Position numbers and translations under genes: made by a program. A model generated the notes under the pieces. It saw only the letters and a list, made by a program, of their open reading frames with translations, did not search any database and had not been told where the DNA came from. Positions 1 through 64,000 of a DNA stretch of 64,000 nt are shown piece by piece. Source of the stretch: an uncultured Methylomirabilota bacterium (GTDB taxonomy: Bacteria; Methylomirabilota; Methylomirabilia; Methylomirabilales; 2-02-FULL-66-22); assembly GCA_963705305.1 (NCBI GenBank), contig OY970067.1, positions 320,001-384,000 of the forward strand, written 5' to 3'. The stretch's first letter is position 1, and each line of letters starts with the position of its first letter.

Positions 1-376
1 CGCCGCGGAACGGATCGTGCCGCAGCGCATCGAGCGGGGGAACGAGTTCTGGGTCGCGATGGGCAATGACCCGGCCAGCCTGGCGCGCTGGCCCGATGCG
101 CCCACCAGCATGCGGATCATGCAGCAATACCTGGATGCGGTGACGGTGCATCTCTATCCCCGGCTTCGCGATGTGCTGGGCGATCCCCAGGCCGGGAGAA
201 CGCCCCCCACGCCAGCGAATGCCATGATGCGGCTCACGGCGATGCTGGCTCGGGTCGACGCCGGCACGGAGGGGCTCTTGCACGACCTCGAACGCCGCCT
301 GCCGGGCAAGGAGATCTGGATCACCGAGTGGAATGCCCGCGGCGCGAATCCCGCTGCCCCGCCGGCGGCCCACTGA
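1..376 (+). pseudogene. Partial glycoside-hydrolase-like (clan GH-A) CDS; runs in from the window edge and appears C-terminally truncated
   Basis: DAVTVHLY and EIWITEWN resemble strand-6/nucleophile motifs of GH-A enzymes; the ORF stops ~13 aa after WITEWN. Confidence 0.5.
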
Positions 377-450
377 AATACCCTCTCTTCCCTGGTCGTA
401 CGAAGGTGCCGGGGGGCTGGCCGTCATGCTGGCTCAAGAGGTCTTTCGGC

Positions 451-1782
451 TCACGGTGAGGAGGAGGGGTTCTCCAGGCTGAACATTTCGGTCTCGTCGT
501 CATAGGAGAACAGTTCGGCGTAGCGCCCCCAGGTTATTACCGCCCGCAGCGTCTCCTGTGCGGCGCCCTCCGTGAGGGAGTCCTCCAGTTCTGGCTCAAA
601 CCGCACGAGGGGCGCTCGGTGGCCGGGCCGCTCATCAAGGATATGTCGGATATGGGCTGCCAAGGGCACATTGCTTCGCAGACGCTCCACGAAGATGCGC
701 TTTCGGTTCTCCAGTTCGGACTCGGCGAAGATATGCCCGGTGGGGGTCAGGTGGATGTCCCCGACTGCGAGTTCCGCAAGACCCAACAATTGCAGGGCCT
801 CTGCGATGGGGAACAAATCGTCGACCTCGAGCTGCAGCCTGCTGGCGATCTCCGGGAGGTCTGCCCGCCCATGGTAGGCCGGGGATGCCAGGAGCTCGAC
901 CAAGCCCGACATGCTGTTCGTCGAGACCAGTGGAATCCGATCGCCAATCGAGGGACCGACCGGTTTGCCCTTTTCTTCATGCGCAGGGACTTTTCGCGCG
1001 GTCATGCGGGCGTAGATGTCGTCGACCATGCTGCGGAAGCCCGGGCCGAAGCGGTCGCGCGGCTGGGGCAGCGCGACCTGGATCTCCCCGACGACCCGCC
1101 CGGGATTGGAGGAAAACACCAGAATACGGTGGCACATCAGCACCGCTTCCTCGATATTGTGGGTCACCATCAGCACGGATTGGATGGGAAGCTTTCCGCC
1201 ATTCCATAGATCCAGGAACTCGGTCCGGAGGGTTTCCGCCGTCAACACATCCAGGGCCGAGAAGGGCTCATCCATGAGCAGGATGGCGGGATCGACCACG
1301 AGCGCCCGGGCGAAGCCCACGCGCTGCCGCATGCCCCCGGATAACTCACGCGGGTAGGCTGACTCGAAGCCGTCCAGGCCGATCAGGTCGATGGCCTCCA
1401 GCGCGCGGCGGCGCATTTCTTTCTCCGGCACCCCGAGCGCTTCCAGCCCGACTTCGACGTTTTCGAGCACCGTCAGCCACGGAAACAGCGCGAACGTCTG
1501 GAAGACCATCGCGACGCCCTCGCAAGGCCCCACGATCGGCCGCCCCTGATACGCGACCATTCCGCCGGTCGGCTTGATGAGCCCCGCCACGATGCGCAAC
1601 AGGGTCGACTTGCCCGAGCCCGAGCGACCGAGCAACCCCACGATCTCGCCCGCACGAAGGGCCAGGTCGACATCGGCGAGCACGACAATTTCGCCGGTCG
1701 ACGGCTTGGGAAAGGATTGGCGCACCTTCTCCACGGTGAGGAGCGTTCCGGCGAGCGCCCCGGTCTTCTCGATGATGGGCAT
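451..1782 (-). CDS. NitT/TauT-family ABC transporter ATP-binding protein with C-terminal AAA-associated domain
   Basis: Walker A GRSGSGKS, LSGGMRQRV signature, LLMDEPFSALD, C-terminal WGRYAELF motif. Confidence 0.93.
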   Translation of the reverse strand: MPIIEKTGALAGTLLTVEKVRQSFPKPSTGEIVVLADVDLALRAGEIVGLLGRSGSGKSTLLRIVAGLIKPTGGMVAYQGRPIVGPCEGVAMVFQTFALFPWLTVLENVEVGLEALGVPEKEMRRRALEAIDLIGLDGFESAYPRELSGGMRQRVGFARALVVDPAILLMDEPFSALDVLTAETLRTEFLDLWNGGKLPIQSVLMVTHNIEEAVLMCHRILVFSSNPGRVVGEIQVALPQPRDRFGPGFRSMVDDIYARMTARKVPAHEEKGKPVGPSIGDRIPLVSTNSMSGLVELLASPAYHGRADLPEIASRLQLEVDDLFPIAEALQLLGLAELAVGDIHLTPTGHIFAESELENRKRIFVERLRSNVPLAAHIRHILDERPGHRAPLVRFEPELEDSLTEGAAQETLRAVITWGRYAELFSYDDETEMFSLENPSSSP

Positions 1783-1801
1783 GCTGAAAGCCCCCCTCGG
1801 A

Positions 1802-3529
1802 TCAATCCAGGCGCAGGCGGCGCTCGGAGAGACGGTACAGCGGCCGCCACACCACGCAGTTGAACAGCATCACGAAGATGGCCAGCACGACAATGCCGAG
1901 GGCGATGCGCGGATAGTCGCCCGCTTCGGTCATTTGCGCAATGAAGGCCCCCACGCCGTGCGCCGTGAGGGTGGTGTCCCCCCACTTGACATATTCGGAC
2001 ACGATACTCGCGTTCCAGGCCCCGCCGGAGGCTGTGATCGCGCCCGTGACGAAATACGGGAAGATGCCGGGCAGGATGACCGCGCGCCACCACTGCCAGC
2101 CCCGCATGCGGAAGTTGCTGGCCGCCTCCTTCAGATCGGTGGGGAACGCTGAGGCGCCGGCGATGACATTGAAGAGAATGTACCACTGCGTCCCCAGGAT
2201 CATCAGCGGGCTGACCCAGACATCGACATTCAGCCGGAAGTGGACAATCAGCACCACGGCGACCGGAAACAGCAGATTGGCGGGAAAGGCCGCCAGGAAC
2301 TGGGCCAGCGGCTGGATCTTCTCCGCCCACCGGGGACGCAGGCCGATCAGCACCCCCAGCGGCACCCAGACCAGGCTGGCCAAGAGGATCAGGATCGCTA
2401 CTCGCAGCATGGTGATCGCGCTGAGCAGGAGCACTTTGCCCAGGTCGGCCCCGGACAATGTGGTGCTGAGGTATGCCGCCACGCTCCACGCGCAGTAGGC
2501 CGCCCCGGCCGCCACGATCGCGTACCACACCGTGTCGATCAAGCGCGTCGGCACCGGCATGGCGATCCGCATTCCCTTGACCGGCAGACGGAACCGCAGC
2601 GAGAAGCGGAAGGCCCTGCGAATGGGGGCAGCCGCCAGCCGCAGGACCCTGGCGCGCCGGATCACGTCGAGGGCCCACGACTCGGGGACCGATTGCGCCC
2701 CGGTCTGCTCGACCCGAAATTTATCGGACCAGGCCACCAGCGGACGGAACATCGCCTGATCGTAGAGCACGATCACCCCCGTCATGGCCAGGATGGCCCA
2801 ACCGACCGCCCCGAGGTCCTTCTCCTGGATGGCCCGAGCGACGTAGGAGCCGATGCCGGGCAGGGTGATCTGCTTGTCCCCGACGGTAATGGCCTCCGAC
2901 GCGACGACAAAAAACCAGGCGCCAGACATCGACATCATCATATTCCACACGAGGCCCGGCAGGGAGAACGGCACCTCCAGGCGCCAGAACCGCTGCCAGG
3001 TCGAGACCTGAAACCCGCGACACGCTTCATCCAGGTCGTGGGGCATGGTGCGGAGGGACTGATAGAAGCTGAATGCCATGTTCCACGCCTGGCTCGTGAA
3101 GATGGCGAAGACTGCCGCGAGTTCCGCCCCCAGCACTTTGCCGGGGAAAAGGGACATGAAGAACACGACGGTGAAGGAAATGTAGCCGAGGATCGGCACC
3201 GACTGGAGGACATCGAGGATCGGAATCAGCACCAGCTCGGCCCGGCGGCTCTTGGCTGCCACGGTCGCATAGCTGAACGTGAAGACCAGCGACGCGACCA
3301 ATCCCGCCAGCATGCGCAACACGGTCCGCAGCGCGTATCCGGGCAGGTTGCTTGGGCCCAGGGAGACGGCTGCTTCTTGCACGACCTCCAGGGGGGCTGC
3401 CATTTGCCGGACCCCGATGAACGCCAGGGCCAAGCTTCCGAGAACCAGTGGCACCGCCACCATGTCCCATCGATTCGGCCACAGCGCCCGCGTCCTGCCC
3501 CCGAGGGAAAGATGGGCATGATCGCTCAT
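1802..3529 (-). CDS. NitT/TauT-family ABC transporter permease (duplicated TM domain)
   Basis: Two permease repeats with EAA-like loops (DLDEACRGF; DLKEAASNF); start placed at MSDHAH. Confidence 0.9.
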   Translation of the reverse strand: MSDHAHLSLGGRTRALWPNRWDMVAVPLVLGSLALAFIGVRQMAAPLEVVQEAAVSLGPSNLPGYALRTVLRMLAGLVASLVFTFSYATVAAKSRRAELVLIPILDVLQSVPILGYISFTVVFFMSLFPGKVLGAELAAVFAIFTSQAWNMAFSFYQSLRTMPHDLDEACRGFQVSTWQRFWRLEVPFSLPGLVWNMMMSMSGAWFFVVASEAITVGDKQITLPGIGSYVARAIQEKDLGAVGWAILAMTGVIVLYDQAMFRPLVAWSDKFRVEQTGAQSVPESWALDVIRRARVLRLAAAPIRRAFRFSLRFRLPVKGMRIAMPVPTRLIDTVWYAIVAAGAAYCAWSVAAYLSTTLSGADLGKVLLLSAITMLRVAILILLASLVWVPLGVLIGLRPRWAEKIQPLAQFLAAFPANLLFPVAVVLIVHFRLNVDVWVSPLMILGTQWYILFNVIAGASAFPTDLKEAASNFRMRGWQWWRAVILPGIFPYFVTGAITASGGAWNASIVSEYVKWGDTTLTAHGVGAFIAQMTEAGDYPRIALGIVVLAIFVMLFNCVVWRPLYRLSERRLRLD

Positions 3530-3737
3530 TTCACAACGTCCAGCCCCCGAACCCGCCTCGTGAATTCGGGTGACATTACGGTACCCCACGGCCGTTCATC
3601 CATGGAACCGCGGCCTGTCATCGATGTTCCTTTCGCGGCCGCGTTCACCGGCCCTCGCGAGCGTAGCGGCTGTGACGCGCGCGCGGGTCCGGTGCAACGC
3701 TTGGTCGGAGGCCCATTTTGCAGCATTCCTAGCGGGC

Positions 3738-4907
3738 TCACCCCACCATCGACCCAAAGATCAGGCCCAACACGTACGTGATGAGGGCCTCCCCCAAGCC
3801 GACGAGGGTCATCTCGGCGCCGCTGCGCCACGGACTCAAGCCGGTCACCACCGTCTTGGCCGCGCCGATCACGAAGTGGGCCACGGTGCTGATCACAAAC
3901 GAGGCAATGATCGCGCGATACCCGTAGGTGAAGAAGAACGGCACGATCGGGATGAAGGCGCCCACCGCCGTCGAGAGCGACGCCGACCAGGCGGCCGTCC
4001 ACGGATTGGGATAGGATTGCGCCGACAGGCCCAGCTCTTCACTCGCCAGCGTCTTGAGCGCGGAGTCCGGCTGCGTCATCAAGCGCGCGGCCAGCGTCTT
4101 CGCCTCATCCGGCGGCACCCCTTTGAGCTGGTAGAACAGCGCGAGCTCTTCCTGCTCCTCTTCCGGGTGCTGCTCCAGCTCCTGTCGCTCCCGACGCAGT
4201 TCCGCCTCGTTCACTTCGCGCTCGGCTTTGGTGGCGAGATACGCCCCGGATCCCATCGACAACGCGGAGGCCAGCATCCCGGCGAGTCCGGCGAGCAGCA
4301 CCGCGGGGCCGCCCGCGGTGGCACCCGCCACGCCCGAGACAATGCCAAACACCGAGCCGAGCCCATCGTTCGCCCCGTAGATGGCCTGCCCGATCCAGCC
4401 GCCGCCCCGCCGGTGCCAGCTCTCGCGATGCAGGATCGCATCCAGCATCGCCTGGGGCCCAAGCGGGACGCTCGAGGCTGGGGCGCTGATCTTTTGCATC
4501 GTGCCGCTATGTACCTTCTCGTCGTGCACGACGGCCTGAATTGCCGCGCGATCGGCGTCGCTCGGGGCCACTTGCGCCAGAGATTCGTACATCTGCGTAT
4601 CATCGTCCTCGTTGCTCTCGATACGCTTCAGGGCGTTGTCGGTGCCACTCTGCACCACCGCCCACCGCCACACCCGCTCGCGCAGCGACTCCCGATCGCG
4701 CGGCAGCGGCGCGCCGAGCTCGCGCAGACGCACGGCCCACCGCTCGCCATGGCGCTGCTCGGTTTCAGCCAAGGCCAGCAACACATTGCGCCGGACCTCA
4801 TTCGATTCGCGTCGGGCTAGCGCCCGGTATATGCGCTGGCTGCCCTGCTCTTTCTGCCAGGCGCGTTGGAGGCCCCGGATGAATGTTGCTTGATCAGTGG
4901 CAGCCAT
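3738..4907 (-). CDS. Ferritin/rubrerythrin-like domain fused to VIT1/CCC1 metal transporter
   Basis: N-terminal ExxH motifs (EQRH, EKVH); VIT1 motifs YGANDGL and SMGSGAYL. Confidence 0.88.
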   Translation of the reverse strand: MAATDQATFIRGLQRAWQKEQGSQRIYRALARRESNEVRRNVLLALAETEQRHGERWAVRLRELGAPLPRDRESLRERVWRWAVVQSGTDNALKRIESNEDDDTQMYESLAQVAPSDADRAAIQAVVHDEKVHSGTMQKISAPASSVPLGPQAMLDAILHRESWHRRGGGWIGQAIYGANDGLGSVFGIVSGVAGATAGGPAVLLAGLAGMLASALSMGSGAYLATKAEREVNEAELRRERQELEQHPEEEQEELALFYQLKGVPPDEAKTLAARLMTQPDSALKTLASEELGLSAQSYPNPWTAAWSASLSTAVGAFIPIVPFFFTYGYRAIIASFVISTVAHFVIGAAKTVVTGLSPWRSGAEMTLVGLGEALITYVLGLIFGSMVG

Positions 4908-5326
4908 CGTAGTTTCCCCCTGTAGGTGCCTGCGCAATGGTTGCTATCACAACACAGGGCGGCATCGCCGGCCAGGTCGATTCATGCCATGCCCGGGTCC
5001 GACATCTATGAAACAGCCTTCGGGTCCCCACCTCCTTGGGAGAGTGCACATTGCCGCAGAGATTCGCGTATCCTTTCGCGGGCCGGTTTTGAAAAAATCC
5101 ACCCAGCGAATAAACCCTTCCGGCCGATCACGCGCAGGAGAGGCCAACGGTGGCGGAACCAAACCCGCAAGGGAAGCCGTCTTGAACCAGAGCGCTGGCC
5201 TACCGGCAAGCGGGATTGTATCCAAACCCTGGGGCCAAGGGAAGGGCCTTGCGGTCATACGTGACCCGGAGGCCAACGGGTCACTGGGGTGAGCCGGGAG
5301 ACGGCAGGGGCGACCCGAGCGACCGG

Positions 5327-5358
5327 AGTGCCGGGGGAGCGGACCCTCACTGGAGCGA
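5327..5358 (+). repeat. att-like junction J1
   Basis: AGTGCCGGGGGAGCGGACCCTCACTGGAGCGA; 27/32 ungapped identity to copies at 33641 and 56434. Confidence 0.8.
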
Positions 5359-5389
5359 AACACCCGTCCTCACCAGGCAGACGGCAGCA

Positions 5390-6110
5390 AACTGCCTGGC
5401 CGTCCTCGTAGGGGCGGGCGTCGTCCAGTACTGGCACGTGGCCCTCCTGGCGACCTGCTACGGCCTGGCCTTCACCCTCGATATGCCCACGCGGCAGGCG
5501 TTCGTCGTGGAGATGGCGAGCAAGGCGGACCTCCCGAACGCCATCGCCCTCAACTCCAGCATGGTGAGCGGCGCCCGGATGGTGGGCCCCGCCATCGCCG
5601 GCCTGCGCTACGCGGTCCACACCCCCCTCGTGGCCCTGCCCCTGAGCCTCCTCCTGACCCTGGGGCTCTTCGTCACCAACCACAACGTCCTGGTGCCCCT
5701 GCTGGCCCGGGACGTGCTCCACGCGGGGGCCCACGGCTTCGGCCCCCTCATGGCCGCCGTGGGCACGGGGGCCATCCTCGGGGCGCTGGCCCTGGCGACG
5801 CTGCTGACGGGCCGCCCGCCCTTCGCCCTGCTCCTGGGCACGGCCGGCGCTGCCGCGGGCCTCACGCTGGCGCTCGCGGGGATCCGCTCCTTCGGGGCGG
5901 CCCTGCTCGCCTTGACCGGGGTGGGGCTGGCGCAGATGGTGTTCGTGGCGGCCTGCAACACCACGCTCCAGCTGGTGGTCCCGGACCGCATGCGGGGCCG
6001 GGTCATGAGCCTCTACGCCTTCGTGTTCGTCGGCAGCACGCCCCTCGGGGCGCTCTTCGTGGGCACGACCGCGGACTGGGTCGGGGTCTCGGCCTGCTGG
6101 GGCGGCGGGG
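5390..6110 (+). pseudogene. MFS transporter remnant (5'-truncated, in-frame internal deletion, 3' decayed)
   Basis: DMPTRQAFVVEM, NAIALNS, PDRMRGRVMS motifs; no N-terminus; GPAIAG joined directly to LRY. Confidence 0.8.
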
Positions 6111-6318
6111 GTGGGCCGCGTCACCTGATCCCCTCGCCGAGCCGCCGTCGGGGGCCTGAGTGCTCGAGGGGAGTGCGATGCCCGGAGCCACGCGACTCGT
6201 GTGGGACACGCGAGCCGGGTGGGCCCCCATGGGCCGACCCGTCCATGGCAAATTCAGGGCTCAGACGGGCTGGTGTGACTGCCCGGAGGAGATCCGACGC
6301 CTTCTCGATTTGGCCGGG

Positions 6319-7041
6319 CTACGCACCGGAGGGCGCATCGATGCCGAGGTAGGCCGCCCGCACCTGCTGGTTGTTGACCAACTCGGCGCTCGTGCCGTCC
6401 ATGACCACCTTGCCGCTCTCGAGGACGTAGGCGCGCCGGACCAGGGTCAGCGCGCGGCTGGCGTTCTGCTCGACGAGCAGGATGGCCGTGCCCATGGAGT
6501 GGATCTTCTGGATCGCATCGAAGGTGGCATCGGTCACGACCGGGGCGAGCCCCAACGACGGCTCATCCAGCATCAGCAGCCGCGGCTTCAGCATGAGGCC
6601 GCGCCCGATCGCGAGCATCTGCTGCTCTCCGCCGCTCATCGTGCCCGCGACCTGGCTTCGGCGCTCGGCCAGCACGGGAAAGACGGAGAAGACCAGGTCC
6701 AGAGTGCGGCGCCGTTCCGCTTTGGCCCGCGGCGTGTACGCCCCCATCTCCAGATTCTCCTGGACGGTCATCTCGGTGAACACCTGGCGGCCCTCGGGCA
6801 CGTGGGCGATCCCCAGCTCGGGGACCTTGTAGGCCGGCAGGGAGTCGATACTCGCCCCCTCAAACGTGATGCGCCCCGACCGGAGGCGTATCAGCCCCGA
6901 GATTGCCCGCAGCGTGGTGCTCTTGCCGGCCCCGTTGGCGCCCAGCAGGCCGACCGCTTCCCCCTCGCCGATCGTGATGCTGATGTCGGCGAGCGCCGTC
7001 ACCGACCCGTAGCTCGCACTCACTCCAGACAGCGCTAGCAC
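6319..7041 (-). CDS. livF: Branched-chain amino acid ABC ATP-binding protein (LivF-like)
   Basis: GANGAGKST, VPEGRQVF, MSGGEQQMLA, LDEPSLGLAP. Confidence 0.93.
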   Translation of the reverse strand: MLALSGVSASYGSVTALADISITIGEGEAVGLLGANGAGKSTTLRAISGLIRLRSGRITFEGASIDSLPAYKVPELGIAHVPEGRQVFTEMTVQENLEMGAYTPRAKAERRRTLDLVFSVFPVLAERRSQVAGTMSGGEQQMLAIGRGLMLKPRLLMLDEPSLGLAPVVTDATFDAIQKIHSMGTAILLVEQNASRALTLVRRAYVLESGKVVMDGTSAELVNNQQVRAAYLGIDAPSGA

Positions 7042-7122
7042 CTGCGGCCTCCGGAAGCGACGCCACCCTGACGAAGGAGCGCGAGAGCGGCTCCGCCACG
7101 GCAGCCGCCCCGCCGCTCACAC

Positions 7123-7851
7123 TCAGGCATGCGAGTAATGGCTCCCCAGATAGGCGCTGATCACCGCGGGATCCGCGGCGATATCCCTGGGGCCGCCCTC
7201 GGCGATCTTCCGTCCGTGATCCAGGACGACGATATGCTGGGCGACGGCCATGACGGCGCGCATGACGTGCTCGACGATCACGATGGTCAGTCCCCGCCTC
7301 GAGAGCTGCCCCACCAGCGCGACAGCTTGGTCGGTCTCGGCCGGGTTCAGCCCGGCGATGACCTCGTCCAGCAGAAGGAGGCGGGGCTCTGTCGCCAGCG
7401 CCCGGGCCAGCTCCAGCCGCCGTTGGTCGATGGCGTTCAAGTCGCACGCCAGGCGGTCTTCCATGGCCGACAGCCCCACGAACTTGATCGCCTCGCGGGC
7501 CCGCCTGCGGGCCGCCTGCAGGTTCTTGTCGCGGAGCAGCGCGCCGGTGATCACGTTCGCCAGCACCGTCATCTTGCCGAACGGCCGGGCCACTTGGAAG
7601 GTGCGGGCGAGGCCGCGCACACACACGTCATACGGCCGCAGGCCCACCAGCTCGTGGCCAAAGGCCAGGATCGACCCCGCATCGGGGCGATAGTAGCCGG
7701 TAATGAGGTTGAAGCACGTGGTCTTGCCGGCCCCATTCGGCCCGATGAGGGCGACGGTTTGCCCTTCCCCCACCGAAAAGGAGAGGTCCTGGACGGCGCG
7801 CAAGCCGCCAAACCGCTTGCTGAGCCCATGAACCGCCAGCACCTCACCCAT
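7123..7851 (-). CDS. livG: Branched-chain amino acid ABC ATP-binding protein (LivG-like)
   Basis: KRFGGL, GPNGAGKTT, ARTFQ, IVEHVM, C-terminal AYLG. Confidence 0.93.
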   Translation of the reverse strand: MGEVLAVHGLSKRFGGLRAVQDLSFSVGEGQTVALIGPNGAGKTTCFNLITGYYRPDAGSILAFGHELVGLRPYDVCVRGLARTFQVARPFGKMTVLANVITGALLRDKNLQAARRRAREAIKFVGLSAMEDRLACDLNAIDQRRLELARALATEPRLLLLDEVIAGLNPAETDQAVALVGQLSRRGLTIVIVEHVMRAVMAVAQHIVVLDHGRKIAEGGPRDIAADPAVISAYLGSHYSHA

Positions 7852-8878
7852 CCAGCGGAGCCCCTTTCTGCGCGGCGGCCGTCGCGGCCCGGCTGCCGCC
7901 TGGGGCGGCCCCGACCAGGCGATCGTAGGCGCCGGTCAGGACTCCCAACAGCCCGGTGGGCCGCCACAGGATGACGGCCATCAGGATGATCGCGTAGAGC
8001 GTCAACTGCACGCCGCCATGAGCCCCGCCAAGCCAGCTCTGCATCAGAGCGGAGGTCGGCTCCAGCAGCACGGTGCCGATGACCGGCCCCCACAGCGTGC
8101 CAATCCCCCCGACGATCGCGACCAGCGCCGCCTCCACCGAGACGTTGAAGTTGAAGACGGTGTTCGGGTCGATGAAATAGATGTACTGCACGTAGAAGGT
8201 CCCGGCCAGGCCGGTGAGGAACGCGCTGATCAGGAAGATGTTCCGCTTGATCCGCGGGACGTTTACCCCCACGGCCTCCGCCGCATCCTGATCCTCCCCC
8301 AGGGCGACCAGGTAATAGCCCATCCAGGATCGCTCGACCCAGTGGGTGGTCCCCAGGGCCATCGCCAGCAGGGCAAGGGCAATGTAGTAATAGGCGGCCT
8401 TGGCGTCGAACTGCATCATCAAGGGGGAGTTGCCCAGGTTGGGAATGGTGGTGCCCTCGGCGCCCCAGGCGAAATCGCGGAATTTCAGGAACAGCAGCAT
8501 CAAGACTTCGGCCACCCCGATCGTGGCGATGGCGAAATAGGCGCCCCGCAGCCGGAAGCAGAGGATGCCGATCGGCAGGCTGGCCAGCATCGCCACCACG
8601 CCGCCGGCCACGATGCCGATCCAGGGGGACACGCCGTACCGGATGAGCAGGATGGTGGAGGTGTAGGCTCCGAGGCCGAAGAACGCCGCGTGCCCCAGGG
8701 ACAGCTGCTTGGCGTAACCGCCCAGCAGGTTCCAGGCCACCCCGATGAAGGAGAAGAGCAGCACCCGGATGAAGATGTCGACGGCGAAGGGGCTCGACAC
8801 GATCTGGGGCAGGAGGACGAGACCCAGCGCCGCCGCCGCGAGCCCCATCCCGGCCGCAGGACGCAGCCGACGCTTCAT
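7844..8878 (-). CDS. livM: Branched-chain amino acid ABC permease (LivM-like)
   Basis: WNLLGGYAKQLSLGHAAFFG, GAYFAIAT, VGGIGTLWGP; start at MKRRL. Confidence 0.92.
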   Translation of the reverse strand: MKRRLRPAAGMGLAAAALGLVLLPQIVSSPFAVDIFIRVLLFSFIGVAWNLLGGYAKQLSLGHAAFFGLGAYTSTILLIRYGVSPWIGIVAGGVVAMLASLPIGILCFRLRGAYFAIATIGVAEVLMLLFLKFRDFAWGAEGTTIPNLGNSPLMMQFDAKAAYYYIALALLAMALGTTHWVERSWMGYYLVALGEDQDAAEAVGVNVPRIKRNIFLISAFLTGLAGTFYVQYIYFIDPNTVFNFNVSVEAALVAIVGGIGTLWGPVIGTVLLEPTSALMQSWLGGAHGGVQLTLYAIILMAVILWRPTGLLGVLTGAYDRLVGAAPGGSRAATAAAQKGAPLDG

Positions 8879-9744
8879 GTGGTCCGTCCCTTGTAGAGGC
8901 CGCTGGGCCGGATGGCCAGGGTCAGGAGCAGCACCGCGAACACCACGATCAGCCCCGAGTCCGCCCCGACGAACTGAATGCCCAGCGACTCCGCCATCCC
9001 CATCATCAGGCTGGCGATCAGCGCGCCCTTGACGTTGCCCATCGTCCCCAGCACGACGGCCACGAACGCCAGGAGCACGAACACCTGCCCCACCGAGGGA
9101 TACACGGAGTAGAAGGGCATGATCAGCGAGCCGGCGGCGCCCGCCAATGCCAGCGACAGGCCCACGGCGATCTCGAACACATGATACGGATTGACGCCCA
9201 TCAGCATGGCCACGTCCGGGTTCTGTGCCGCGGCCCGCATGGCCTTCCCCAGATCGGTGGCGCGCAGGAAAACTTCCAGGGCGCCGCTCAGCAGCATGGC
9301 CAGCCCGAAGGCGATCAGCCGGGCCACCCCCACGTACACGGGTCCGATGCGTATGGCGGACTCCGTGAAGCTCGTGGTGACAGTCCGATAATCGGCGGTG
9401 AACAGCAGCAGCGCAAGGTTGATGAGCAGCAGCGACAGCGCAAAGGTGAGGAAGATCTGCGGCATGTCGCCGAGCCCCAGGACCCTCCGGATCAGGAATC
9501 GCTGCAGCAGCACGCCGACGACGAACAGCATCGGCATCGAGACCACCAACGACGCGATCGGGTCCAGCCCGATGCGGGAGGCCAGCCAGTAGCTGATGTA
9601 CATGCCGATCATCACGAACTCGCCCTGGGCGAAGTTGACGATCTTCACCACGCCGAAGATCAGCGTCACGCCGATGCTCACGAGGGCGTAGATCCCCCCG
9701 ATGAGCAGGCCGTTCACCAGGGCCTGAGCGACGACAGTTGCCAC
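8875..9744 (-). CDS. livH: Branched-chain amino acid ABC permease (LivH-like)
   Basis: GVTLIFGVVKIVNFAQGEF, GKAMRAAAQN, RPSGL. Confidence 0.93.
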   Translation of the reverse strand: MATVVAQALVNGLLIGGIYALVSIGVTLIFGVVKIVNFAQGEFVMIGMYISYWLASRIGLDPIASLVVSMPMLFVVGVLLQRFLIRRVLGLGDMPQIFLTFALSLLLINLALLLFTADYRTVTTSFTESAIRIGPVYVGVARLIAFGLAMLLSGALEVFLRATDLGKAMRAAAQNPDVAMLMGVNPYHVFEIAVGLSLALAGAAGSLIMPFYSVYPSVGQVFVLLAFVAVVLGTMGNVKGALIASLMMGMAESLGIQFVGADSGLIVVFAVLLLTLAIRPSGLYKGRTT

Positions 9745-9765
9745 GTACGATCCCTGTGCTAGCCG

Positions 9766-10998
9766 CTACGGTTTTATCAACTGGGCTCGGGCGTCCTCTT
9801 TGGGGAAGACGCTCACCAGGTCGCCCTTCTGCCACTGGACGCCTACCGGATGGCCGTAGATATTCTTGCCGGTCTGGTCGAACTTCACCTTCCCGCCCGG
9901 ACACATCGCGGCGTAGCCCTTGGAAACGTCGAGGGCGGCCAACGCATCCCGCACCTTCTGCGGATCGGGTGACGCCGCCCGCTCGAGCGCATCGGCGATC
10001 ATGAACGTCTGGGCCACCAAGCCGCCCGCATACTCGAAAATGAACTTCCCGTACATCTTCTGGTACACCGCATTCACGGCCTTCGCATCGGCCGTAACAT
10101 CGTGGTTCCAGTGGGCCACACCCAGCAGCCCCTCCGCGTCCTTGCCCGCATTCTTGTAGAAGTCGGGGTGCACGAAGCCTCCCGAGCCGCCGTTGACGGG
10201 GATGTTGACCCCCATCTGCTTCATCGTGCGGACGATGAGGACCAGGTCATTCAGATACGACACGGCGAACAGCATGCTGGCGCCGGAGGCCTTGACCTTG
10301 TTGATGAGCGGGGCGGCATCGGCGAAGCCAGCCGAGTACGGCTCGAACATGACGATCTCCACGCCCTCGCCGGGCGCCTGTTGCTGGAGACCGTTGGAGG
10401 TCGAAGTTCCGAAGGCGGTATTTTCGAACACCACCGCCACCCTGGGCTTGTCGCTGATCAGCTTGGCCATCTGCAGTTGCGCCTTGGCAAACTGGGAGGC
10501 CCGGGCGAAGGGGGTGAAGGTATACTTGCGGCCTCCCTGATTGAGCTGGTCCGAGCTCGAGCCGGTGAGGAGCGGCACCCTGTGCCGCTCGGCCACCTCG
10601 CTGGTAATCAGCGTCAGGGCGCTGGCGTAGGAGCCGTGAACGGCGGAGAGCTTGTAGCTGGTGATCAGCCGCTCCGTCTCTGTGCGCGTCACCGTGGTAT
10701 CGCTCTGCACGTCGGAGAGGATCAGGTTCAGCTTGGCGCCTCCCAGCGATTTGATCCCGCCGCGGTCGTTGACCATCTGGACGGCCAGCTTGGCGGCGTT
10801 GACGCAGTCCTGCCCGATCTGTCCGAAGCTTCCGGTGACCGGATACAGTCCGGCGATGTTGACTGCGGGCGGTGCGGCCCCGGCGATGCGCGGGGCGAGC
10901 ACCCCTGTGGCGAAGGCGCCCCCGACTGCGGTGGCCAGAAAGTCTCTCCGAGTATACTGTCGCGCTGATGACTTGCCTCGGGACTTTGACGCTGTCAT
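9766..10998 (-). CDS. ABC substrate-binding protein (LivJ/K family) with Tat signal
   Basis: TRRDFL twin-arginine motif; VNDRGGIKSLGGAKL; first gene of the liv operon. Confidence 0.9.
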   Translation of the reverse strand: MTASKSRGKSSARQYTRRDFLATAVGGAFATGVLAPRIAGAAPPAVNIAGLYPVTGSFGQIGQDCVNAAKLAVQMVNDRGGIKSLGGAKLNLILSDVQSDTTVTRTETERLITSYKLSAVHGSYASALTLITSEVAERHRVPLLTGSSSDQLNQGGRKYTFTPFARASQFAKAQLQMAKLISDKPRVAVVFENTAFGTSTSNGLQQQAPGEGVEIVMFEPYSAGFADAAPLINKVKASGASMLFAVSYLNDLVLIVRTMKQMGVNIPVNGGSGGFVHPDFYKNAGKDAEGLLGVAHWNHDVTADAKAVNAVYQKMYGKFIFEYAGGLVAQTFMIADALERAASPDPQKVRDALAALDVSKGYAAMCPGGKVKFDQTGKNIYGHPVGVQWQKGDLVSVFPKEDARAQLIKP

Positions 10999-11228
10999 CT
11001 CTTCCCTCCTTGCAATCAGGACCTAGGGCCTGTTCTCGGCCCCCGCCGGCCCTGCGGGGGCGTTCCGGTACCTCGAATCAAAGCCGGTGGGCTTCGTGGA
11101 CTGTGGAGTCTTAACCCCTTGCCAGCTCGAGGGGTGTGTCGGCTCAAGATTGGTGTCGCATCATACGGGATGTTAGCGATTATGACAAGCGTTACTGTCT
11201 GCAATTCCCCCGGGGGCCGCCGGCCTCG

Positions 11229-12683
11229 TCACTTCCCCTCGGGTCCAGCCGCCGAGGAGATGGCGGACGCGTTCCAGCCCCCGCCCAGCGCTTCGATTAA
11301 GAGGACACTGGCCACCATCCGGCGACCTTGGATGGCAACGGCGGTGCTCTCGTTCGCCAGGGCCGCCGTCTGGGCCACGATGACGTTGAGGTAGCTGACG
11401 GTCCCCGCCTTGTATTGGTTCGTGGTCAACACCACCGACTCCCGGGCCGCCTTCACCGCCTCATCCTGGACCCGCGCCTCGTCCTCCAGGATGCGAAGAG
11501 CGGCGAGATTGTCTTCGACCGCCTGGAAGGCGGCAAGCACGGCCTGACGATAGGACGCCACCGTGGCGTCATAGGCCGCCCGCGCCTGCATGACCTCGGC
11601 CCGGCGCAACCCCCCGTCGAAGACGGTCTCCGAGATCGCCGGCCCGATCGCCCAGAGCCGGCTGGGCCAGGAAAGCCAATCCGAGAATCGTGAGCTCTCG
11701 AACCCTCCGGATGCGCCCAAGGTGAGGGTTGGGTAGAAGGCCGCCTGGGCCACCCCGATCTGGGCGTTGGCTGCCGCGATCTGCCGCTCTGCGGCGGCGA
11801 TGTCCGGCCGGCGCTCGAGGAGCTCGGAGGGGACGCCGACAGGGATCGGCGGCGGCACGGCCGCGAGGGGCGCCACCGGGAGGGAGAAGGTGGATGCGGA
11901 CGTTCCGATCAGGGCCGCGATGGCATGCTCGAGCTGCGTCCGCTGCACGCCGACATCGATGGCCTGGGCCTGGACGGTCTTGAGCTGCGTCTCTGCCTGG
12001 ACGACATCCGCCCTGGAGGCCACCCCGCTCGCGTATTGATTCTGCGTGAGCTGGAGCGCCTTCTGGTCGGCCGCGACGGTTGCATCCAAGAGCTGGCGCT
12101 GAGCGTCGAGTTCCCGCAGGGTGAAGTAGCTCTGGGCCAGGGTAGCCTGGGCGCTCAGGCGGGCGGATTCGAGGTCGGCCGCACTCGCCTGGGCGGTCGC
12201 CTGCTGGGACTCGACTGTGCGCCGAATCCGCCCCCAGAGATCGGGTTCCCACGACGCGTCGAGGGGCAAGGAGTATTCCGTGAGAGTCTGGGCGGTCGAT
12301 AATCCCTGGCCGCCGATGGTCAGCTGGCGCAAGCGCGTGACCCCGATTCCGACGGAAAGGGACGGGAAGTAGCTCGCCCGTGCCGCCTGGACCGCCGCGC
12401 GAGCCTGCCGGACCTGGGCCTCCGCCGCGGCCAGGGTCTGGTTGGAGAGGCTGACTTGGACCTCGAGGGTGCTCAACAACGGATCGTGGAAGATCTCCCA
12501 CCATGCCCCCCGGAGGGTCGCGTCCTGCGGTGTCGCCACCTTCCAGTCTTTCAACTCCTTGTAGGCAGGAGGAGACGCGACCGGCGGCCGCATGTATTTG
12601 GGGCCGACCGTGCAGGCGGCACACAGGGTGAGTACCCCGCTGATTGTTAGGAGTGCGATCCACCGGACGTTCATGCGAAGCAT
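11229..12683 (-). CDS. Efflux outer-membrane factor lipoprotein (NodT/OprM type)
   Basis: Lipobox AAC-TVGP, WEPDLWGR, PSELLERRPDI, ALGGGW. Confidence 0.94.
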   Translation of the reverse strand: MLRMNVRWIALLTISGVLTLCAACTVGPKYMRPPVASPPAYKELKDWKVATPQDATLRGAWWEIFHDPLLSTLEVQVSLSNQTLAAAEAQVRQARAAVQAARASYFPSLSVGIGVTRLRQLTIGGQGLSTAQTLTEYSLPLDASWEPDLWGRIRRTVESQQATAQASAADLESARLSAQATLAQSYFTLRELDAQRQLLDATVAADQKALQLTQNQYASGVASRADVVQAETQLKTVQAQAIDVGVQRTQLEHAIAALIGTSASTFSLPVAPLAAVPPPIPVGVPSELLERRPDIAAAERQIAAANAQIGVAQAAFYPTLTLGASGGFESSRFSDWLSWPSRLWAIGPAISETVFDGGLRRAEVMQARAAYDATVASYRQAVLAAFQAVEDNLAALRILEDEARVQDEAVKAARESVVLTTNQYKAGTVSYLNVIVAQTAALANESTAVAIQGRRMVASVLLIEALGGGWNASAISSAAGPEGK

Positions 12684-12782
12684 TAGACCGTCACCTCACT
12701 CCCCGGGTCCCGCTGCCCGGCCTGCTTCAGGCCGAGCTCGCCCGGGGGATGGACCAGCGTCCCGAGCGGCTCCTCCGGCACC

Positions 12783-15700
12783 TCACAGGCCGGCCGGACG
12801 GGGAGCCGTATCGCGAGTAACCTGCGGTCTCTGCCTGCCCCGCAGCCGCTCGACCCACAGCCGGAACCGGTCCAGGTACAGATACACCACCGGCGTCGTG
12901 TACAGCGTGAGCAGCTGGCTGATCAGCAGCCCCCCGACGATGGAGATGCCCAGCGGGCGGCGCAGCTCCGACCCGACCCCCGTCCCGAGGGCCAGGGGCA
13001 GCGCCCCCAGGAGCGCGGCCATGGTCGTCATCATGATGGGCCGGAAGCGCAGCAGGCAGGCCTCGTAGATCGCCTCGAGGGGGGGCTTCCCCCCTTTCCG
13101 CTCCGCCTCCAGAGCGAAGTCGATCATCATGATGGCGTTCTTCTTCACGATCCCGATCAGAAGGATGATGCCGATGAGGGCGATGACGCTGAGATCAGTC
13201 CGGCAGAGGAGCAGCGCCAGGATGGCGCCCACCCCCGCCGAGGGGAGCGTGGACAGGATCGTGATCGGGTGGATGTAGCTTTCGTACAGCACCCCCAGGA
13301 CGATGTAGACGGCCACCAGCGCCGCCAGGATCAGGATGGGCTCGTTCGCCAGCGAGGCCTCAAAGGCCTGGGCGGTGCCCTGGAAGCTCCCCCGGACGCT
13401 CGCCGGGATGCCCAGCTGCCGCGTGGCCTGCTGGACCGCCGTCACGGCCTGCCCGAGGGCCACCCCCGGGGCCAGATTGAACGAGAGGGTCACCGCCGGG
13501 AACTGGCCCTGGTGGTTGACCGAAAGCGCCGTCGTGGTGGGCTGGTAATGCGTGAAGGCGCTGAGCGGCACGGGGGACCCTGTCGGCGGCCGGACATAGA
13601 TGTCCCGCAGGGTCTCCGGGCGCTGCCAGTACTCCGGGGCAACCTCCATCACGACGTGGTACTGGTTGAGCTGGGTGTACATGATGGAGACCTGCTCCTG
13701 GCCGAAAGCGTCGTAGAGAGTGTTGTCGATGAGCTGCGAGCTGATGCCGAGCCGGGACGCCGTGCTGCGGTCGATTGCCAGTGTCGCCTGCAGCCCCCGG
13801 TCCTGCTGATCGCTGCTCACGTCGCGCAACTCGGGCAGCGCGCGCAGCCGCTGCTCGACCCGCGGGGCCCAGGCGGTGAGGTCCGCCACTCGATCGCTCT
13901 CGAGCGTGTATTGGTATTGGGCATTGCTCAGCCGGCCCCCGACCCGAAGGTCTTGGACCGCCTGGAGGAACGCCGGGGCACCCGGCACGGCGGCGAGCCT
14001 TTGCCGCAGCCGGCCGATCACCTGATCGGCACTCACCGACCGCTGCCCCTGGGGTTTCAGAGCGATGAACATGCGGCCGGTGTTGGTCGTGGCCCCTCCG
14101 CCCCCGGTCCCCCCCGTGAAACCGGCCACCTGGTCCACCGCCGGATCGCTCTGGATGATCTTCACCACCTCCGTCAGCTTGTCCCGCATGGCCTGGAACG
14201 AGATGTCCTGGGCCGCCTGGATGCTCCCGCCCAGGCGCCCTGTATCCTGCTGTGGGAAGAATCCCTTCGGGATAACGACGAAGAGGTAAATGTTCACCCC
14301 CACGGTCAGCAGGGTGAGGGCGAGCATGAAACGCGCGTGGTGAAGCGCCCACGACACCGTGATGTCGTAGCGCCGGTGCATCCAGTCGAATACCCGCTCG
14401 CTGGCGCGGTGGATCGGGCCATGGCCGCGGGCGCTTTGGGGCTGCAGAAGCCGCGCGCACATCATGGGGGTCGTGGTCAGGGAAACCAGCAGGGACACCG
14501 CGATGGCCACCGAGAGCACCACGGCGAATTCCCGGAACAGGCGGCCCACGATCCCTCCCATCAGAAGGATTGGGGTGAACACCGCCACCAGGGAGAGGCT
14601 CATCGACAGGACGGTGAAGGAGATTTCTCGCGCCCCCCGGAGCGCGGCCTGATGGGGGGTCATGCCTTGCTCGATGTACCGGGTGATGTTCTCGAGGACG
14701 ACTATGGCGTCATCCACAACAAAGCCGGTGGCGATGGTAAGCGCCATGAGCGAGAGATTATCCAGGCTGTACCCCCAGAGATACATCACCCCGAAGGTGC
14801 TGACGAGCGACACCGGAACCGCGATGCCCGGGATGAGGGTCGACCGGACGTTCCGCAGGAAGGCGAATACCACCAGAATCACGAGCCCGATGGCGATCAG
14901 GAGCGTGCGCTCGACATCGCGCAGAGAGGCGCGAATCGGCGGCGTGCGATCCAGGGTGACCGACAGGCTGACGTTGCCGGGCACGGTGGCTTCCAGTTGC
15001 GGCAGCAGGCTCCGGACGCGATCCACCGTCTCGATGATGTTGGCGCCGGGCTGCCGGAATACGATGATCATCACAGCCGGCTTGCCATTCACCAGCCCCA
15101 TCGTGCGCACATCCTCCACCGAATCCCGGACCTCGGCCACATCCGACAGTCGAACAGCGCTTCCGCCATTGTAGGCGACGATCAGGGGCCGATACTGCTC
15201 GGCGAGATGCAGTTGATCGTTCGTCCAGATTTGCCAGACCTTGGCACCGTCCGTCAGCTGCCCCTTGGGCCGATTCACGTTGGTGCCGGCCAACATGGTA
15301 CGCACATCCGCGAGGCCGAGCCCGTACTTGCTGAGCGCGGTGGGGTTCAGCTCCACGCGGACGGACGGCAGCGCCCCGCCCCCTACGAACACCTGCCCGA
15401 CCCCCTCGACCTGCGAGAGCTTCTGCGACAAGATAGTCGAGGCCGCGTCGTACATCTGCCCACGACTGACCGTGTCGGAAGTGAGCGACAGGATGAGGAT
15501 GGGCGCGTCCGCCGGATTCACCTTCCGGTAGGTCGGCTCGCTCGGCAAGTTCGAAGGCAGGTACCCGCGCGCGGCGTTGATCGCCGCCTGGACGTCCCGG
15601 GCTGCGCCGTCGATATTGCGGCTCAGGTCGAATTGCAGGACGATCCCGGTGGAGCCCCGATAACTCGTGGAGGTCATCTCGGTCACGCCCGCGATGCGAC

Positions 15701-15914
15701 TGAACTGGCGCTCGAGCGGCGTGGCCACCGATGTCGCCATGGTCTCGGGATCTGCCCCCGGCAGCGACGCCGATACCTGGATGGTCGGAAAATCCACCTC
15801 CGGGAGGGCGGACACGGGAAGCAGGCGGAACGCGATCGCACCGGCCAGCAACAGCCCTGCCGTCAAGAGCGTCGTCGCAACCGGCCGGCCGATGAAGATG
15901 CGCGAGATGTTCAT
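12783..15914 (-). CDS. mdtC: RND efflux permease, MdtC-like
   Basis: 1043 aa; [37 protein letters not shown]; second of tandem RND pair. Confidence 0.88.
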
Positions 15915-18900
15915 GCCGGCCTCATCCCCGCATCGCCGCCGCTTGGCTCCCCGCCTTTCGACCCGCGGAGGCGCCTGGCCAGCCGGTCGAAGGCGAGATA
16001 AATGACGGGCGTCGTGTACAGTGTGAGCAGCTGGCTAATCAGCAGCCCCCCGACGATGGAGATGCCCAGCGGGCGGCGCAGCTCCGATCCGACCCCCCTC
16101 CCGAGGGCCAGGGGCAACGCGCCCAGGAGCGCGGCCATGGTCGTCATCATGATGGGCCGGAAGCGCAGCAGGCAGGCCTGGTAGATCGCTTCGCGAGGAG
16201 ACTTGCCCTCCTTGCGCTCCGCCTCCAGGGCGAAGTCGACCATCATGATTCCGTTCTTCTTGACGATCCCGATCAGGAGGATGATGCCGATGAGGGCGAT
16301 GACGTTGAGTTCCGCCCGGCAGAGGAGGAGGGCCAGAATGGCGCCCACCCCCGCCGAGGGGAGCGTGGACAGGATCGTGATCGGGTGGATGTAGCTCTCG
16401 TACAGCACCCCCAGGACGATGTAGACGACCACCAGCGCCGCCAGGATGAGGAGGGGCTCGTTCGCCAGCGAGGCCCGGAACGCTTCGGCAGTGCCCTGGA
16501 AGCTACCCCGGATGCTGGCCGGCAGGCCCAGCTGCCGGGTGGCCCCCTCGACCGCCGACACCGCCTGCCCGAGGGCCACCCCCGGGGCCAGGTTGAACGA
16601 GAGGGTCACCGCCGGGAACTGGCCCTGGTGGCTCACGGCGAGAGGCGTCGTCGACTCGCTGATGCTCGCCACTGCCCTCAACGGCACTTGCCCGCCGCCC
16701 GCGCTGCGGAGATACACGGCCTGCAGCCCGCTCGGGTGTTGCCGAAAGGGAGGCTTGACCTCGAGCACGACGTGATACTGGTTCAATTGCGTGAAGATCG
16801 TGGAGACCTGCCGCTGGCCGAAGGCATCGTAGAGGGTGTCGTCGATGAGCTGCGTGTTGATGCCGAGCCGGGATGCCGTGCTGCGGTCGATTTGGAGGGA
16901 CGCCTGCAGCCCCTTGTCCTGCTGATCGCTGCTCACGTCGACCACCCCCGGCAGCGCGCGCAAGGCGTCGACCAGCTTCGGCGCCCAGTGGTTCAGCTCG
17001 TCCGCATTCGGGTCCTCGAGGCTGTACTGGTATTGCGTACGGCTCACCCGATCCTCGACGGTCAGGTCCTGCACCGGCTGGAGGTACAGCGTGATTCCCT
17101 CCACCCTCGCCAGCCTGGGCTGCAGGCGGCGAATGACCTCGCTCGCGCTCACCTTTCGCTCAGCCAGCGGTTTCAGGTTGATCTGGATGCGCCCGCTGTT
17201 GAGGGTCGTGTTCGTCCCGTCCACGCCGATGAACGACGACAGACTTTCCACGGCCGGATCCTGCACGATCGCCCTGCCCAGAGCCTGCTGCCGCTCGGCC
17301 ATGGCCGCGAACGAAATCGTCTGGGGGGCCTCCGAGATGCCCAGGATGACCCCGGTGTCCTGGACGGGGAAGAAGCCCTTTGGGGCGACATTGTACAGGT
17401 AGACGGTGAGTACGAGGGTGCCGATCGCCACCAGGAGGGTCGCCCCCTCCCGGCCCAGGACCCAGCGCAGCGTCGTTCCATAGAACGCGATGATCCGGTC
17501 GAACCAGCGCTGCGATACCCGATAGAACCACCCTTGCTCCTCCTCGGGCGTGCGTTGGAGCAGCCGCGCGCACATCATCGGCGTCAGGGTGAGCGACACC
17601 ACCGCCGAGATCAGGATGGTGGCCCCCAGGGTAATGGCGAACTCGCGGAACAGCCGGCCGACCACATCACCCATGAAAAGCAGGGGGATGAGCACGGCGA
17701 TGAGCGAGACGGTCAGGGACAGGATGGTGAATCCGATCTGCTCGGCGCCCTTGAGGGCGGCCTGCAGCGGAGGCTCCCCCTGCTCGATGAATCGATCGAT
17801 GTTCTCGATCATGACGATCGCGTCGTCCACTACGAAGCCGGTGGAAATCGTGAGGGCCATCAGGGACAGGTTGTTCAGGCTGAAGCCCAGCAGATACATG
17901 ATGCCGAACGTCCCGATCAGCGACAGGGGGGCGGCCACAGCCGGAATGGCCGTGGCGGAGGCGACGCGGAGAAAGAGAAAGATCACCATGATGACCAGCG
18001 CCACGGCCAGCATGAGCTCGAATTGCACGTCCTGGACCGAGGCCCGAATGGTCGTGGTCCGGTCGGTCAGTACGGACACCTTCACGGAGGCGGGCAATGT
18101 GCTCTCGATCTGTGGGAGCAGGCGCTTGATGCGGTCGACCACCTCGATGACGTTGGCGCCCGGCTGCCGCTGGATGTTGACGATCACCGCCGGGGTCTCG
18201 TTCATCCATGCCGCCTGGTTCACGTTCTCCGCGTCGTCGACCACGTCGGCCACGTCGGACAAATGGACCGGCGCCCCGTTGCGGTACGCGACGATCAGGG
18301 GCCGGTACTCGCCGCTGGTCAGCAGTTGGTCGTTCGCGCCGATGACATAGGCCTGGTGGGGGCCGTCAAAACTGCCCTTGGCCTGATTGACGTTTGCGGC
18401 CGCCACCGCCGCGCGCAGGTCCTCAAGGGTGAGGCCGTATGCCGCCAGGGCAGTCGGGTTGGCCTGGATGCGGACGGCCGGTCGCTGCCCCCCGCTGATG
18501 CTGACGAGGCCCACCCCCGAGAGCTGGGAGATCTTTTGCGCAAAGCGAGTATCCGCGAGGTCTTCAACCTGCGGCAGCGGCATGGCGTTCGACGCCAGGG
18601 CCAGGATCAGGATCGGCGCATCCGCCGGGTTCACCTTATTGTAGACGGGAGGATTGGGGAGATCCGCTGGCAGAAAGGTGTAGGCGGCATTGATGGCGGC
18701 CTGCACCTCCTGCTCGGCGACATCCAGGCTGAGGTCCAGGCTGAACTGGAGCGTGATCACCGAGCTGCCGCCGGAGCTGGTCGACATCATCTGGTTCAAT
18801 CCGGGCATTTGTCCGAACTGGCGCTCCAATGGAGCGGTGACCGACGAGGCCATGACGTCCGGACTGGCACCAGGGTAGAAGGTGAGGACTTGGATCGTCG

Positions 18901-19027
18901 GGTAATCGACCTGCGGCAAGGCCGAGACAGGCAGTTCCCGGTACGCCACGGCCCCCGCCAGCAGAATGGCGACCATCAGCAGCGTGGTGGCGACAGGCCG
19001 TAGGATGAAGAGCCGGGAGAAATTCAT
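15911..19027 (-). CDS. mdtB: RND efflux permease, MdtB-like
   Basis: 1038 aa; [28 protein letters not shown]. Confidence 0.9.
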
Positions 19028-20253
19028 CAGTTGCTCTTTCGTGCGCTATTGCCCGACGGCGCCTGCAGCTCCACCTTTGCGCCTTCTCGGAGTCTCTCCG
19101 CGCCATCGGTCACAACGACATCCCCCGAGACCAGCCCGGCGCTGACCGATGTCTCGCCCCCCTGACTGACCTCGACCGTAACGGGGCGCATCGACACCGT
19201 CTGGTCTGCCTTCACCACGTACACGAAGGCGCCTTGGGAGCCATGCTGGATAGCGGCGTTCGGCACCAAGATCGCACCGCGCTTCACCTCGATGAGGAGA
19301 TGGGCGTTGACGAATTGATTGGGGAACAGCACGTGATCGGCGTTGGGGAACTCGGCTTTGAGACGGACCGTTCCGGTGGTTGGATCGATCTGGTTGTCGA
19401 CCGTCAGCAACGATCCCGTGGCCAGCTTTCGTTGTTGTGCGCGATCGTAGGCCTCAACGGGCAAGCGGTCGCCGGCCCTGAGCTTGGCAAGCACTTGGGG
19501 AAGATTGTCCTCCGGGATGGAGAAAATCACGGCAATCGGTTCGAGCTGCGTGATCACAACCAGGCCGTTGGCATCGGCCGCGTGCACGATGTTACCGGGA
19601 TCCACCAGGCGGAGACCCACGCGCCCGCTGATGGGCGAGGTGATGTGGCAGTAGGCAAGCTGGACCTTGGTATAATCGATCTGGCCCTGATCGTTCTTCA
19701 CTGCCCCCTCGTACTGCCGGACCAGCGATTCCTGGGTATCCAGCTGCTGCTTGGGAATGGAATCCTGTCCCCAAAGCACCCGGTACCGCTCCAGGTCAAT
19801 CCGCGCGTTCGCCAGCAGGGCCTGATCGCGCGCCAGTTGCCCCTCATACTGAATCAACTGGGCCTCGAATGGGCGCGAGTCGAGCTCGGCCAGCAGGTCT
19901 CCCTTGACGACAAGCTGGCCTTCCCGGAATCCGACGCTCATCAGTTGTCCGTCGACGCGGGTATGGACGGTCACCGTGTTGAGCGGGGTGACCGACCCGA
20001 TTCCGGTGAGGTAGATGGGAAGGTCTCCCTGCTTGACGGCCGCGGCCGTCACAGCAACTGGGCGGGCGGCAGGGGTCGCAGGCGGGACCGCACGCGGTTG
20101 GGCCCGGCCTCTCGTGCTCCAGAGGGCGTACGCCCCGACGGCCAGAAGACAGAGCACCAGCAACCAGAGCCACCAGCGCCTGCGCGTGGGAGCGAGACGA
20201 GGCTCTTCCGGTGCGTGGTTCTTTGGGGTTTCCTCCATGGACGCCATGATCAT
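19027..20253 (-). CDS. mdtA: RND periplasmic adaptor (MdtA-like)
   Basis: [40 protein letters not shown]. Confidence 0.9.
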
Positions 20254-20667
20254 TGCCTCACAATGGATGAGTCCGCCAAATGCCCGGCCTATGCCGTTGT
20301 CAAGCGTTCGTGTCGTCTCGTCACGGTCGTGGCAGTCTGCTCCGAAAAGCGGCCAACACGCCGGCCATTTTCATTTCGGGCAATACGCCCCATCTCCCTG
20401 CGGTGATCCTCTTCCTTTATACGGATGGCGAGAGGAGGAGGTTTCATGAAGACTTACAGCAAGGGCTGCCGTTGCTCTGTACAAACACCGCCCATCCTTC
20501 ACGATGTCGAGAATGCCTTGGTTCCCTCGGCCAAATACGGCAAAGCCGGCGGGTACTCCGGGTACCCGAGGATGCCGTAGCCGGGCATTATAAGCCCGTG
20601 GAACTCTCGTTTCAACCGTACACAACTGCAAGATGCAGGCAGGCCCCGGCAGACCGTAGCTGTGGCG

Positions 20668-23600
20668 TTATGCCGGGTGTCCTCCTCCGGGCGTCTCCGC
20701 GCGCTCCTCCGGCTCTCCCCTCCAGCGCTTCGCCAAACGCTCGACCAAGACGTACAGTGCCGGAATGATGAAGATAGCAATCGCAGTCGCGGCTGCCATG
20801 CCGCCGATGACGGTCGTGCCCATGATCTGACGGGCCACCGAGCCCGCGCCCGTTGCTATCCACAACGGCACACAACCCAGAATGAACGCGAAAGAGGTCA
20901 TAAGGATGGGGCGCAGCCGAAGCCTGGCTCCTGCCAACGCAGCGTCAGCCAGGGACTTTCCCTGTTCGTATTCATGCTTTGCGAATTCCACGATCAAGAT
21001 CGCGTTCTTTGCCGCCAAGCCGATCAGCATCACCAAACCGATCTGAGAATACACGTTGTTCTCGATTTGCACCATGTACGCGGGATAGAATGCGCCGAGC
21101 ACCGCCCGGCGCAGCCACAACACTCCAAAGGCGCCGAATACCGCGACCGGTGTGCTCAGCAGGACGCTGAACGGGAGCGACCAGCTTTCATAGAGGGCAG
21201 CCAAAATGAGGAACACGAACAGCAGCGAGAAGCCGAAGATGACCGACGCCGGGACCCCTTGCCGTGCCCTCTGCTCTTGATAAGACATGCCCATGTAATC
21301 AAAGCCCATTTCGCCGGGCATTGTCTGCTTGAAGACGTCCTCCAGGGCCGCCGTCGCTTGGTCTGCGCTGTAGCCTGGCGCCGCGCTGCCGTTGATCTGC
21401 GTTGACCTGTACTCGTTGTAGTGCATCGTAAATTCGGGGCCCTCACGCGACTCGAGCTTCGTCAGCGTGGAAAGCGGCACCATTGCCCCCTTGTTGTTGC
21501 GCACGTAGAAATGCTCGATGTTCGCCACGTCCGACCGGTACGGAGCTTCCGCTTCCACGTACACCTGCCAGGTACGGCCGAAGTTGTTGAAGTAGTTGAT
21601 GAACAACCCGCCCATGAAAGCCTGAATGGTCTGGTACACATCGCCGATGGCCACGCCTTGCTTCAGCACCTTTTCCCGATCCACGCGTACGAACTGTTGC
21701 GGCACGCTCGGGAGAAACGTCGTGCTGATCGTGCCAATTTCGGGACGCTTGCGAGCCGCCGCCATGAATTCGTTCAGGTTTCGCCCCAAAAACTGAATGT
21801 CCCGTCCTGCCCGGTCTTCCAGCACGAACTGAAATCCGCCGGACGTGCCGACCCCAGGGATGGCTGCCGGCGAGAAGCTGAAGGCGATCCCTTGCGGAAG
21901 CTTGCTGAGCTGCTCGTTCAAGCGCGCCTTGATTTCCTGATACTGCTCCGCTCGTGTTTCGCGGCTACTCCATGGCTTCAGAGCGACAAAATAGAAGGCG
22001 TTGTAGCTGGTCCGGACAAGGCTGAGCAGGCTGAAGCCAATGACGCTGCTGTAGTACTGAACCCCAGGCGTGGCGCTCAGAATTTTCTCGACGTCTCTCG
22101 ATGCTGCGGCCGTCCTCTCCAGCGAAGCCGAATTCGGAAGCTGCATGTTGATGAAGACATAGCCCTGGTCTTCGTCGGGCAGGAAGCTCGACGGCAGGAG
22201 CTGGCCGAAGACAATACCGGCAAGGCCGAACGCCGCGAGCACCACCAGCGCCAACACACCTTTCCGGATCAGCGCGCCGGACAACCGAAGATAGAGTTCC
22301 CTCCCGCTCCCGAACATGCGATTGAACCACCCGAAGAATATTGCGAGTGGTCCGCGGCTCTCCCTCTTTGGCCGGAGCAGGAGCGCGCCCAGCGCCGGGC
22401 TCAGTGTGAGGGCGTTAAACGCCGAGAGGACCACCGAGACCGCGATGGTCAGGGCAAATTGCTGGTAGAGCCGGCCGGTGATCCCCGGGATGAAGGCTGT
22501 CGGCACGAAGACCGCCGAGAGGACCATGGCAATGCCGACGACCGGCCCGGAAAGCTCTTCCATGGCTCGTCGAGCCGCATCCTTGGGCGCCAGCCCTTCC
22601 TCGATGTGGCGCTGGACGCCTTCCACGACGACGATAGCGTCGTCTACCACCAAGCCGATGGCCAGCACCAGTCCGAACATTGAAAGGGTATTGATGGAAA
22701 AGCCGAACAGGGGGAAGAGAACAAACGTGCCCACCAGCGAGACGGGCACGGCCAGCATCGGGATCAGGGTGGCGCGCCAGTCTTGCAGGAACAGATAGAC
22801 CACGAGGAGCACCAGCGCGATGGCGATCAACAGGGTTTTAATAATCTCGTTCATGCCTTCCGTCACGGCGCGCGTCTGGTCAAGCGATACGGCGTAATCC
22901 ATGTCTTGTGGGAAGCGCGGCTTCATCTCGGCCATCAGCTTTCGGACGCCTGCGGCCGCTTGGACCGCATTGGAGCCGGGCAACTGATAAATGGCGATGA
23001 TCGCGGCGGGCTCGCCGTTCAGGCGACTGACAATGCTGTAATCATTTGCGCCCAGTTCGACCCGGGCGACGTCTTTCACGCGGACGATTCCGCCATCCGG
23101 CGCTTCACGGACGACGACGTCCTCAAATTGGTCGGGCGATGTCAGGCGGCCTTGCGCGAGGACGGAATAGGTGAATTGCTGGCCCGCGGGAGCCGGCTCG
23201 CCGCCGACTTGACCAGCCGGATTCACCGTGTTCTGCGCTTGGATCGCGTTGACGATATCCGTGACGGTGATGCCCAGTTTCGCCAGTTGGTCAGGTTTTA
23301 CCCACAGCCGCATGGCATACTGCCCCGCGCCGAACACCTGCGTCTGGCCGACACCGTACAAGCGTGCGACGGGGTCATTGAGGTTGATGTAAGCATAGTT
23401 GGCCAGGAACTTCGCATCGTGAGTGCCGTGCGGCGAGAAGAAGGCGACCAGCATGAGCGGCGCGCTCGTTGACTTTTTGATGGTGACCCCATAGTTGTTC
23501 ACTTCGGGTGGAAGCTGCGTGGCGGCGAGATTCTCGCGTGATTGGGTGAGAATCAGGTCGATGTTGGGGTCCGTCTTGAGGTCAAAATCAACCCCCATGG

Positions 23601-23868
23601 TCGTCTGCGAGTTGGCCGTGGCGTTTAACGAATACATATAGCTCATGTCGTCCACGCCATTGATCTGCTGCTCGATCGGCGTGGCCACGGCCTGCTCGAG
23701 GGTCTGCGCGTCCGCACCCACGTACGTGGCCTGCAATCTGATCTCAGGCGGGACGATGTTGGGAAACTGGGCGACGGGCAGGCTCGCGATGGTGACCGCG
23801 CCCACAATCACCGTAAGGATGGCGATCACCATCGCCACGATCGGACGGTTGATGAAGAACTTGGACAT
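20668..23868 (-). CDS. RND efflux permease (HAE1/AcrB family)
   Basis: [45 protein letters not shown]. Confidence 0.94.
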   Translation of the reverse strand: MSKFFINRPIVAMVIAILTVIVGAVTIASLPVAQFPNIVPPEIRLQATYVGADAQTLEQAVATPIEQQINGVDDMSYMYSLNATANSQTTMGVDFDLKTDPNIDLILTQSRENLAATQLPPEVNNYGVTIKKSTSAPLMLVAFFSPHGTHDAKFLANYAYINLNDPVARLYGVGQTQVFGAGQYAMRLWVKPDQLAKLGITVTDIVNAIQAQNTVNPAGQVGGEPAPAGQQFTYSVLAQGRLTSPDQFEDVVVREAPDGGIVRVKDVARVELGANDYSIVSRLNGEPAAIIAIYQLPGSNAVQAAAGVRKLMAEMKPRFPQDMDYAVSLDQTRAVTEGMNEIIKTLLIAIALVLLVVYLFLQDWRATLIPMLAVPVSLVGTFVLFPLFGFSINTLSMFGLVLAIGLVVDDAIVVVEGVQRHIEEGLAPKDAARRAMEELSGPVVGIAMVLSAVFVPTAFIPGITGRLYQQFALTIAVSVVLSAFNALTLSPALGALLLRPKRESRGPLAIFFGWFNRMFGSGRELYLRLSGALIRKGVLALVVLAAFGLAGIVFGQLLPSSFLPDEDQGYVFINMQLPNSASLERTAAASRDVEKILSATPGVQYYSSVIGFSLLSLVRTSYNAFYFVALKPWSSRETRAEQYQEIKARLNEQLSKLPQGIAFSFSPAAIPGVGTSGGFQFVLEDRAGRDIQFLGRNLNEFMAAARKRPEIGTISTTFLPSVPQQFVRVDREKVLKQGVAIGDVYQTIQAFMGGLFINYFNNFGRTWQVYVEAEAPYRSDVANIEHFYVRNNKGAMVPLSTLTKLESREGPEFTMHYNEYRSTQINGSAAPGYSADQATAALEDVFKQTMPGEMGFDYMGMSYQEQRARQGVPASVIFGFSLLFVFLILAALYESWSLPFSVLLSTPVAVFGAFGVLWLRRAVLGAFYPAYMVQIENNVYSQIGLVMLIGLAAKNAILIVEFAKHEYEQGKSLADAALAGARLRLRPILMTSFAFILGCVPLWIATGAGSVARQIMGTTVIGGMAAATAIAIFIIPALYVLVERLAKRWRGEPEERAETPGGGHPA

Positions 23869-23910
23869 GGTGCGATCTGCCTCTGCTCGGCCTCAGCCGG
23901 CCTTCGAATG

Positions 23911-25218
23911 TCAGCGGGCCTTGCCGGGCGCTGAGGGTTCCTCGACCGCGGCCTGAGGCGGGCTCAGATACGACTTCGGATTCACGATCGTGCCCGGTCG
24001 GACCTTCTGGATCCCTTCCACGACGACCCGCTCCCCGGGCTTCAGCCCCTCGTCGATCACCCAGAGGCTGCCGACGCGCTCGCCCACCTGGACCGGCCGG
24101 ATGTCTATCGTGTTGTTTGTGCCAACGACAGCTACTTGATAGACACCCTGCAGCTCCGCGACCGCACGCTGCGGGACCAGCAGGGCGCCGCGCTTGATCT
24201 CGCGCTGCGCCCGCACCCGAGCAAACTGTCCCGGTCGGAGAAGATTGCCTGGATTGGGGAAGAGGGCGGCCACCTTGATCGTCCCAGTTTGGACATCCAC
24301 CTGCCGATCGAAGAACACCAGCTTTCCCGGGTGGGGGTAGACACCGCCGTCGGCCAGGATGAGCTGGACCGAGGTGTACCGCATGGCGCCGTCGCCCTGC
24401 TTTGCCTGGGCAAGATACCCTTGTTCGCTCATGGGGATATAGACCTTGATTGGGTTGACGGTCGACACGGTGGTGAGCTCCTGCGTGGAGCCTGGGCCCA
24501 CGAGGTCTCCGATCTGCGCCTTCGCGATGCCCGCGATGCCGTCAATGGGGCAGACGATCTTGGTGAAGCCCAGGTCCAGTCGAGCTTTTTCCATGGCTGC
24601 CTGACCAGCAGCGACCGCCGCCTGATTGGCGCCTACGTTGGCCTGAGCGGAACCGACGGCGGCCTTGGCGGCCGCCACCGCGGCGCGACTGGACTGCTCG
24701 GCCCCGGTCGCATTGTCCAGATCCTGTCGGCTGACCGCCCCCTCTTCTGTGAGTTGTTTGATCCGGAAATAGGTGGCCCGGTCGTTGACCCACAGCGCCT
24801 CCTGCCGCACCACCTCGGCCCTGGCCTGCTCCAAGGTAGCCCGGGACTGCGCCAGGGCGGCCTGAGCCTGGCTCAGCGCCGCAGCGGCCTGATCGAGGGT
24901 CGCCTGGAAGGGTCGCGGGTCGATCTCGAAGAGCACCTGCCCCTTCTCGACCAGGTCCCCCTCTTTGTAGTTCTGCTTGACGAGGTAGCCCTGGACCTGG
25001 GCGCGGATCGTCGCATTCACCATGCCATCCGTCGAGGCGATCCATTCTGCATAGACCGGAACGTCCCGCTGGATGACCTCCGCAACTTCGACGATGGGCG
25101 GCGGCGGGGCCGACTCGCCCTGCTCTCCCTTGCATCCCGAGAGCAGCAGGAGGGGCATGCCGGCGAGCAGGAGTATTCCTGCGCGGCAGAAGGCCCCCCG
25201 TCTCTGTCTCCATGCCAT
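23911..25218 (-). CDS. RND periplasmic adaptor lipoprotein (AcrA family)
   Basis: Lipobox LSGC, IRAQVQGYL, LRPGQFARVR; start at MAWRQ after a GGAGGAGGA RBS. Confidence 0.9.
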   Translation of the reverse strand: MAWRQRRGAFCRAGILLLAGMPLLLLSGCKGEQGESAPPPPIVEVAEVIQRDVPVYAEWIASTDGMVNATIRAQVQGYLVKQNYKEGDLVEKGQVLFEIDPRPFQATLDQAAAALSQAQAALAQSRATLEQARAEVVRQEALWVNDRATYFRIKQLTEEGAVSRQDLDNATGAEQSSRAAVAAAKAAVGSAQANVGANQAAVAAGQAAMEKARLDLGFTKIVCPIDGIAGIAKAQIGDLVGPGSTQELTTVSTVNPIKVYIPMSEQGYLAQAKQGDGAMRYTSVQLILADGGVYPHPGKLVFFDRQVDVQTGTIKVAALFPNPGNLLRPGQFARVRAQREIKRGALLVPQRAVAELQGVYQVAVVGTNNTIDIRPVQVGERVGSLWVIDEGLKPGERVVVEGIQKVRPGTIVNPKSYLSPPQAAVEEPSAPGKAR

Positions 25219-25344
25219 TCCCGAATCCTCCTCCTCTTCGGATCTGCCCTCCCGGGGCCGAGGCCAACCGGACGAGACCCACACTGGTCCCAGGCCGCAC
25301 AGCATTCGCCGCAGAGCTCGCGGCGCATCGAGAAGCGGTACAAT

Positions 25345-26019
25345 CTACTGGGAAGGTTTGGCTGAGGCTCGCGCGCCCTCCAGGAACAGGCTGACCATGT
25401 CGTCGATGACCTGATCGACGGTACGGCGGGACGGGGGCTTTTGCCCGAACAGCTCATGCAGCAGAATGTACTGCGTCACCATGCCGATGAAGTTCCAGGC
25501 GGCCTGGGCGTGGTCCACCACCCGGAAGGCTCCGGCGGCCACGCGGGCAGCGATGTACCGGCTGAGGTAATCGTCGATCCGCTGCACCCGCGAGCGGAAG
25601 AACAGGTCCGAAAGGGAGTGGCCCTCCAGGGCGCTGAAGAGGAGCAGGCGCATGAGGGTCGGGTCCCGCTGCATGCGGGCGATCATCTCCCGGGCAAGCT
25701 CCCGCAGGACACCCGCATCATCCTGCCGGCCGGCAACGGGCGCGACACGATCCAGGATCTCCTCCGTGCCGATCTTGGCCTCGAGAATGGCGGCGTAGAG
25801 TTCATCCTTGCTGGTGAAGTGTTTGAAGATGGTCGTCTCGCTCACGCCGATGGCCTGGGCCACCTGCTTCGTGGTCGTTCTCCCGAAGCCCTTCCGCGAG
25901 AAGAGGTCCGCCGCGACCTCGATGATCTGTCGACGGCGGGCAGCCCCGGAGAGCCGCGTCCTCTTGCCGCCGGATCCTCCCGGTCTGCGGGGGAGCCGAG
26001 ATTTCCCGATCCGCTCCAC
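25345..26019 (-). CDS. TetR/AcrR family regulator
   Basis: AADLFSRKGF...TIFKHFTSKDEL HTH; heads the efflux operon. Confidence 0.92.
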   Translation of the reverse strand: MERIGKSRLPRRPGGSGGKRTRLSGAARRRQIIEVAADLFSRKGFGRTTTKQVAQAIGVSETTIFKHFTSKDELYAAILEAKIGTEEILDRVAPVAGRQDDAGVLRELAREMIARMQRDPTLMRLLLFSALEGHSLSDLFFRSRVQRIDDYLSRYIAARVAAGAFRVVDHAQAAWNFIGMVTQYILLHELFGQKPPSRRTVDQVIDDMVSLFLEGARASAKPSQ

Positions 26020-26391
26020 GGCAGCTCACCCCCTGTATGGCCGGATCCCCGACCTGCCGATGATGCAGGGCGGCCGGAGATCCTCCCGCGATCCAGCGCG
26101 ACGGAGACAGGTAGTTTGTCCTTCCTAACAAACCTTACGTGCGATCCTGTTCCAGGTCAACCTGAAACTGCAATCTGTCCGGTGCGCCGTCTACCCCAGC
26201 CGGGACAAACCTCTGGCTCTTTGCTCCAAAAGACCCTACGGTGACAGTTTGTCTGCTATACTACTCTATCTCCTGATCTCGATGACGGCAGCCCCCTGCC
26301 GCAGGCGGCGGCTCTGTTGCGGTGGCCGAGCGCTTCGTGGACGGGGGTGGCCATGCCGGCTACCGATCCCCAAGGGAGGAGAGCTCTCTCG

Positions 26392-28550
<2,159 letters not shown>

Positions 28551-28551
<1 letters not shown>

Positions 28552-28570
28552 GTGTCCAGCCATGGACACT
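28551..28570. promoter_or_regulatory. Probable upstream activator sequence (perfect palindrome)
   Basis: AGTGTCCA-GCCA-TGGACACT, ~115 bp upstream of a -24/-12 promoter. Confidence 0.65.
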
Positions 28571-28683
28571 TTCGTCCAAAATTGATCAGGCGTTGTCCGA
28601 CAGCACACCCACGTCCCTCCATCGCTTGTTTCCATGCTGCTGAGAACAAAATAATTTCCGACAGTTACCCATCGAAAGACAGT

Positions 28684-28699
28684 TGGCCGCAATCTTGCT
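28684..28699 (+). promoter_or_regulatory. Sigma54 -24/-12 promoter
   Basis: TGGCCGCAATCTTGCT: GG-N10-GC with TGGC and TTGC consensus. Confidence 0.85.
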
Positions 28700-28745
28700 C
28701 TCTTCCATTCCGGCCCTGATGGAAGGTCTCGGAGGGAGGAGCGAT

Positions 28746-28991
28746 ATGAGTCAGCACGCCGTGGAACGTGCCATCGGCAAGCTCGTTACGGACGCGACAT
28801 TTCGCGGGCGGTTCTTCGAGGACCCGGCAGGCGCCACCCTCTGCGCCGGGCTCGACCTCTCCTCCACCGAGCTCGATGCCCTCTCGCAGATTTCCCCTCG
28901 CCTCCTGGCGCGATTCAGCGCCAGCCTGGATGATCGTATCCGCCGTCTCACGGTCGAGGGCATTCCGGGATCCGCTGAGGGCCGCCGATGA
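28746..28991 (+). CDS. Small NHLP-clan (Os1348-like, nitrile-hydratase-leader-like) protein, 81 aa
   Basis: MSQHAVERAIGKLVTDATFRGRFFEDP...LSSTELDAL; RBS GGAGGGAGGA; stop overlaps the next start. Confidence 0.75.
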   Translation: MSQHAVERAIGKLVTDATFRGRFFEDPAGATLCAGLDLSSTELDALSQISPRLLARFSASLDDRIRRLTVEGIPGSAEGRR

Positions 28992-30499
28992 TGGGCGATC
29001 CCGCATCGGTAGGTGGCTGCCGAGCGCACCCTGGGGGCCCACCCTCCCGGGCCACGAGCCGTCCGGGCCGCTTTTGGCGCGCATGCGCCTCCGGGCTGCT
29101 CGCCCTTGCACTCGTGACGGGGTGCACGGTGGGGCCGGATTATCGGCGACCCCAGGTTGCCGTGCCGACGACGTGGCGCACCGCGGCCGAAGGGGCCGGG
29201 TCGCTGGCCGACCTTGCCTGGTGGGACCTTTTCCAGGATCCGGCCCTTCAAGGACTCATCCGGACGGCCCTTGCCGAAAACCAGAACCTCCAGACGGCCG
29301 TGGAGAGGGTGGTGGAGGCGCGCGCCGCGCTGGGGGTGACCCGGGCCGCCCAATTCCCCGAGGTGGACGCTGGCGTGGGCTACACCAGCGAGCGCTACTC
29401 CGCCTACAACTTTCCCGCCATCCCGCCCGGCGAAAACCTCGCGCACAACTACTATCAGCCCCAGGTGAGCCTCCTCTCTTTCGAGCTCGATCTCTGGGGG
29501 AAGCTGCGCCGGACCACGGAGGCCGCGCGGGCCGATCTGCTGGCCAGCGAGGAGAATCGGCAGACGGTGGTCATGACCCTCGTGGGCGACGTGGCCCAGG
29601 CCTATTTCGATTTGCTGGAGCTGGACCGTCAGGCGCAGATCGACCGGCAGACGCTGGCCTCTCGCCAAGCCTCGCTCGACCTGGTGACCCATCGCTTCCA
29701 GGAAGGGCTCACAGGGGAACTGGACGTTGATCGGGCGAAGGCGGAGGCGGCCGCCGCCGCCGCCAGCGTCCCGGACGTCCAGCGCCGGATCGCCCAGACG
29801 GAAAACCGCCTCAGCCTCCTCCTGGGCCGGAATCCCGGCCCGATCCCCCGCGGGGCGGCGCTCGACCACCAGCAGGCACCGCCGGAGATTCCCCCCGGCC
29901 TCCCCTCGGCGCTCCTGGAGCGCCGGCCGGATATCCGGGCCGCCGAGGCGCGGCTGGCGGCGGCCACGGCCCGGATCGGGGAGGCCAAGGCGGCCTTCTT
30001 CCCCCAGATCGTGCTCACCGGCCTCTTCGGGGTACAGAGCGGCGAACTCGGAAATCTCTTCACGGGGCCCTCGCGCATCTGGCAGGCCGGCCCGGCGGTC
30101 ACCCTGCCGCTCTTTACGGCGGGCCGGCTCCGCTCCAACCTGGAGGCGACCGAGGCGCGCCAAGCCGAGGCACTGAGTCAGTACCGGCAGACGATCCAGG
30201 AGGCCTTCCGGGAAGTGGAGGACGCCCTGGTGTTCCACGCGAAGGTGCGCGAGATCCGCCTCCAGCGGGAGCAGCGTGTACAGGCCGAGCGGCAGGCTCT
30301 GACGCTGGCCGAACTACGGTACACCAACGGCGTCTCCTCCTACCTGGATGTCCTCGACGCGCAACGCCAACTCTACGTCGCGGAGACGGACCTGAGCGCC
30401 GCCCTCCGGGACCAGCTCGTCTCGGTGGTGCAGGTCTACAAGACCCTCGGGGGCGGGTGGCAGATGCCCTCGCCCGATGGAAAGGATAGGCAGCCATGA
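28988..30499 (+). CDS. Efflux outer-membrane factor lipoprotein
   Basis: TGC-TVGPDY lipobox, FELDLWGK, PSALLERRPDI, TLGGGW. Confidence 0.93.
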   Translation: MMGDPASVGGCRAHPGGPPSRATSRPGRFWRACASGLLALALVTGCTVGPDYRRPQVAVPTTWRTAAEGAGSLADLAWWDLFQDPALQGLIRTALAENQNLQTAVERVVEARAALGVTRAAQFPEVDAGVGYTSERYSAYNFPAIPPGENLAHNYYQPQVSLLSFELDLWGKLRRTTEAARADLLASEENRQTVVMTLVGDVAQAYFDLLELDRQAQIDRQTLASRQASLDLVTHRFQEGLTGELDVDRAKAEAAAAAASVPDVQRRIAQTENRLSLLLGRNPGPIPRGAALDHQQAPPEIPPGLPSALLERRPDIRAAEARLAAATARIGEAKAAFFPQIVLTGLFGVQSGELGNLFTGPSRIWQAGPAVTLPLFTAGRLRSNLEATEARQAEALSQYRQTIQEAFREVEDALVFHAKVREIRLQREQRVQAERQALTLAELRYTNGVSSYLDVLDAQRQLYVAETDLSAALRDQLVSVVQVYKTLGGGWQMPSPDGKDRQP

Positions 30500-31773
30500 G
30501 CGAGCAACCCCCCCCGGACTCCCCGGAGGTGCTGGAGCCATTCCCGGCGGCGCCGAACGGAGAGGAGGCAGCCGATGTCACGGCCCTGCGGGGCGCCGGC
30601 CGGCGGTGGATGCAGCATCCGCTCCGGGTGGCCCTGCTGGCGGTGGCGATCCTGATCGTCGGGCTGGTCGTGGCGCACTACTATATCTACAGCCTCTCGC
30701 ATGAGTCGACCGATGACGCCTTCATCGCCGGGGATGTCGTGGTGGTCAGCCCGCGCGTGGCCAGCAGCGTGGCCACGGTGTTCGTGGACGACAACCAGCA
30801 CGTGAAGCAGGGGGAACCCCTGGTGGGGCTGGACCCGCGCGACTTCGAGGCCAGGCTCGCCCAAGCTCAGGCGAACCTCGAGGCGGCCAGAGCCCGGCAT
30901 GGGAGCGCCCAGATCAACGTGCGCGTGATCGACACGACGGCAGGCGCCGGGGTCGAGCAGGCCGCAGCGGGGGTCCAGGCGGCACAGCGGCAGGTGGACG
31001 CCGCGCAGAGCCGCCTGGCCCAGGCGCGGGCGCAAGTGGCGGTCGCGCAGGCAGAGGCCACCCGCGCGGAGGCCGACGCGCAGCGGTACGAGCGGCTGCT
31101 CCAGTATCACGCCGTCTCGACGCAGGAGCGTGACAACACCGCGACGCTGAGCACGAGCACCGCCGCCACCCTCGAGGCGGCCCAGAAGGCCCAGCAGGCG
31201 GCCAGCGACAGCTTCCGGCAGGCCGAATCCCAGCTCGGGGAGGCGAAGGCCCGCCTCGCCAGCGCCAACGCGGCGCCGAGCCAGATCGCCTACAGCCGCT
31301 CGCAGGTGCAGACCGCGGCAGCGGAGATCGACCAGGCGGACGCGGCTGTCCGCCAGGCCCAACTGGCGCTTTCCTACACCAAGATCGTGGCGCCCGTGGC
31401 CGGGTGGGTCACCCAGAAAAGCGTGCAGGCAGGCGACTATGTGCAGGTCGGGCAGGCGCTGCTGTCGATCGTTCCAGACCGGCTCTGGGTGATCGCCAAC
31501 TTCAAGGAGACGCAGCTCCGCTATATGCGGCCGGGGCAGCCGGTCGCGATCACGGTGGATGCCTACCCGAACCGGACGTTCCGGGGACACGTGGACAGCA
31601 TCCAGGCGGGCTCGGGTGCGGCGTTCAGCCTCCTGCCCCCGGAGAATGCCACGGGAAACTACGTGAAGGTGGTCCAGCGGGTGCCCGTGAAGATCGTGTT
31701 CGACGACCCGCCGGATCCGCAACATGTCCTCGGCCCCGGGATGTCGGTGGTGCCCACCGTGACGGTGCGGTGA
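30496..31773 (+). CDS. HlyD/EmrA-family membrane fusion protein
   Basis: ESTDDAFI, ANFKETQL, FSLLPPENATGNYVKVVQRVPV. Confidence 0.94.
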   Translation: MSEQPPPDSPEVLEPFPAAPNGEEAADVTALRGAGRRWMQHPLRVALLAVAILIVGLVVAHYYIYSLSHESTDDAFIAGDVVVVSPRVASSVATVFVDDNQHVKQGEPLVGLDPRDFEARLAQAQANLEAARARHGSAQINVRVIDTTAGAGVEQAAAGVQAAQRQVDAAQSRLAQARAQVAVAQAEATRAEADAQRYERLLQYHAVSTQERDNTATLSTSTAATLEAAQKAQQAASDSFRQAESQLGEAKARLASANAAPSQIAYSRSQVQTAAAEIDQADAAVRQAQLALSYTKIVAPVAGWVTQKSVQAGDYVQVGQALLSIVPDRLWVIANFKETQLRYMRPGQPVAITVDAYPNRTFRGHVDSIQAGSGAAFSLLPPENATGNYVKVVQRVPVKIVFDDPPDPQHVLGPGMSVVPTVTVR

Positions 31774-31852
31774 GGGGGACAACCCATGCGCCGACGAGGG
31801 GCCCCCTCCTGCGGTCGGAGGGGCGGCCGGCCCCGCGCGACCGGGGGCTAAG

Positions 31853-33403
31853 ATGACCGTGCCCCCGCGGAACCCCTGGCCGGTGGCCATCGCGGTCATG
31901 TCCAGCGCCGTCATGGAGGTGCTGGACACGACGGTGGTGAACGTGAGTCTCCCGCATATCGCCGGCAGCCTGTCCGCGACGGTGGACGAGGCGACGTGGG
32001 TGCTCACGTCGTACATCGTCGCCAACGCGGTGATCCTGCCCATCTCCGGCTGGCTGGCCAACTACTTCGGGCGCAAGCGCCTCCTCCTGGCGGTGGTGAC
32101 GGGGTTCACCGTCTCCAGCGCCCTGTGCGGCATGGCGCCCACCCTGCCGCTGCTGATCTTCTTCCGGGTCATGCAGGGCACGACGGGCGGCGGCCTGCAG
32201 CCCCTCTCTCAAGCCGTCCTGCTGGAAGAGTTCCCGCTGCACGAGCGGGGCAAGGCCATGGCCTTCTGGTCCCTCGGCATCATCGCGGCCCCGGTGCTGG
32301 GCCCCACGCTGGGGGGGTACCTGACCGACAACTACTCCTGGCGCTGGGTCTTCTACATCAATCTGCCGATCGGCATCCTCAGCCTGGTCATGATCTCGCT
32401 TTTCCTCTACGACCCCCCGTACATCCAGCGCGGCTCCTCCCGTGTGGACCTCTGGGGGCTGGGGATGCTGGCCCTCGGGATCGGGGCGCTCCAGGTGATG
32501 CTGGACCGGGGACAGGAGGAGGACTGGTTCGGGTCGCACTTCATCGTGACCCTGGCCATCACGGCAGCCATCATGCTGACGGCTTTCGCCCTCTGGGAGC
32601 TGCACGTCCCGGACCCCATCGTGCACTTCCGCCTCGTCCAGTACCGGTCCTTCGCGGCCGGGATCCTGCTCGTCACGGTCCTGGGATTCGTCCTCTACGG
32701 CAGCCTGGTCCTCCTTCCCCTCTTCATGCAGACGCTCTTGGGCTGGACCGCCGTCACGGCCGGCATCTGGACCAGCCCCCGGGGTGTCGGCACCGCCCTC
32801 TGCATGCCGCTGGTGGGTTATCTCTTGGGCAAGGGGTGGGATGGCCGCAAGATGGTCGCGTTCGGGTTCGCCGTGACGAGCCTGGCCTTCTTCGGCTACT
32901 CGCGCATGACCCTGGACTCCGGGACCTGGGACATCTTTTGGGACCAGATCAACCAGGGGGTGGGCATGTCGTTCATCTTCGTCCCCCTCACCACGCTGAC
33001 CATGGACCCCATCCCGCTGACGGAGATGGGCTACGCGACCAGCCTGTACAGCGTGGTGCGCAACATCGGCTCCAGCATGGGCATCTCGTTCGTCACCACC
33101 TGGGTGGCCCGGCGGTCGCAGTTCCACCAGACCCTGCTCGCCGCCCATGTGACGGCCCTGAATCCCCGGGCCCAGCAGTCCATGGCTCGACTGCAGCAGT
33201 CCGTCTTCCAGCCGCACGCCGACCCCATCATGGCCGGCCGCCAGGCCCTCGCCGCCATCTACGCCATGGTGCAGCAGCAGGCCGCTCTTCTGAGCTATGG
33301 CGAGGTGTTCCAGCTGATGGGGATGCTCTTCCTGGGCGTGATCCCCCTGGTCGCCCTCATGCGGCGGTCCCAGGCGCGTGCCGGGGCCTCTGCAGCACAC
33401 TGA
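31853..33403 (+). CDS. DHA2 family MFS efflux pump (EmrB/QacA)
   Basis: MEVLDTTVVNVSLP, WVLTSY, GPTLGGYLTDNYSWRWVFYINLP. Confidence 0.94.
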   Translation: MTVPPRNPWPVAIAVMSSAVMEVLDTTVVNVSLPHIAGSLSATVDEATWVLTSYIVANAVILPISGWLANYFGRKRLLLAVVTGFTVSSALCGMAPTLPLLIFFRVMQGTTGGGLQPLSQAVLLEEFPLHERGKAMAFWSLGIIAAPVLGPTLGGYLTDNYSWRWVFYINLPIGILSLVMISLFLYDPPYIQRGSSRVDLWGLGMLALGIGALQVMLDRGQEEDWFGSHFIVTLAITAAIMLTAFALWELHVPDPIVHFRLVQYRSFAAGILLVTVLGFVLYGSLVLLPLFMQTLLGWTAVTAGIWTSPRGVGTALCMPLVGYLLGKGWDGRKMVAFGFAVTSLAFFGYSRMTLDSGTWDIFWDQINQGVGMSFIFVPLTTLTMDPIPLTEMGYATSLYSVVRNIGSSMGISFVTTWVARRSQFHQTLLAAHVTALNPRAQQSMARLQQSVFQPHADPIMAGRQALAAIYAMVQQQAALLSYGEVFQLMGMLFLGVIPLVALMRRSQARAGASAAH

Positions 33404-33640
33404 GGCGCCGCGTCCTCGTGCGGCTTATGCGATTCGAGGACCGGGCATCGGCGACTCGGCCGGCGGCGGATTCGGATAGCAGGGAACAGGCTGTCAGCGC
33501 CCGCGGGCTCGAGGAGATGACCCAGCCGGCGGATGTGTTCCCGCCGGGTTTGCACGGGACTTACGGCCCCTGAGTTCTTGAGAGGGGAAGCGGTTGGGGA
33601 ATGGCGGAGAGGCGACCGAAGACACCGTGCGCACGCCATT

Positions 33641-33672
33641 GGTGCCGGGGGACCGGACCCACAACGGAGCGA
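33641..33672 (+). repeat. att-like junction J2
   Basis: GGTGCCGGGGGACCGGACCCACAACGGAGCGA; 28/32 identity to J6. Confidence 0.8.
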
Positions 33673-33733
33673 ACCGTCCGGTCCGTCACCGGGAGGCATA
33701 GGTGTCCATGCGGTTGTTGGAAGCCTTCCCATC

Positions 33734-34171
33734 TTAGCGAAATAGACCACGGACTTTGCTGAGAAAAGCAGGGGAGCGCATACGGTGTAGGATTGCAGCC
33801 CATTTGTTTTCTGCGAGAAGCTTTCTTTGGAAATCCTTTTCTTCCTTTCTCATTAGTTCCAAGACTCTTGTGTCTTCGTCCTCATCCAGCCAGTACCCGT
33901 GTTGATTCTCGCAAAACTCCAATTCGAGGTCGTAAAGGCGGTACTGAAATCTCCTGAGGGGTGCGTTGCACTCGGGGCATTTAGCGGTTGTGGCCGTGGA
34001 ACTGAAGATTAGGGTTCCTTTCTCGTCGTCGCCGAAGTCAAAGACCTCATCCTCCAGTTGTTCGAGTTCCTGATACTCCAACCACATTCCCTTACAGGAT
34101 TGACAGTAGTTGACTGCGATTCCATGCCGTTTCGTTGAGGCCAGATCCGCATTGCATTTAGGGCATTTCAT
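33734..34171 (-). CDS. Double zinc-ribbon (zf-TFIIB-like) protein
   Basis: CPKC...CQSCKGMWL and CPEC...FCENQHGYWLD repeats; lower GC than flanks. Confidence 0.85.
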   Translation of the reverse strand: MKCPKCNADLASTKRHGIAVNYCQSCKGMWLEYQELEQLEDEVFDFGDDEKGTLIFSSTATTAKCPECNAPLRRFQYRLYDLELEFCENQHGYWLDEDEDTRVLELMRKEEKDFQRKLLAENKWAAILHRMRSPAFLSKVRGLFR

Positions 34172-34551
34172 CTCTTCCCCCCGCTCTCTTCGGCTTCCAG
34201 CAATCCGCGTCAGCTCCGGTCCCTGGTGGAGCCACCCATAAACACCAAACCGTCACCGGCTTGCCCCCATGCCGATCAACACCCCCTGGGTTGCAGGAGA
34301 GAAGCCTGGCGAAGCGTCGCCGAAAGAGTATGCCTGCGACCACGGGCTGTCAACCCAAAGCGCGCCCAGGCCGGCGACCGGGGGGCTGCGGACGCAGGCA
34401 AAAGAGGGTCCTGTCCGGGAGTTTGAAATGGGAGCAGTCCAGGGCGGGTCGTGCCGAGTTTGGGAAGCAGGGTCAACCTGGATGGTCAGTCTCGGGTGTG
34501 CGATGCCGGCTAGAAGAACCAAGTCGAGGGAATGGAAGACTCTTACGCAAT

Positions 34552-34608
34552 TGGCGGTCCGCGGGAGGGAATCGAACCCCCATGAGGTTGCCCTCGCGGG
34601 ATTTTGAG
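34552..34608 (-). tRNA. 3' half of tRNA-Leu(CAA); non-functional att remnant
   Basis: Minus strand CTCAAAA anticodon loop, GAGG-GCAA-CCTC long variable arm, GGGGG-TTCGATT-CCCTC T-arm, degenerate acceptor ending CCA; no 5' half upstream. Confidence 0.85.
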
Positions 34609-34720
34609 AAACGTTTTGGAGTCTTTAGATTCAGGTACTTCCAGCGTCGTTGGTTCGATTTTTGGTTCAGTCCCGTTTTGCCCACTGGCCTCCTTCACGT
34701 CTGCCCAAAACGAGTGTACC

Positions 34721-36179
34721 ATATCTGAAAGCGCTACTCCGGGCAAGGCCAATAACATTCGCTGCGCAAGAGCCCCGCGGCAGGATTGGGGATAGACCAC
34801 GCCTGGCCCGGCCCAGCGCGCCCGAAGGTGGGGCGCAGGGCCGGCGGACGATCCCGCGCGCGGTTGTGGGTGGTTCGGTCTCCCTCCCTACGGGTTGCGG
34901 GCCTCGGGTGCCGGTGTCATCGGAACCATATCTTCGCCGTCATCGCGGCATGATGGTGTCCCGGAGGGAACGTCGCAATCAGATTCCGAGCGTCTCCCGC
35001 TCATGGGCACTTCGCGCTGGTCCCTCCGTGGACGACGCCGGGCGGGCCGCCGGGTCGCGGGTCCGGTTCCCGCTTGGTCAGGATCCAATAGGTGGCTTCC
35101 GCCAAGTGGCGCGCGACCGCGCCGATTGCCGTCGCGTGCCCCTTCCGCTGCTGGATGCGCGTATAGAGGCAACGGACGTGGCGGTGCGGCCGGGCGGGGC
35201 GCGTGCGGTCGGTGGGACTCGCCGCCTCGACGAAGGCCCACTTGAGGTAGCGAGTGATGTCCACCCGGAGCTGGCCGTAGTGGACGCGGCCCCCGCTGGC
35301 GTGCACGCGCGGCGTGGTGCCGGCATAGGCGGCGAGCTGCGCCGCGCGCGGGAAGCGGCGGATGTCGCCGATCTCCAGGCGGAGGACCACGGCCAGCACC
35401 CACCCGACCCCGGGGAGCGTCCGGAGGAGCTGGAGCTCCGGGGTGGGCGCAAAGACCGCGCGCCGGCGCGGCTCGAAGCCCTCGATCTGGGCCGACACGA
35501 CGTCCAGCTGCTCCAGGAGGCGCTCCGTGGCGGTCCCGACTGTGCGGCGCCAGCAGGGGGAGGGCGGTGGTGAGGAGCCACTGGCGCCCGCGGCGCCCGA
35601 AGAGATCGCTCGTCCCCTCCAGGCGCAGGCCGGTCCTTGGCCAGGGTGGCGTGGATCCGATTCTTGAGCCGGGTGCGCTCCCGGGTGAGGACCATGCGGG
35701 TGCGGGGGAGATCCCGCTGATCCCGGAGGGGGCCGGGCGGGATCCACACCGTGGGGAGCGTCCCGGCCCGCTGCAGCCGGGTCCGCCCCCGCGCGTCGAG
35801 CGTGTCGGTCTTGGTCCCCAGGCCGCGCAGGAGCTTCGCCTTGCGCGCGTGGACCAGCTGCGGGACCTGGCCGGCCGCTTCGATCTCGTCCACGATCCAG
35901 TCCCAGGTGCCGACGGTCTCGACCGCCACCGGCGAACCCCGCTCGCGGGTCGCGAGGAATTGCTGCAGGGCGCCCCGGACGTGGTCGATCCGGCCCTCGT
36001 ACCGGCGCTGGCCGTCCTCCGTCTCCACCGAGACCTGGGTGTACCGCTTGTGGGCATCGAACGCGATGTACTCCATGGCAGCGCGCCTCCTCTCAGCGGG
36101 GACCCCGCCCGCACCCCCTCCCGGGTCGACCGCAGCATACGCTGCAGTGCTCAGGAGGCGCAGCGCTTTCATAGCATCA
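34721..36179 (-). mobile_element. IS110 family (IS1111-type) insertion sequence, decayed
   Basis: Subterminal inverted repeats TGAAAGCGCT (34726-34735) and AGCGCTTTCA (36162-36171), ATAT right end, long 3' non-coding region. Confidence 0.8.
35001..36076 (-). pseudogene. IS110 DEDD transposase with two frameshifts (~35640, ~35540)
   Basis: [20 protein letters not shown] and [15 protein letters not shown] spread over three frames. Confidence 0.9.
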
Positions 36180-36356
36180 GATTCTGCTGGGCGTGCGTAG
36201 CCCGTGTCCAGGAAACCGGGAGCGGTATACTTAGCGCGACCACTCGGCCCAGCGTCCTCCCTCAATCGCGGCAAGGAATTCTGCGACGTGAAGGTTGAAG
36301 AGCTCCGGCTCTTGGAGATTCGGCGTGTGGCCGCAAGCTGGGAAGACGACGAGTCA

Positions 36357-36566
36357 GACGTTGCACTATCTGTCATATCTTGCTTTTCCCGGGCCACCTC
36401 TCCCGAGGAGGGGAGGGACTCGGATGGCGCGCGCGGCCAGATCTAGTCCGCCGTGCCCCTATCCTACGGGTTTCCCGTCAGCCTTCCCTTGCCCAAACCC
36501 GCAGGCTCCCCTATTGCCCCCGCTGGCCCGAAACGCTGGAGATTATACAAATAATGCTACGTCCCC
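36357..36566. mobile_element. MITE-like element with imperfect terminal inverted repeats
   Basis: Left GACGTTGCACTATCTGTCATATCT; right (reverse complement) GGGGACGTAGCATTATTTGTATAATCT; third copy at 39147. Confidence 0.65.
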
Positions 36567-36663
36567 TAGTATGTTAAAGGAAACCTTGGCACGAGACTCC
36601 TAGGTTCTTGAATCCCCGCCAGCTACACAACAAGCTCGGCGAAAGTGATTGTCTCGATGCACG

Positions 36664-37161
36664 CTAAAGCACCACGGGCTTGTCGGGCAGTTTATTCCGG
36701 TCATCGGCGACAGCAGGAAAATGTTCTTTCAGATGCTGCGTCACCGCCTGAATGCCGCTGATCACGCCCCCTTTATAGTTTCCCTGTTTAAAGGCGGTTT
36801 CCATTTTGCGGCAAATCTGCTCCCATTCTTGCGAGGCCACCTTCGAGTGAACCCCGCGATCGGCAACGATTTCAACGGCGCGGTCGGCGAGCAACAGGTA
36901 AATCAGCACGCCGTTATTGTGTTCGGTATCCCATACACCAAGTTGCGAATATACTTCAATGGCGCGTTCTCGCGCGGATTGCCCCTTGAAGAGCGGAGAA
37001 CTGTGCAGTGCTCCTTCTACCGCGAAACGGATTTCCCCAACATGTTCGGCCCTGCTCGCTTTGATCGCCTTCTCAATCGCAATCAAAGCTTGGCGGGGAA
37101 AAGCTCGATTCACCTGCCAGTGGGTCGCCAGAAGATGCCTCACAATGCGTTTGAGGTTCAT
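36664..37161 (-). CDS. TPM domain protein
   Basis: GEIRFAVE, WDTEHNNGVLIYLLLADR, NKLPD; lemA operon context. Confidence 0.9.
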   Translation of the reverse strand: MNLKRIVRHLLATHWQVNRAFPRQALIAIEKAIKASRAEHVGEIRFAVEGALHSSPLFKGQSARERAIEVYSQLGVWDTEHNNGVLIYLLLADRAVEIVADRGVHSKVASQEWEQICRKMETAFKQGNYKGGVISGIQAVTQHLKEHFPAVADDRNKLPDKPVVL

Positions 37162-37163
37162 CG

Positions 37164-38015
37164 TTACCACCGCCCCGAAGCGCCGCCACCGCCAAAGCCG
37201 CCACCGCCTCCGCTGAAACCGCCGCCACCAAATCCCCCCGTCCCGAATCCCCCACGATAACCGCCGACGCCTGGCCCGACCATCCCACCACCCACCAACG
37301 TGAAAAAGAGCGCGATCACGCCCGCGACAATCGCAATGAAGGCTGTACCTACCAAGAACCACGCGATCACGGCCACGATCCCCCCGGTCACGACTGAGCC
37401 GGGAAACCTGCCCAGGACAGAGCGCAGCGCCACACCCAGCACAAACGCAAGAATAAGAATAACCGGCAGATACTGCTGAATGCCTACGGTATCGCCGCCA
37501 CGCTGTCCTGTGGGTTCCGGCAGCGGCTCGCCGTCGACGACGCGGACGATCTGGTCGACCCCGGCCGCAATGCCCCCATAGAAGTCCCCTTGCTGGAAGC
37601 GCGGCGTAATGATCTCGCTGATGATGCGCTTGCTGGTGGCGTCATTGAGCGCCCCCTCCAGGCCGTAGCCCACTTCGATGCGCAGGGCCCGGTCGTTCTT
37701 GGCAACGACAAGGACTGCACCGTCATCCACTTTCTTCCGCCCCAGTTTCCATTGCTCGGCAACGCGCAGGGCATACTGCTCGATCGTTTCCGGAGCGGTG
37801 GTGGGAACGATAAGGAGCGCGATCTGACTGCCTTTCCTGGCTTCAAACGCTTGCAAAGTCTGCTCCAAGGCGGCCTTCTGCTCGGCCGTGAGCGTTGCGG
37901 TCTGGTCGGTGACGCGTCCTACCAAGGGCGGAACCGGGACCTCTGCTCCAGCGACACAAACCCAGCAAAGCGTGAACGCAAGACATGCAGCTCTTGCCAC
38001 AGGGATCGGTCTCAT
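37164..38015 (-). CDS. TPM domain (YgcG-like) membrane protein
   Basis: RVTDQTATL, RIEVGYGLEG, C-terminal FSGGGGGFGGGGASGRW. Confidence 0.93.
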   Translation of the reverse strand: MRPIPVARAACLAFTLCWVCVAGAEVPVPPLVGRVTDQTATLTAEQKAALEQTLQAFEARKGSQIALLIVPTTAPETIEQYALRVAEQWKLGRKKVDDGAVLVVAKNDRALRIEVGYGLEGALNDATSKRIISEIITPRFQQGDFYGGIAAGVDQIVRVVDGEPLPEPTGQRGGDTVGIQQYLPVILILAFVLGVALRSVLGRFPGSVVTGGIVAVIAWFLVGTAFIAIVAGVIALFFTLVGGGMVGPGVGGYRGGFGTGGFGGGGFSGGGGGFGGGGASGRW

Positions 38016-38644
38016 TTCGCGGCTCCTGGAGCCTCGCCTTGGGGTTTGATCGGCGCCGACCCGAAGTCAACTTTCGGCGGCTTGGAGATTTCCGCTTCGT
38101 TTTCTACGGTGAAGTTGGGCTTCGTTTTGTACCCGAACACCATCGCCGTGAGATTCGAGGGGAAGGAGCGCACCGTGACGTTGTATTCCTGCACGGACTT
38201 GATGTACCGATTGCGCGCCACCGCAATACGGTTTTCGGTGCCTTCCAACTGTGCCTGCAGGTCGCGGAAGTTGGCGTCTGACTTCAATTGCGGATAGTTC
38301 TCGGTCACCACCAGCAGCCTGGAGAGGGCGCCCGACAGTTCTCCTTGGGCGGCTTGGAACTTCGCAAATGCTTCAGGGTTATTGATAAGCTCCGGTGTCG
38401 CCTGGATGCTGCCCACTTTCGCGCGGGCGTTGGTGACACCCAGCAACACCTCTTTTTCCTGGGCGGCGAAGCCCTGTACGGTTTTCACCAGGTTGGGGAT
38501 CAGGTCAGCACGACGTTGGTACTGGTTCAAGACCTCCGACCAACTCGCCTTGATCTGTTCCTCGCCGGTCTGGAAGGTGTTGTAGCCGCAACTGGAAACG
38601 CTGAGCGCAACCAACGCTACCAGGACCACCCATAATTTACGCAT
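38012..38644 (-). CDS. lemA: LemA family protein
   Basis: YQRRADLIPNLV, ENYPQLK, LEGTENRIAVAR, FPSN. Confidence 0.95.
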   Translation of the reverse strand: MRKLWVVLVALVALSVSSCGYNTFQTGEEQIKASWSEVLNQYQRRADLIPNLVKTVQGFAAQEKEVLLGVTNARAKVGSIQATPELINNPEAFAKFQAAQGELSGALSRLLVVTENYPQLKSDANFRDLQAQLEGTENRIAVARNRYIKSVQEYNVTVRSFPSNLTAMVFGYKTKPNFTVENEAEISKPPKVDFGSAPIKPQGEAPGAAK

Positions 38645-38803
38645 TTGATTTCTCCAGAATGTTGAGCCTCCTCCGTCGGTCGCCACGAGGAGGGGCAACG
38701 GATCGGAGGTTACGCCTGGCCGCCCTAGCCTGTCAAGCCCGTTGGCTCCTTGGCAGGGCGGCGGATGAGGTGGCCTGCCCCATTGATTGGTCCTCCCGCA
38801 AGG

Positions 38804-39063
38804 TTAGTGTCCCCTTCGGGGATGGTGGAAATCCCCCGCCTTCAGGCGGAGCACGCTGGGCGATAGGGGCGCCACAAGGTTTCGATCGGCGAGGTTCATG
38901 CGATCAGCGTAGTGGTGCCCCTGAGCCCGCCGCAGATCTTGTGCGCATGCGGAGTCGACTTCCAGTCGACCCAATCTTCCTATTGGAAGTGGCCAGGTCA
39001 TATACAGTTCAGAGAACGGTTCCATGAGGTCAACCCCTCGGCTTGCAGCCGAGGGTCGTTGAG
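38804..39063 (+). mobile_element. Non-autonomous IS200/IS605-type element (PATE-like), copy 1
   Basis: TTAG then hairpins CCCC-TTC-GGGG and CCGCC-TTCA-GGCGG at left; CCCTCGGCT-TGC-AGCCGAGGG at right; homologous to 55170-55403. Confidence 0.7.
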
Positions 39064-39146
39064 TTCAAACCGGCTCCTAACGCCAGCGTCGGGCGCGGTT
39101 GGGTTCAGGCCATGGCGATTATTTAATTTCCCCCCGTGATTGTCAT

Positions 39147-39174
39147 GGGGGACGTTGCATTATCTGTCGAATCT
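39147..39174 (+). repeat. Orphan IS terminal repeat, same family as 36357-36566
   Basis: GGGGGACGTTGCATTATCTGTCGAATCT. Confidence 0.6.
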
Positions 39175-39743
39175 GCTTAGCTACACCACCGCGGGAAATC
39201 GCCCTGCCACCGTGATTGGGGACGATGCCAAGTTCGTCACGTGCGAGGGAACTCGTCTTGCCCCTGCATCCATAACCACCTTGAGACGGATCGCTCACGC
39301 GGCACCCCGACCTCCGACGGACTGTCGGCACAGGGCCTGGCCCCGATGGATCGCAATACACCGGCGCACGCCGGCCGCCGCTCCAGAGAGAATCGCGCAG
39401 CAGGCCGACGGCCTGGCAGGCCGTGGTGACGCCATCCTCACGCAACATGCCGTACATGGCAATGGATTCCCCGATCACAGCTGGAAGGATCGGACTGGCG
39501 CGGGCCGAGGTCGCCTGGGTCCGCCTGGTCCTATCCCCGGTGTCCCTCTTTCCCCTTGACGCCCACCGTTGGTCCGCCGGATACTCCATGCAGCCCCAAG
39601 AAGGCCGCAAGCCGCGACCACGGGCAGCCCGAGGTCGAGCCGGCGGGTCCAGGTGCGGGCGCCGCGCCAGCGGGGAGGGCCCGTCGCATGGCGGTCCTCC
39701 AGCAACATATGTCTATCATCTCATTAACCGGAGGGAAGGTTTT

Positions 39744-40292
39744 ATGGAGCTTCACGAAGCCATCGAGAAGAGGCGAACCATCCGAATCTTCAAGGAGGGG
39801 GCGACCGAGGCCCAGCTCCGCACGCTCCTGGCCGCGGGCGCCAAGGCGCCGTCCACGCGCAACCGGCAATCCTGGGAGTTCATCCTGGTCCCGGAGCGGG
39901 CCCGGGTGGACCGAATCGCCGAGTTGAAGTACCAGTACAACCGGAAGTTCTCGCCCGGCCCGGGCGAGACCCAGCAGGAAGTCGAAGCGCGGGCGCGCGA
40001 CCAGCAGCAGTGGTTCCAGCATGCCAGCGTCGTCGCCGTCTGCACCCAGGGGGGTGATGTTGCCTCCGCGTGGCTCGCCGTCGAGAACATCTCCCTGACC
40101 GCCGTCGCCGAGGGGCTGGGCAGCGGCATCATCGGCTTTGGCGGGGAGGAGAAGAAGGCCGTGGAGGCCCTCCTGGGGCTGCCCGCCGGCTACGAACTGG
40201 TCTGTATCATGAAGTTCGGGGTGCCCGCAGGGCCAGTCACGAAACCGCCGATGCGACCCGAATTCAGTTGGCTGCACAAAAACACATTCTAA
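39744..40292 (+). CDS. Nitroreductase family protein
   Basis: AIEKRRTIR, APSTRNRQSWEF, ENISLTAVAEGLG. Confidence 0.92.
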   Translation: MELHEAIEKRRTIRIFKEGATEAQLRTLLAAGAKAPSTRNRQSWEFILVPERARVDRIAELKYQYNRKFSPGPGETQQEVEARARDQQQWFQHASVVAVCTQGGDVASAWLAVENISLTAVAEGLGSGIIGFGGEEKKAVEALLGLPAGYELVCIMKFGVPAGPVTKPPMRPEFSWLHKNTF

Positions 40293-40335
40293 CGCAAGGT
40301 AAACGATGCCCTGAACAGGGCTCGCACGAGGTGCT

Positions 40336-40366
40336 GGCCAGGGGGTGCTTCCCCCTGGCCTTTTTC
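40336..40366 (+). terminator. Intrinsic terminator
   Basis: GGCCAGGGGG/CCCCCTGGCC stem followed by a T-run, downstream of the nitroreductase. Confidence 0.85.
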
Positions 40367-40557
40367 TGTTTCCCCCGCGGTCAGGGGAGGCACGTCCAGA
40401 CTCATCGGACACGCGCACTTGAGACAGGAGGTCCGCTGAGGTCATGAATCCCAGGCGTTTGCAGGAGAGTATTCGGGGCTGGACGGGGTCGCGGCGGACG
40501 ACAACGCGACGCTGGCGATAGAAGTCAAGATGGATTGGCTCCTTGGCCTCAAGCAGC

Positions 40558-40589
40558 CATTGCACATTCAGGGTGCCGGGGGGGCGAAC
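40558..40589 (+). repeat. att-like junction J4
   Basis: CATTGCACATTCAGGGTGCCGGGGGGGCGAAC; 29/32 identity to J5. Confidence 0.75.
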
Positions 40590-40722
40590 CTAAGGGTATT
40601 TTTGCGGTTCCCCCGGAGCTGCTTGTCCCCTTCCAGGGTCAATGGGCGGCCTGAGAATACTCGCCGCCCGGACCCCCGTCAAATGCCGGACCGGGCGCGG
40701 GACGGGGAGGAAGGGGACACCG

Positions 40723-41446
40723 ATGAACGTCCTGGGGTACATCCGGGTCAGCACGAACGAGCAGGCGGAGAACGGGGTGAGCCTGGCGGCCCAGCGGCAC
40801 CGGATTCGGGAGTACTGCCAGGCAAACGGCTACAAGTGCGTCGAGATCCTCGAAGACGACGGGTACAGCGGGAAGGATTCTCCGGCGCCCGGCGCTCCAA
40901 CGCCTCCTGGCAGAGCTGGAGGCTAAGGGGTGCCCATTGGGCGCCCTTGTCGTGGCCAAATTGGACCGGCTGACCCGGTCGGTCCGGGACCTCATCCGGC
41001 TGACCGAACTCCTCCGGAAGCATGGCGTAGCCTTGGTCTCCATCCAAGAGGCGGTGGACACGTCCACGGCGACGGGGCAGATGTTCTACACCCTCGTGAC
41101 CGTCATCTCCGAGTGGGAGCGGGGCGTCATCGGGGAACGGACCCGGGAGGCGCTGGCCCACAAGCGGCGGGACGGCAAGCGGGCGGGGGCGATCCCCTAC
41201 GGATTCAAATTGGCACGGGATCGCAAGACGCTGGTGGAGGTCCCCGAGGAGCAGCGGACTCTCGCGCTGATCCAGCGTAAGCGTGAGCGGCTCAATCTCA
41301 GCTTCTCCCGGATCGCGACGGACTTGAATGCCAGGGGCAACCTGGCGAAGCACGGCGGCCGCTGGCAGCCCGGGACTATTCGTAGCGTCCTCCGGACCCT
41401 CCACCGCCACGGGGGAATGCTCGGACCTGTGAGAGCGGCCGGGTGA
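40723..41446 (+). pseudogene. Small serine recombinase (resolvase domain plus short DNA-binding domain), one extra base at ~40879
   Basis: YIRVSTNEQ (catalytic Ser), GYSGK, KLDRLTRS, EWERGVIGERT, IPYGF; removing one T restores GKDLRRPALQRLL. Confidence 0.85.
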
Positions 41447-41921
41447 ACCCGGAACAGGGAGGAACTGGGGCGGAGAGCTGGCGAGGGAGGCACAGGATCA
41501 GTCGGCGTGCCGGGGGGCTCATGAAGACCGCTGCTGTCCCGTCAAGGACTTAGAGAATTGATCCCTGCATTTTACCTGGCGAGATCCCCGCTTTCCGCCT
41601 GCTCCCTTCCCACCCGTTTTCGGCCCATCACAGGGCGTCCAGGGGGGGCAAAGCTCCCCTGGAAAGCGATCGCCCATCCTCGGGCTTCCTGGTGGGCTAG
41701 GCGGGGGGTTTCGAGGGCATCTCCGGGACCCTCCGGATAGCCCTGGATCCGCCCGGCTGGCGGCGGGGCTCACCACTGCGGTTACTCGGAGCCGATCATT
41801 TAATTCCCCCCCGGCCCTACAGAGGGAGCAGCGGGGGCGAAATTCGGAGGGTATTGACTGGTGGCCTGATGAGGTGTCCCGTTCGAGGCCTGCACGGCTC
41901 CCCAAGCAGGGCGAAGCTCTA

Positions 41922-42116
41922 GCCGTTACACAAAGGTGTTGATAACGGTCGGCGTTTCGCTAGTAACGGCATGAATTGGTTGACCGAATCGGAACGCCTT
42001 GTCGGGGAAGAAATCTTCCTCGATGTCAGCTCAATCCGAAAAGGACGGAATGCGCTGTAACCACAGAGGAATCGCGCCTATTGACAAGCGAATCTTCAAC
42101 ACCTTTGTGTAGCGGG
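41922..42116. mobile_element. MITE, 195 bp, TA-flanked
   Basis: TIRs GCCGTTACACAAAGGTGTTGA and TCAACACCTTTGTGTAGCGGG (19/21), TA on both sides. Confidence 0.8.
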
Positions 42117-42492
42117 TAGGCCCGGCCCCGAGACTGGGATAGGAGTACGCGCCCCAGAGATAAGCCCCCGCCCAGTACGGGGTGTAGCCATAGTAGCCAT
42201 GGTAGGCGGTCTCGTGCTGCCGCGAGACCGGCTTCTCCGTGTCGATCGGGGGACTCTCCGCCACCTGGGCCTTCGTCAGCGCGGCCATGAGTCGCTTCTG
42301 CGCCCAGTCGATCGCGCGGACGGCGATCGGCGAGAGGAGCACCTTCCGGCCCGACAGCCACCCCCCCGTCTCGACCACGACGTAGCGCACCGTGTAGCTC
42401 ACATCGTCGAAGTAGCCGTCGTGGACCGTGCCGATGTCCCCATCGGTGGCCCCGATCGTGAACCCGTGGAGCGCCTTCATGCTCCGGAGCAT
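42117..42492 (-). pseudogene. PRC-barrel domain protein truncated by the MITE
   Basis: MLRSMKALHGFTIGATDGDIG...YFDD...RYVVVETGGWL; frame runs into the MITE after YGYTPYW. Confidence 0.85.
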
Positions 42493-42989
42493 CGCACCCT
42501 CCTGTGGGGCTTGTGGCTGCCCCCCGCCGCCGGCCCCGCCGGATGGACCCGGAGGGGAGGTGGTTGCGGCACGAACCCGCACCGCGTCAGTACTCGGGAC
42601 TGTAACGCTCGAACGTTGTGGACAGGATCTTCCGCGCACTGCACAGGACCGTATCAGGCGCGCTCGGATTCTTCCAGAAGATCTGGTAGGGTCGGATGCC
42701 GGACGCCGCCGAAGGGGAAAGGGGCAGGGCCAGGACAGCGACACGGGTGACGGGGGGCCACCGCATGGCTGTTCTTCGTACCCGCTGGCGTGTCTGCGGC
42801 CGCCGGTCCATCGAAGTCGTCGGCATCGAGGTCAGTCTCTGGCCGGGACGCGAGCAACCGATAGGGAAAGCGCTTGCGTGGCCGTCTGCCCACGCAAGCT
42901 CCAGACCCGCCGTGGCCTGCTGGAGGCACCGGCGCGACCAAGCCCGAGGCGGAGGCCGGGCTGCCCCCGTCTCGAACCGGGTCTCGCCT

Positions 42990-43178
42990 TTAGCTCGCCG
43001 CTGGCTCTGGATGCTGCCTGCTCTTCGCCTCGAGCTCCTTCCGCCCCTTCTCGGCATTCCGGTATTCACCGGTCATGGTCACAACGGCCGTTTGGAGTGA
43101 CCGCACCTTGAAGTACCAGACCGCCCCGCCTCCGGCAACGAGCCCAATGAGGATTCCCAGCCAGAAATTGATGTCCAT
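42990..43178 (-). CDS. Small single-TM hypothetical protein
   Basis: RBS AAGGAG, N-terminal TM segment FWLGILIGLVAGGGAVWYF, sigma54 promoter upstream. Confidence 0.65.
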   Translation of the reverse strand: MDINFWLGILIGLVAGGGAVWYFKVRSLQTAVVTMTGEYRNAEKGRKELEAKSRQHPEPAAS

Positions 43179-43259
43179 AGCCTACTCCTTTCGTGCGCTC
43201 GGCCGTGGGTGCAAAGATCATGTTCCCTCCGTGCCACGCCCGTCTCAAACAGATATCGG

Positions 43260-43275
43260 TGCAATAACAGATCCA
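43260..43275 (-). promoter_or_regulatory. Sigma54 promoter
   Basis: TGGATCTGTTATTGCA (GG-N10-GC); 15/16 identical to 47984-47999. Confidence 0.75.
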
Positions 43276-43374
43276 CCCCCGTTCTTGGGTGGCCCACGGG
43301 ATCTCAGCGCTGGTGAATCGAATAGTTGAATTGAACCAGCGGCGAAGAACCAGGGGATGGACAGACTGAAAACC

Positions 43375-43407
43375 CACGACCCTTCGGAGAGGCTCCAAAA
43401 TATCGGA
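43375..43407. promoter_or_regulatory. Tandem activator sites TCCRA-N4-TCGGA
   Basis: CACGACCCTTCGGA-N5-TCCAAAATATCGGA; same layout as 47850-47882. Confidence 0.6.
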
Positions 43408-43460
43408 CGGCCTGGCGCCCAGACCCGCTGGCGCACCCAGCCCGCGCCTTGCGCCTCCTG

Positions 43461-45467
43461 GTAGGGTCGAGGACTGGCGCGGCACCCCTTAGGCTCCCCT
43501 TGGCCGTGTCCGCCGTTTCCAGCTTCGTGCCCGTTTAGGTTGGCCGTGAGCCCGTCTCCAGTCCCCGCCGCATCAAACGGAGCGTGCGGATTTCCCGCAC
43601 TCCGCTTTCCTGCCCGTTTCACCCCAAGGGTTATGGGACCTATCGGATGGGGAGCGCTGTCAGCGGGGCGCCGCGCGGTACCGAATGCGATAATCGCCAT
43701 ACAGCCCGAGCGTCGCATAGAGCCACCGCCGACTCCACCTCGTCCACCCGAGGCCCGGACGATTCCGTGCCCGCATCAGGTGCCGCCGCACCTTCTGCTC
43801 CACCCAGTTCCGGACGTAGGAGAAGCACCGACTGGCGTGGCCCACGGCGAAATACTGGACCCAGCCGCGCAGCACGGGGTTGATCTCGGCGATCACCTTC
43901 CGTACGGGCTGAGACTGGAGGTGCCGAAAGATCTCCTTGAGCGTCCGCAGCAGCGCCGCGCGCTTCTTCAGCTGCGGCGTCCGCAGCGGCCACCAGACGC
44001 CCCGCTTGGAGCGGACGCGCCAGAGGGTGAAGCCCAGGAAGTCCACGGTCTCCCCCTTCACCAGGTCCACGACTCGACTCTTCTCTTCATTGACCTCGAC
44101 ATGGAGGAGCGCCAATTCCTCGCGGAGCCGTTTGGTGATCGCGTCGAGCAGCCAGGCATGGCGGGGATGGGCGTCCACCAGGACGACCAGATCATCGGCG
44201 AACCGCGCGTACTCCAGCGCCGTGTACTGGTGGAAACAGGTGACCGCCTTGGCGCGCTCCAGCATCCGGTCCACCTCGGTGAGGTAGAGGTTGCTGAGCA
44301 GCGGGGAGATCACCCCACCCTGAGGAACACCCATCTTCCCGGAAGCCTTCAGCATCTGCTTGAGCAGGGCCAGGATGTCCAGATCGTTGACGCGCCGGGC
44401 CACCTTCGCGAGCAGCACATCGTGCCGCACGCGATCGAAGTAGCTTCGGAGATCAAGATCGATGATCCTGGTCTTGCCTTGGCTGATCGCTTTGGCCACC
44501 CGGTCCACCGCTTGATGCGCCGACTTCAGCGGGCGGTACCCAAACGACCCGGGTTGGAAGTCAGCCTCGAAGATGGGCTCCAGGACGAGCTTGAGCGCGC
44601 CCTGGACCACGCGGCGCGGATGGCGGGGATCGAGAGGATTCGGACCTTGCGGCCGTTGTCCTTCGGGATCGCCTGCTTCCGGCACCGCAGGGGCCGAGTC
44701 CGTGCGCGAGACCAGTGCGTCCCGGAGCGACTGGAGGAACCCCTCGACGCCGCTCGCTTCGATGGCGGCAAAGGTCACCCGGTCAATGCCTGGGGCGCCA
44801 TTGTTCGCCTTCGCTGCTGCGTACGCTGCCCGGAGCGTCTCCAGCTTGCACACATGGACGTACAGGCCCCAGAACCGCCAGGACGGTTCGGCCTTCGCCT
44901 TGGCGTAAATCCTCCGCTGCAGGTCTTGCAGCCCGATAGACGCCATTGTCATTGCGTCTCTGCCTCCCGTGTAGGCGGAGGAACACGAACAGCAGGGTCC
45001 CTTCGCTCCGGCGGCATTACCCGCCTTCGTCGCTACTCCGGACCCATCCGCCACCGTCTCGTCGTCCGCCCCTTTCCCGAGGGACTCCCGGTTATAGGAC
45101 GTACCCAGCTTCCGCCGCTTTCGCGACGGGACGAGGACGGCTTCTCCAGTTGCTCGGCATGTCCTGTGTCACCGTGCTGTCCCTACCACCCCGCCGAAGT
45201 GGCATGCGGCGTCAGTCAGCTTGCCGCCTGTCATGCTGCCTTCGCCCCGGACCAAAGGGCTCGGCCTTCGGGGTCATTTTTTCGAGGCCACTGGTGGGTT
45301 CACTTGCGTTACGGCCCGGTGACTCGCTCACCATCCCGATGATGGCTTTGTCGGTTGGCTTCCTCCGCTTCGTTTCCTCCGCGGAGGCAACCCAAGCTAC
45401 GGGGGGTCTGACTGTTCCCCCGGTGGGACTGCCTCCCACTGAACATGCCAGCCTTCGCTGGACACGC
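43461..45467 (-). mobile_element. Group II intron (full-length RNA)
   Basis: 5' GCGTG (GUGYG variant); domain V AAGCGGAGTGCGGGAAATCCGCACGCTCCGTTT; extended domain VI ending CCCTAC; RT ORF inside. Confidence 0.88.
43660..44952 (-). pseudogene. ltrA: Group II intron reverse transcriptase/maturase with compensating frameshifts; no endonuclease domain
   Basis: GAPGID, SFGYRP, PQGGVISPLLSN, RFADD, FLGF, RGWVQYF; the IPK...RILSIPAIR segment (~44620-44700) is in another frame. Confidence 0.88.
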
Positions 45468-45656
45468 CGGCCCGCAAAAACTTCAGATGTTGCCCATGCC
45501 TTGAGTCGAATTCTACGCTTTGATCAGTACGGAACCATTTGATTGTAAAAGAATCTTCCAGCGTCGACCACTCTGAGATGCGACCCATTGCCAATTTTGG
45601 GTCCGTCCACCGGGACTAGTCGAAGACTTAGGATTGGGAATTTTGCTTAATTGGCA

Positions 45657-45688
45657 GTCCGCTCCCCCGGCTCCCTGAATGTGCAATG
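45657..45688 (-). repeat. att-like junction J5 (inverted)
   Basis: Minus strand CATTGCACATTCAGGGAGCCGGGGGAGCGGAC. Confidence 0.75.
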
Positions 45689-46268
45689 ATTGTCTGGGCC
45701 CCCAAGAGGGCCTCCGGCTCCACGCCGGGCGTTACCTTCCCATCCTCGCCCACCATGGTGTTTTCGATCATCACTCGGATTGTCCCCCGCCCTCGGCCCG
45801 TGTCTCCACTGCACAACTTCTCGGTCTGGCTGAGCTCCGCACGCATTCAAAATCCGTCCTCACGGTGCCCCAATACTCTCCGCTGCGGAGCACTAGGAAG
45901 GGGCACCGCCTCGAATGGGCGCGACGCCCACCGCCCGTCGGTCCGGTTCCCTGACCTCAGGGAGCCAACCTGCTGTTCTGTATTCTTGCCGGCATTCTCG
46001 CTCGCCTTCCCGAGGGGGTGGGAGGGATCGGGGGGCGCCGCTGCCGCGGGGGGACCGGAGCGACCCGCAGGGAATGGCGCTTGCAAATGGCAGCCGAGGT
46101 TTTGTACTATCTGGGGGCGCGAAGGGGACGTGCGACGGCCTCGTGCAGGAGGCATCCCCACCTCGTGGTTCCTGGAATCGCGGACGTCTAGGGCGGTCGG
46201 GACGGGCCGTGTCTTGGCCCGGGGGTGGGTACCGGGGGCCGGACATCGGTGACGGGAGAGACGCCGCC

Positions 46269-47834
46269 ATGACCCGGGCGGAAGAGGGCCTGCGGGCGGA
46301 GTTGGAGGAGCGGCTGCGGTTCGAGGCGCTTCTCGCCGACCTCTCGGCCCGCTTCGTCCACGTGCCGGCCGAGCAGGTGGACCGGCTGATTGAGGAGGCC
46401 CAGCGGCGCATCGTCGAGGCGCTGGGGGTGGACCGCAGCACCCTCCTGCAGCGGGCGGAGGCGGAGAACGACCTGGTCATCACACACGCCTGGGCCGTGC
46501 CGGACTTCGCGGCCCAGCCCGGGCTCTTTGCGATCCGGGATTTCCCCTGGGTGCATCAGACGCTGCTGCGGGGCGGGACCGTGCGCTTCGCGACGCTGGC
46601 GGAGCTCCCCCCCGAGGCCACGCGTGACCAGGTCTCCTTCCGCAAGATCCACCAGAAGTCCAACCTGATCTTTCCGCTGGCCGCGAGCGGGCGGGTGTTC
46701 GGGGCGCTCTCCTTCGGCACGCTCCGGACCGAGCGCGAGTGGCCGGACGTCCTGGTGCAGCGCCTGCAGCTCCTGGCGGACATCTTTGCCAATGCCCTGG
46801 CGCGCCAGCGGAGCGAGCAGGCGCTCCGGCGCGCCCTGGACGATGCCACGCGCCTGAAACAGCAGCTCGAGGCCGAGAACGCCTATCTGCGCGAGGCGGC
46901 CCAGGCGCAACCCAGCGAGATCGTGGGGAACTCGCCGGCGCTGCAGCAGGTGCTGTCCCAGGCGGACCACGTCGCCCCCACCGAGACCGCCGTGCTGCTG
47001 CTGGGGGAGACCGGCACCGGCAAGGGACTGCTCGGGCAGCTCATCCATCGCCGGAGCCGGCGAAAGGACCGTGCGATGGTCACGGTCAACTGCGCGGCCC
47101 TCCCCCCGACCTTGATCGAGGCCGAGCTGTTCGGGCGGGAGAAGGGCGCCTATACGGGGGCCCTGACCCGCCAGGCCGGGCGGTTCGAGCTGGCGCACGG
47201 CGGGACGCTCTTCCTGGACGAGATCGCCGAGCTCCCGCTGGAGCTGCAGGTCAAGCTGCTGCGGGTCCTGGAGAACGGGCAGCTGGAGCGGATCGGCAGC
47301 ACCCGGACCCTCACGGTGGATGTCCGGGTGATCGCCGCGACCAACCGGGACCTCGCCAAGCGGGTCGCGGACGGCACCTTCCGCGAGGACCTCTACTACC
47401 GCCTGAATGTCTTCCCGATCGCCGTGCCGCCGCTTCGGGAGCGCCAGGAAGACATCCCACTGCTCGTCTGGACCTTCGCCAAGCAATTCGGCCAGGCGCT
47501 CGGCAAGCCCGTGGAGCGGATCCCCCAGGAGACGATGGCGGCGCTCCAGGGCTACCCCTGGCCCGGCAACATCCGGGAACTGCGGAACGTGATCGAGCGC
47601 GCAGTCATCCTCAGCGAGGGTTCGACTCTCCGGGTGCCGCTAGGGGCGACCGCCGGCCCGAGTGTGGCCGCGCCACCGACCCTCGCCGACGCCGAGCGCA
47701 CGCAGATCGTGGCCGCGCTGGAGCAGACCGGCTGGCACATCCGCGGCCCGGCCGGAGCCGCCAAGCTGCTCGGCCTCAAGCCCACCACCCTCGAGTCCCG
47801 CATCAAGAAGCTCGGCCTCGAACGCCCCCGCTGA
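46269..47834 (+). CDS. Sigma54-dependent activator (GAF, AAA+, HTH; FhlA-like)
   Basis: [50 protein letters not shown]. Confidence 0.92.
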
Positions 47835-47849
47835 GCGGCTGGCCCCGCC

Positions 47850-47882
47850 TCCAATGGTTCGGAGCCGCTCCGACATATCGGA
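47850..47882. promoter_or_regulatory. Tandem activator sites
   Basis: TCCAATGGTTCGGA-N5-TCCGACATATCGGA directly after the activator gene. Confidence 0.7.
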
Positions 47883-47983
47883 CGGTTCTCGCCGGTGCCT
47901 CCCCCGAGGTTCCACCGTCGCTTCCCATTCAACCCCGCGGTTCGATAGGGCGAAATCCGCCTCGCGCCACCTGCCGGGCCGGG

Positions 47984-47999
47984 TGGATCTGTTGTTGCA
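47984..47999 (+). promoter_or_regulatory. Sigma54 promoter
   Basis: TGGATCTGTTGTTGCA (GG-N10-GC). Confidence 0.75.
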
Positions 48000-48067
48000 T
48001 GCTGCTACACGCAGGACGGGCAATTCCGTCCGAGTCGCAATCCGCGCGAACGGGGGCGAGAGTGACC

Positions 48068-48388
48068 ATGATTATTTCCACGCTGCGGATTCTCACAACG
48101 CCCCAGTCCCGGACCGAGGTCGTTAGGATCCTCGCCGCGCAACTGGGTCCGACGCGGGGGCAACCGGCCTGCCTTCGGTGCGATCTCTACCAAGATGTGG
48201 AGAATCGCGCCGCCATCACCCTGGTAGAGGAGTGGGAATCCGAGGCTGCTCTGCGCCTCCGCTTAGGCTCCGAGGGTTCCCGTGCCATCCTGGGAGCGAT
48301 CGAGCTGTCGCCAGAGCACCCCGTGCTGTACGTCGACACGGTCCTCAGCCGCGCGGGCCTAGAGGTCATCGAGTCGGCCCGAGGGTAG
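48068..48388 (+). CDS. ABM (antibiotic biosynthesis monooxygenase)-like domain protein
   Basis: TRGQPACLRCDLYQD...LVEEWESE pattern; 106 aa. Confidence 0.78.
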   Translation: MIISTLRILTTPQSRTEVVRILAAQLGPTRGQPACLRCDLYQDVENRAAITLVEEWESEAALRLRLGSEGSRAILGAIELSPEHPVLYVDTVLSRAGLEVIESARG

Positions 48389-48537
48389 CGGCGCGGTGAG
48401 GACCCCGCCAACGTGGTGCGGACCGAGCGCACACCGCGCTCCAGGCCGACCACCCGGAAGACAGGGATGGCCCGGAGGGCGAGGAGCGTGGCACACGGGG
48501 CGCCTGAACGAACCAACATTGCAAGGAAGGAGGACAC

Positions 48538-48852
48538 ATGAAGACAGCGAGACCGATCGTGCAGTCGATGTTGATGCTGTTGGTGATGGTGGTAATCGCC
48601 GGTTGTGCGGCGACCCGAACGACCGAAAGCACGGGGCAGTACGTGGATGATTCCACCATCACGGCGAAGGTGAAGGCCGCGATTCTTGAGGATCCGGCCC
48701 TGAAGGTGTTTGACATCAGCGTGGAGACGTTCAAGGGGACCGTCCAGTTGAGCGGCTTCGTGAATTCGGCGGAGGTCCGGAGCCGGGCGGCCGTCGTGGC
48801 CGGCGGTGTCAGCGGCGTGCGGTCCGTCAAGAACGATCTGCTCGTCAAGTAG
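48538..48852 (+). CDS. BON domain lipoprotein (OsmY-like)
   Basis: IAGC lipobox, VDDSTITAKVKA, VQLSGFV, VKNDL. Confidence 0.93.
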   Translation: MKTARPIVQSMLMLLVMVVIAGCAATRTTESTGQYVDDSTITAKVKAAILEDPALKVFDISVETFKGTVQLSGFVNSAEVRSRAAVVAGGVSGVRSVKNDLLVK

Positions 48853-49017
48853 GGGGCTCCCCCGGAGCGTGCACCTCCAGGCCCCCCGGCCCGTTCACGG
48901 AGAGCCGACCGCTCGCCGCGGCGCGAGCGCGGCGGAGCCGGGAGACGGGAACCCTGGCGGTGGGGGCTTCACACACGGTCGCACGGTGGCAGCCGGGCGA
49001 TCGCAGGAGGAACGGCG

Positions 49018-49560
49018 ATGTGGAAATGGCTAGGGCTCATGATGGTGGCCATGGTGGCGGCGATGCCCCTGGGCTGCTCCCAGCCCTCAGGATCGCACGT
49101 GGTGATCGAGGACAAGACCTACACGGTGACACCGGCCTCGGTGACGGTGAAGGCGGGGATCGTCACGGGCGAGATCACGGAGATGAAGGTCACGGAGCGG
49201 GTCGAGAAGGGCTCCGGCACCGTCGTCGCTCCGGCGAAGCTCACGGGGACGCTCAAGCTAACGAATAGCTCCAAGGATCAGACCGTCCGCCTTATTACCG
49301 GGAAGATCCAGTACATCGACGCGCAGGGGCAGCCCATCAAGGTCAGTGCGGCACAGACCGAACCGACCATCACGCTCGCCACGTACGGCGCCGAGACGCT
49401 CGATCCCGGGAAGGAGGCGACCCAGTCCCTCGAGGTGGACTTCCCCGCCGAGGCCCTGAAGGCGAAGACGCTGAAGGAGATCCGCCTCGAACTCGCGTAC
49501 ATCCCGGCCCCGTACAAGGTGGAGAGCGTTAATTTCACCGTGGCGATTGGCGGCCAGTAA
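49018..49560 (+). CDS. Hypothetical lipoprotein
   Basis: AGGAGG RBS, signal peptide with PLGC lipobox, host-like codon usage. Confidence 0.78.
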   Translation: MWKWLGLMMVAMVAAMPLGCSQPSGSHVVIEDKTYTVTPASVTVKAGIVTGEITEMKVTERVEKGSGTVVAPAKLTGTLKLTNSSKDQTVRLITGKIQYIDAQGQPIKVSAAQTEPTITLATYGAETLDPGKEATQSLEVDFPAEALKAKTLKEIRLELAYIPAPYKVESVNFTVAIGGQ

Positions 49561-49756
49561 GCCTCGAAGGCTCTGCTTCCGGGCTGGACCGCCCCGCTCC
49601 TGAACGGACTTGGCCCGGCCGCGGCTTTCCGGCCAGATGGAGTAGTGTTCGATCCCCCTCACCACGACGCGGGGGGGGTACGCTGATGGCGCGAACCGAC
49701 AGCAGGCGATTTGGCCCATCACAAGTCAGGGGATCGTCTGAGAAAGGGGGCCTCCC

Positions 49757-50332
49757 ATGCCGGACGAGAGCAAGAGCCTGGCGAAATCGGTAAAGGACAG
49801 TATCGTCTCCGCAGTGAAGGGCGTCGGTGAGATCACGGACGCCGTCGTCGACACGGTGAGCGGCAGCCTGGTCAACGCGGTCACGCGCACCGGAGAGATG
49901 GGCGCGGCGCTCACCGGGGCGATCTCGGCGGTGGTGCGCGGAGTGGTCCAGGGCGTGACCGAGATCGGCGCCGACATCGGCAGCGCGGCCAAGGGGGCAG
50001 TGATCGGCGTGCTGCGCGGCACCAAGGAGGTCGGCGGCGAGGCGCTCGACGCCGTGAGCGCAACCGCCGCCGCCCTGGTCAAGAGCACGGCCGAGGTCGG
50101 CGGCGACCTGGGCTCGGCGGCGAAGGGCGCCGTCGAGGGTGCGATCGCCGGCGCGAAAGCCGTCGGCTTGAGCGCGGAGGAGGCCGCCGCGGCCGCCGCG
50201 ACGGGGGCGCTCAAGGCTGCGGGCGAGATCGGCTCGGCGGCTGCGGCGCAGGTGCGCAACGCCGTGACGGGCACGATCGCCGGCGTGAAGGTGGTGCTGA
50301 AGGAGCCGTTCCAGAGCCACAAGGACAAGTAG
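49757..50332 (+). CDS. Ala/Gly/Val-rich repeat protein of unknown function
   Basis: Repeated E[IV]G[AG]DxGSAAKGAVxG helical units; RBS-like GAAAGGGGG. Confidence 0.78.
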   Translation: MPDESKSLAKSVKDSIVSAVKGVGEITDAVVDTVSGSLVNAVTRTGEMGAALTGAISAVVRGVVQGVTEIGADIGSAAKGAVIGVLRGTKEVGGEALDAVSATAAALVKSTAEVGGDLGSAAKGAVEGAIAGAKAVGLSAEEAAAAAATGALKAAGEIGSAAAAQVRNAVTGTIAGVKVVLKEPFQSHKDK

Positions 50333-50572
50333 CGGTCGGGCCCGGTCGGTTGATCTAGGGAGCCGCCGGCGTACGGGGGGCGGCTGGGGGCCGTCTACGG
50401 CGGTCCCCACCCATCCTCGGCACAGCCGGCCCGGGCTGGGCACTTCCCATCGGTGGGCGTCGCGGGGCCCGGACCGGAGGGGCGGCCCCTCCCGCGAGAC
50501 GGCGCGAGGGGCCGGGGGAAGACCGGCGCAGTCGGTGAAGGAGGAAGGGCCAGGACGCTGGAACTGTTTGCG

Positions 50573-50812
50573 ATGTGGGTGCTCGTCGGGCTGCTGGCCG
50601 GCTGGCTGGCCGGGTTCGTCATGAAGGGCGGCGGCTACGGGCTGATCGGCGACATCGTCCTCGGGCTCGTCGGCAGCCTCCTGGGAAGCTGGATCTTCCG
50701 GGCCCTGGGGGTTTCTCCCGGCGCGGGGCTCTTCATGGCGGTCGTCGTCGCGTTCATCGGGGCGGTCCTCGTGATCGGCGCCCAGCGTGAGTTCTGGTCC
50801 GTGCCCGCCTAG
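50573..50812 (+). CDS. GlsB/YeaQ/YmgE family stress membrane protein
   Basis: GLLAGWLAG...GLIGDIVLGLVGSLLG...AFIGAV; true start may be a few codons upstream. Confidence 0.88.
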   Translation: MWVLVGLLAGWLAGFVMKGGGYGLIGDIVLGLVGSLLGSWIFRALGVSPGAGLFMAVVVAFIGAVLVIGAQREFWSVPA

Positions 50813-51094
50813 CGGCACGCACCGCACACCTCGGCGGGTCGGTTCACCGCGGAAAGCGGCGCGGCCATCGGCCTAGTGCTGCAGTGTGAGTGATGAGAGA
50901 ACGTGGGAAGACCTGTCAATGAATAGCAGGAGCGCTCGTGTGTGCATTGCCTCGAGGCCGTCCGGAGCCTCACGGCGTCTCCGCTCAGGCGGTGCTCGCA
51001 CCGTGGGAACCTCGAGGCGCCGACCCCATCGCAGTGCTCGGCTGCACGGGTGCGCCGATCATTCCGCATCCGTTGTCGAAAGGAGCGAAGCACA

Positions 51095-51385
51095 ATGAAG
51101 AAGATGAAGCCATTGCACGACCGGATCCTGGTCAAGCGTCTGGAGGAGAAAGAGACGAAGAAGGGCGGGATCATCATCCCGGATACCGCCAAGGAGAAGC
51201 CCCAGGAGGCCGAAGTCATCGCCGTGGGTCCCGGCAAGGTCACCGACGATGGAAAGCTCCAGCCCATGGCGGTGAAGGTGGGCGACAAGATCCTCTTCGG
51301 CAAGTACTCGGGGAGCGAAGTGAAGCTGAACGATGAGGAATACCTGATCATGCGGGAGGAGGATGTCCTCGGCATCCTGCAGTAA
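51095..51385 (+). CDS. groES: Co-chaperonin GroES
   Basis: [32 protein letters not shown]. Confidence 0.97.
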
Positions 51386-53095
<1,710 letters not shown>

Positions 53096-53131
53096 ACGGT
53101 CGCAGGAGGCTTTCCCCCTTGTGTGGGGCAT

Positions 53132-53163
53132 GGCATCCCCGGCGGCTACCCGCCGGGGATGCC
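53132..53163. terminator. Strong hairpin downstream of groEL
   Basis: 14-bp perfect stem GGCATCCCCGGCGG/CCGCCGGGGATGCC; no clear U-tract. Confidence 0.55.
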
Positions 53164-53262
53164 CGCCGGAGACGCGTATGCTCCGAACGTCTCCCATGGG
53201 GTAATAGCGGAGAGCGGCACGACGAATCACCTCCTGCGAGGATGCGAGCCTGGATTCTTCGC

Positions 53263-53374
53263 CCGCGCCGTGGAAAGGCGCTCTGTTCTTGCCGGTGCAA
53301 GTCCGGCCTGGGGCATTGTCGGTGCGCCCCAGTAGCTACCGAGGCGGCAAGGAGGGTAACCAAGTCGCCGAAGC
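53263..53374 (+). ncRNA. 5' remnant (domain I) of a second group II intron
   Basis: Same order of elements as the 5' end of the intron at 45467: TGTTC, hairpin, GGGG/CCCC stem, GTAGC, GGAGG..AAC, GAAGC. Confidence 0.65.
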
Positions 53375-53381
53375 AGCACGG

Positions 53382-53430
53382 CGGCGTTGCAGTTCCTCTG
53401 GAAGCCGCAGGCATCCTGTGGCAGCGATGA
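53382..53430 (+). repeat. 49-bp intergenic motif, copy 1
   Basis: 39/49 ungapped identity to 54604-54652. Confidence 0.7.
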
Positions 53431-53528
53431 GCGGTGTGTGACTGGAGGATTGCGAATTGACAAGCAGGTGCAGAGATAACACGTCGCGGTCAGCGCATTC
53501 AGGTGCCTAATTCATGGAGGGAATCGAC

Positions 53529-54452
53529 ATGCGAAAAAGCAGCTCGTTTGCCGCATTGATCTTCATCGTAATTCTTGGCATTGGCGGTGGAGTAGCCTTT
53601 GCCCTGTATCGAGTCACGGCGAACCTGGCAAGCGCTTGGATTGGCACCCTAGCGTTTGTGGTCGCCCTCGTTGTGTCGCTCGCCATTAAGGTGGCGGATC
53701 AGTGGGAGCGGGCGGTGATCTTGCGGTTAGGCAAGTTCCGCGCCCTCAAGGGCCCGGGACTGTTTTTCATTCTCCCGGTCCTCGACGCGATCCCGTACTG
53801 GATTGACACCCGCGTGATCACCGCGTCGTTCAAGGCGGAAAAGACCCTGACCAAAGATACGGTGCCGGTGGATGTCGATGCCGTGCTCTTCTGGAAAGTG
53901 GTAGACCCCCAGAAGGCGGCCCTGGATGTCGCCGACTATCAAAGCGCCATCAATTGGGCCTCCCAAACGGCGCTGCGGGATGTCATCGGCAAGACCATGC
54001 TGTCGGACATGCTGGAAGGCAGGGAAAAGATTAGTCAGGAGCTGCAGAAGATCATCGATGTGCGCACCGAGCCCTGGGGCATTAATGTGATTTCGGTGGA
54101 AGTCAAGGATGTTCTGATTCCCTCGGCCCTGGAGGATGCGATGTCGATGCAGGCCCAGGCGGAACGAGAACGGCAGGCCCGGGTGATCCTGGGAGATTCG
54201 GAGCGCCAGGTGGCGGAGAAGTTTGGAGAAGCGGCCAAGACCTACGCCAACAATCCGATCGCGCTGCATTTGCGGGCGATGAACATGCTGTATGAGGGGT
54301 TGAAGGAGAACGCCACGATCGTCATTGTACCCAGCACGGCCGTGGAAACCATGCAACTCGGGAGTATTGCCGGGGTGACTGCGCTGACCATGGGATTGGG
54401 CCAGGAGCGCGTAAACAAAGAGAAGGAAAGCGAACTCAGAAAACAAGAATGA
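53529..54452 (+). CDS. SPFH/band-7 (slipin/stomatin-like) protein
   Basis: QWERAVILRLG, LTKDTVPVDVDAV, QTALRDVIG, QAQAERERQA. Confidence 0.94.
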   Translation: MRKSSSFAALIFIVILGIGGGVAFALYRVTANLASAWIGTLAFVVALVVSLAIKVADQWERAVILRLGKFRALKGPGLFFILPVLDAIPYWIDTRVITASFKAEKTLTKDTVPVDVDAVLFWKVVDPQKAALDVADYQSAINWASQTALRDVIGKTMLSDMLEGREKISQELQKIIDVRTEPWGINVISVEVKDVLIPSALEDAMSMQAQAERERQARVILGDSERQVAEKFGEAAKTYANNPIALHLRAMNMLYEGLKENATIVIVPSTAVETMQLGSIAGVTALTMGLGQERVNKEKESELRKQE

Positions 54453-54603
54453 CGGCAATGTACGATGAGTGGTGTCGAGACTCGTAATCACATTGCCGCG
54501 TCCGACAACCAGCGGGGGCGGCCAACGGTTACGTCTATTGCCCGTTGGCGGCGGCACCACGCCCGACGACAGAGTAAACGGCGCGAGTGATACCGCGCTG
54601 CGA

Positions 54604-54652
54604 CGGCATTGCGGTTCCTCTCGAAGCTGATCCCATTCTCTGGCAGCGATGA
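54604..54652 (+). repeat. 49-bp intergenic motif, copy 2
   Basis: 39/49 ungapped identity to 53382-53430. Confidence 0.7.
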
Positions 54653-54691
54653 TTCACCCTCGAATGGGAGTAGGAAAAAGGAAGACGACCT

Positions 54692-55170
54692 ATGCAAAAG
54701 CCAAAAAGACCGAAAAGAATGCGACAGCCAACAGGGCGGACACGGTCCGTGTCAGGCGAGGCCGCAGAAAAGGCGGACGCGACCACAGACCTCACTACGT
54801 CCGAACGCCCGCTGCATGATTATGGGGCAGAGGTATCGGAGCGGACTGATGTGCGAGTTGGTGTGCCATTGCCTCTGGGAACCTATGCACGCGGCGAAGG
54901 CGTGAACTGTGCCTTATTTAGCCGGCACGCCAGCCGCGTTCGGCTGGAGTTGTTTGATCATCCCGAAGATGCGGCGGCCGGCAGGGTGACTGATCTGGAT
55001 CCCGCGCGCAACCGCACGGGTGACGTGTGGCACGTCTGGATTGAGGGGATTCGACCCGGTCAACTCCGTGCCTATTGCGTGGACGGCCACGCCAACAGCA
55101 GGCAGTAGATCAGAGGGAGGCGAGACCGGCTCAAAGGGGATTGCGACTTCAACTAACCGCTGCTCGAACC
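54692..55170 (+). pseudogene. glgX: Glycogen debranching enzyme N-terminal fragment
   Basis: PLPLG...GVNCALFSRHA...NRTGDVWHVWIEGIRPGQ; stops follow and similarity ends at the element starting 55170. Confidence 0.85.
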
Positions 55171-55403
55171 TGAATTACTACTGACTTCAAGCCGCTAGGC
55201 TCGGAATGCACCTCTGGCTGAGTGGTGTACAACGGTACCACGTATCAACGTCGTCCCTCGGTCAACTGGAAGTCGACCTGGGTTGGGTCGGGGACACACC
55301 GGGACTCAGGGGCGCCATTACCTGAGTGCGAGGGCTGAAGACTGCGTGAGCATGGGGCCCTCTATCGCCCAATGTGACTCGCCTAAAGGTGAGGGGTTTC
55401 CAC
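55170..55403 (-). mobile_element. Non-autonomous IS200/IS605-type element, copy 2 (degenerate)
   Basis: Shares GGTCRACTGGAAGTCGAC, CTCAGGGGCRCCA, CTATCGCCCA and GCCTRAAGG...TTTCCAC with the reverse complement of 38825-38971. Confidence 0.7.
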
Positions 55404-55475
55404 TGAGGCCGGGCGGCTGCGACGTACGGGGATACGGAGGTCGAATTCGCCTTCGGGCCGTCTGGTCCGGGGTGG

Positions 55476-56096
55476 GTGATGCACGTGGGGGCACTCCAAG
55501 GGGTCGTCGGGCACTTTACGTACCTCGGCATTTTCGCCGTGCTCGTCCTGGGCAGCCTGGGGGTGCCAATCCCCGAGGAGATGGCCATCATCGCGACCGC
55601 CGTCCTGAGCCACGCGGGTCTCATCCGGTGGTGGCTGGCGCTCCCCGTCTGCCTCCTGGGCGCGCTCTCCGGCGATATGGTGCTCTACTGGGTCGGCCGG
55701 CACTGGGGCGAGGCCGTCCTCAACTGGCGCGTGGTGCGGCTGGTACTGACGCTCAAGCGTGAGCAGTGGCTGAACGCGGCGTATCGACGGCATGCCCTGA
55801 AGACTGTCGTCACGGCGCGGTATATCATGGGACTCCGCGCCGCGGCGTTTCTGATGGCGGGCATTGCGCGCGTGCCATTCTGGAAGTTCGTCGTGGCCGA
55901 CGCGGGCGCCGCCGCACTCGGCGTCCCTTTCCTGTTCGGTCTGGCCTACTTCTTCACCGAGGAGATCACAGCCATCGCGGCCGATGTGCACCGGGGGGAG
56001 CGCTGGCTTGTGCTCGCGGGCCTCGTGGGGCTTATGGTGGTGCTGGGCGTCGGCGTGTGGCGATGGAAACGGCGTCTCGGGTCGGAACGGCCTTGA
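55476..56096 (+). CDS. DedA family membrane protein
   Basis: GVPIPEE, GDMVLYWVGRHWG, ARYIMGLR. Confidence 0.92.
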   Translation: MMHVGALQGVVGHFTYLGIFAVLVLGSLGVPIPEEMAIIATAVLSHAGLIRWWLALPVCLLGALSGDMVLYWVGRHWGEAVLNWRVVRLVLTLKREQWLNAAYRRHALKTVVTARYIMGLRAAAFLMAGIARVPFWKFVVADAGAAALGVPFLFGLAYFFTEEITAIAADVHRGERWLVLAGLVGLMVVLGVGVWRWKRRLGSERP

Positions 56097-56433
56097 GGGG
56101 GAGCAGAGCGAGGGGGATGCGCCCGACGCGTGCGACCCGCGAGGCCGCCCATCATTCCGTTCGCACACCGGAGAACGCGCCGCCCGACCGAAGGAGTCCC
56201 GGGCCGGTTCCTGTCGTGACTGTCACCAGAGGGTGACCGCTCAGCCGGGTGATCACGAACCCCTGTGAAGCCCCCCACCCATGACCCCTCCCTCAAGAAG
56301 CGCGGGCCCCGGTGCCCGCGCTAACGGAACAGTGGATTCGATCTGCGGGCGGTAGGCGGTGGAATTTGACCTTGAGGTGGGACGGATTACTTCAGCCGCC
56401 GAGTCCTACTCATCTTCATTGTTGGACTCGAAT

Positions 56434-56465
56434 GGTGCCGGGGGAGCGGCACCACAATGGAGCGA
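56434..56465 (+). repeat. att-like junction J6
   Basis: TGGTGCCG-GGGGAG-CGGCACCA perfect dyad followed by CAATGGAGCGA. Confidence 0.8.
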
Positions 56466-56588
56466 GGCGGATTCCCCATGCGGGCTCGATTCCTCGCGTG
56501 ATTCTTTGCCCTTCGCGGCCGCCCGGCATTCCGTACACCTCCAGACGGCACATCGCCCTGCCGGGCGCGCATGCGCTGCAGGGCCTCC

Positions 56589-57527
56589 TCAGTCGTGCTG
56601 AGCGCCCGGCGTCCTGCGGTGGGCCGCGAGGAGACCGAGTGTGACGCAGGCCACCCCCAGGAGGGTGCCGGCCGAGAGCCGCTCGCCGAGGATGGCTGCC
56701 CCCAGCCCCGCCGCTGTGATCGGGCTCAGTGCAAGGAACACCGTCACCCGGGTTGGTGTGGTGTTGTTGAGGGCCCACAGCCAGAGGTAGTACCCCACGC
56801 CGCTGGCAAGACCGATGAACCCCACCGCCGCCCACACAGCCGGCGAGAAAGACGGGCGGGCGGCGAAGAAGCCCTCCCGGGCCGCGAGCAGCGCGAGGAA
56901 CCCCACCGAGGCGAGCATCGCGAAGGCGCTTACGGGTAGGATGGGATACTTCCGCAGATAGGGACGATAGAGGACGCTGGTCACCGCGCCGCATCCGGCG
57001 CTGCCGAAGGCCGCCAGGTCCCCGATCCAGGCGGCGCCGTCCCCGCCGCGCCGAATGGCTGCCTCCCCCAGGACGACCCCGACCCCCGCGATCGTCAGCA
57101 TGACGCCCACGGCTTTTGCCACGGTGAGCCGCTCGCGCCCGAGGGCCGCGCCGAGCAGCATCGTCAGGAGGGGGACGGTCGCAAAGATCAGGGCGCCGCG
57201 GGCGGAGGGGATGAAGCAGAGCGCGTAATTGAGGAGCGCAATCAAGACTCCGAACTGGATGATGCCGAGCAGGGCGATGGGAAACACATCCCGCGCCTCG
57301 AAGCGAAACCGGCGGACCATGAGGGCGGGCGGGAGGAGGCAGCAGAACCCGATGACGTACCGCAGGAGGGCCAGGGAGGCCGGGCCGGTCTCGTGCACGA
57401 CGGCACGGGTGGCCACCATGGTGGCGCCCACCAGGATTCCGGTGCCGGCCGCCGCGCCGGCCGCCAGCCTGGTTCGCTCAGGTGCCGCTGCGTTTACCAC
57501 TGTGGACCCGCCACCCACTTGATACAC
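56589..57527 (-). CDS. DMT/EamA family transporter
   Basis: About 10 TM segments, LGRERLT and ILGERLS repeats; start uncertain. Confidence 0.9.
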   Translation of the reverse strand: MYQVGGGSTVVNAAAPERTRLAAGAAAGTGILVGATMVATRAVVHETGPASLALLRYVIGFCCLLPPALMVRRFRFEARDVFPIALLGIIQFGVLIALLNYALCFIPSARGALIFATVPLLTMLLGAALGRERLTVAKAVGVMLTIAGVGVVLGEAAIRRGGDGAAWIGDLAAFGSAGCGAVTSVLYRPYLRKYPILPVSAFAMLASVGFLALLAAREGFFAARPSFSPAVWAAVGFIGLASGVGYYLWLWALNNTTPTRVTVFLALSPITAAGLGAAILGERLSAGTLLGVACVTLGLLAAHRRTPGAQHD

Positions 57528-57557
57528 GCATCCGAGGCCGGCAGCGACTGCGGCCGC

Positions 57558-58490
57558 TTACAAATCCAGCCCCCACGTCTCTCCCACCAGGGGCTTTCCA
57601 AAACTCGCGTGCGATTCGGTGCGAACCAGCTTGAAGCCGGTCTGCTCGTAGAGGTGGCGGGCGGCGGCCAGCACGTCGTTCGTCCAGAGCACGATCTTCC
57701 GGTACCCCACCCGGCGGCTGAACCGGATGCACTCCTCCACCAGCCGCTTGCCGAGACCCTGGCCGCGAGCCGACGGCTCCACGTACAGCAGCCGCAGCTT
57801 GGCAACCTCATCTGACAGACGGACGATGAAGACGGAGCCGACGATCTCCCCCTCCTGCTCGGCGATCCAGCAGCGCTCGCGCTTCGGATTGAACTCGGTG
57901 AGGAACTTGGCCACGATCTCGGCCACCAGCGCCTCAAAGCGTTCGTCCCAGCCGTACTCCTGGGCATACAGGGCCCCGTGCCGGTGAACAACCCAGCCCA
58001 TGTCGCCCGGCTCCGGAGGGCGGAGGAGGATCGGCGGCCGCTGGCGCTCGCGGGAGCCGCCCAGCAGCCGCTCGACGGTGTGGAGGGCCGCCACCAAGCG
58101 GCGTTGATCCGCCTCGGACAGGGCGCGCAGCATGGGGCCTACCTCCTCGCTCGCGCGCTTGTCGAGCGGGGCAAAGACCCTTCGACCCGCCGGCGTGAGG
58201 CGCAGGAGACTCTGCCGCCCGTCCCGTTTCGACACCTGCCGCTTGAGATAGCCGCGCCCCTCGAATTTCGCCAGGATGCGGCTGAGGTATCCCGCATCCA
58301 GCGCCAGCTCTTTCCGCAGTTCCACAGCCGTGGGGGCCTGGCGGTGCGCCAGCTCGTACAGGACCCGCACCTCCGTGAGGGAGAAGCGGCTCTTGAGCAG
58401 TCCTTCATGCAATACACCAATCTGTTTGGTATAGAACCGGTTGAAGCGCCGCACGGCGGCCACGCGCTGGTCGAGCAGGCGATCGGCCAT
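57558..58490 (-). CDS. Bifunctional MarR-HTH/GNAT acetyltransferase
   Basis: VRRFNRFYT, LDAGYLSRIL, LRLLYVEPSARGQGLG. Confidence 0.93.
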   Translation of the reverse strand: MADRLLDQRVAAVRRFNRFYTKQIGVLHEGLLKSRFSLTEVRVLYELAHRQAPTAVELRKELALDAGYLSRILAKFEGRGYLKRQVSKRDGRQSLLRLTPAGRRVFAPLDKRASEEVGPMLRALSEADQRRLVAALHTVERLLGGSRERQRPPILLRPPEPGDMGWVVHRHGALYAQEYGWDERFEALVAEIVAKFLTEFNPKRERCWIAEQEGEIVGSVFIVRLSDEVAKLRLLYVEPSARGQGLGKRLVEECIRFSRRVGYRKIVLWTNDVLAAARHLYEQTGFKLVRTESHASFGKPLVGETWGLDL

Positions 58491-58520
58491 GGGTGTCCCT
58501 CCTGTGCCATCGGTTTCGTG

Positions 58521-58563
58521 TTACTTAACATTGTCAACTATATACTTGCCTTGGTCAAGTATA
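58521..58563. promoter_or_regulatory. Probable MarR operator
   Basis: TATACTTG-N7-CAAGTATA (58541-58563) plus an adjacent degenerate copy, upstream of the MarR-GNAT gene. Confidence 0.7.
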
Positions 58564-58703
58564 ATTCGAGCGAGCCGAGCGGGAGAGGTGTGAGCGGGCG
58601 GGATGATTATGGCCGCGTGTCAAGAGGCGGACGCGCTCTGCCGTCGAGCTTCGCGTGGGTCAGCCGGCAAATCCGCGATCTCTCGAATTGAACCGTCAGC
58701 CGT

Positions 58704-59078
58704 CTAGCTGACCGACCTGGCGAACGGCTTGTTGGGATCGGGCAGAGGGGTGTTGAAGGCCAGGTGGACGGTCGGCTCCGTGCCGCCGTTCCAGTTGCGA
58801 TGCCGCACGCCTGCCGGAAAGATGATGAGGGAGCCGGGACCGCAGTCGTACCGCGTGCCTTCAATGTCGATGCTCATCGTGCCCCGCAGGATGTAGAAGA
58901 TCTGATCAACGTCGTGAACGTGCATGCCGGCCGGCGAGCCGCTCCCGGGGGGCGTCTTGATGCAGTTGATCGTGCAGGTTGTGGCGCCCGAGGCGTGATC
59001 CAGCAGGCTCTGGGTCAGGCGCTCGTCGACGCCGCTCTTCTCGATCGCCGCGAAATCAACCTGGCGAACATATTCCAC
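58704..59078 (-). CDS. Cupin domain protein
   Basis: HVHDVDQIFYILRG and FPAGVRH cupin motifs. Confidence 0.9.
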   Translation of the reverse strand: MEYVRQVDFAAIEKSGVDERLTQSLLDHASGATTCTINCIKTPPGSGSPAGMHVHDVDQIFYILRGTMSIDIEGTRYDCGPGSLIIFPAGVRHRNWNGGTEPTVHLAFNTPLPDPNKPFARSVS

Positions 59079-59144
59079 GGGGAGACTCCTTTCGAATCGC
59101 TTGGCTGACGTGCGGGAGCTTATCGCGGCCCCCCCAACTGTGAA

Positions 59145-62100
59145 TTATGACTCGGGAAATCCCGCCGCCGGGATCTGGCCCTCCGAAACGGGGACGCGCA
59201 GCTTTCCCCGTCGGCGCAGCCACTGGCCGAAGGAGTCCAGGTAGATGTAGGTGACCGGCGTGATGTACAGCGTCAGGAGCTGCGAAACCATGAGGCCGCC
59301 GACCACGGCGAGGCCCAGGGGCCGGCGCGCCTCGGCCCCCTGCCCGGCACCCAGGGCGATGGGCAGCGTGCCCATCAGGGCCGCCATGGTCGTCATCATG
59401 ATCGGGCGAAATCGAATGAGGCAGCCCTCGAAGATCGCCTCCGCGGCGCTCTTTCCCTGCCGCTGCGCCGACAGCGCAAAGTCGATCATCATGATGGCAT
59501 TCTTCTTGACGATGCCCACCAGCATGATGATCCCGACGAACGCGTAGATATTGAGGTCGTGGTGGAAAAGAAGCAGGGTGAAGAGCGCGCCGGCCCCCGC
59601 CGACGGCAAACCCGACAGGATGGTCAGCGGATGGATGAAACTTTCGTACAGGATGCCCAGAACGATGTAGATGATCAGGACCGCCATGAGCAGCAGCATC
59701 CCCATGCCGGTCAGTGATTTCTGAAACTCCTGAGCGCTTCCCTGAAAACTGGCGGCGATCGTGCGTGGCAGCATGGCGCGCCCGAGGCGGTCAATCTGGG
59801 CTACGACATCCCCCAGGGAGACGCCCGGCTTCAGATCGAAGGAGAGCGTTACCGAGGGGAGCTGCCCGAGATGATTCACCGTGAGCGGCCCGATTCCCGG
59901 AGTCAACTTGGCCACGACGCTCAGGGGGACGAGGCTGCCCGCAGCCGACCGAACGTAGAGCAGGGAGAGGACCTGCGGGTTCTCTTGGTACCGGGGATCC
60001 AGCTCCAGGATGACCCAGTATTCGTTGGTCGGCGTATAGATCGTCGAAACCTGCCTGGTCCCGTAGGCGTCGTACAGGGCATTCTCGATCTGGGCCGCGG
60101 TGATTCCAAGGGTGGACGCTTTGTCCCGGTCGATCTCCACGTGGACCTTCGGGCTCGCGATCTGCAGATCGCTGGTCACGTCCTGGACCTCCGGAAGGGC
60201 CGCGACCTTTGCCTGAAGCGCCTGCGCCAGCCTGTAGAGCTCCCCCGTGTCGGCTCCCTGCAAGGTGTACTGATAGAGGCTCTTGGTCATCTGCCCCCCG
60301 ATGCGGATGACGGGGGGGTTCTGCAGGAAGACCCGGATGCCGGGCACCACCGCCAGCTTGGGGCGCAGCTCCTGGATGATCTCGTCGGCGGAGAGCGCCC
60401 GCTCACCCCGGGGCTTCAGCATGAGCCCCAGGCGCCCCGTGTTCTCCGTGGGGCTGGCGCCGCCGACGCCGACGGCGGACATGAAGGACTCGATGTTCGG
60501 ATCCTGACGGACGATGGCCGCCACCTGCCGCTGGTGCTCCACCATGCTGTCAAAAGAGATGTCCTGGGCGGCCTCGGTGAAGCCGACGATCTGCCCGGTG
60601 TCCTCGCTCGGGATAAACCCCTTTGGCACCACCCAGAACAGGCCGCCCGTCACGAGGAGAAGGAGGCCCGAGGCCGCCATGACCATGGCGCGGTGCCGCA
60701 GGCTGCGCTCCAGCGTCCAGCGGTAGGTGGACAGCATGCCCTGGAAGAAGCGCTCGGTGACGGCATAGAAGCGGCCGTGCCGCATCTCGCCGGGCGGGCG
60801 CAGAAACCGGCTGCACAGCATCGGAGTGAGGGTCAGCGAGACGATGCCCGAGACCAAAATGGCCGCGATGACCGTCACGGCGAACTCGTGGAACAGCCGG
60901 CCGACGATCCCACTCATGAAGAGCACGGGGATGAACACCGCGGCGAGCGACAGGGTCATGGAGAGGATGGTGAAGCCGATCTCGCGCGAGCCGCTGAGGG
61001 CCGCCGCGAATGTCTCCTCCCCCCTCCATGTGGCGCACGATATTCTCCAGCATGACAATGGCGTCGTCCACGACGAAGCCCACCGAGAGAGTGAGGGCCA
61101 TGAGGGAGAGGTTGTCCAGGCTATAGCCCAGCTGGTACATGACGGCAAAGGTGCCGACGACGGACATGGGCAGGGCCAGGCTGGGAATCACCGTGGCCGA
61201 GACGTTTCGCAGGAAGAGGAAGATCACCAGGACCACCAGGCACATGGTGAGCAGCAGGGTGAATTTCACGTCGGCAACCGAGTTGCGGATCGTCTGGGAT
61301 CGGTCGTACAGGATGTCCAGGGACACCGCCGAGGGCAGTTGGGCGCGGAACACGGGCAGCAGCTCCCGGATGGCGTCCACCACCTTCACGGTATTCGTGC
61401 CGGGCTGGCGCTGGATGGCCAGGACGATGGCGCGTGCATCGTTCCGCCAGCCCGCGACCTTGTCGTTCTGCACGCTGTCGATCACCCGGCCCAGCTCTCC
61501 CAGGCGAACGGGAGAGCCGTTTCGATAGGTGACGATCAGCGGGCGGTAGGCCGGCGCGTTGAAGAGCTGCCCGCTGGCCTCGACGGAAAAGGTCTGATGG
61601 CGCCCGTCCAGGTTTCCCGTGGGCAGGTTGACATTCGCGTTCTCGATGGCGTCTTCCACCTCGTCGATCCCGATCCCCCGCGAGGCCAGGGCGTTTGGAT
61701 CCACCTGGATCCGCACGGCGTATTGCTGGGAGCCGAAGACCAGCACCTGCGAAACGCCGCTCACCATGGAAATGCGCTGCGCCATGAGGGTCTCGGCATA
61801 CTCGTCCACGGCGGAGAGAGGCATGGTCGGCGAGCTCAAGGCCAGATAGAGAATTGGCGAATCGGCGGGGTTGACCTTCCGCATGGTGGGCGGGCTGGGC
61901 AGCTCCGGCGGCAGGTACCGCTGGGCCGCCGCGATGGCCGCCTGGACGTCCTGGGCCGCGCCGTCGATGTTCCGGTCCAGGTCGAACTGCAGCGTGATCG
62001 ACGCGATCCCCTGCACGCTGCTGGATGTCATGTTGTCGATGCCGGCGATGGTGGAAAACTGCTTCTCCAGGGGGGTGGCCACCGACGAGGCCATGGTCTC

Positions 62101-62268
62101 CGGGCTGGCCCCGGGGAACTGCGTGGTCACCTGGATGGTCGGAAAGTCGACGCTGGGCAGATCGCTGACGGGAAGGAGGCGGTATCCCATGAATCCGAAG
62201 AGCAGGATGCCCGCCATGACGAGGGTCGTCATGACCGGCCGCCGGATGAACAACTCCGGAATGTTCAT
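59145..62268 (-). pseudogene. RND efflux permease (MdtB/C-like) with frameshift at ~61020
   Basis: FIRRPVMTT...[17 protein letters not shown] in one frame, AAALSGSREIGFT onward in another; shift lies in a G-run. Confidence 0.88.
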
Positions 62269-63648
62269 TGCGCCTGCCCCGACGCGCCGGCGGCAATCGG
62301 CTCATTCGCCTGGACTCGCACGCCGGGGGCGAGGCGAAGCTGGCCGTCTGTCACCACCTTCTCCCCGGGAACGAGCCCCTTCTCTACAACTACTTCGGTG
62401 CCTGCCCTTCTCCCCGTCGTGACCGGGCGAGACTCCACGGTCGAGTCGGATCGCACCACATACACATACTGGCCCTGCTGGCCGGTTTGAACGGCCTGTG
62501 CCGGAACCGTCACCGCGCCGGGCTGGACAGTGAGCGTGAGGATCGTGTTAACGAACTGCCCCGGCCAGAGAGTTCCCCTCAGATTCGGAAAGGTGGCCTT
62601 GAGCTGGATGGTGCCTGTGGTGGTGTCCACGGTGTTGTTCACGAAGGTGAGCTTCCCTGTCGCGGGCACGCCCTCCTGGCCCGGCGCGATGGCCTCGACC
62701 TGGAGGCTGCCGGCGGCCAGATACTTCTTGACGTCCGCCAACGACTGCTCAGGCACGGCAAAGCTCACGTAAGTCGGGTGAATCTGATTGATCACCACCA
62801 TGGACCCGGTGTCATCCCGGGCCTTGACGGCACTGCCCACCTGCACCAGCAGGTTCCCCGTCCGGCCATCCATGGGGGCGCGGATGCTTGTATAGCCGAG
62901 CTGAACCTGCGCGTTCTTGACCGCCGCCTGATCTGCCTTCACAGCCGCCCGGACGCTTTCCACGGTGGCCCGGGCCGCCCGGATGGAGGCCTCGGCGCTG
63001 TCAATGGCGGCCCGGTCCGCCTGGATCGTCGCCTCCGCCGCCAGCGCCGTGGTGTGGACCTGGTCGTACTGCTCCTTCGAGATGGCCCCCTCGGCGATCA
63101 ACTCCTTGTAGCGGCGGTCCTGCGTCGTCGCGTTCTCCAGCTGCGCCTGGTCTCGCGCCAGGTTGGCCTCGGCCTGCTTCTCCGCCGCCAGGCTCTGGAA
63201 GACCGCCGCCTCGGCCTGCTGGAGCTGGGCGATGTCCCGCCCCAGATTGGCTTCGGCTTGGTCCAAGGCAGCCTGGAAGGGCCGCTGATCGAGGGTGAAG
63301 AGGAGGTCACCCTTCTGGACGTTCTTGTCCCTCGGTGAAGTGGATGCGGGCAACCTCTCCATCCACCTGGCTCTTGACCGTCACCGTGGTGTATGGCTGG
63401 ACGCTCCCGATGGCGCCGAGCTGCACCGGAACCGCCTTGCTAAGTACGGCGGCTACGGTCACCGGGACGGCTTCCTTCACCGCCTTCGCCTGGGCCTGAC
63501 CGTTTCCGCCGCTGGAGCAGGCCGCGAGCAGCAAGGCCGCCAGCAGCGCCACCCCATGAGACGTGGCCTTGAGTCTCAGGGGGCCTGCCTGCCGATGGCG
63601 GGCGGCGAGCCCCTGACCCACAGGACCCCAAAGATCTCCCCCGTCCAT
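62265..63648 (-). pseudogene. RND periplasmic adaptor with one extra base at ~63322
   Basis: LAACSS lipobox, KSQVDG, HFTEGQ then VQKGDLLF in another frame, LWPGQFVN; start uncertain. Confidence 0.85.
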
Positions 63649-64000
63649 TCGTGCGCGCACTGTCGCGAGCCGACCCGGCGTCCCTGCGTCCTCGTTGTTC
63701 CACCATAACAGGGGTGTGTGGATGGCTGATCCTTTAGATCTCTCTGCACGCGCGGGGCGGATCGCGCGCACTCCGACGCTGGCTCGGCTCATTGGCAGCC
63801 ATCCTCACTCACGGGGCCCGGGTATAGCCCTCGCACCAGGGCCATTCCTTTCAGGACCCGCATCTGTTTGGGGCGGGACAACGTGATCCCTGTCCAGGCC
63901 CGCCCCGCCTGCCGGGCGATCCCGAAAAAGGCCGCCGTCAAAGGCGCGGAATTCCTCCGCCGCGTCTTTATCTCGGGCGCCTCGCCGGGCATGCCGCTGG

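Follow-up and report, generated by a model that had tools for sequence, protein, structure and literature searches.

Large serine recombinases are proteins of ~450-750 aa that combine a catalytic domain, a recombinase domain, a zinc ribbon and a coiled coil. Those of the SCC and SCCmec elements are CcrA/B (450-560 aa); the elements integrate at one gene end (rlmH/orfX) and carry kilobase-scale cargo, and recombinase-less pseudo-SCC elements bounded by direct repeats can be moved in trans. Integrons employ a tyrosine recombinase, folded single-stranded attC sites with RYYYAAC/GTTRRRY ends and cassettes of one promoterless ORF each; CALINs are attC clusters that lack the integrase. The pdif modules of Acinetobacter plasmids carry genes and depend on host XerCD tyrosine recombinases, with 28-bp (11-6-11) sites in alternating orientation.

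The closest precedent for the sites considered here is the ssrA islands of Dehalococcoides, with their serine recombinases DsiB/DsiA (McMurdie et al., 2011; PMC3146451). As that account describes them, the target of a CcrB-like serine recombinase is the T-loop region at the 3' end of a tRNA-like gene; the islands lie in tandem downstream of the target gene, with direct repeats of the gene's 3' end as the boundary of each, and the integration module adjoins one att end. Some islands lack this module and are regarded there as cis-mobilisable.

The window, i.e. the whole 64,000-nucleotide stretch analysed, carries six sites (J1 to J6) and associated units:

5327..5394, plus strand: J1, consisting of the core (5328-5345), a right arm and a remnant of the 'short body'.
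33630..33700, plus strand: J2, core (33642-33659), CACAACGGAGCGAA arm and degenerate short body.
34543..34608, minus strand: J3, the 3' half of a tRNA-Leu(CAA) from anticodon loop to 3' end (34556-34608), with a dyad-type trailer, GCCAATTGCGTAAG (34543-34555), 3' in tRNA orientation.
40557..40590, plus strand: J4, left arm CCATTGCACATTCAGG and core, the left boundary of a serine-recombinase module.
40591..41446, plus strand: serine-recombinase leader (40591-40722) and ~250-aa gene (40723-41446).
43493..45468, minus strand: group II intron at the end of module R7, with a reverse transcriptase/maturase ORF (43660-45054).
45469..45614, minus strand: degenerate second hairpin (45585-45614) and module R7 (45469-45584).
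45643..45688, minus strand: J5, a complete dyad of left arm, core (45656-45673) and right arm GCCAATTAAGCAA, in opposite orientation to the rest of the window's copies.
56311..56465, plus strand: J6, a ~150-bp module with a degenerate first core (~56311-56322), a hairpin (56433-56454) and a right arm.

Five of these sites had been proposed in the first-pass annotation; J3 is the sixth. The gapless 32-bp alignment of J1, J2 and J6, put there at 27-28 identities pairwise, is borne out: a 32-nt consensus matches at 5327, 33641 and 56434, always on the plus strand and with 2-3 mismatches each, chance expectation being 0 (no match in 100 dinucleotide shuffles), and direct reading of the strings gives 5 mismatches in 32 positions between J1 and J2. 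The three sites also appear as direct-repeat families D12 and D14. The claimed kinship of J4 (40545-40589) and J5 (45657-45701) holds as well, as they form a 45-nt inverted pair (I3) that is 80% complementary. The dyads around a G-rich centre are directly visible, in J6 as the perfect hairpin TGGTGCCG-GGGGAG-CGGCACCA and in J5 with outer arms TTGC...GCAA, and all five sites are, as stated, intergenic or abut broken genes. The motifs are one family of ~45-bp imperfect dyads of the recombination-site type, and the copies are real.

There are about 15 strong copies in the genome. At E <= 1e-4, nhmmer returned 14 copies (the 13 seeds and a new one at 465590); J4 and weaker copies were added by further searches. 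Twelve of the 15 are on the plus strand, and dyads occur also at 0.95-3.8 Mb. Same-genus genomes carry sets of their own, as counted against a reversed-pattern control (G020, 20 matches versus 1; G010, 16 versus 1; G006, 14 versus 3).

Could the motif be a functional signal in RNA or DNA, such as a terminator, a 5' leader hairpin before a GGAG ribosome-binding site, or an operator? The hairpin is stable, GGAGCGA follows it in J1, J2 and J6, J2 and J6 lie between convergent genes, and the short dyads that distant recombinase homologs carry 10-12 nt before the start codon could be operators. However, the T run after the hairpin is absent, J1 and J5 lie between divergent genes, and the start codon after GGAG is not consistently placed. 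No Rfam match covers the elements at E <= 10 or the G020 loci at E <= 1, nor is there one at E <= 0.01, and covariation contributes near zero (+0.06 of -7.71 kcal/mol in a consensus fold of four sequences). A signal function, which also leaves the re-assortment of flanks unexplained, is thus very improbable.

Left and right flanks fall into mutually unrelated classes that are joined in varied combinations, and the break is at the core. The left flank L1 is found at J4, at genome position 1591519 (~100 nt at 76% identity to J4) and at the tRNA at 4044k; L4 at J6 and 3014502; L5 at loci L028 and L031; and L6 at L033 and L037, each time with differing right partners. The left 110 nt of J6 recur at genome 3014500-3014631 (84%) and at G020:C1:633-772 (86%). 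On the right, the short body (class R1) is present at at least eight sites, and J2 has it in common with copies 1205539 and 3823091 of this genome and with loci of G020. The recurring units between sites are ORF-less modules of 65-285 bp, in which two direct cores flank bodies of ~65, ~110-150 or ~230 bp; in G020 the long element is present five times (~90% identity), with ends that are sharp at the cores. R7 stands after a site in three loci, two of which (L026 and L037, in G020) have it at 86% identity and without the intron. The intron, recognized by Rfam RF02003 and RF00029 and by Pfam and NCBIfam matches, is a single copy in this genome; its 3' end is approximate (43533 or ~43493) and its 5' limit was set from relatives. 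The sites mark the ends of small modules found in many combinations. As had been suggested, they look like recombination sites, unrelated flanks being re-assorted at the core.

One module is protein-coding and starts with a conserved leader followed by a ~250-aa serine recombinase. The core and leader precede the start codon by 135-150 nt in all four loci of the genus (at least 57% identity) and in 14 of 19 metagenome loci (at least 72%); counted by distinct full-length upstream sequences, 11 of 12 from metagenomes carry them. In the same 4/4 and 14/19 loci the leader start coincides exactly with the site, while left flanks are unrelated between recombinase loci, such that an att-like site adjoins the recombinase as an element boundary. 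No second att-like site is recognizable at the downstream end of the module, where conservation stops ~830 nt past the gene with no dyad.

What kind of recombinase is this? It belongs to a natural family of ~225-255 aa (2052 relatives at E <= 1e-20) and matches Pfam Resolvase (PF00239, E 3e-38) and positions 1-50 of 102 of Recombinase, with no Pfam match to a zinc-ribbon family. The best NCBIfam match is the N-terminus of CcrB (profile positions 7-223 of 542), and the best PDB sequence match is the catalytic domain of the TP901-1 integrase (E 1.4e-26). The predicted structure (pLDDT 86) has Bxb1 and TP901-1 as top Foldseek matches, with 243 columns aligned to the 486-residue Bxb1 integrase. 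A catalytic domain, a long helix and an N-terminal part of the 'recombinase domain' known from large serine recombinases make up the protein; zinc ribbon and coiled coil are both missing. Pfam, PDB sequence and Foldseek comparisons all put its catalytic domain in the large-serine branch, whereas its size and domain content, with close homologs of 225-255 aa, are not those of a large serine recombinase. The first-pass annotation had anticipated a full large enzyme whose 3' end overlaps a site: a serine recombinase is indeed tied to the site, but it is ~250 aa long and it is the 5' leader that lies there.

In this genome the system looks to be a fossil. Both recombinase copies are frameshifted, the one in the window, a match to Resolvase and the first half of Recombinase, near codon 50 in this assembly (two frames in tblastn), and most sites are solo or degenerate. 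J1 directly abuts a 5'-truncated MFS_3 gene (5395-6352) whose homology to a full-length paralog (a 432-aa open frame at genome 2147576-2148874) begins at window position 5395, i.e. paralog residue 109; the gene is truncated exactly at the edge of the J1 element.

A recombinase beside a site could simply be carried on a module that a different enzyme moves. The dyads might be REP/MITE-like hairpins moved by a Y1/RAYT transposase, a tyrosine integrase or an IS110-type enzyme, with the serine recombinase a passenger. A RAYT-like ORF (NCBIfam REP_Tyr_transpos, E 1.1e-14, below the cut-off) is separated by 270 nt from a perfect palindrome of 46 nt (genome 946470-946530), 17 RAYT-like ORFs exist in this genome, and IS110-family copies are near two sites. 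The 7-6-7 inverted-repeat core, with 7-bp arms and a 6-nt centre, fits tyrosine recombinases too, and a tyrosine integrase lies 650 nt from one G020 site. G006 has no recombinase homolog at E <= 1e-20 despite its 14 motif matches (completeness 92%). On the other side, the motif is found within ~1.5 kb at one of 25 RAYT-like loci in the genus, the query locus itself, and there on one side only; tyrosine integrases are 2.8, 5.8 and 9.7 kb from the nearest of the 15 strong copies and >20 kb from all others. REP families usually number hundreds and are not known to have paired-core modules. An origin of this kind is improbable.

How did the motif itself originate? The half-site (CCGGCACC/CGGACC, then CTAATTGTGCAA-like bases) reproduces the 3' end and trailer of tRNA-Leu(CAA), and two half-sites face each other around the G-rich centre. 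According to ARAGORN the window, J3 included, contains no intact tRNA; an intact minus-strand tRNA-Leu(CAA) is present at genome 552102-552187, 168 kb to the right. Beyond its 3' end, 3'-half fragments in the same (minus) orientation lie at 516864, 516720, 473192 and 354555, the last being J3 (window 34556-34608), which is 94% identical over 50 nt to the fragment at 473196-473245. An intact target gene that is followed, beyond its 3' end, by repeats of that end in unchanged orientation is the arrangement of island accretion, and the region, rich in mobile elements, also shows ordinary accretion at the tRNA-Leu(CAA) gene. Tyrosine integrases adjoin three tRNA-type 3'-end fragments (516864, 2851548 and 3829108); there is no serine type there. 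None of the 21 recombinase loci has an intact tRNA alongside, so integration into a tRNA gene was not observed.

The first-pass annotation had gone further, reading the 0.9-28-kb blocks between sites as non-autonomous cassettes stacked at tRNA-Leu(CAA) by a recombinase acting in trans, in other words an SCC- or ssrA-island-like array of ~230 kb. The intact tRNA and its aligned fragments at 516864, 473192 and 354555 agree with this, the published account of the ssrA islands (PMC3146451) offers a precedent, and 7 of 8 motif copies at 319-473 kb (six dyads and the tRNA-type fragment 473193) share the tRNA polarity. Polarity is weak evidence, however, because eight of the 15 strong copies are found away from the putative array, and 12 are on the plus strand anyway. 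The same eight copies, and the sets in other genomes of the genus, speak against one tRNA-anchored array; same-orientation 3'-half fragments do accompany the tRNA, but dyad copies also lie elsewhere in the genome. Scatter with no link to a tRNA or recombinase had been named as contrary to the proposal: the scatter is there, yet both links were found. The tyrosine integrase beside fragment 516864 does not favour the array either.

The region is a mosaic relative to five same-genus genomes, and a two-gene ABC block (window 459-3633) reaches 93% identity with G020, compared with 65-89% for its neighbours, with a site within 1.4 kb in both genomes; in G020, however, the site is on one side only. 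In the comparison with same-genus genomes no gene block with a site at each end recurred elsewhere, the J1-J2 interval is spread over at least four separate G020 contigs, and synteny in the genus is too poor everywhere to show breaks specific to junctions. A cassette array is unlikely. On the reading favoured here, the large blocks between window sites are ordinary chromosomal operons flanked by scars; the motifs are seen to enclose very small mobile modules without genes, and old scars of insertion, rather than large gene cassettes.

The favoured reading, put forward with moderate confidence, is that tRNA-Leu-derived dyad sites, mini-modules and a ~250-aa serine recombinase form one system, fossil in this genome. 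A recombinase dimer would bind the dyad and exchange strands inside the G run, where the non-palindromic central bases would give the site its polarity. The enzyme may have integrated and excised the module that encodes it and, acting in trans, also the mini-modules without genes, with solo sites and hybrid junctions as possible leftovers. This putative exchange model is based on sequence comparison, which does not place the crossover point; no sequencing run holding the stretch was found (best share 0.13). A bolder version, in which the ~250-aa 'half' large-serine recombinase acts in trans and shuffles both mini-modules and chromosomal blocks via dozens of tRNA-Leu-derived dyads, is doubtful. 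If true, the principle of integrons or pdif modules would have a counterpart run by a serine recombinase, blocks of transporters, regulators and chaperonin paralogs would be exchanged within and between genomes of the genus, and the window would be a partly fossilised product.

Integrons and CALINs resemble the present system in their imperfect palindromic sites between modules and in the many arrays without a recombinase, but here no GTTRRRY/RYYYAAC ends and no adjoining integrase were found, and the blocks are multi-gene operons on both strands. The pdif modules likewise are delimited by dispersed short dyad sites with the recombinase in trans; they differ in their XerCD tyrosine enzymes, their 28-bp sites of alternating orientation and their gene-carrying plasmid modules. 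REP, BIME and REPIN sequences share short extragenic palindromes, mosaic clusters and the one copy beside a RAYT-like gene, and differ by the lack here of a systematic RAYT link (1/25 loci), the low copy number and the directly paired cores. SCC enzymes are of the same serine-recombinase branch, CcrB being the best NCBIfam match, but the single-gene-end target, kilobase-scale cargo and 450-560-aa enzyme are not seen here. Classical tRNA-gene islands with tyrosine integrases, with tRNA-Leu 3'-half repeats downstream of an intact tRNA-Leu(CAA) and integrases beside fragments, cover J3 and the other tRNA fragments; they do not cover dyad sites with conserved non-tRNA arms and mini-modules.

Shared with the ssrA islands are the CcrB-like recombinase, the tRNA-like 3'-end target, the 3'-end repeats and the recombinase beside one site. 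In those islands the recombinase is full length (~1600 bp) with its 3' end overlapping attL, and the repeats are simple 20-bp direct ones, all within 100 kb of ssrA; here a ~250-aa enzyme has its 5' leader starting at the site, and ~45-bp dyads are distributed genome-wide and, unlike the island repeats, mostly bracket gene-less bodies of 65-285 bp. The first-pass interpretation as a whole is partly supported.

The dyad sites of the first-pass annotation stand up as sequence features: pattern matches, shuffles and an inverted-pair alignment confirm both the motif common to J1, J2 and J6 and the relation of J4 to J5. These sites, and the gene that follows one of them, lie in the window as follows.

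5327, + strand: J1, copy of the 32-nt motif
33641, + strand: J2, copy of the 32-nt motif
40545-40589: J4, partner of J5 in a 45-nt inverted pair
40723-41446: serine recombinase gene, downstream of J4 after a 133-nt leader
45657-45701, - strand: J5
56434, + strand: J6, copy of the 32-nt motif

The three copies of the 32-nt motif carry 2-3 mismatches to their consensus, and 100 dinucleotide shuffles produced no match; complementarity within the J4/J5 pair is 80%. J6 displays the dyad directly, as TGGTGCCG-GGGGAG-CGGCACCA. A family profile built from 13 copies was searched, with a threshold of E <= 1e-4, against the genome, a single contig of 5.65 Mb and 66% GC in which the window spans 320001-384000. 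It recovered the 13 seeds and one new copy at 465590; J4 is among the weaker matches, outside that threshold. Seven of 15 strong copies fall at genome 319.6-465.6 kb and the other eight at 0.95, 1.21, 1.53, 1.56, 1.59, 3.16, 3.36 and 3.82 Mb; 12 are on the + strand and three on the - strand. The further copies expected of a scan of the genome and its relatives thus exist, but with eight strong copies elsewhere the motif is not confined to a tRNA-anchored array. A set of 41 genomes was scanned with the 18-nt core at up to two mismatches and with the reversed pattern as control. Same-genus genomes lie clearly above the control, for example with 20 matches vs 1 (G020), 16 vs 1 (G010), 14 vs 3 (G006), 10 vs 1 (G019) and 9 vs 1 (G013), and in other genera of the order (g2-g7) the core was no more frequent than the control. 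The set includes one unpublished genome, G028, whose count carries none of these conclusions.

What could have given rise to such sites? A complete copy consists of a left arm TTGCaCAATTaGG, the centre GTGCCG-GGGGAG-CGGACC and a right arm gCCAATTGaGCAA. Read on the opposite strand, core and arm are the final bases of tRNA-Leu(CAA) together with its trailer; in the copy at 4044163-4044250 the gene has the 3' end ...CCCTCCCCCGGCACC, followed by the trailer CTAATTGTGCAATGG. The dyad is therefore two such copies, head to head. Our reading, held with moderate confidence, is that the sites are att-like dyads that come from the end of tRNA-Leu and belong to a small serine-recombinase element family.

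ARAGORN finds no intact tRNA in the window, and in the whole genome only two tRNA-Leu(CAA) genes, c[552102-552187] and [4044163-4044250]. The first is the intact minus-strand tRNA-Leu that had been predicted to the right of the window, and it is accompanied, in its own orientation, by 3'-part fragments.

Genome 516864, - strand: tRNA-Leu(CAA) 3'-part fragment
Genome 516720, - strand: tRNA-Leu(CAA) 3'-part fragment, degenerate
Genome 473192, - strand: tRNA-Leu(CAA) 3'-part fragment
Genome 354555 (window 34556-34608), - strand: tRNA-Leu(CAA) 3'-part fragment, with a dyad-type trailer next to it

All lie on the 3' side of the intact gene, and together they give the classical picture of island accretion at a tRNA gene. 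Genome 473193 was considered as an intact tRNA and dropped, as ARAGORN finds none there and the sequence is a 3' half. A tyrosine integrase lies 154 nt from fragment 516864, and at 2851548 and 3829108, too, a tyrosine integrase stands beside a tRNA-type 3'-end fragment, so the tRNA fragments may stem from ordinary tyrosine-integrase islands. At genome 516720-517465, beyond the window and 35 kb from the intact gene, a tyrosine integrase adjoins a tRNA-Leu(CAA) 3' half, forming a textbook tRNA island. It is also possible that a tyrosine recombinase acts on the 7-6-7 core. As to a serine recombinase, the recombinase junction and the 3' region of tRNA-Leu, read forward, are collinear, as TCATGAGGGTTC - 10 nt - CCCGGCACC - CAAGGTATTTTTGCG in the 473-kb fragment. 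Only about 16 nt of this fragment's trailer match the recombinase leader, and a search for a recombinase remnant beside the fragment found none.

The recombinase gene next to J4 has a second copy at genome 4008.4-4009.1 kb. Both copies read as frameshifted, at about codons 50 and 62, which may reflect decay or an assembly error; the latter is considered because an RND pump gene is also split. This ACR_tran gene (59145-62268, - strand) lies in two overlapping frames covering profile positions 2-415 and 416-1020, and together with the two frameshifted recombinases it raises the question of assembly indels vs real pseudogenes. Proteins closely related to it are 225-255 aa long and make up a natural family, with 2052 members at E <= 1e-20; one homolog is named as from an NC10 bacterium. 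Besides Resolvase, Pfam detects just positions 1-50 of the Recombinase domain; among curated families the best match is to CcrB, over its N-terminal 220 positions; and the AlphaFold model (pLDDT 86.4) can be aligned with Bxb1 integrase, over 243 columns, as well as with the TP901-1 catalytic domain. These domain and model matches indicate that the short recombinase is the front half of a large serine recombinase. The prediction of a large serine recombinase tied to a site is thus borne out in that a serine recombinase is found there, but not as to its full size.

How constant is the association of site and gene? The core, A.AGGGTATTTTT, and a conserved leader stand 135-150 nt upstream of the start in all four genus loci compared (J4, the 4009-kb copy, G020:C1 and G010:C39), at 57% identity or more; three more distant genus homologs are without upstream core and leader. 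On metagenome contigs the arrangement is present in 14 of 19 loci at 72% identity or more, four of the five exceptions being truncated matches, and in 11 of 12 when distinct full-length upstream sequences are counted. The sequence to the left of the core differs from one recombinase locus to another. Three results speak against the att-like reading: a second dyad was sought at the downstream end of the recombinase module and none marks it; no tRNA gene adjoins the recombinase in 21 loci; and G006 has many sites, yet no recombinase homolog at E <= 1e-20. In other phyla, none of 80 loci with distant homologs carries the dyad motif. In distant homologs of 45-50% identity (loci L064, L103, L107, L108, L112, L118 and L129, from Bryobacterales and other MAG contigs) a different dyad, for instance TACCTAATA-GGGGG-TATTAGGTA, precedes the start codon by 10-12 nt and again has a G-run centre. 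By tblastn, a 653-aa recombinase of this genome has no match to the short-recombinase loci. A 748-aa large serine recombinase of G020 was rejected as the site-linked enzyme, as its element does not end at motif copies; that element, of 2.62 kb and with little beyond the gene, is present in five copies of 99.9-100% identity (L047-L051). Among sequencing runs, the highest DNA share of the stretch's words was 0.13, and no RNA runs were listed.

In G020 the sites are often paired, with two direct cores flanking a conserved gene-less body. One such body of ~230 bp has five copies there of ~90% identity, whose conservation begins and stops at the cores, and a ~65-bp body (right-flank class R1) is found at no fewer than eight sites. 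J1, J2 and genome copies 1205539, 3159668 and 3823091 consist of core plus short body, degenerate to varying degree. J6 forms the second core in a module of ~150 bp, which is met again at genome 3014500-3014631 and at G020:C1:633-772. When 110 nt on each side of 43 sites were clustered, one left flank was seen to join different right partners, the break always being at the core.

Left flanks shared between sites
L1: J4, 1591519 and the tRNA at 4044 kb
L4: J6 and 3014502
L5: L028 (solo) vs L031 (long body)
L6: L033 (long body) vs L037 (module R7)

At the level of sequence, this L-core-P' ... P-core-R pattern is the product expected of reciprocal site-specific exchange. It conflicts, as does gene orientation, with the notion that the motif is a structured RNA or terminator, which also fails because Rfam gives no matches to the elements and the consensus fold of four copies is almost without covariation. 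Might the dyads instead be REP-type repeats linked to RAYT-like genes? Such a gene does lie beside a perfect palindrome at 946.5 kb, but only one of 25 RAYT-like loci in the genus has the motif, and this reading is rejected. The ~340-aa proteins with an N-terminal Y1/RAYT-like domain form a large family, found in every one of the 21 genus genomes searched, with 17 matches in this genome and up to 25 in G006.

Other mobile sequences share the region. Rfam reports in the window only group II intron pieces, at 43533-45441 (- strand) and 53289-53419 (+ strand). The first belongs to an intron at 43493-45468 (- strand), single-copy in the genome, that encodes a 464-aa RT/maturase in which Pfam shows no endonuclease domain; related copies are present in six of 20 other same-genus genomes. 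The intron lies at the end of module R7, which is ~115 bp long and here follows a dyad site. Homing straight behind the hairpin was discarded, as relatives place the 5' end at ~45468-45482, about 105-120 nt past the hairpin and inside R7; two G020 loci carry R7 without the intron. The second piece, a D1-D4 match of 54 bits about 190 nt past groEL, has no RT ORF or domain V match nearby and thus probably represents what is left of an intron, behind the terminator hairpin of groEL (53140-53165). A ~202-bp miniature repeat at 41919-42120 has at least 17 further genome copies, seven of them 100% identical and one 2.1 kb from the dyad at 3355438. An IS110-family element of 1466 bp with a Transposase_20 domain (34719-36184) has two other copies, at genome 2106678 (99.9%) and 961361 (97.4%).

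The blocks between the sites had been taken for gene cassettes. The sites are indeed placed at points of rearrangement, as J1 shows: it cuts an MFS_3 gene directly at the element edge, homology to the full-length paralog starting at window 5395, its residue 109. The J1-J2 interval has matches spread over several unrelated places in G020. An ABC block (window 459-3633) is 93% identical to G020, where a site is present on one side only. The dctQM pair lies between two sites in G020; next to the dctM-adjacent site of this genome it has no counterpart at the nucleotide level. No gene-carrying block, these two included, was found to recur between two sites. Synteny is poor throughout the genus, and at both edges of the putative array everything is rearranged relative to five relatives. 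The interpretation is supported in part; an array of gene cassettes is an unlikely reading. Duplications also occur near sites: a 1.6-kb sigma-54 activator stretch (46265-47862 and genome 1588632-1590230, 99.9% identity) lies 0.6-1.3 kb from a dyad in both places (J5; 1591519), its orientation to the dyad being the same in each, and a 1.5-kb MFS duplication (93.9%) lies near J2 and near copy 1205539. The stretch 26317-33403, which encodes a sigma-54 activator with GAF domains, a precursor of 102 aa from the Frankia_peptide family (PF14407, its score right at the cut-off), an outer-membrane factor, an HlyD-type adaptor and an MFS protein, looks like a small ribosomal-peptide export cluster.

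In large serine recombinases, zinc-ribbon and coiled-coil domains are generally credited with the choice of att sites and with directionality. If recombination of the ~45-bp dyads by the ~250-aa protein is real, the protein would rank as a minimal site-specific integrase, of the large-serine-recombinase branch but working without these domains; this would bear on the evolution of such control, and the small size would be attractive for genome engineering. A tRNA end would have been copied head-to-head into a free-standing recombination site. Should the link to the recombinase not be functional, this would be an ordinary repeat family in a junk-rich region beside classical tRNA islands.

In the literature, at the level of titles and abstracts, neither the site family nor a serine recombinase of ~250 aa with a tRNA site is described. 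If the protein does recombine the dyads, the modules would constitute a third recombinase-poor system, beside integron/CALIN and pdif modules. The closest described system is that of the Dehalococcoides ssrA islands, where a CcrB-like serine recombinase is present, insertion is in the T-loop region of a tRNA-like gene and tandem islands, some without an integration module, are each terminated by a direct repeat of that gene's 3' end (PMC3146451). Relative to the islands as described there, the recombinase here is half-size, the site is a dyad whereas theirs is a simple repeat, the sites are dispersed genome-wide, and gene-less mini-modules predominate.
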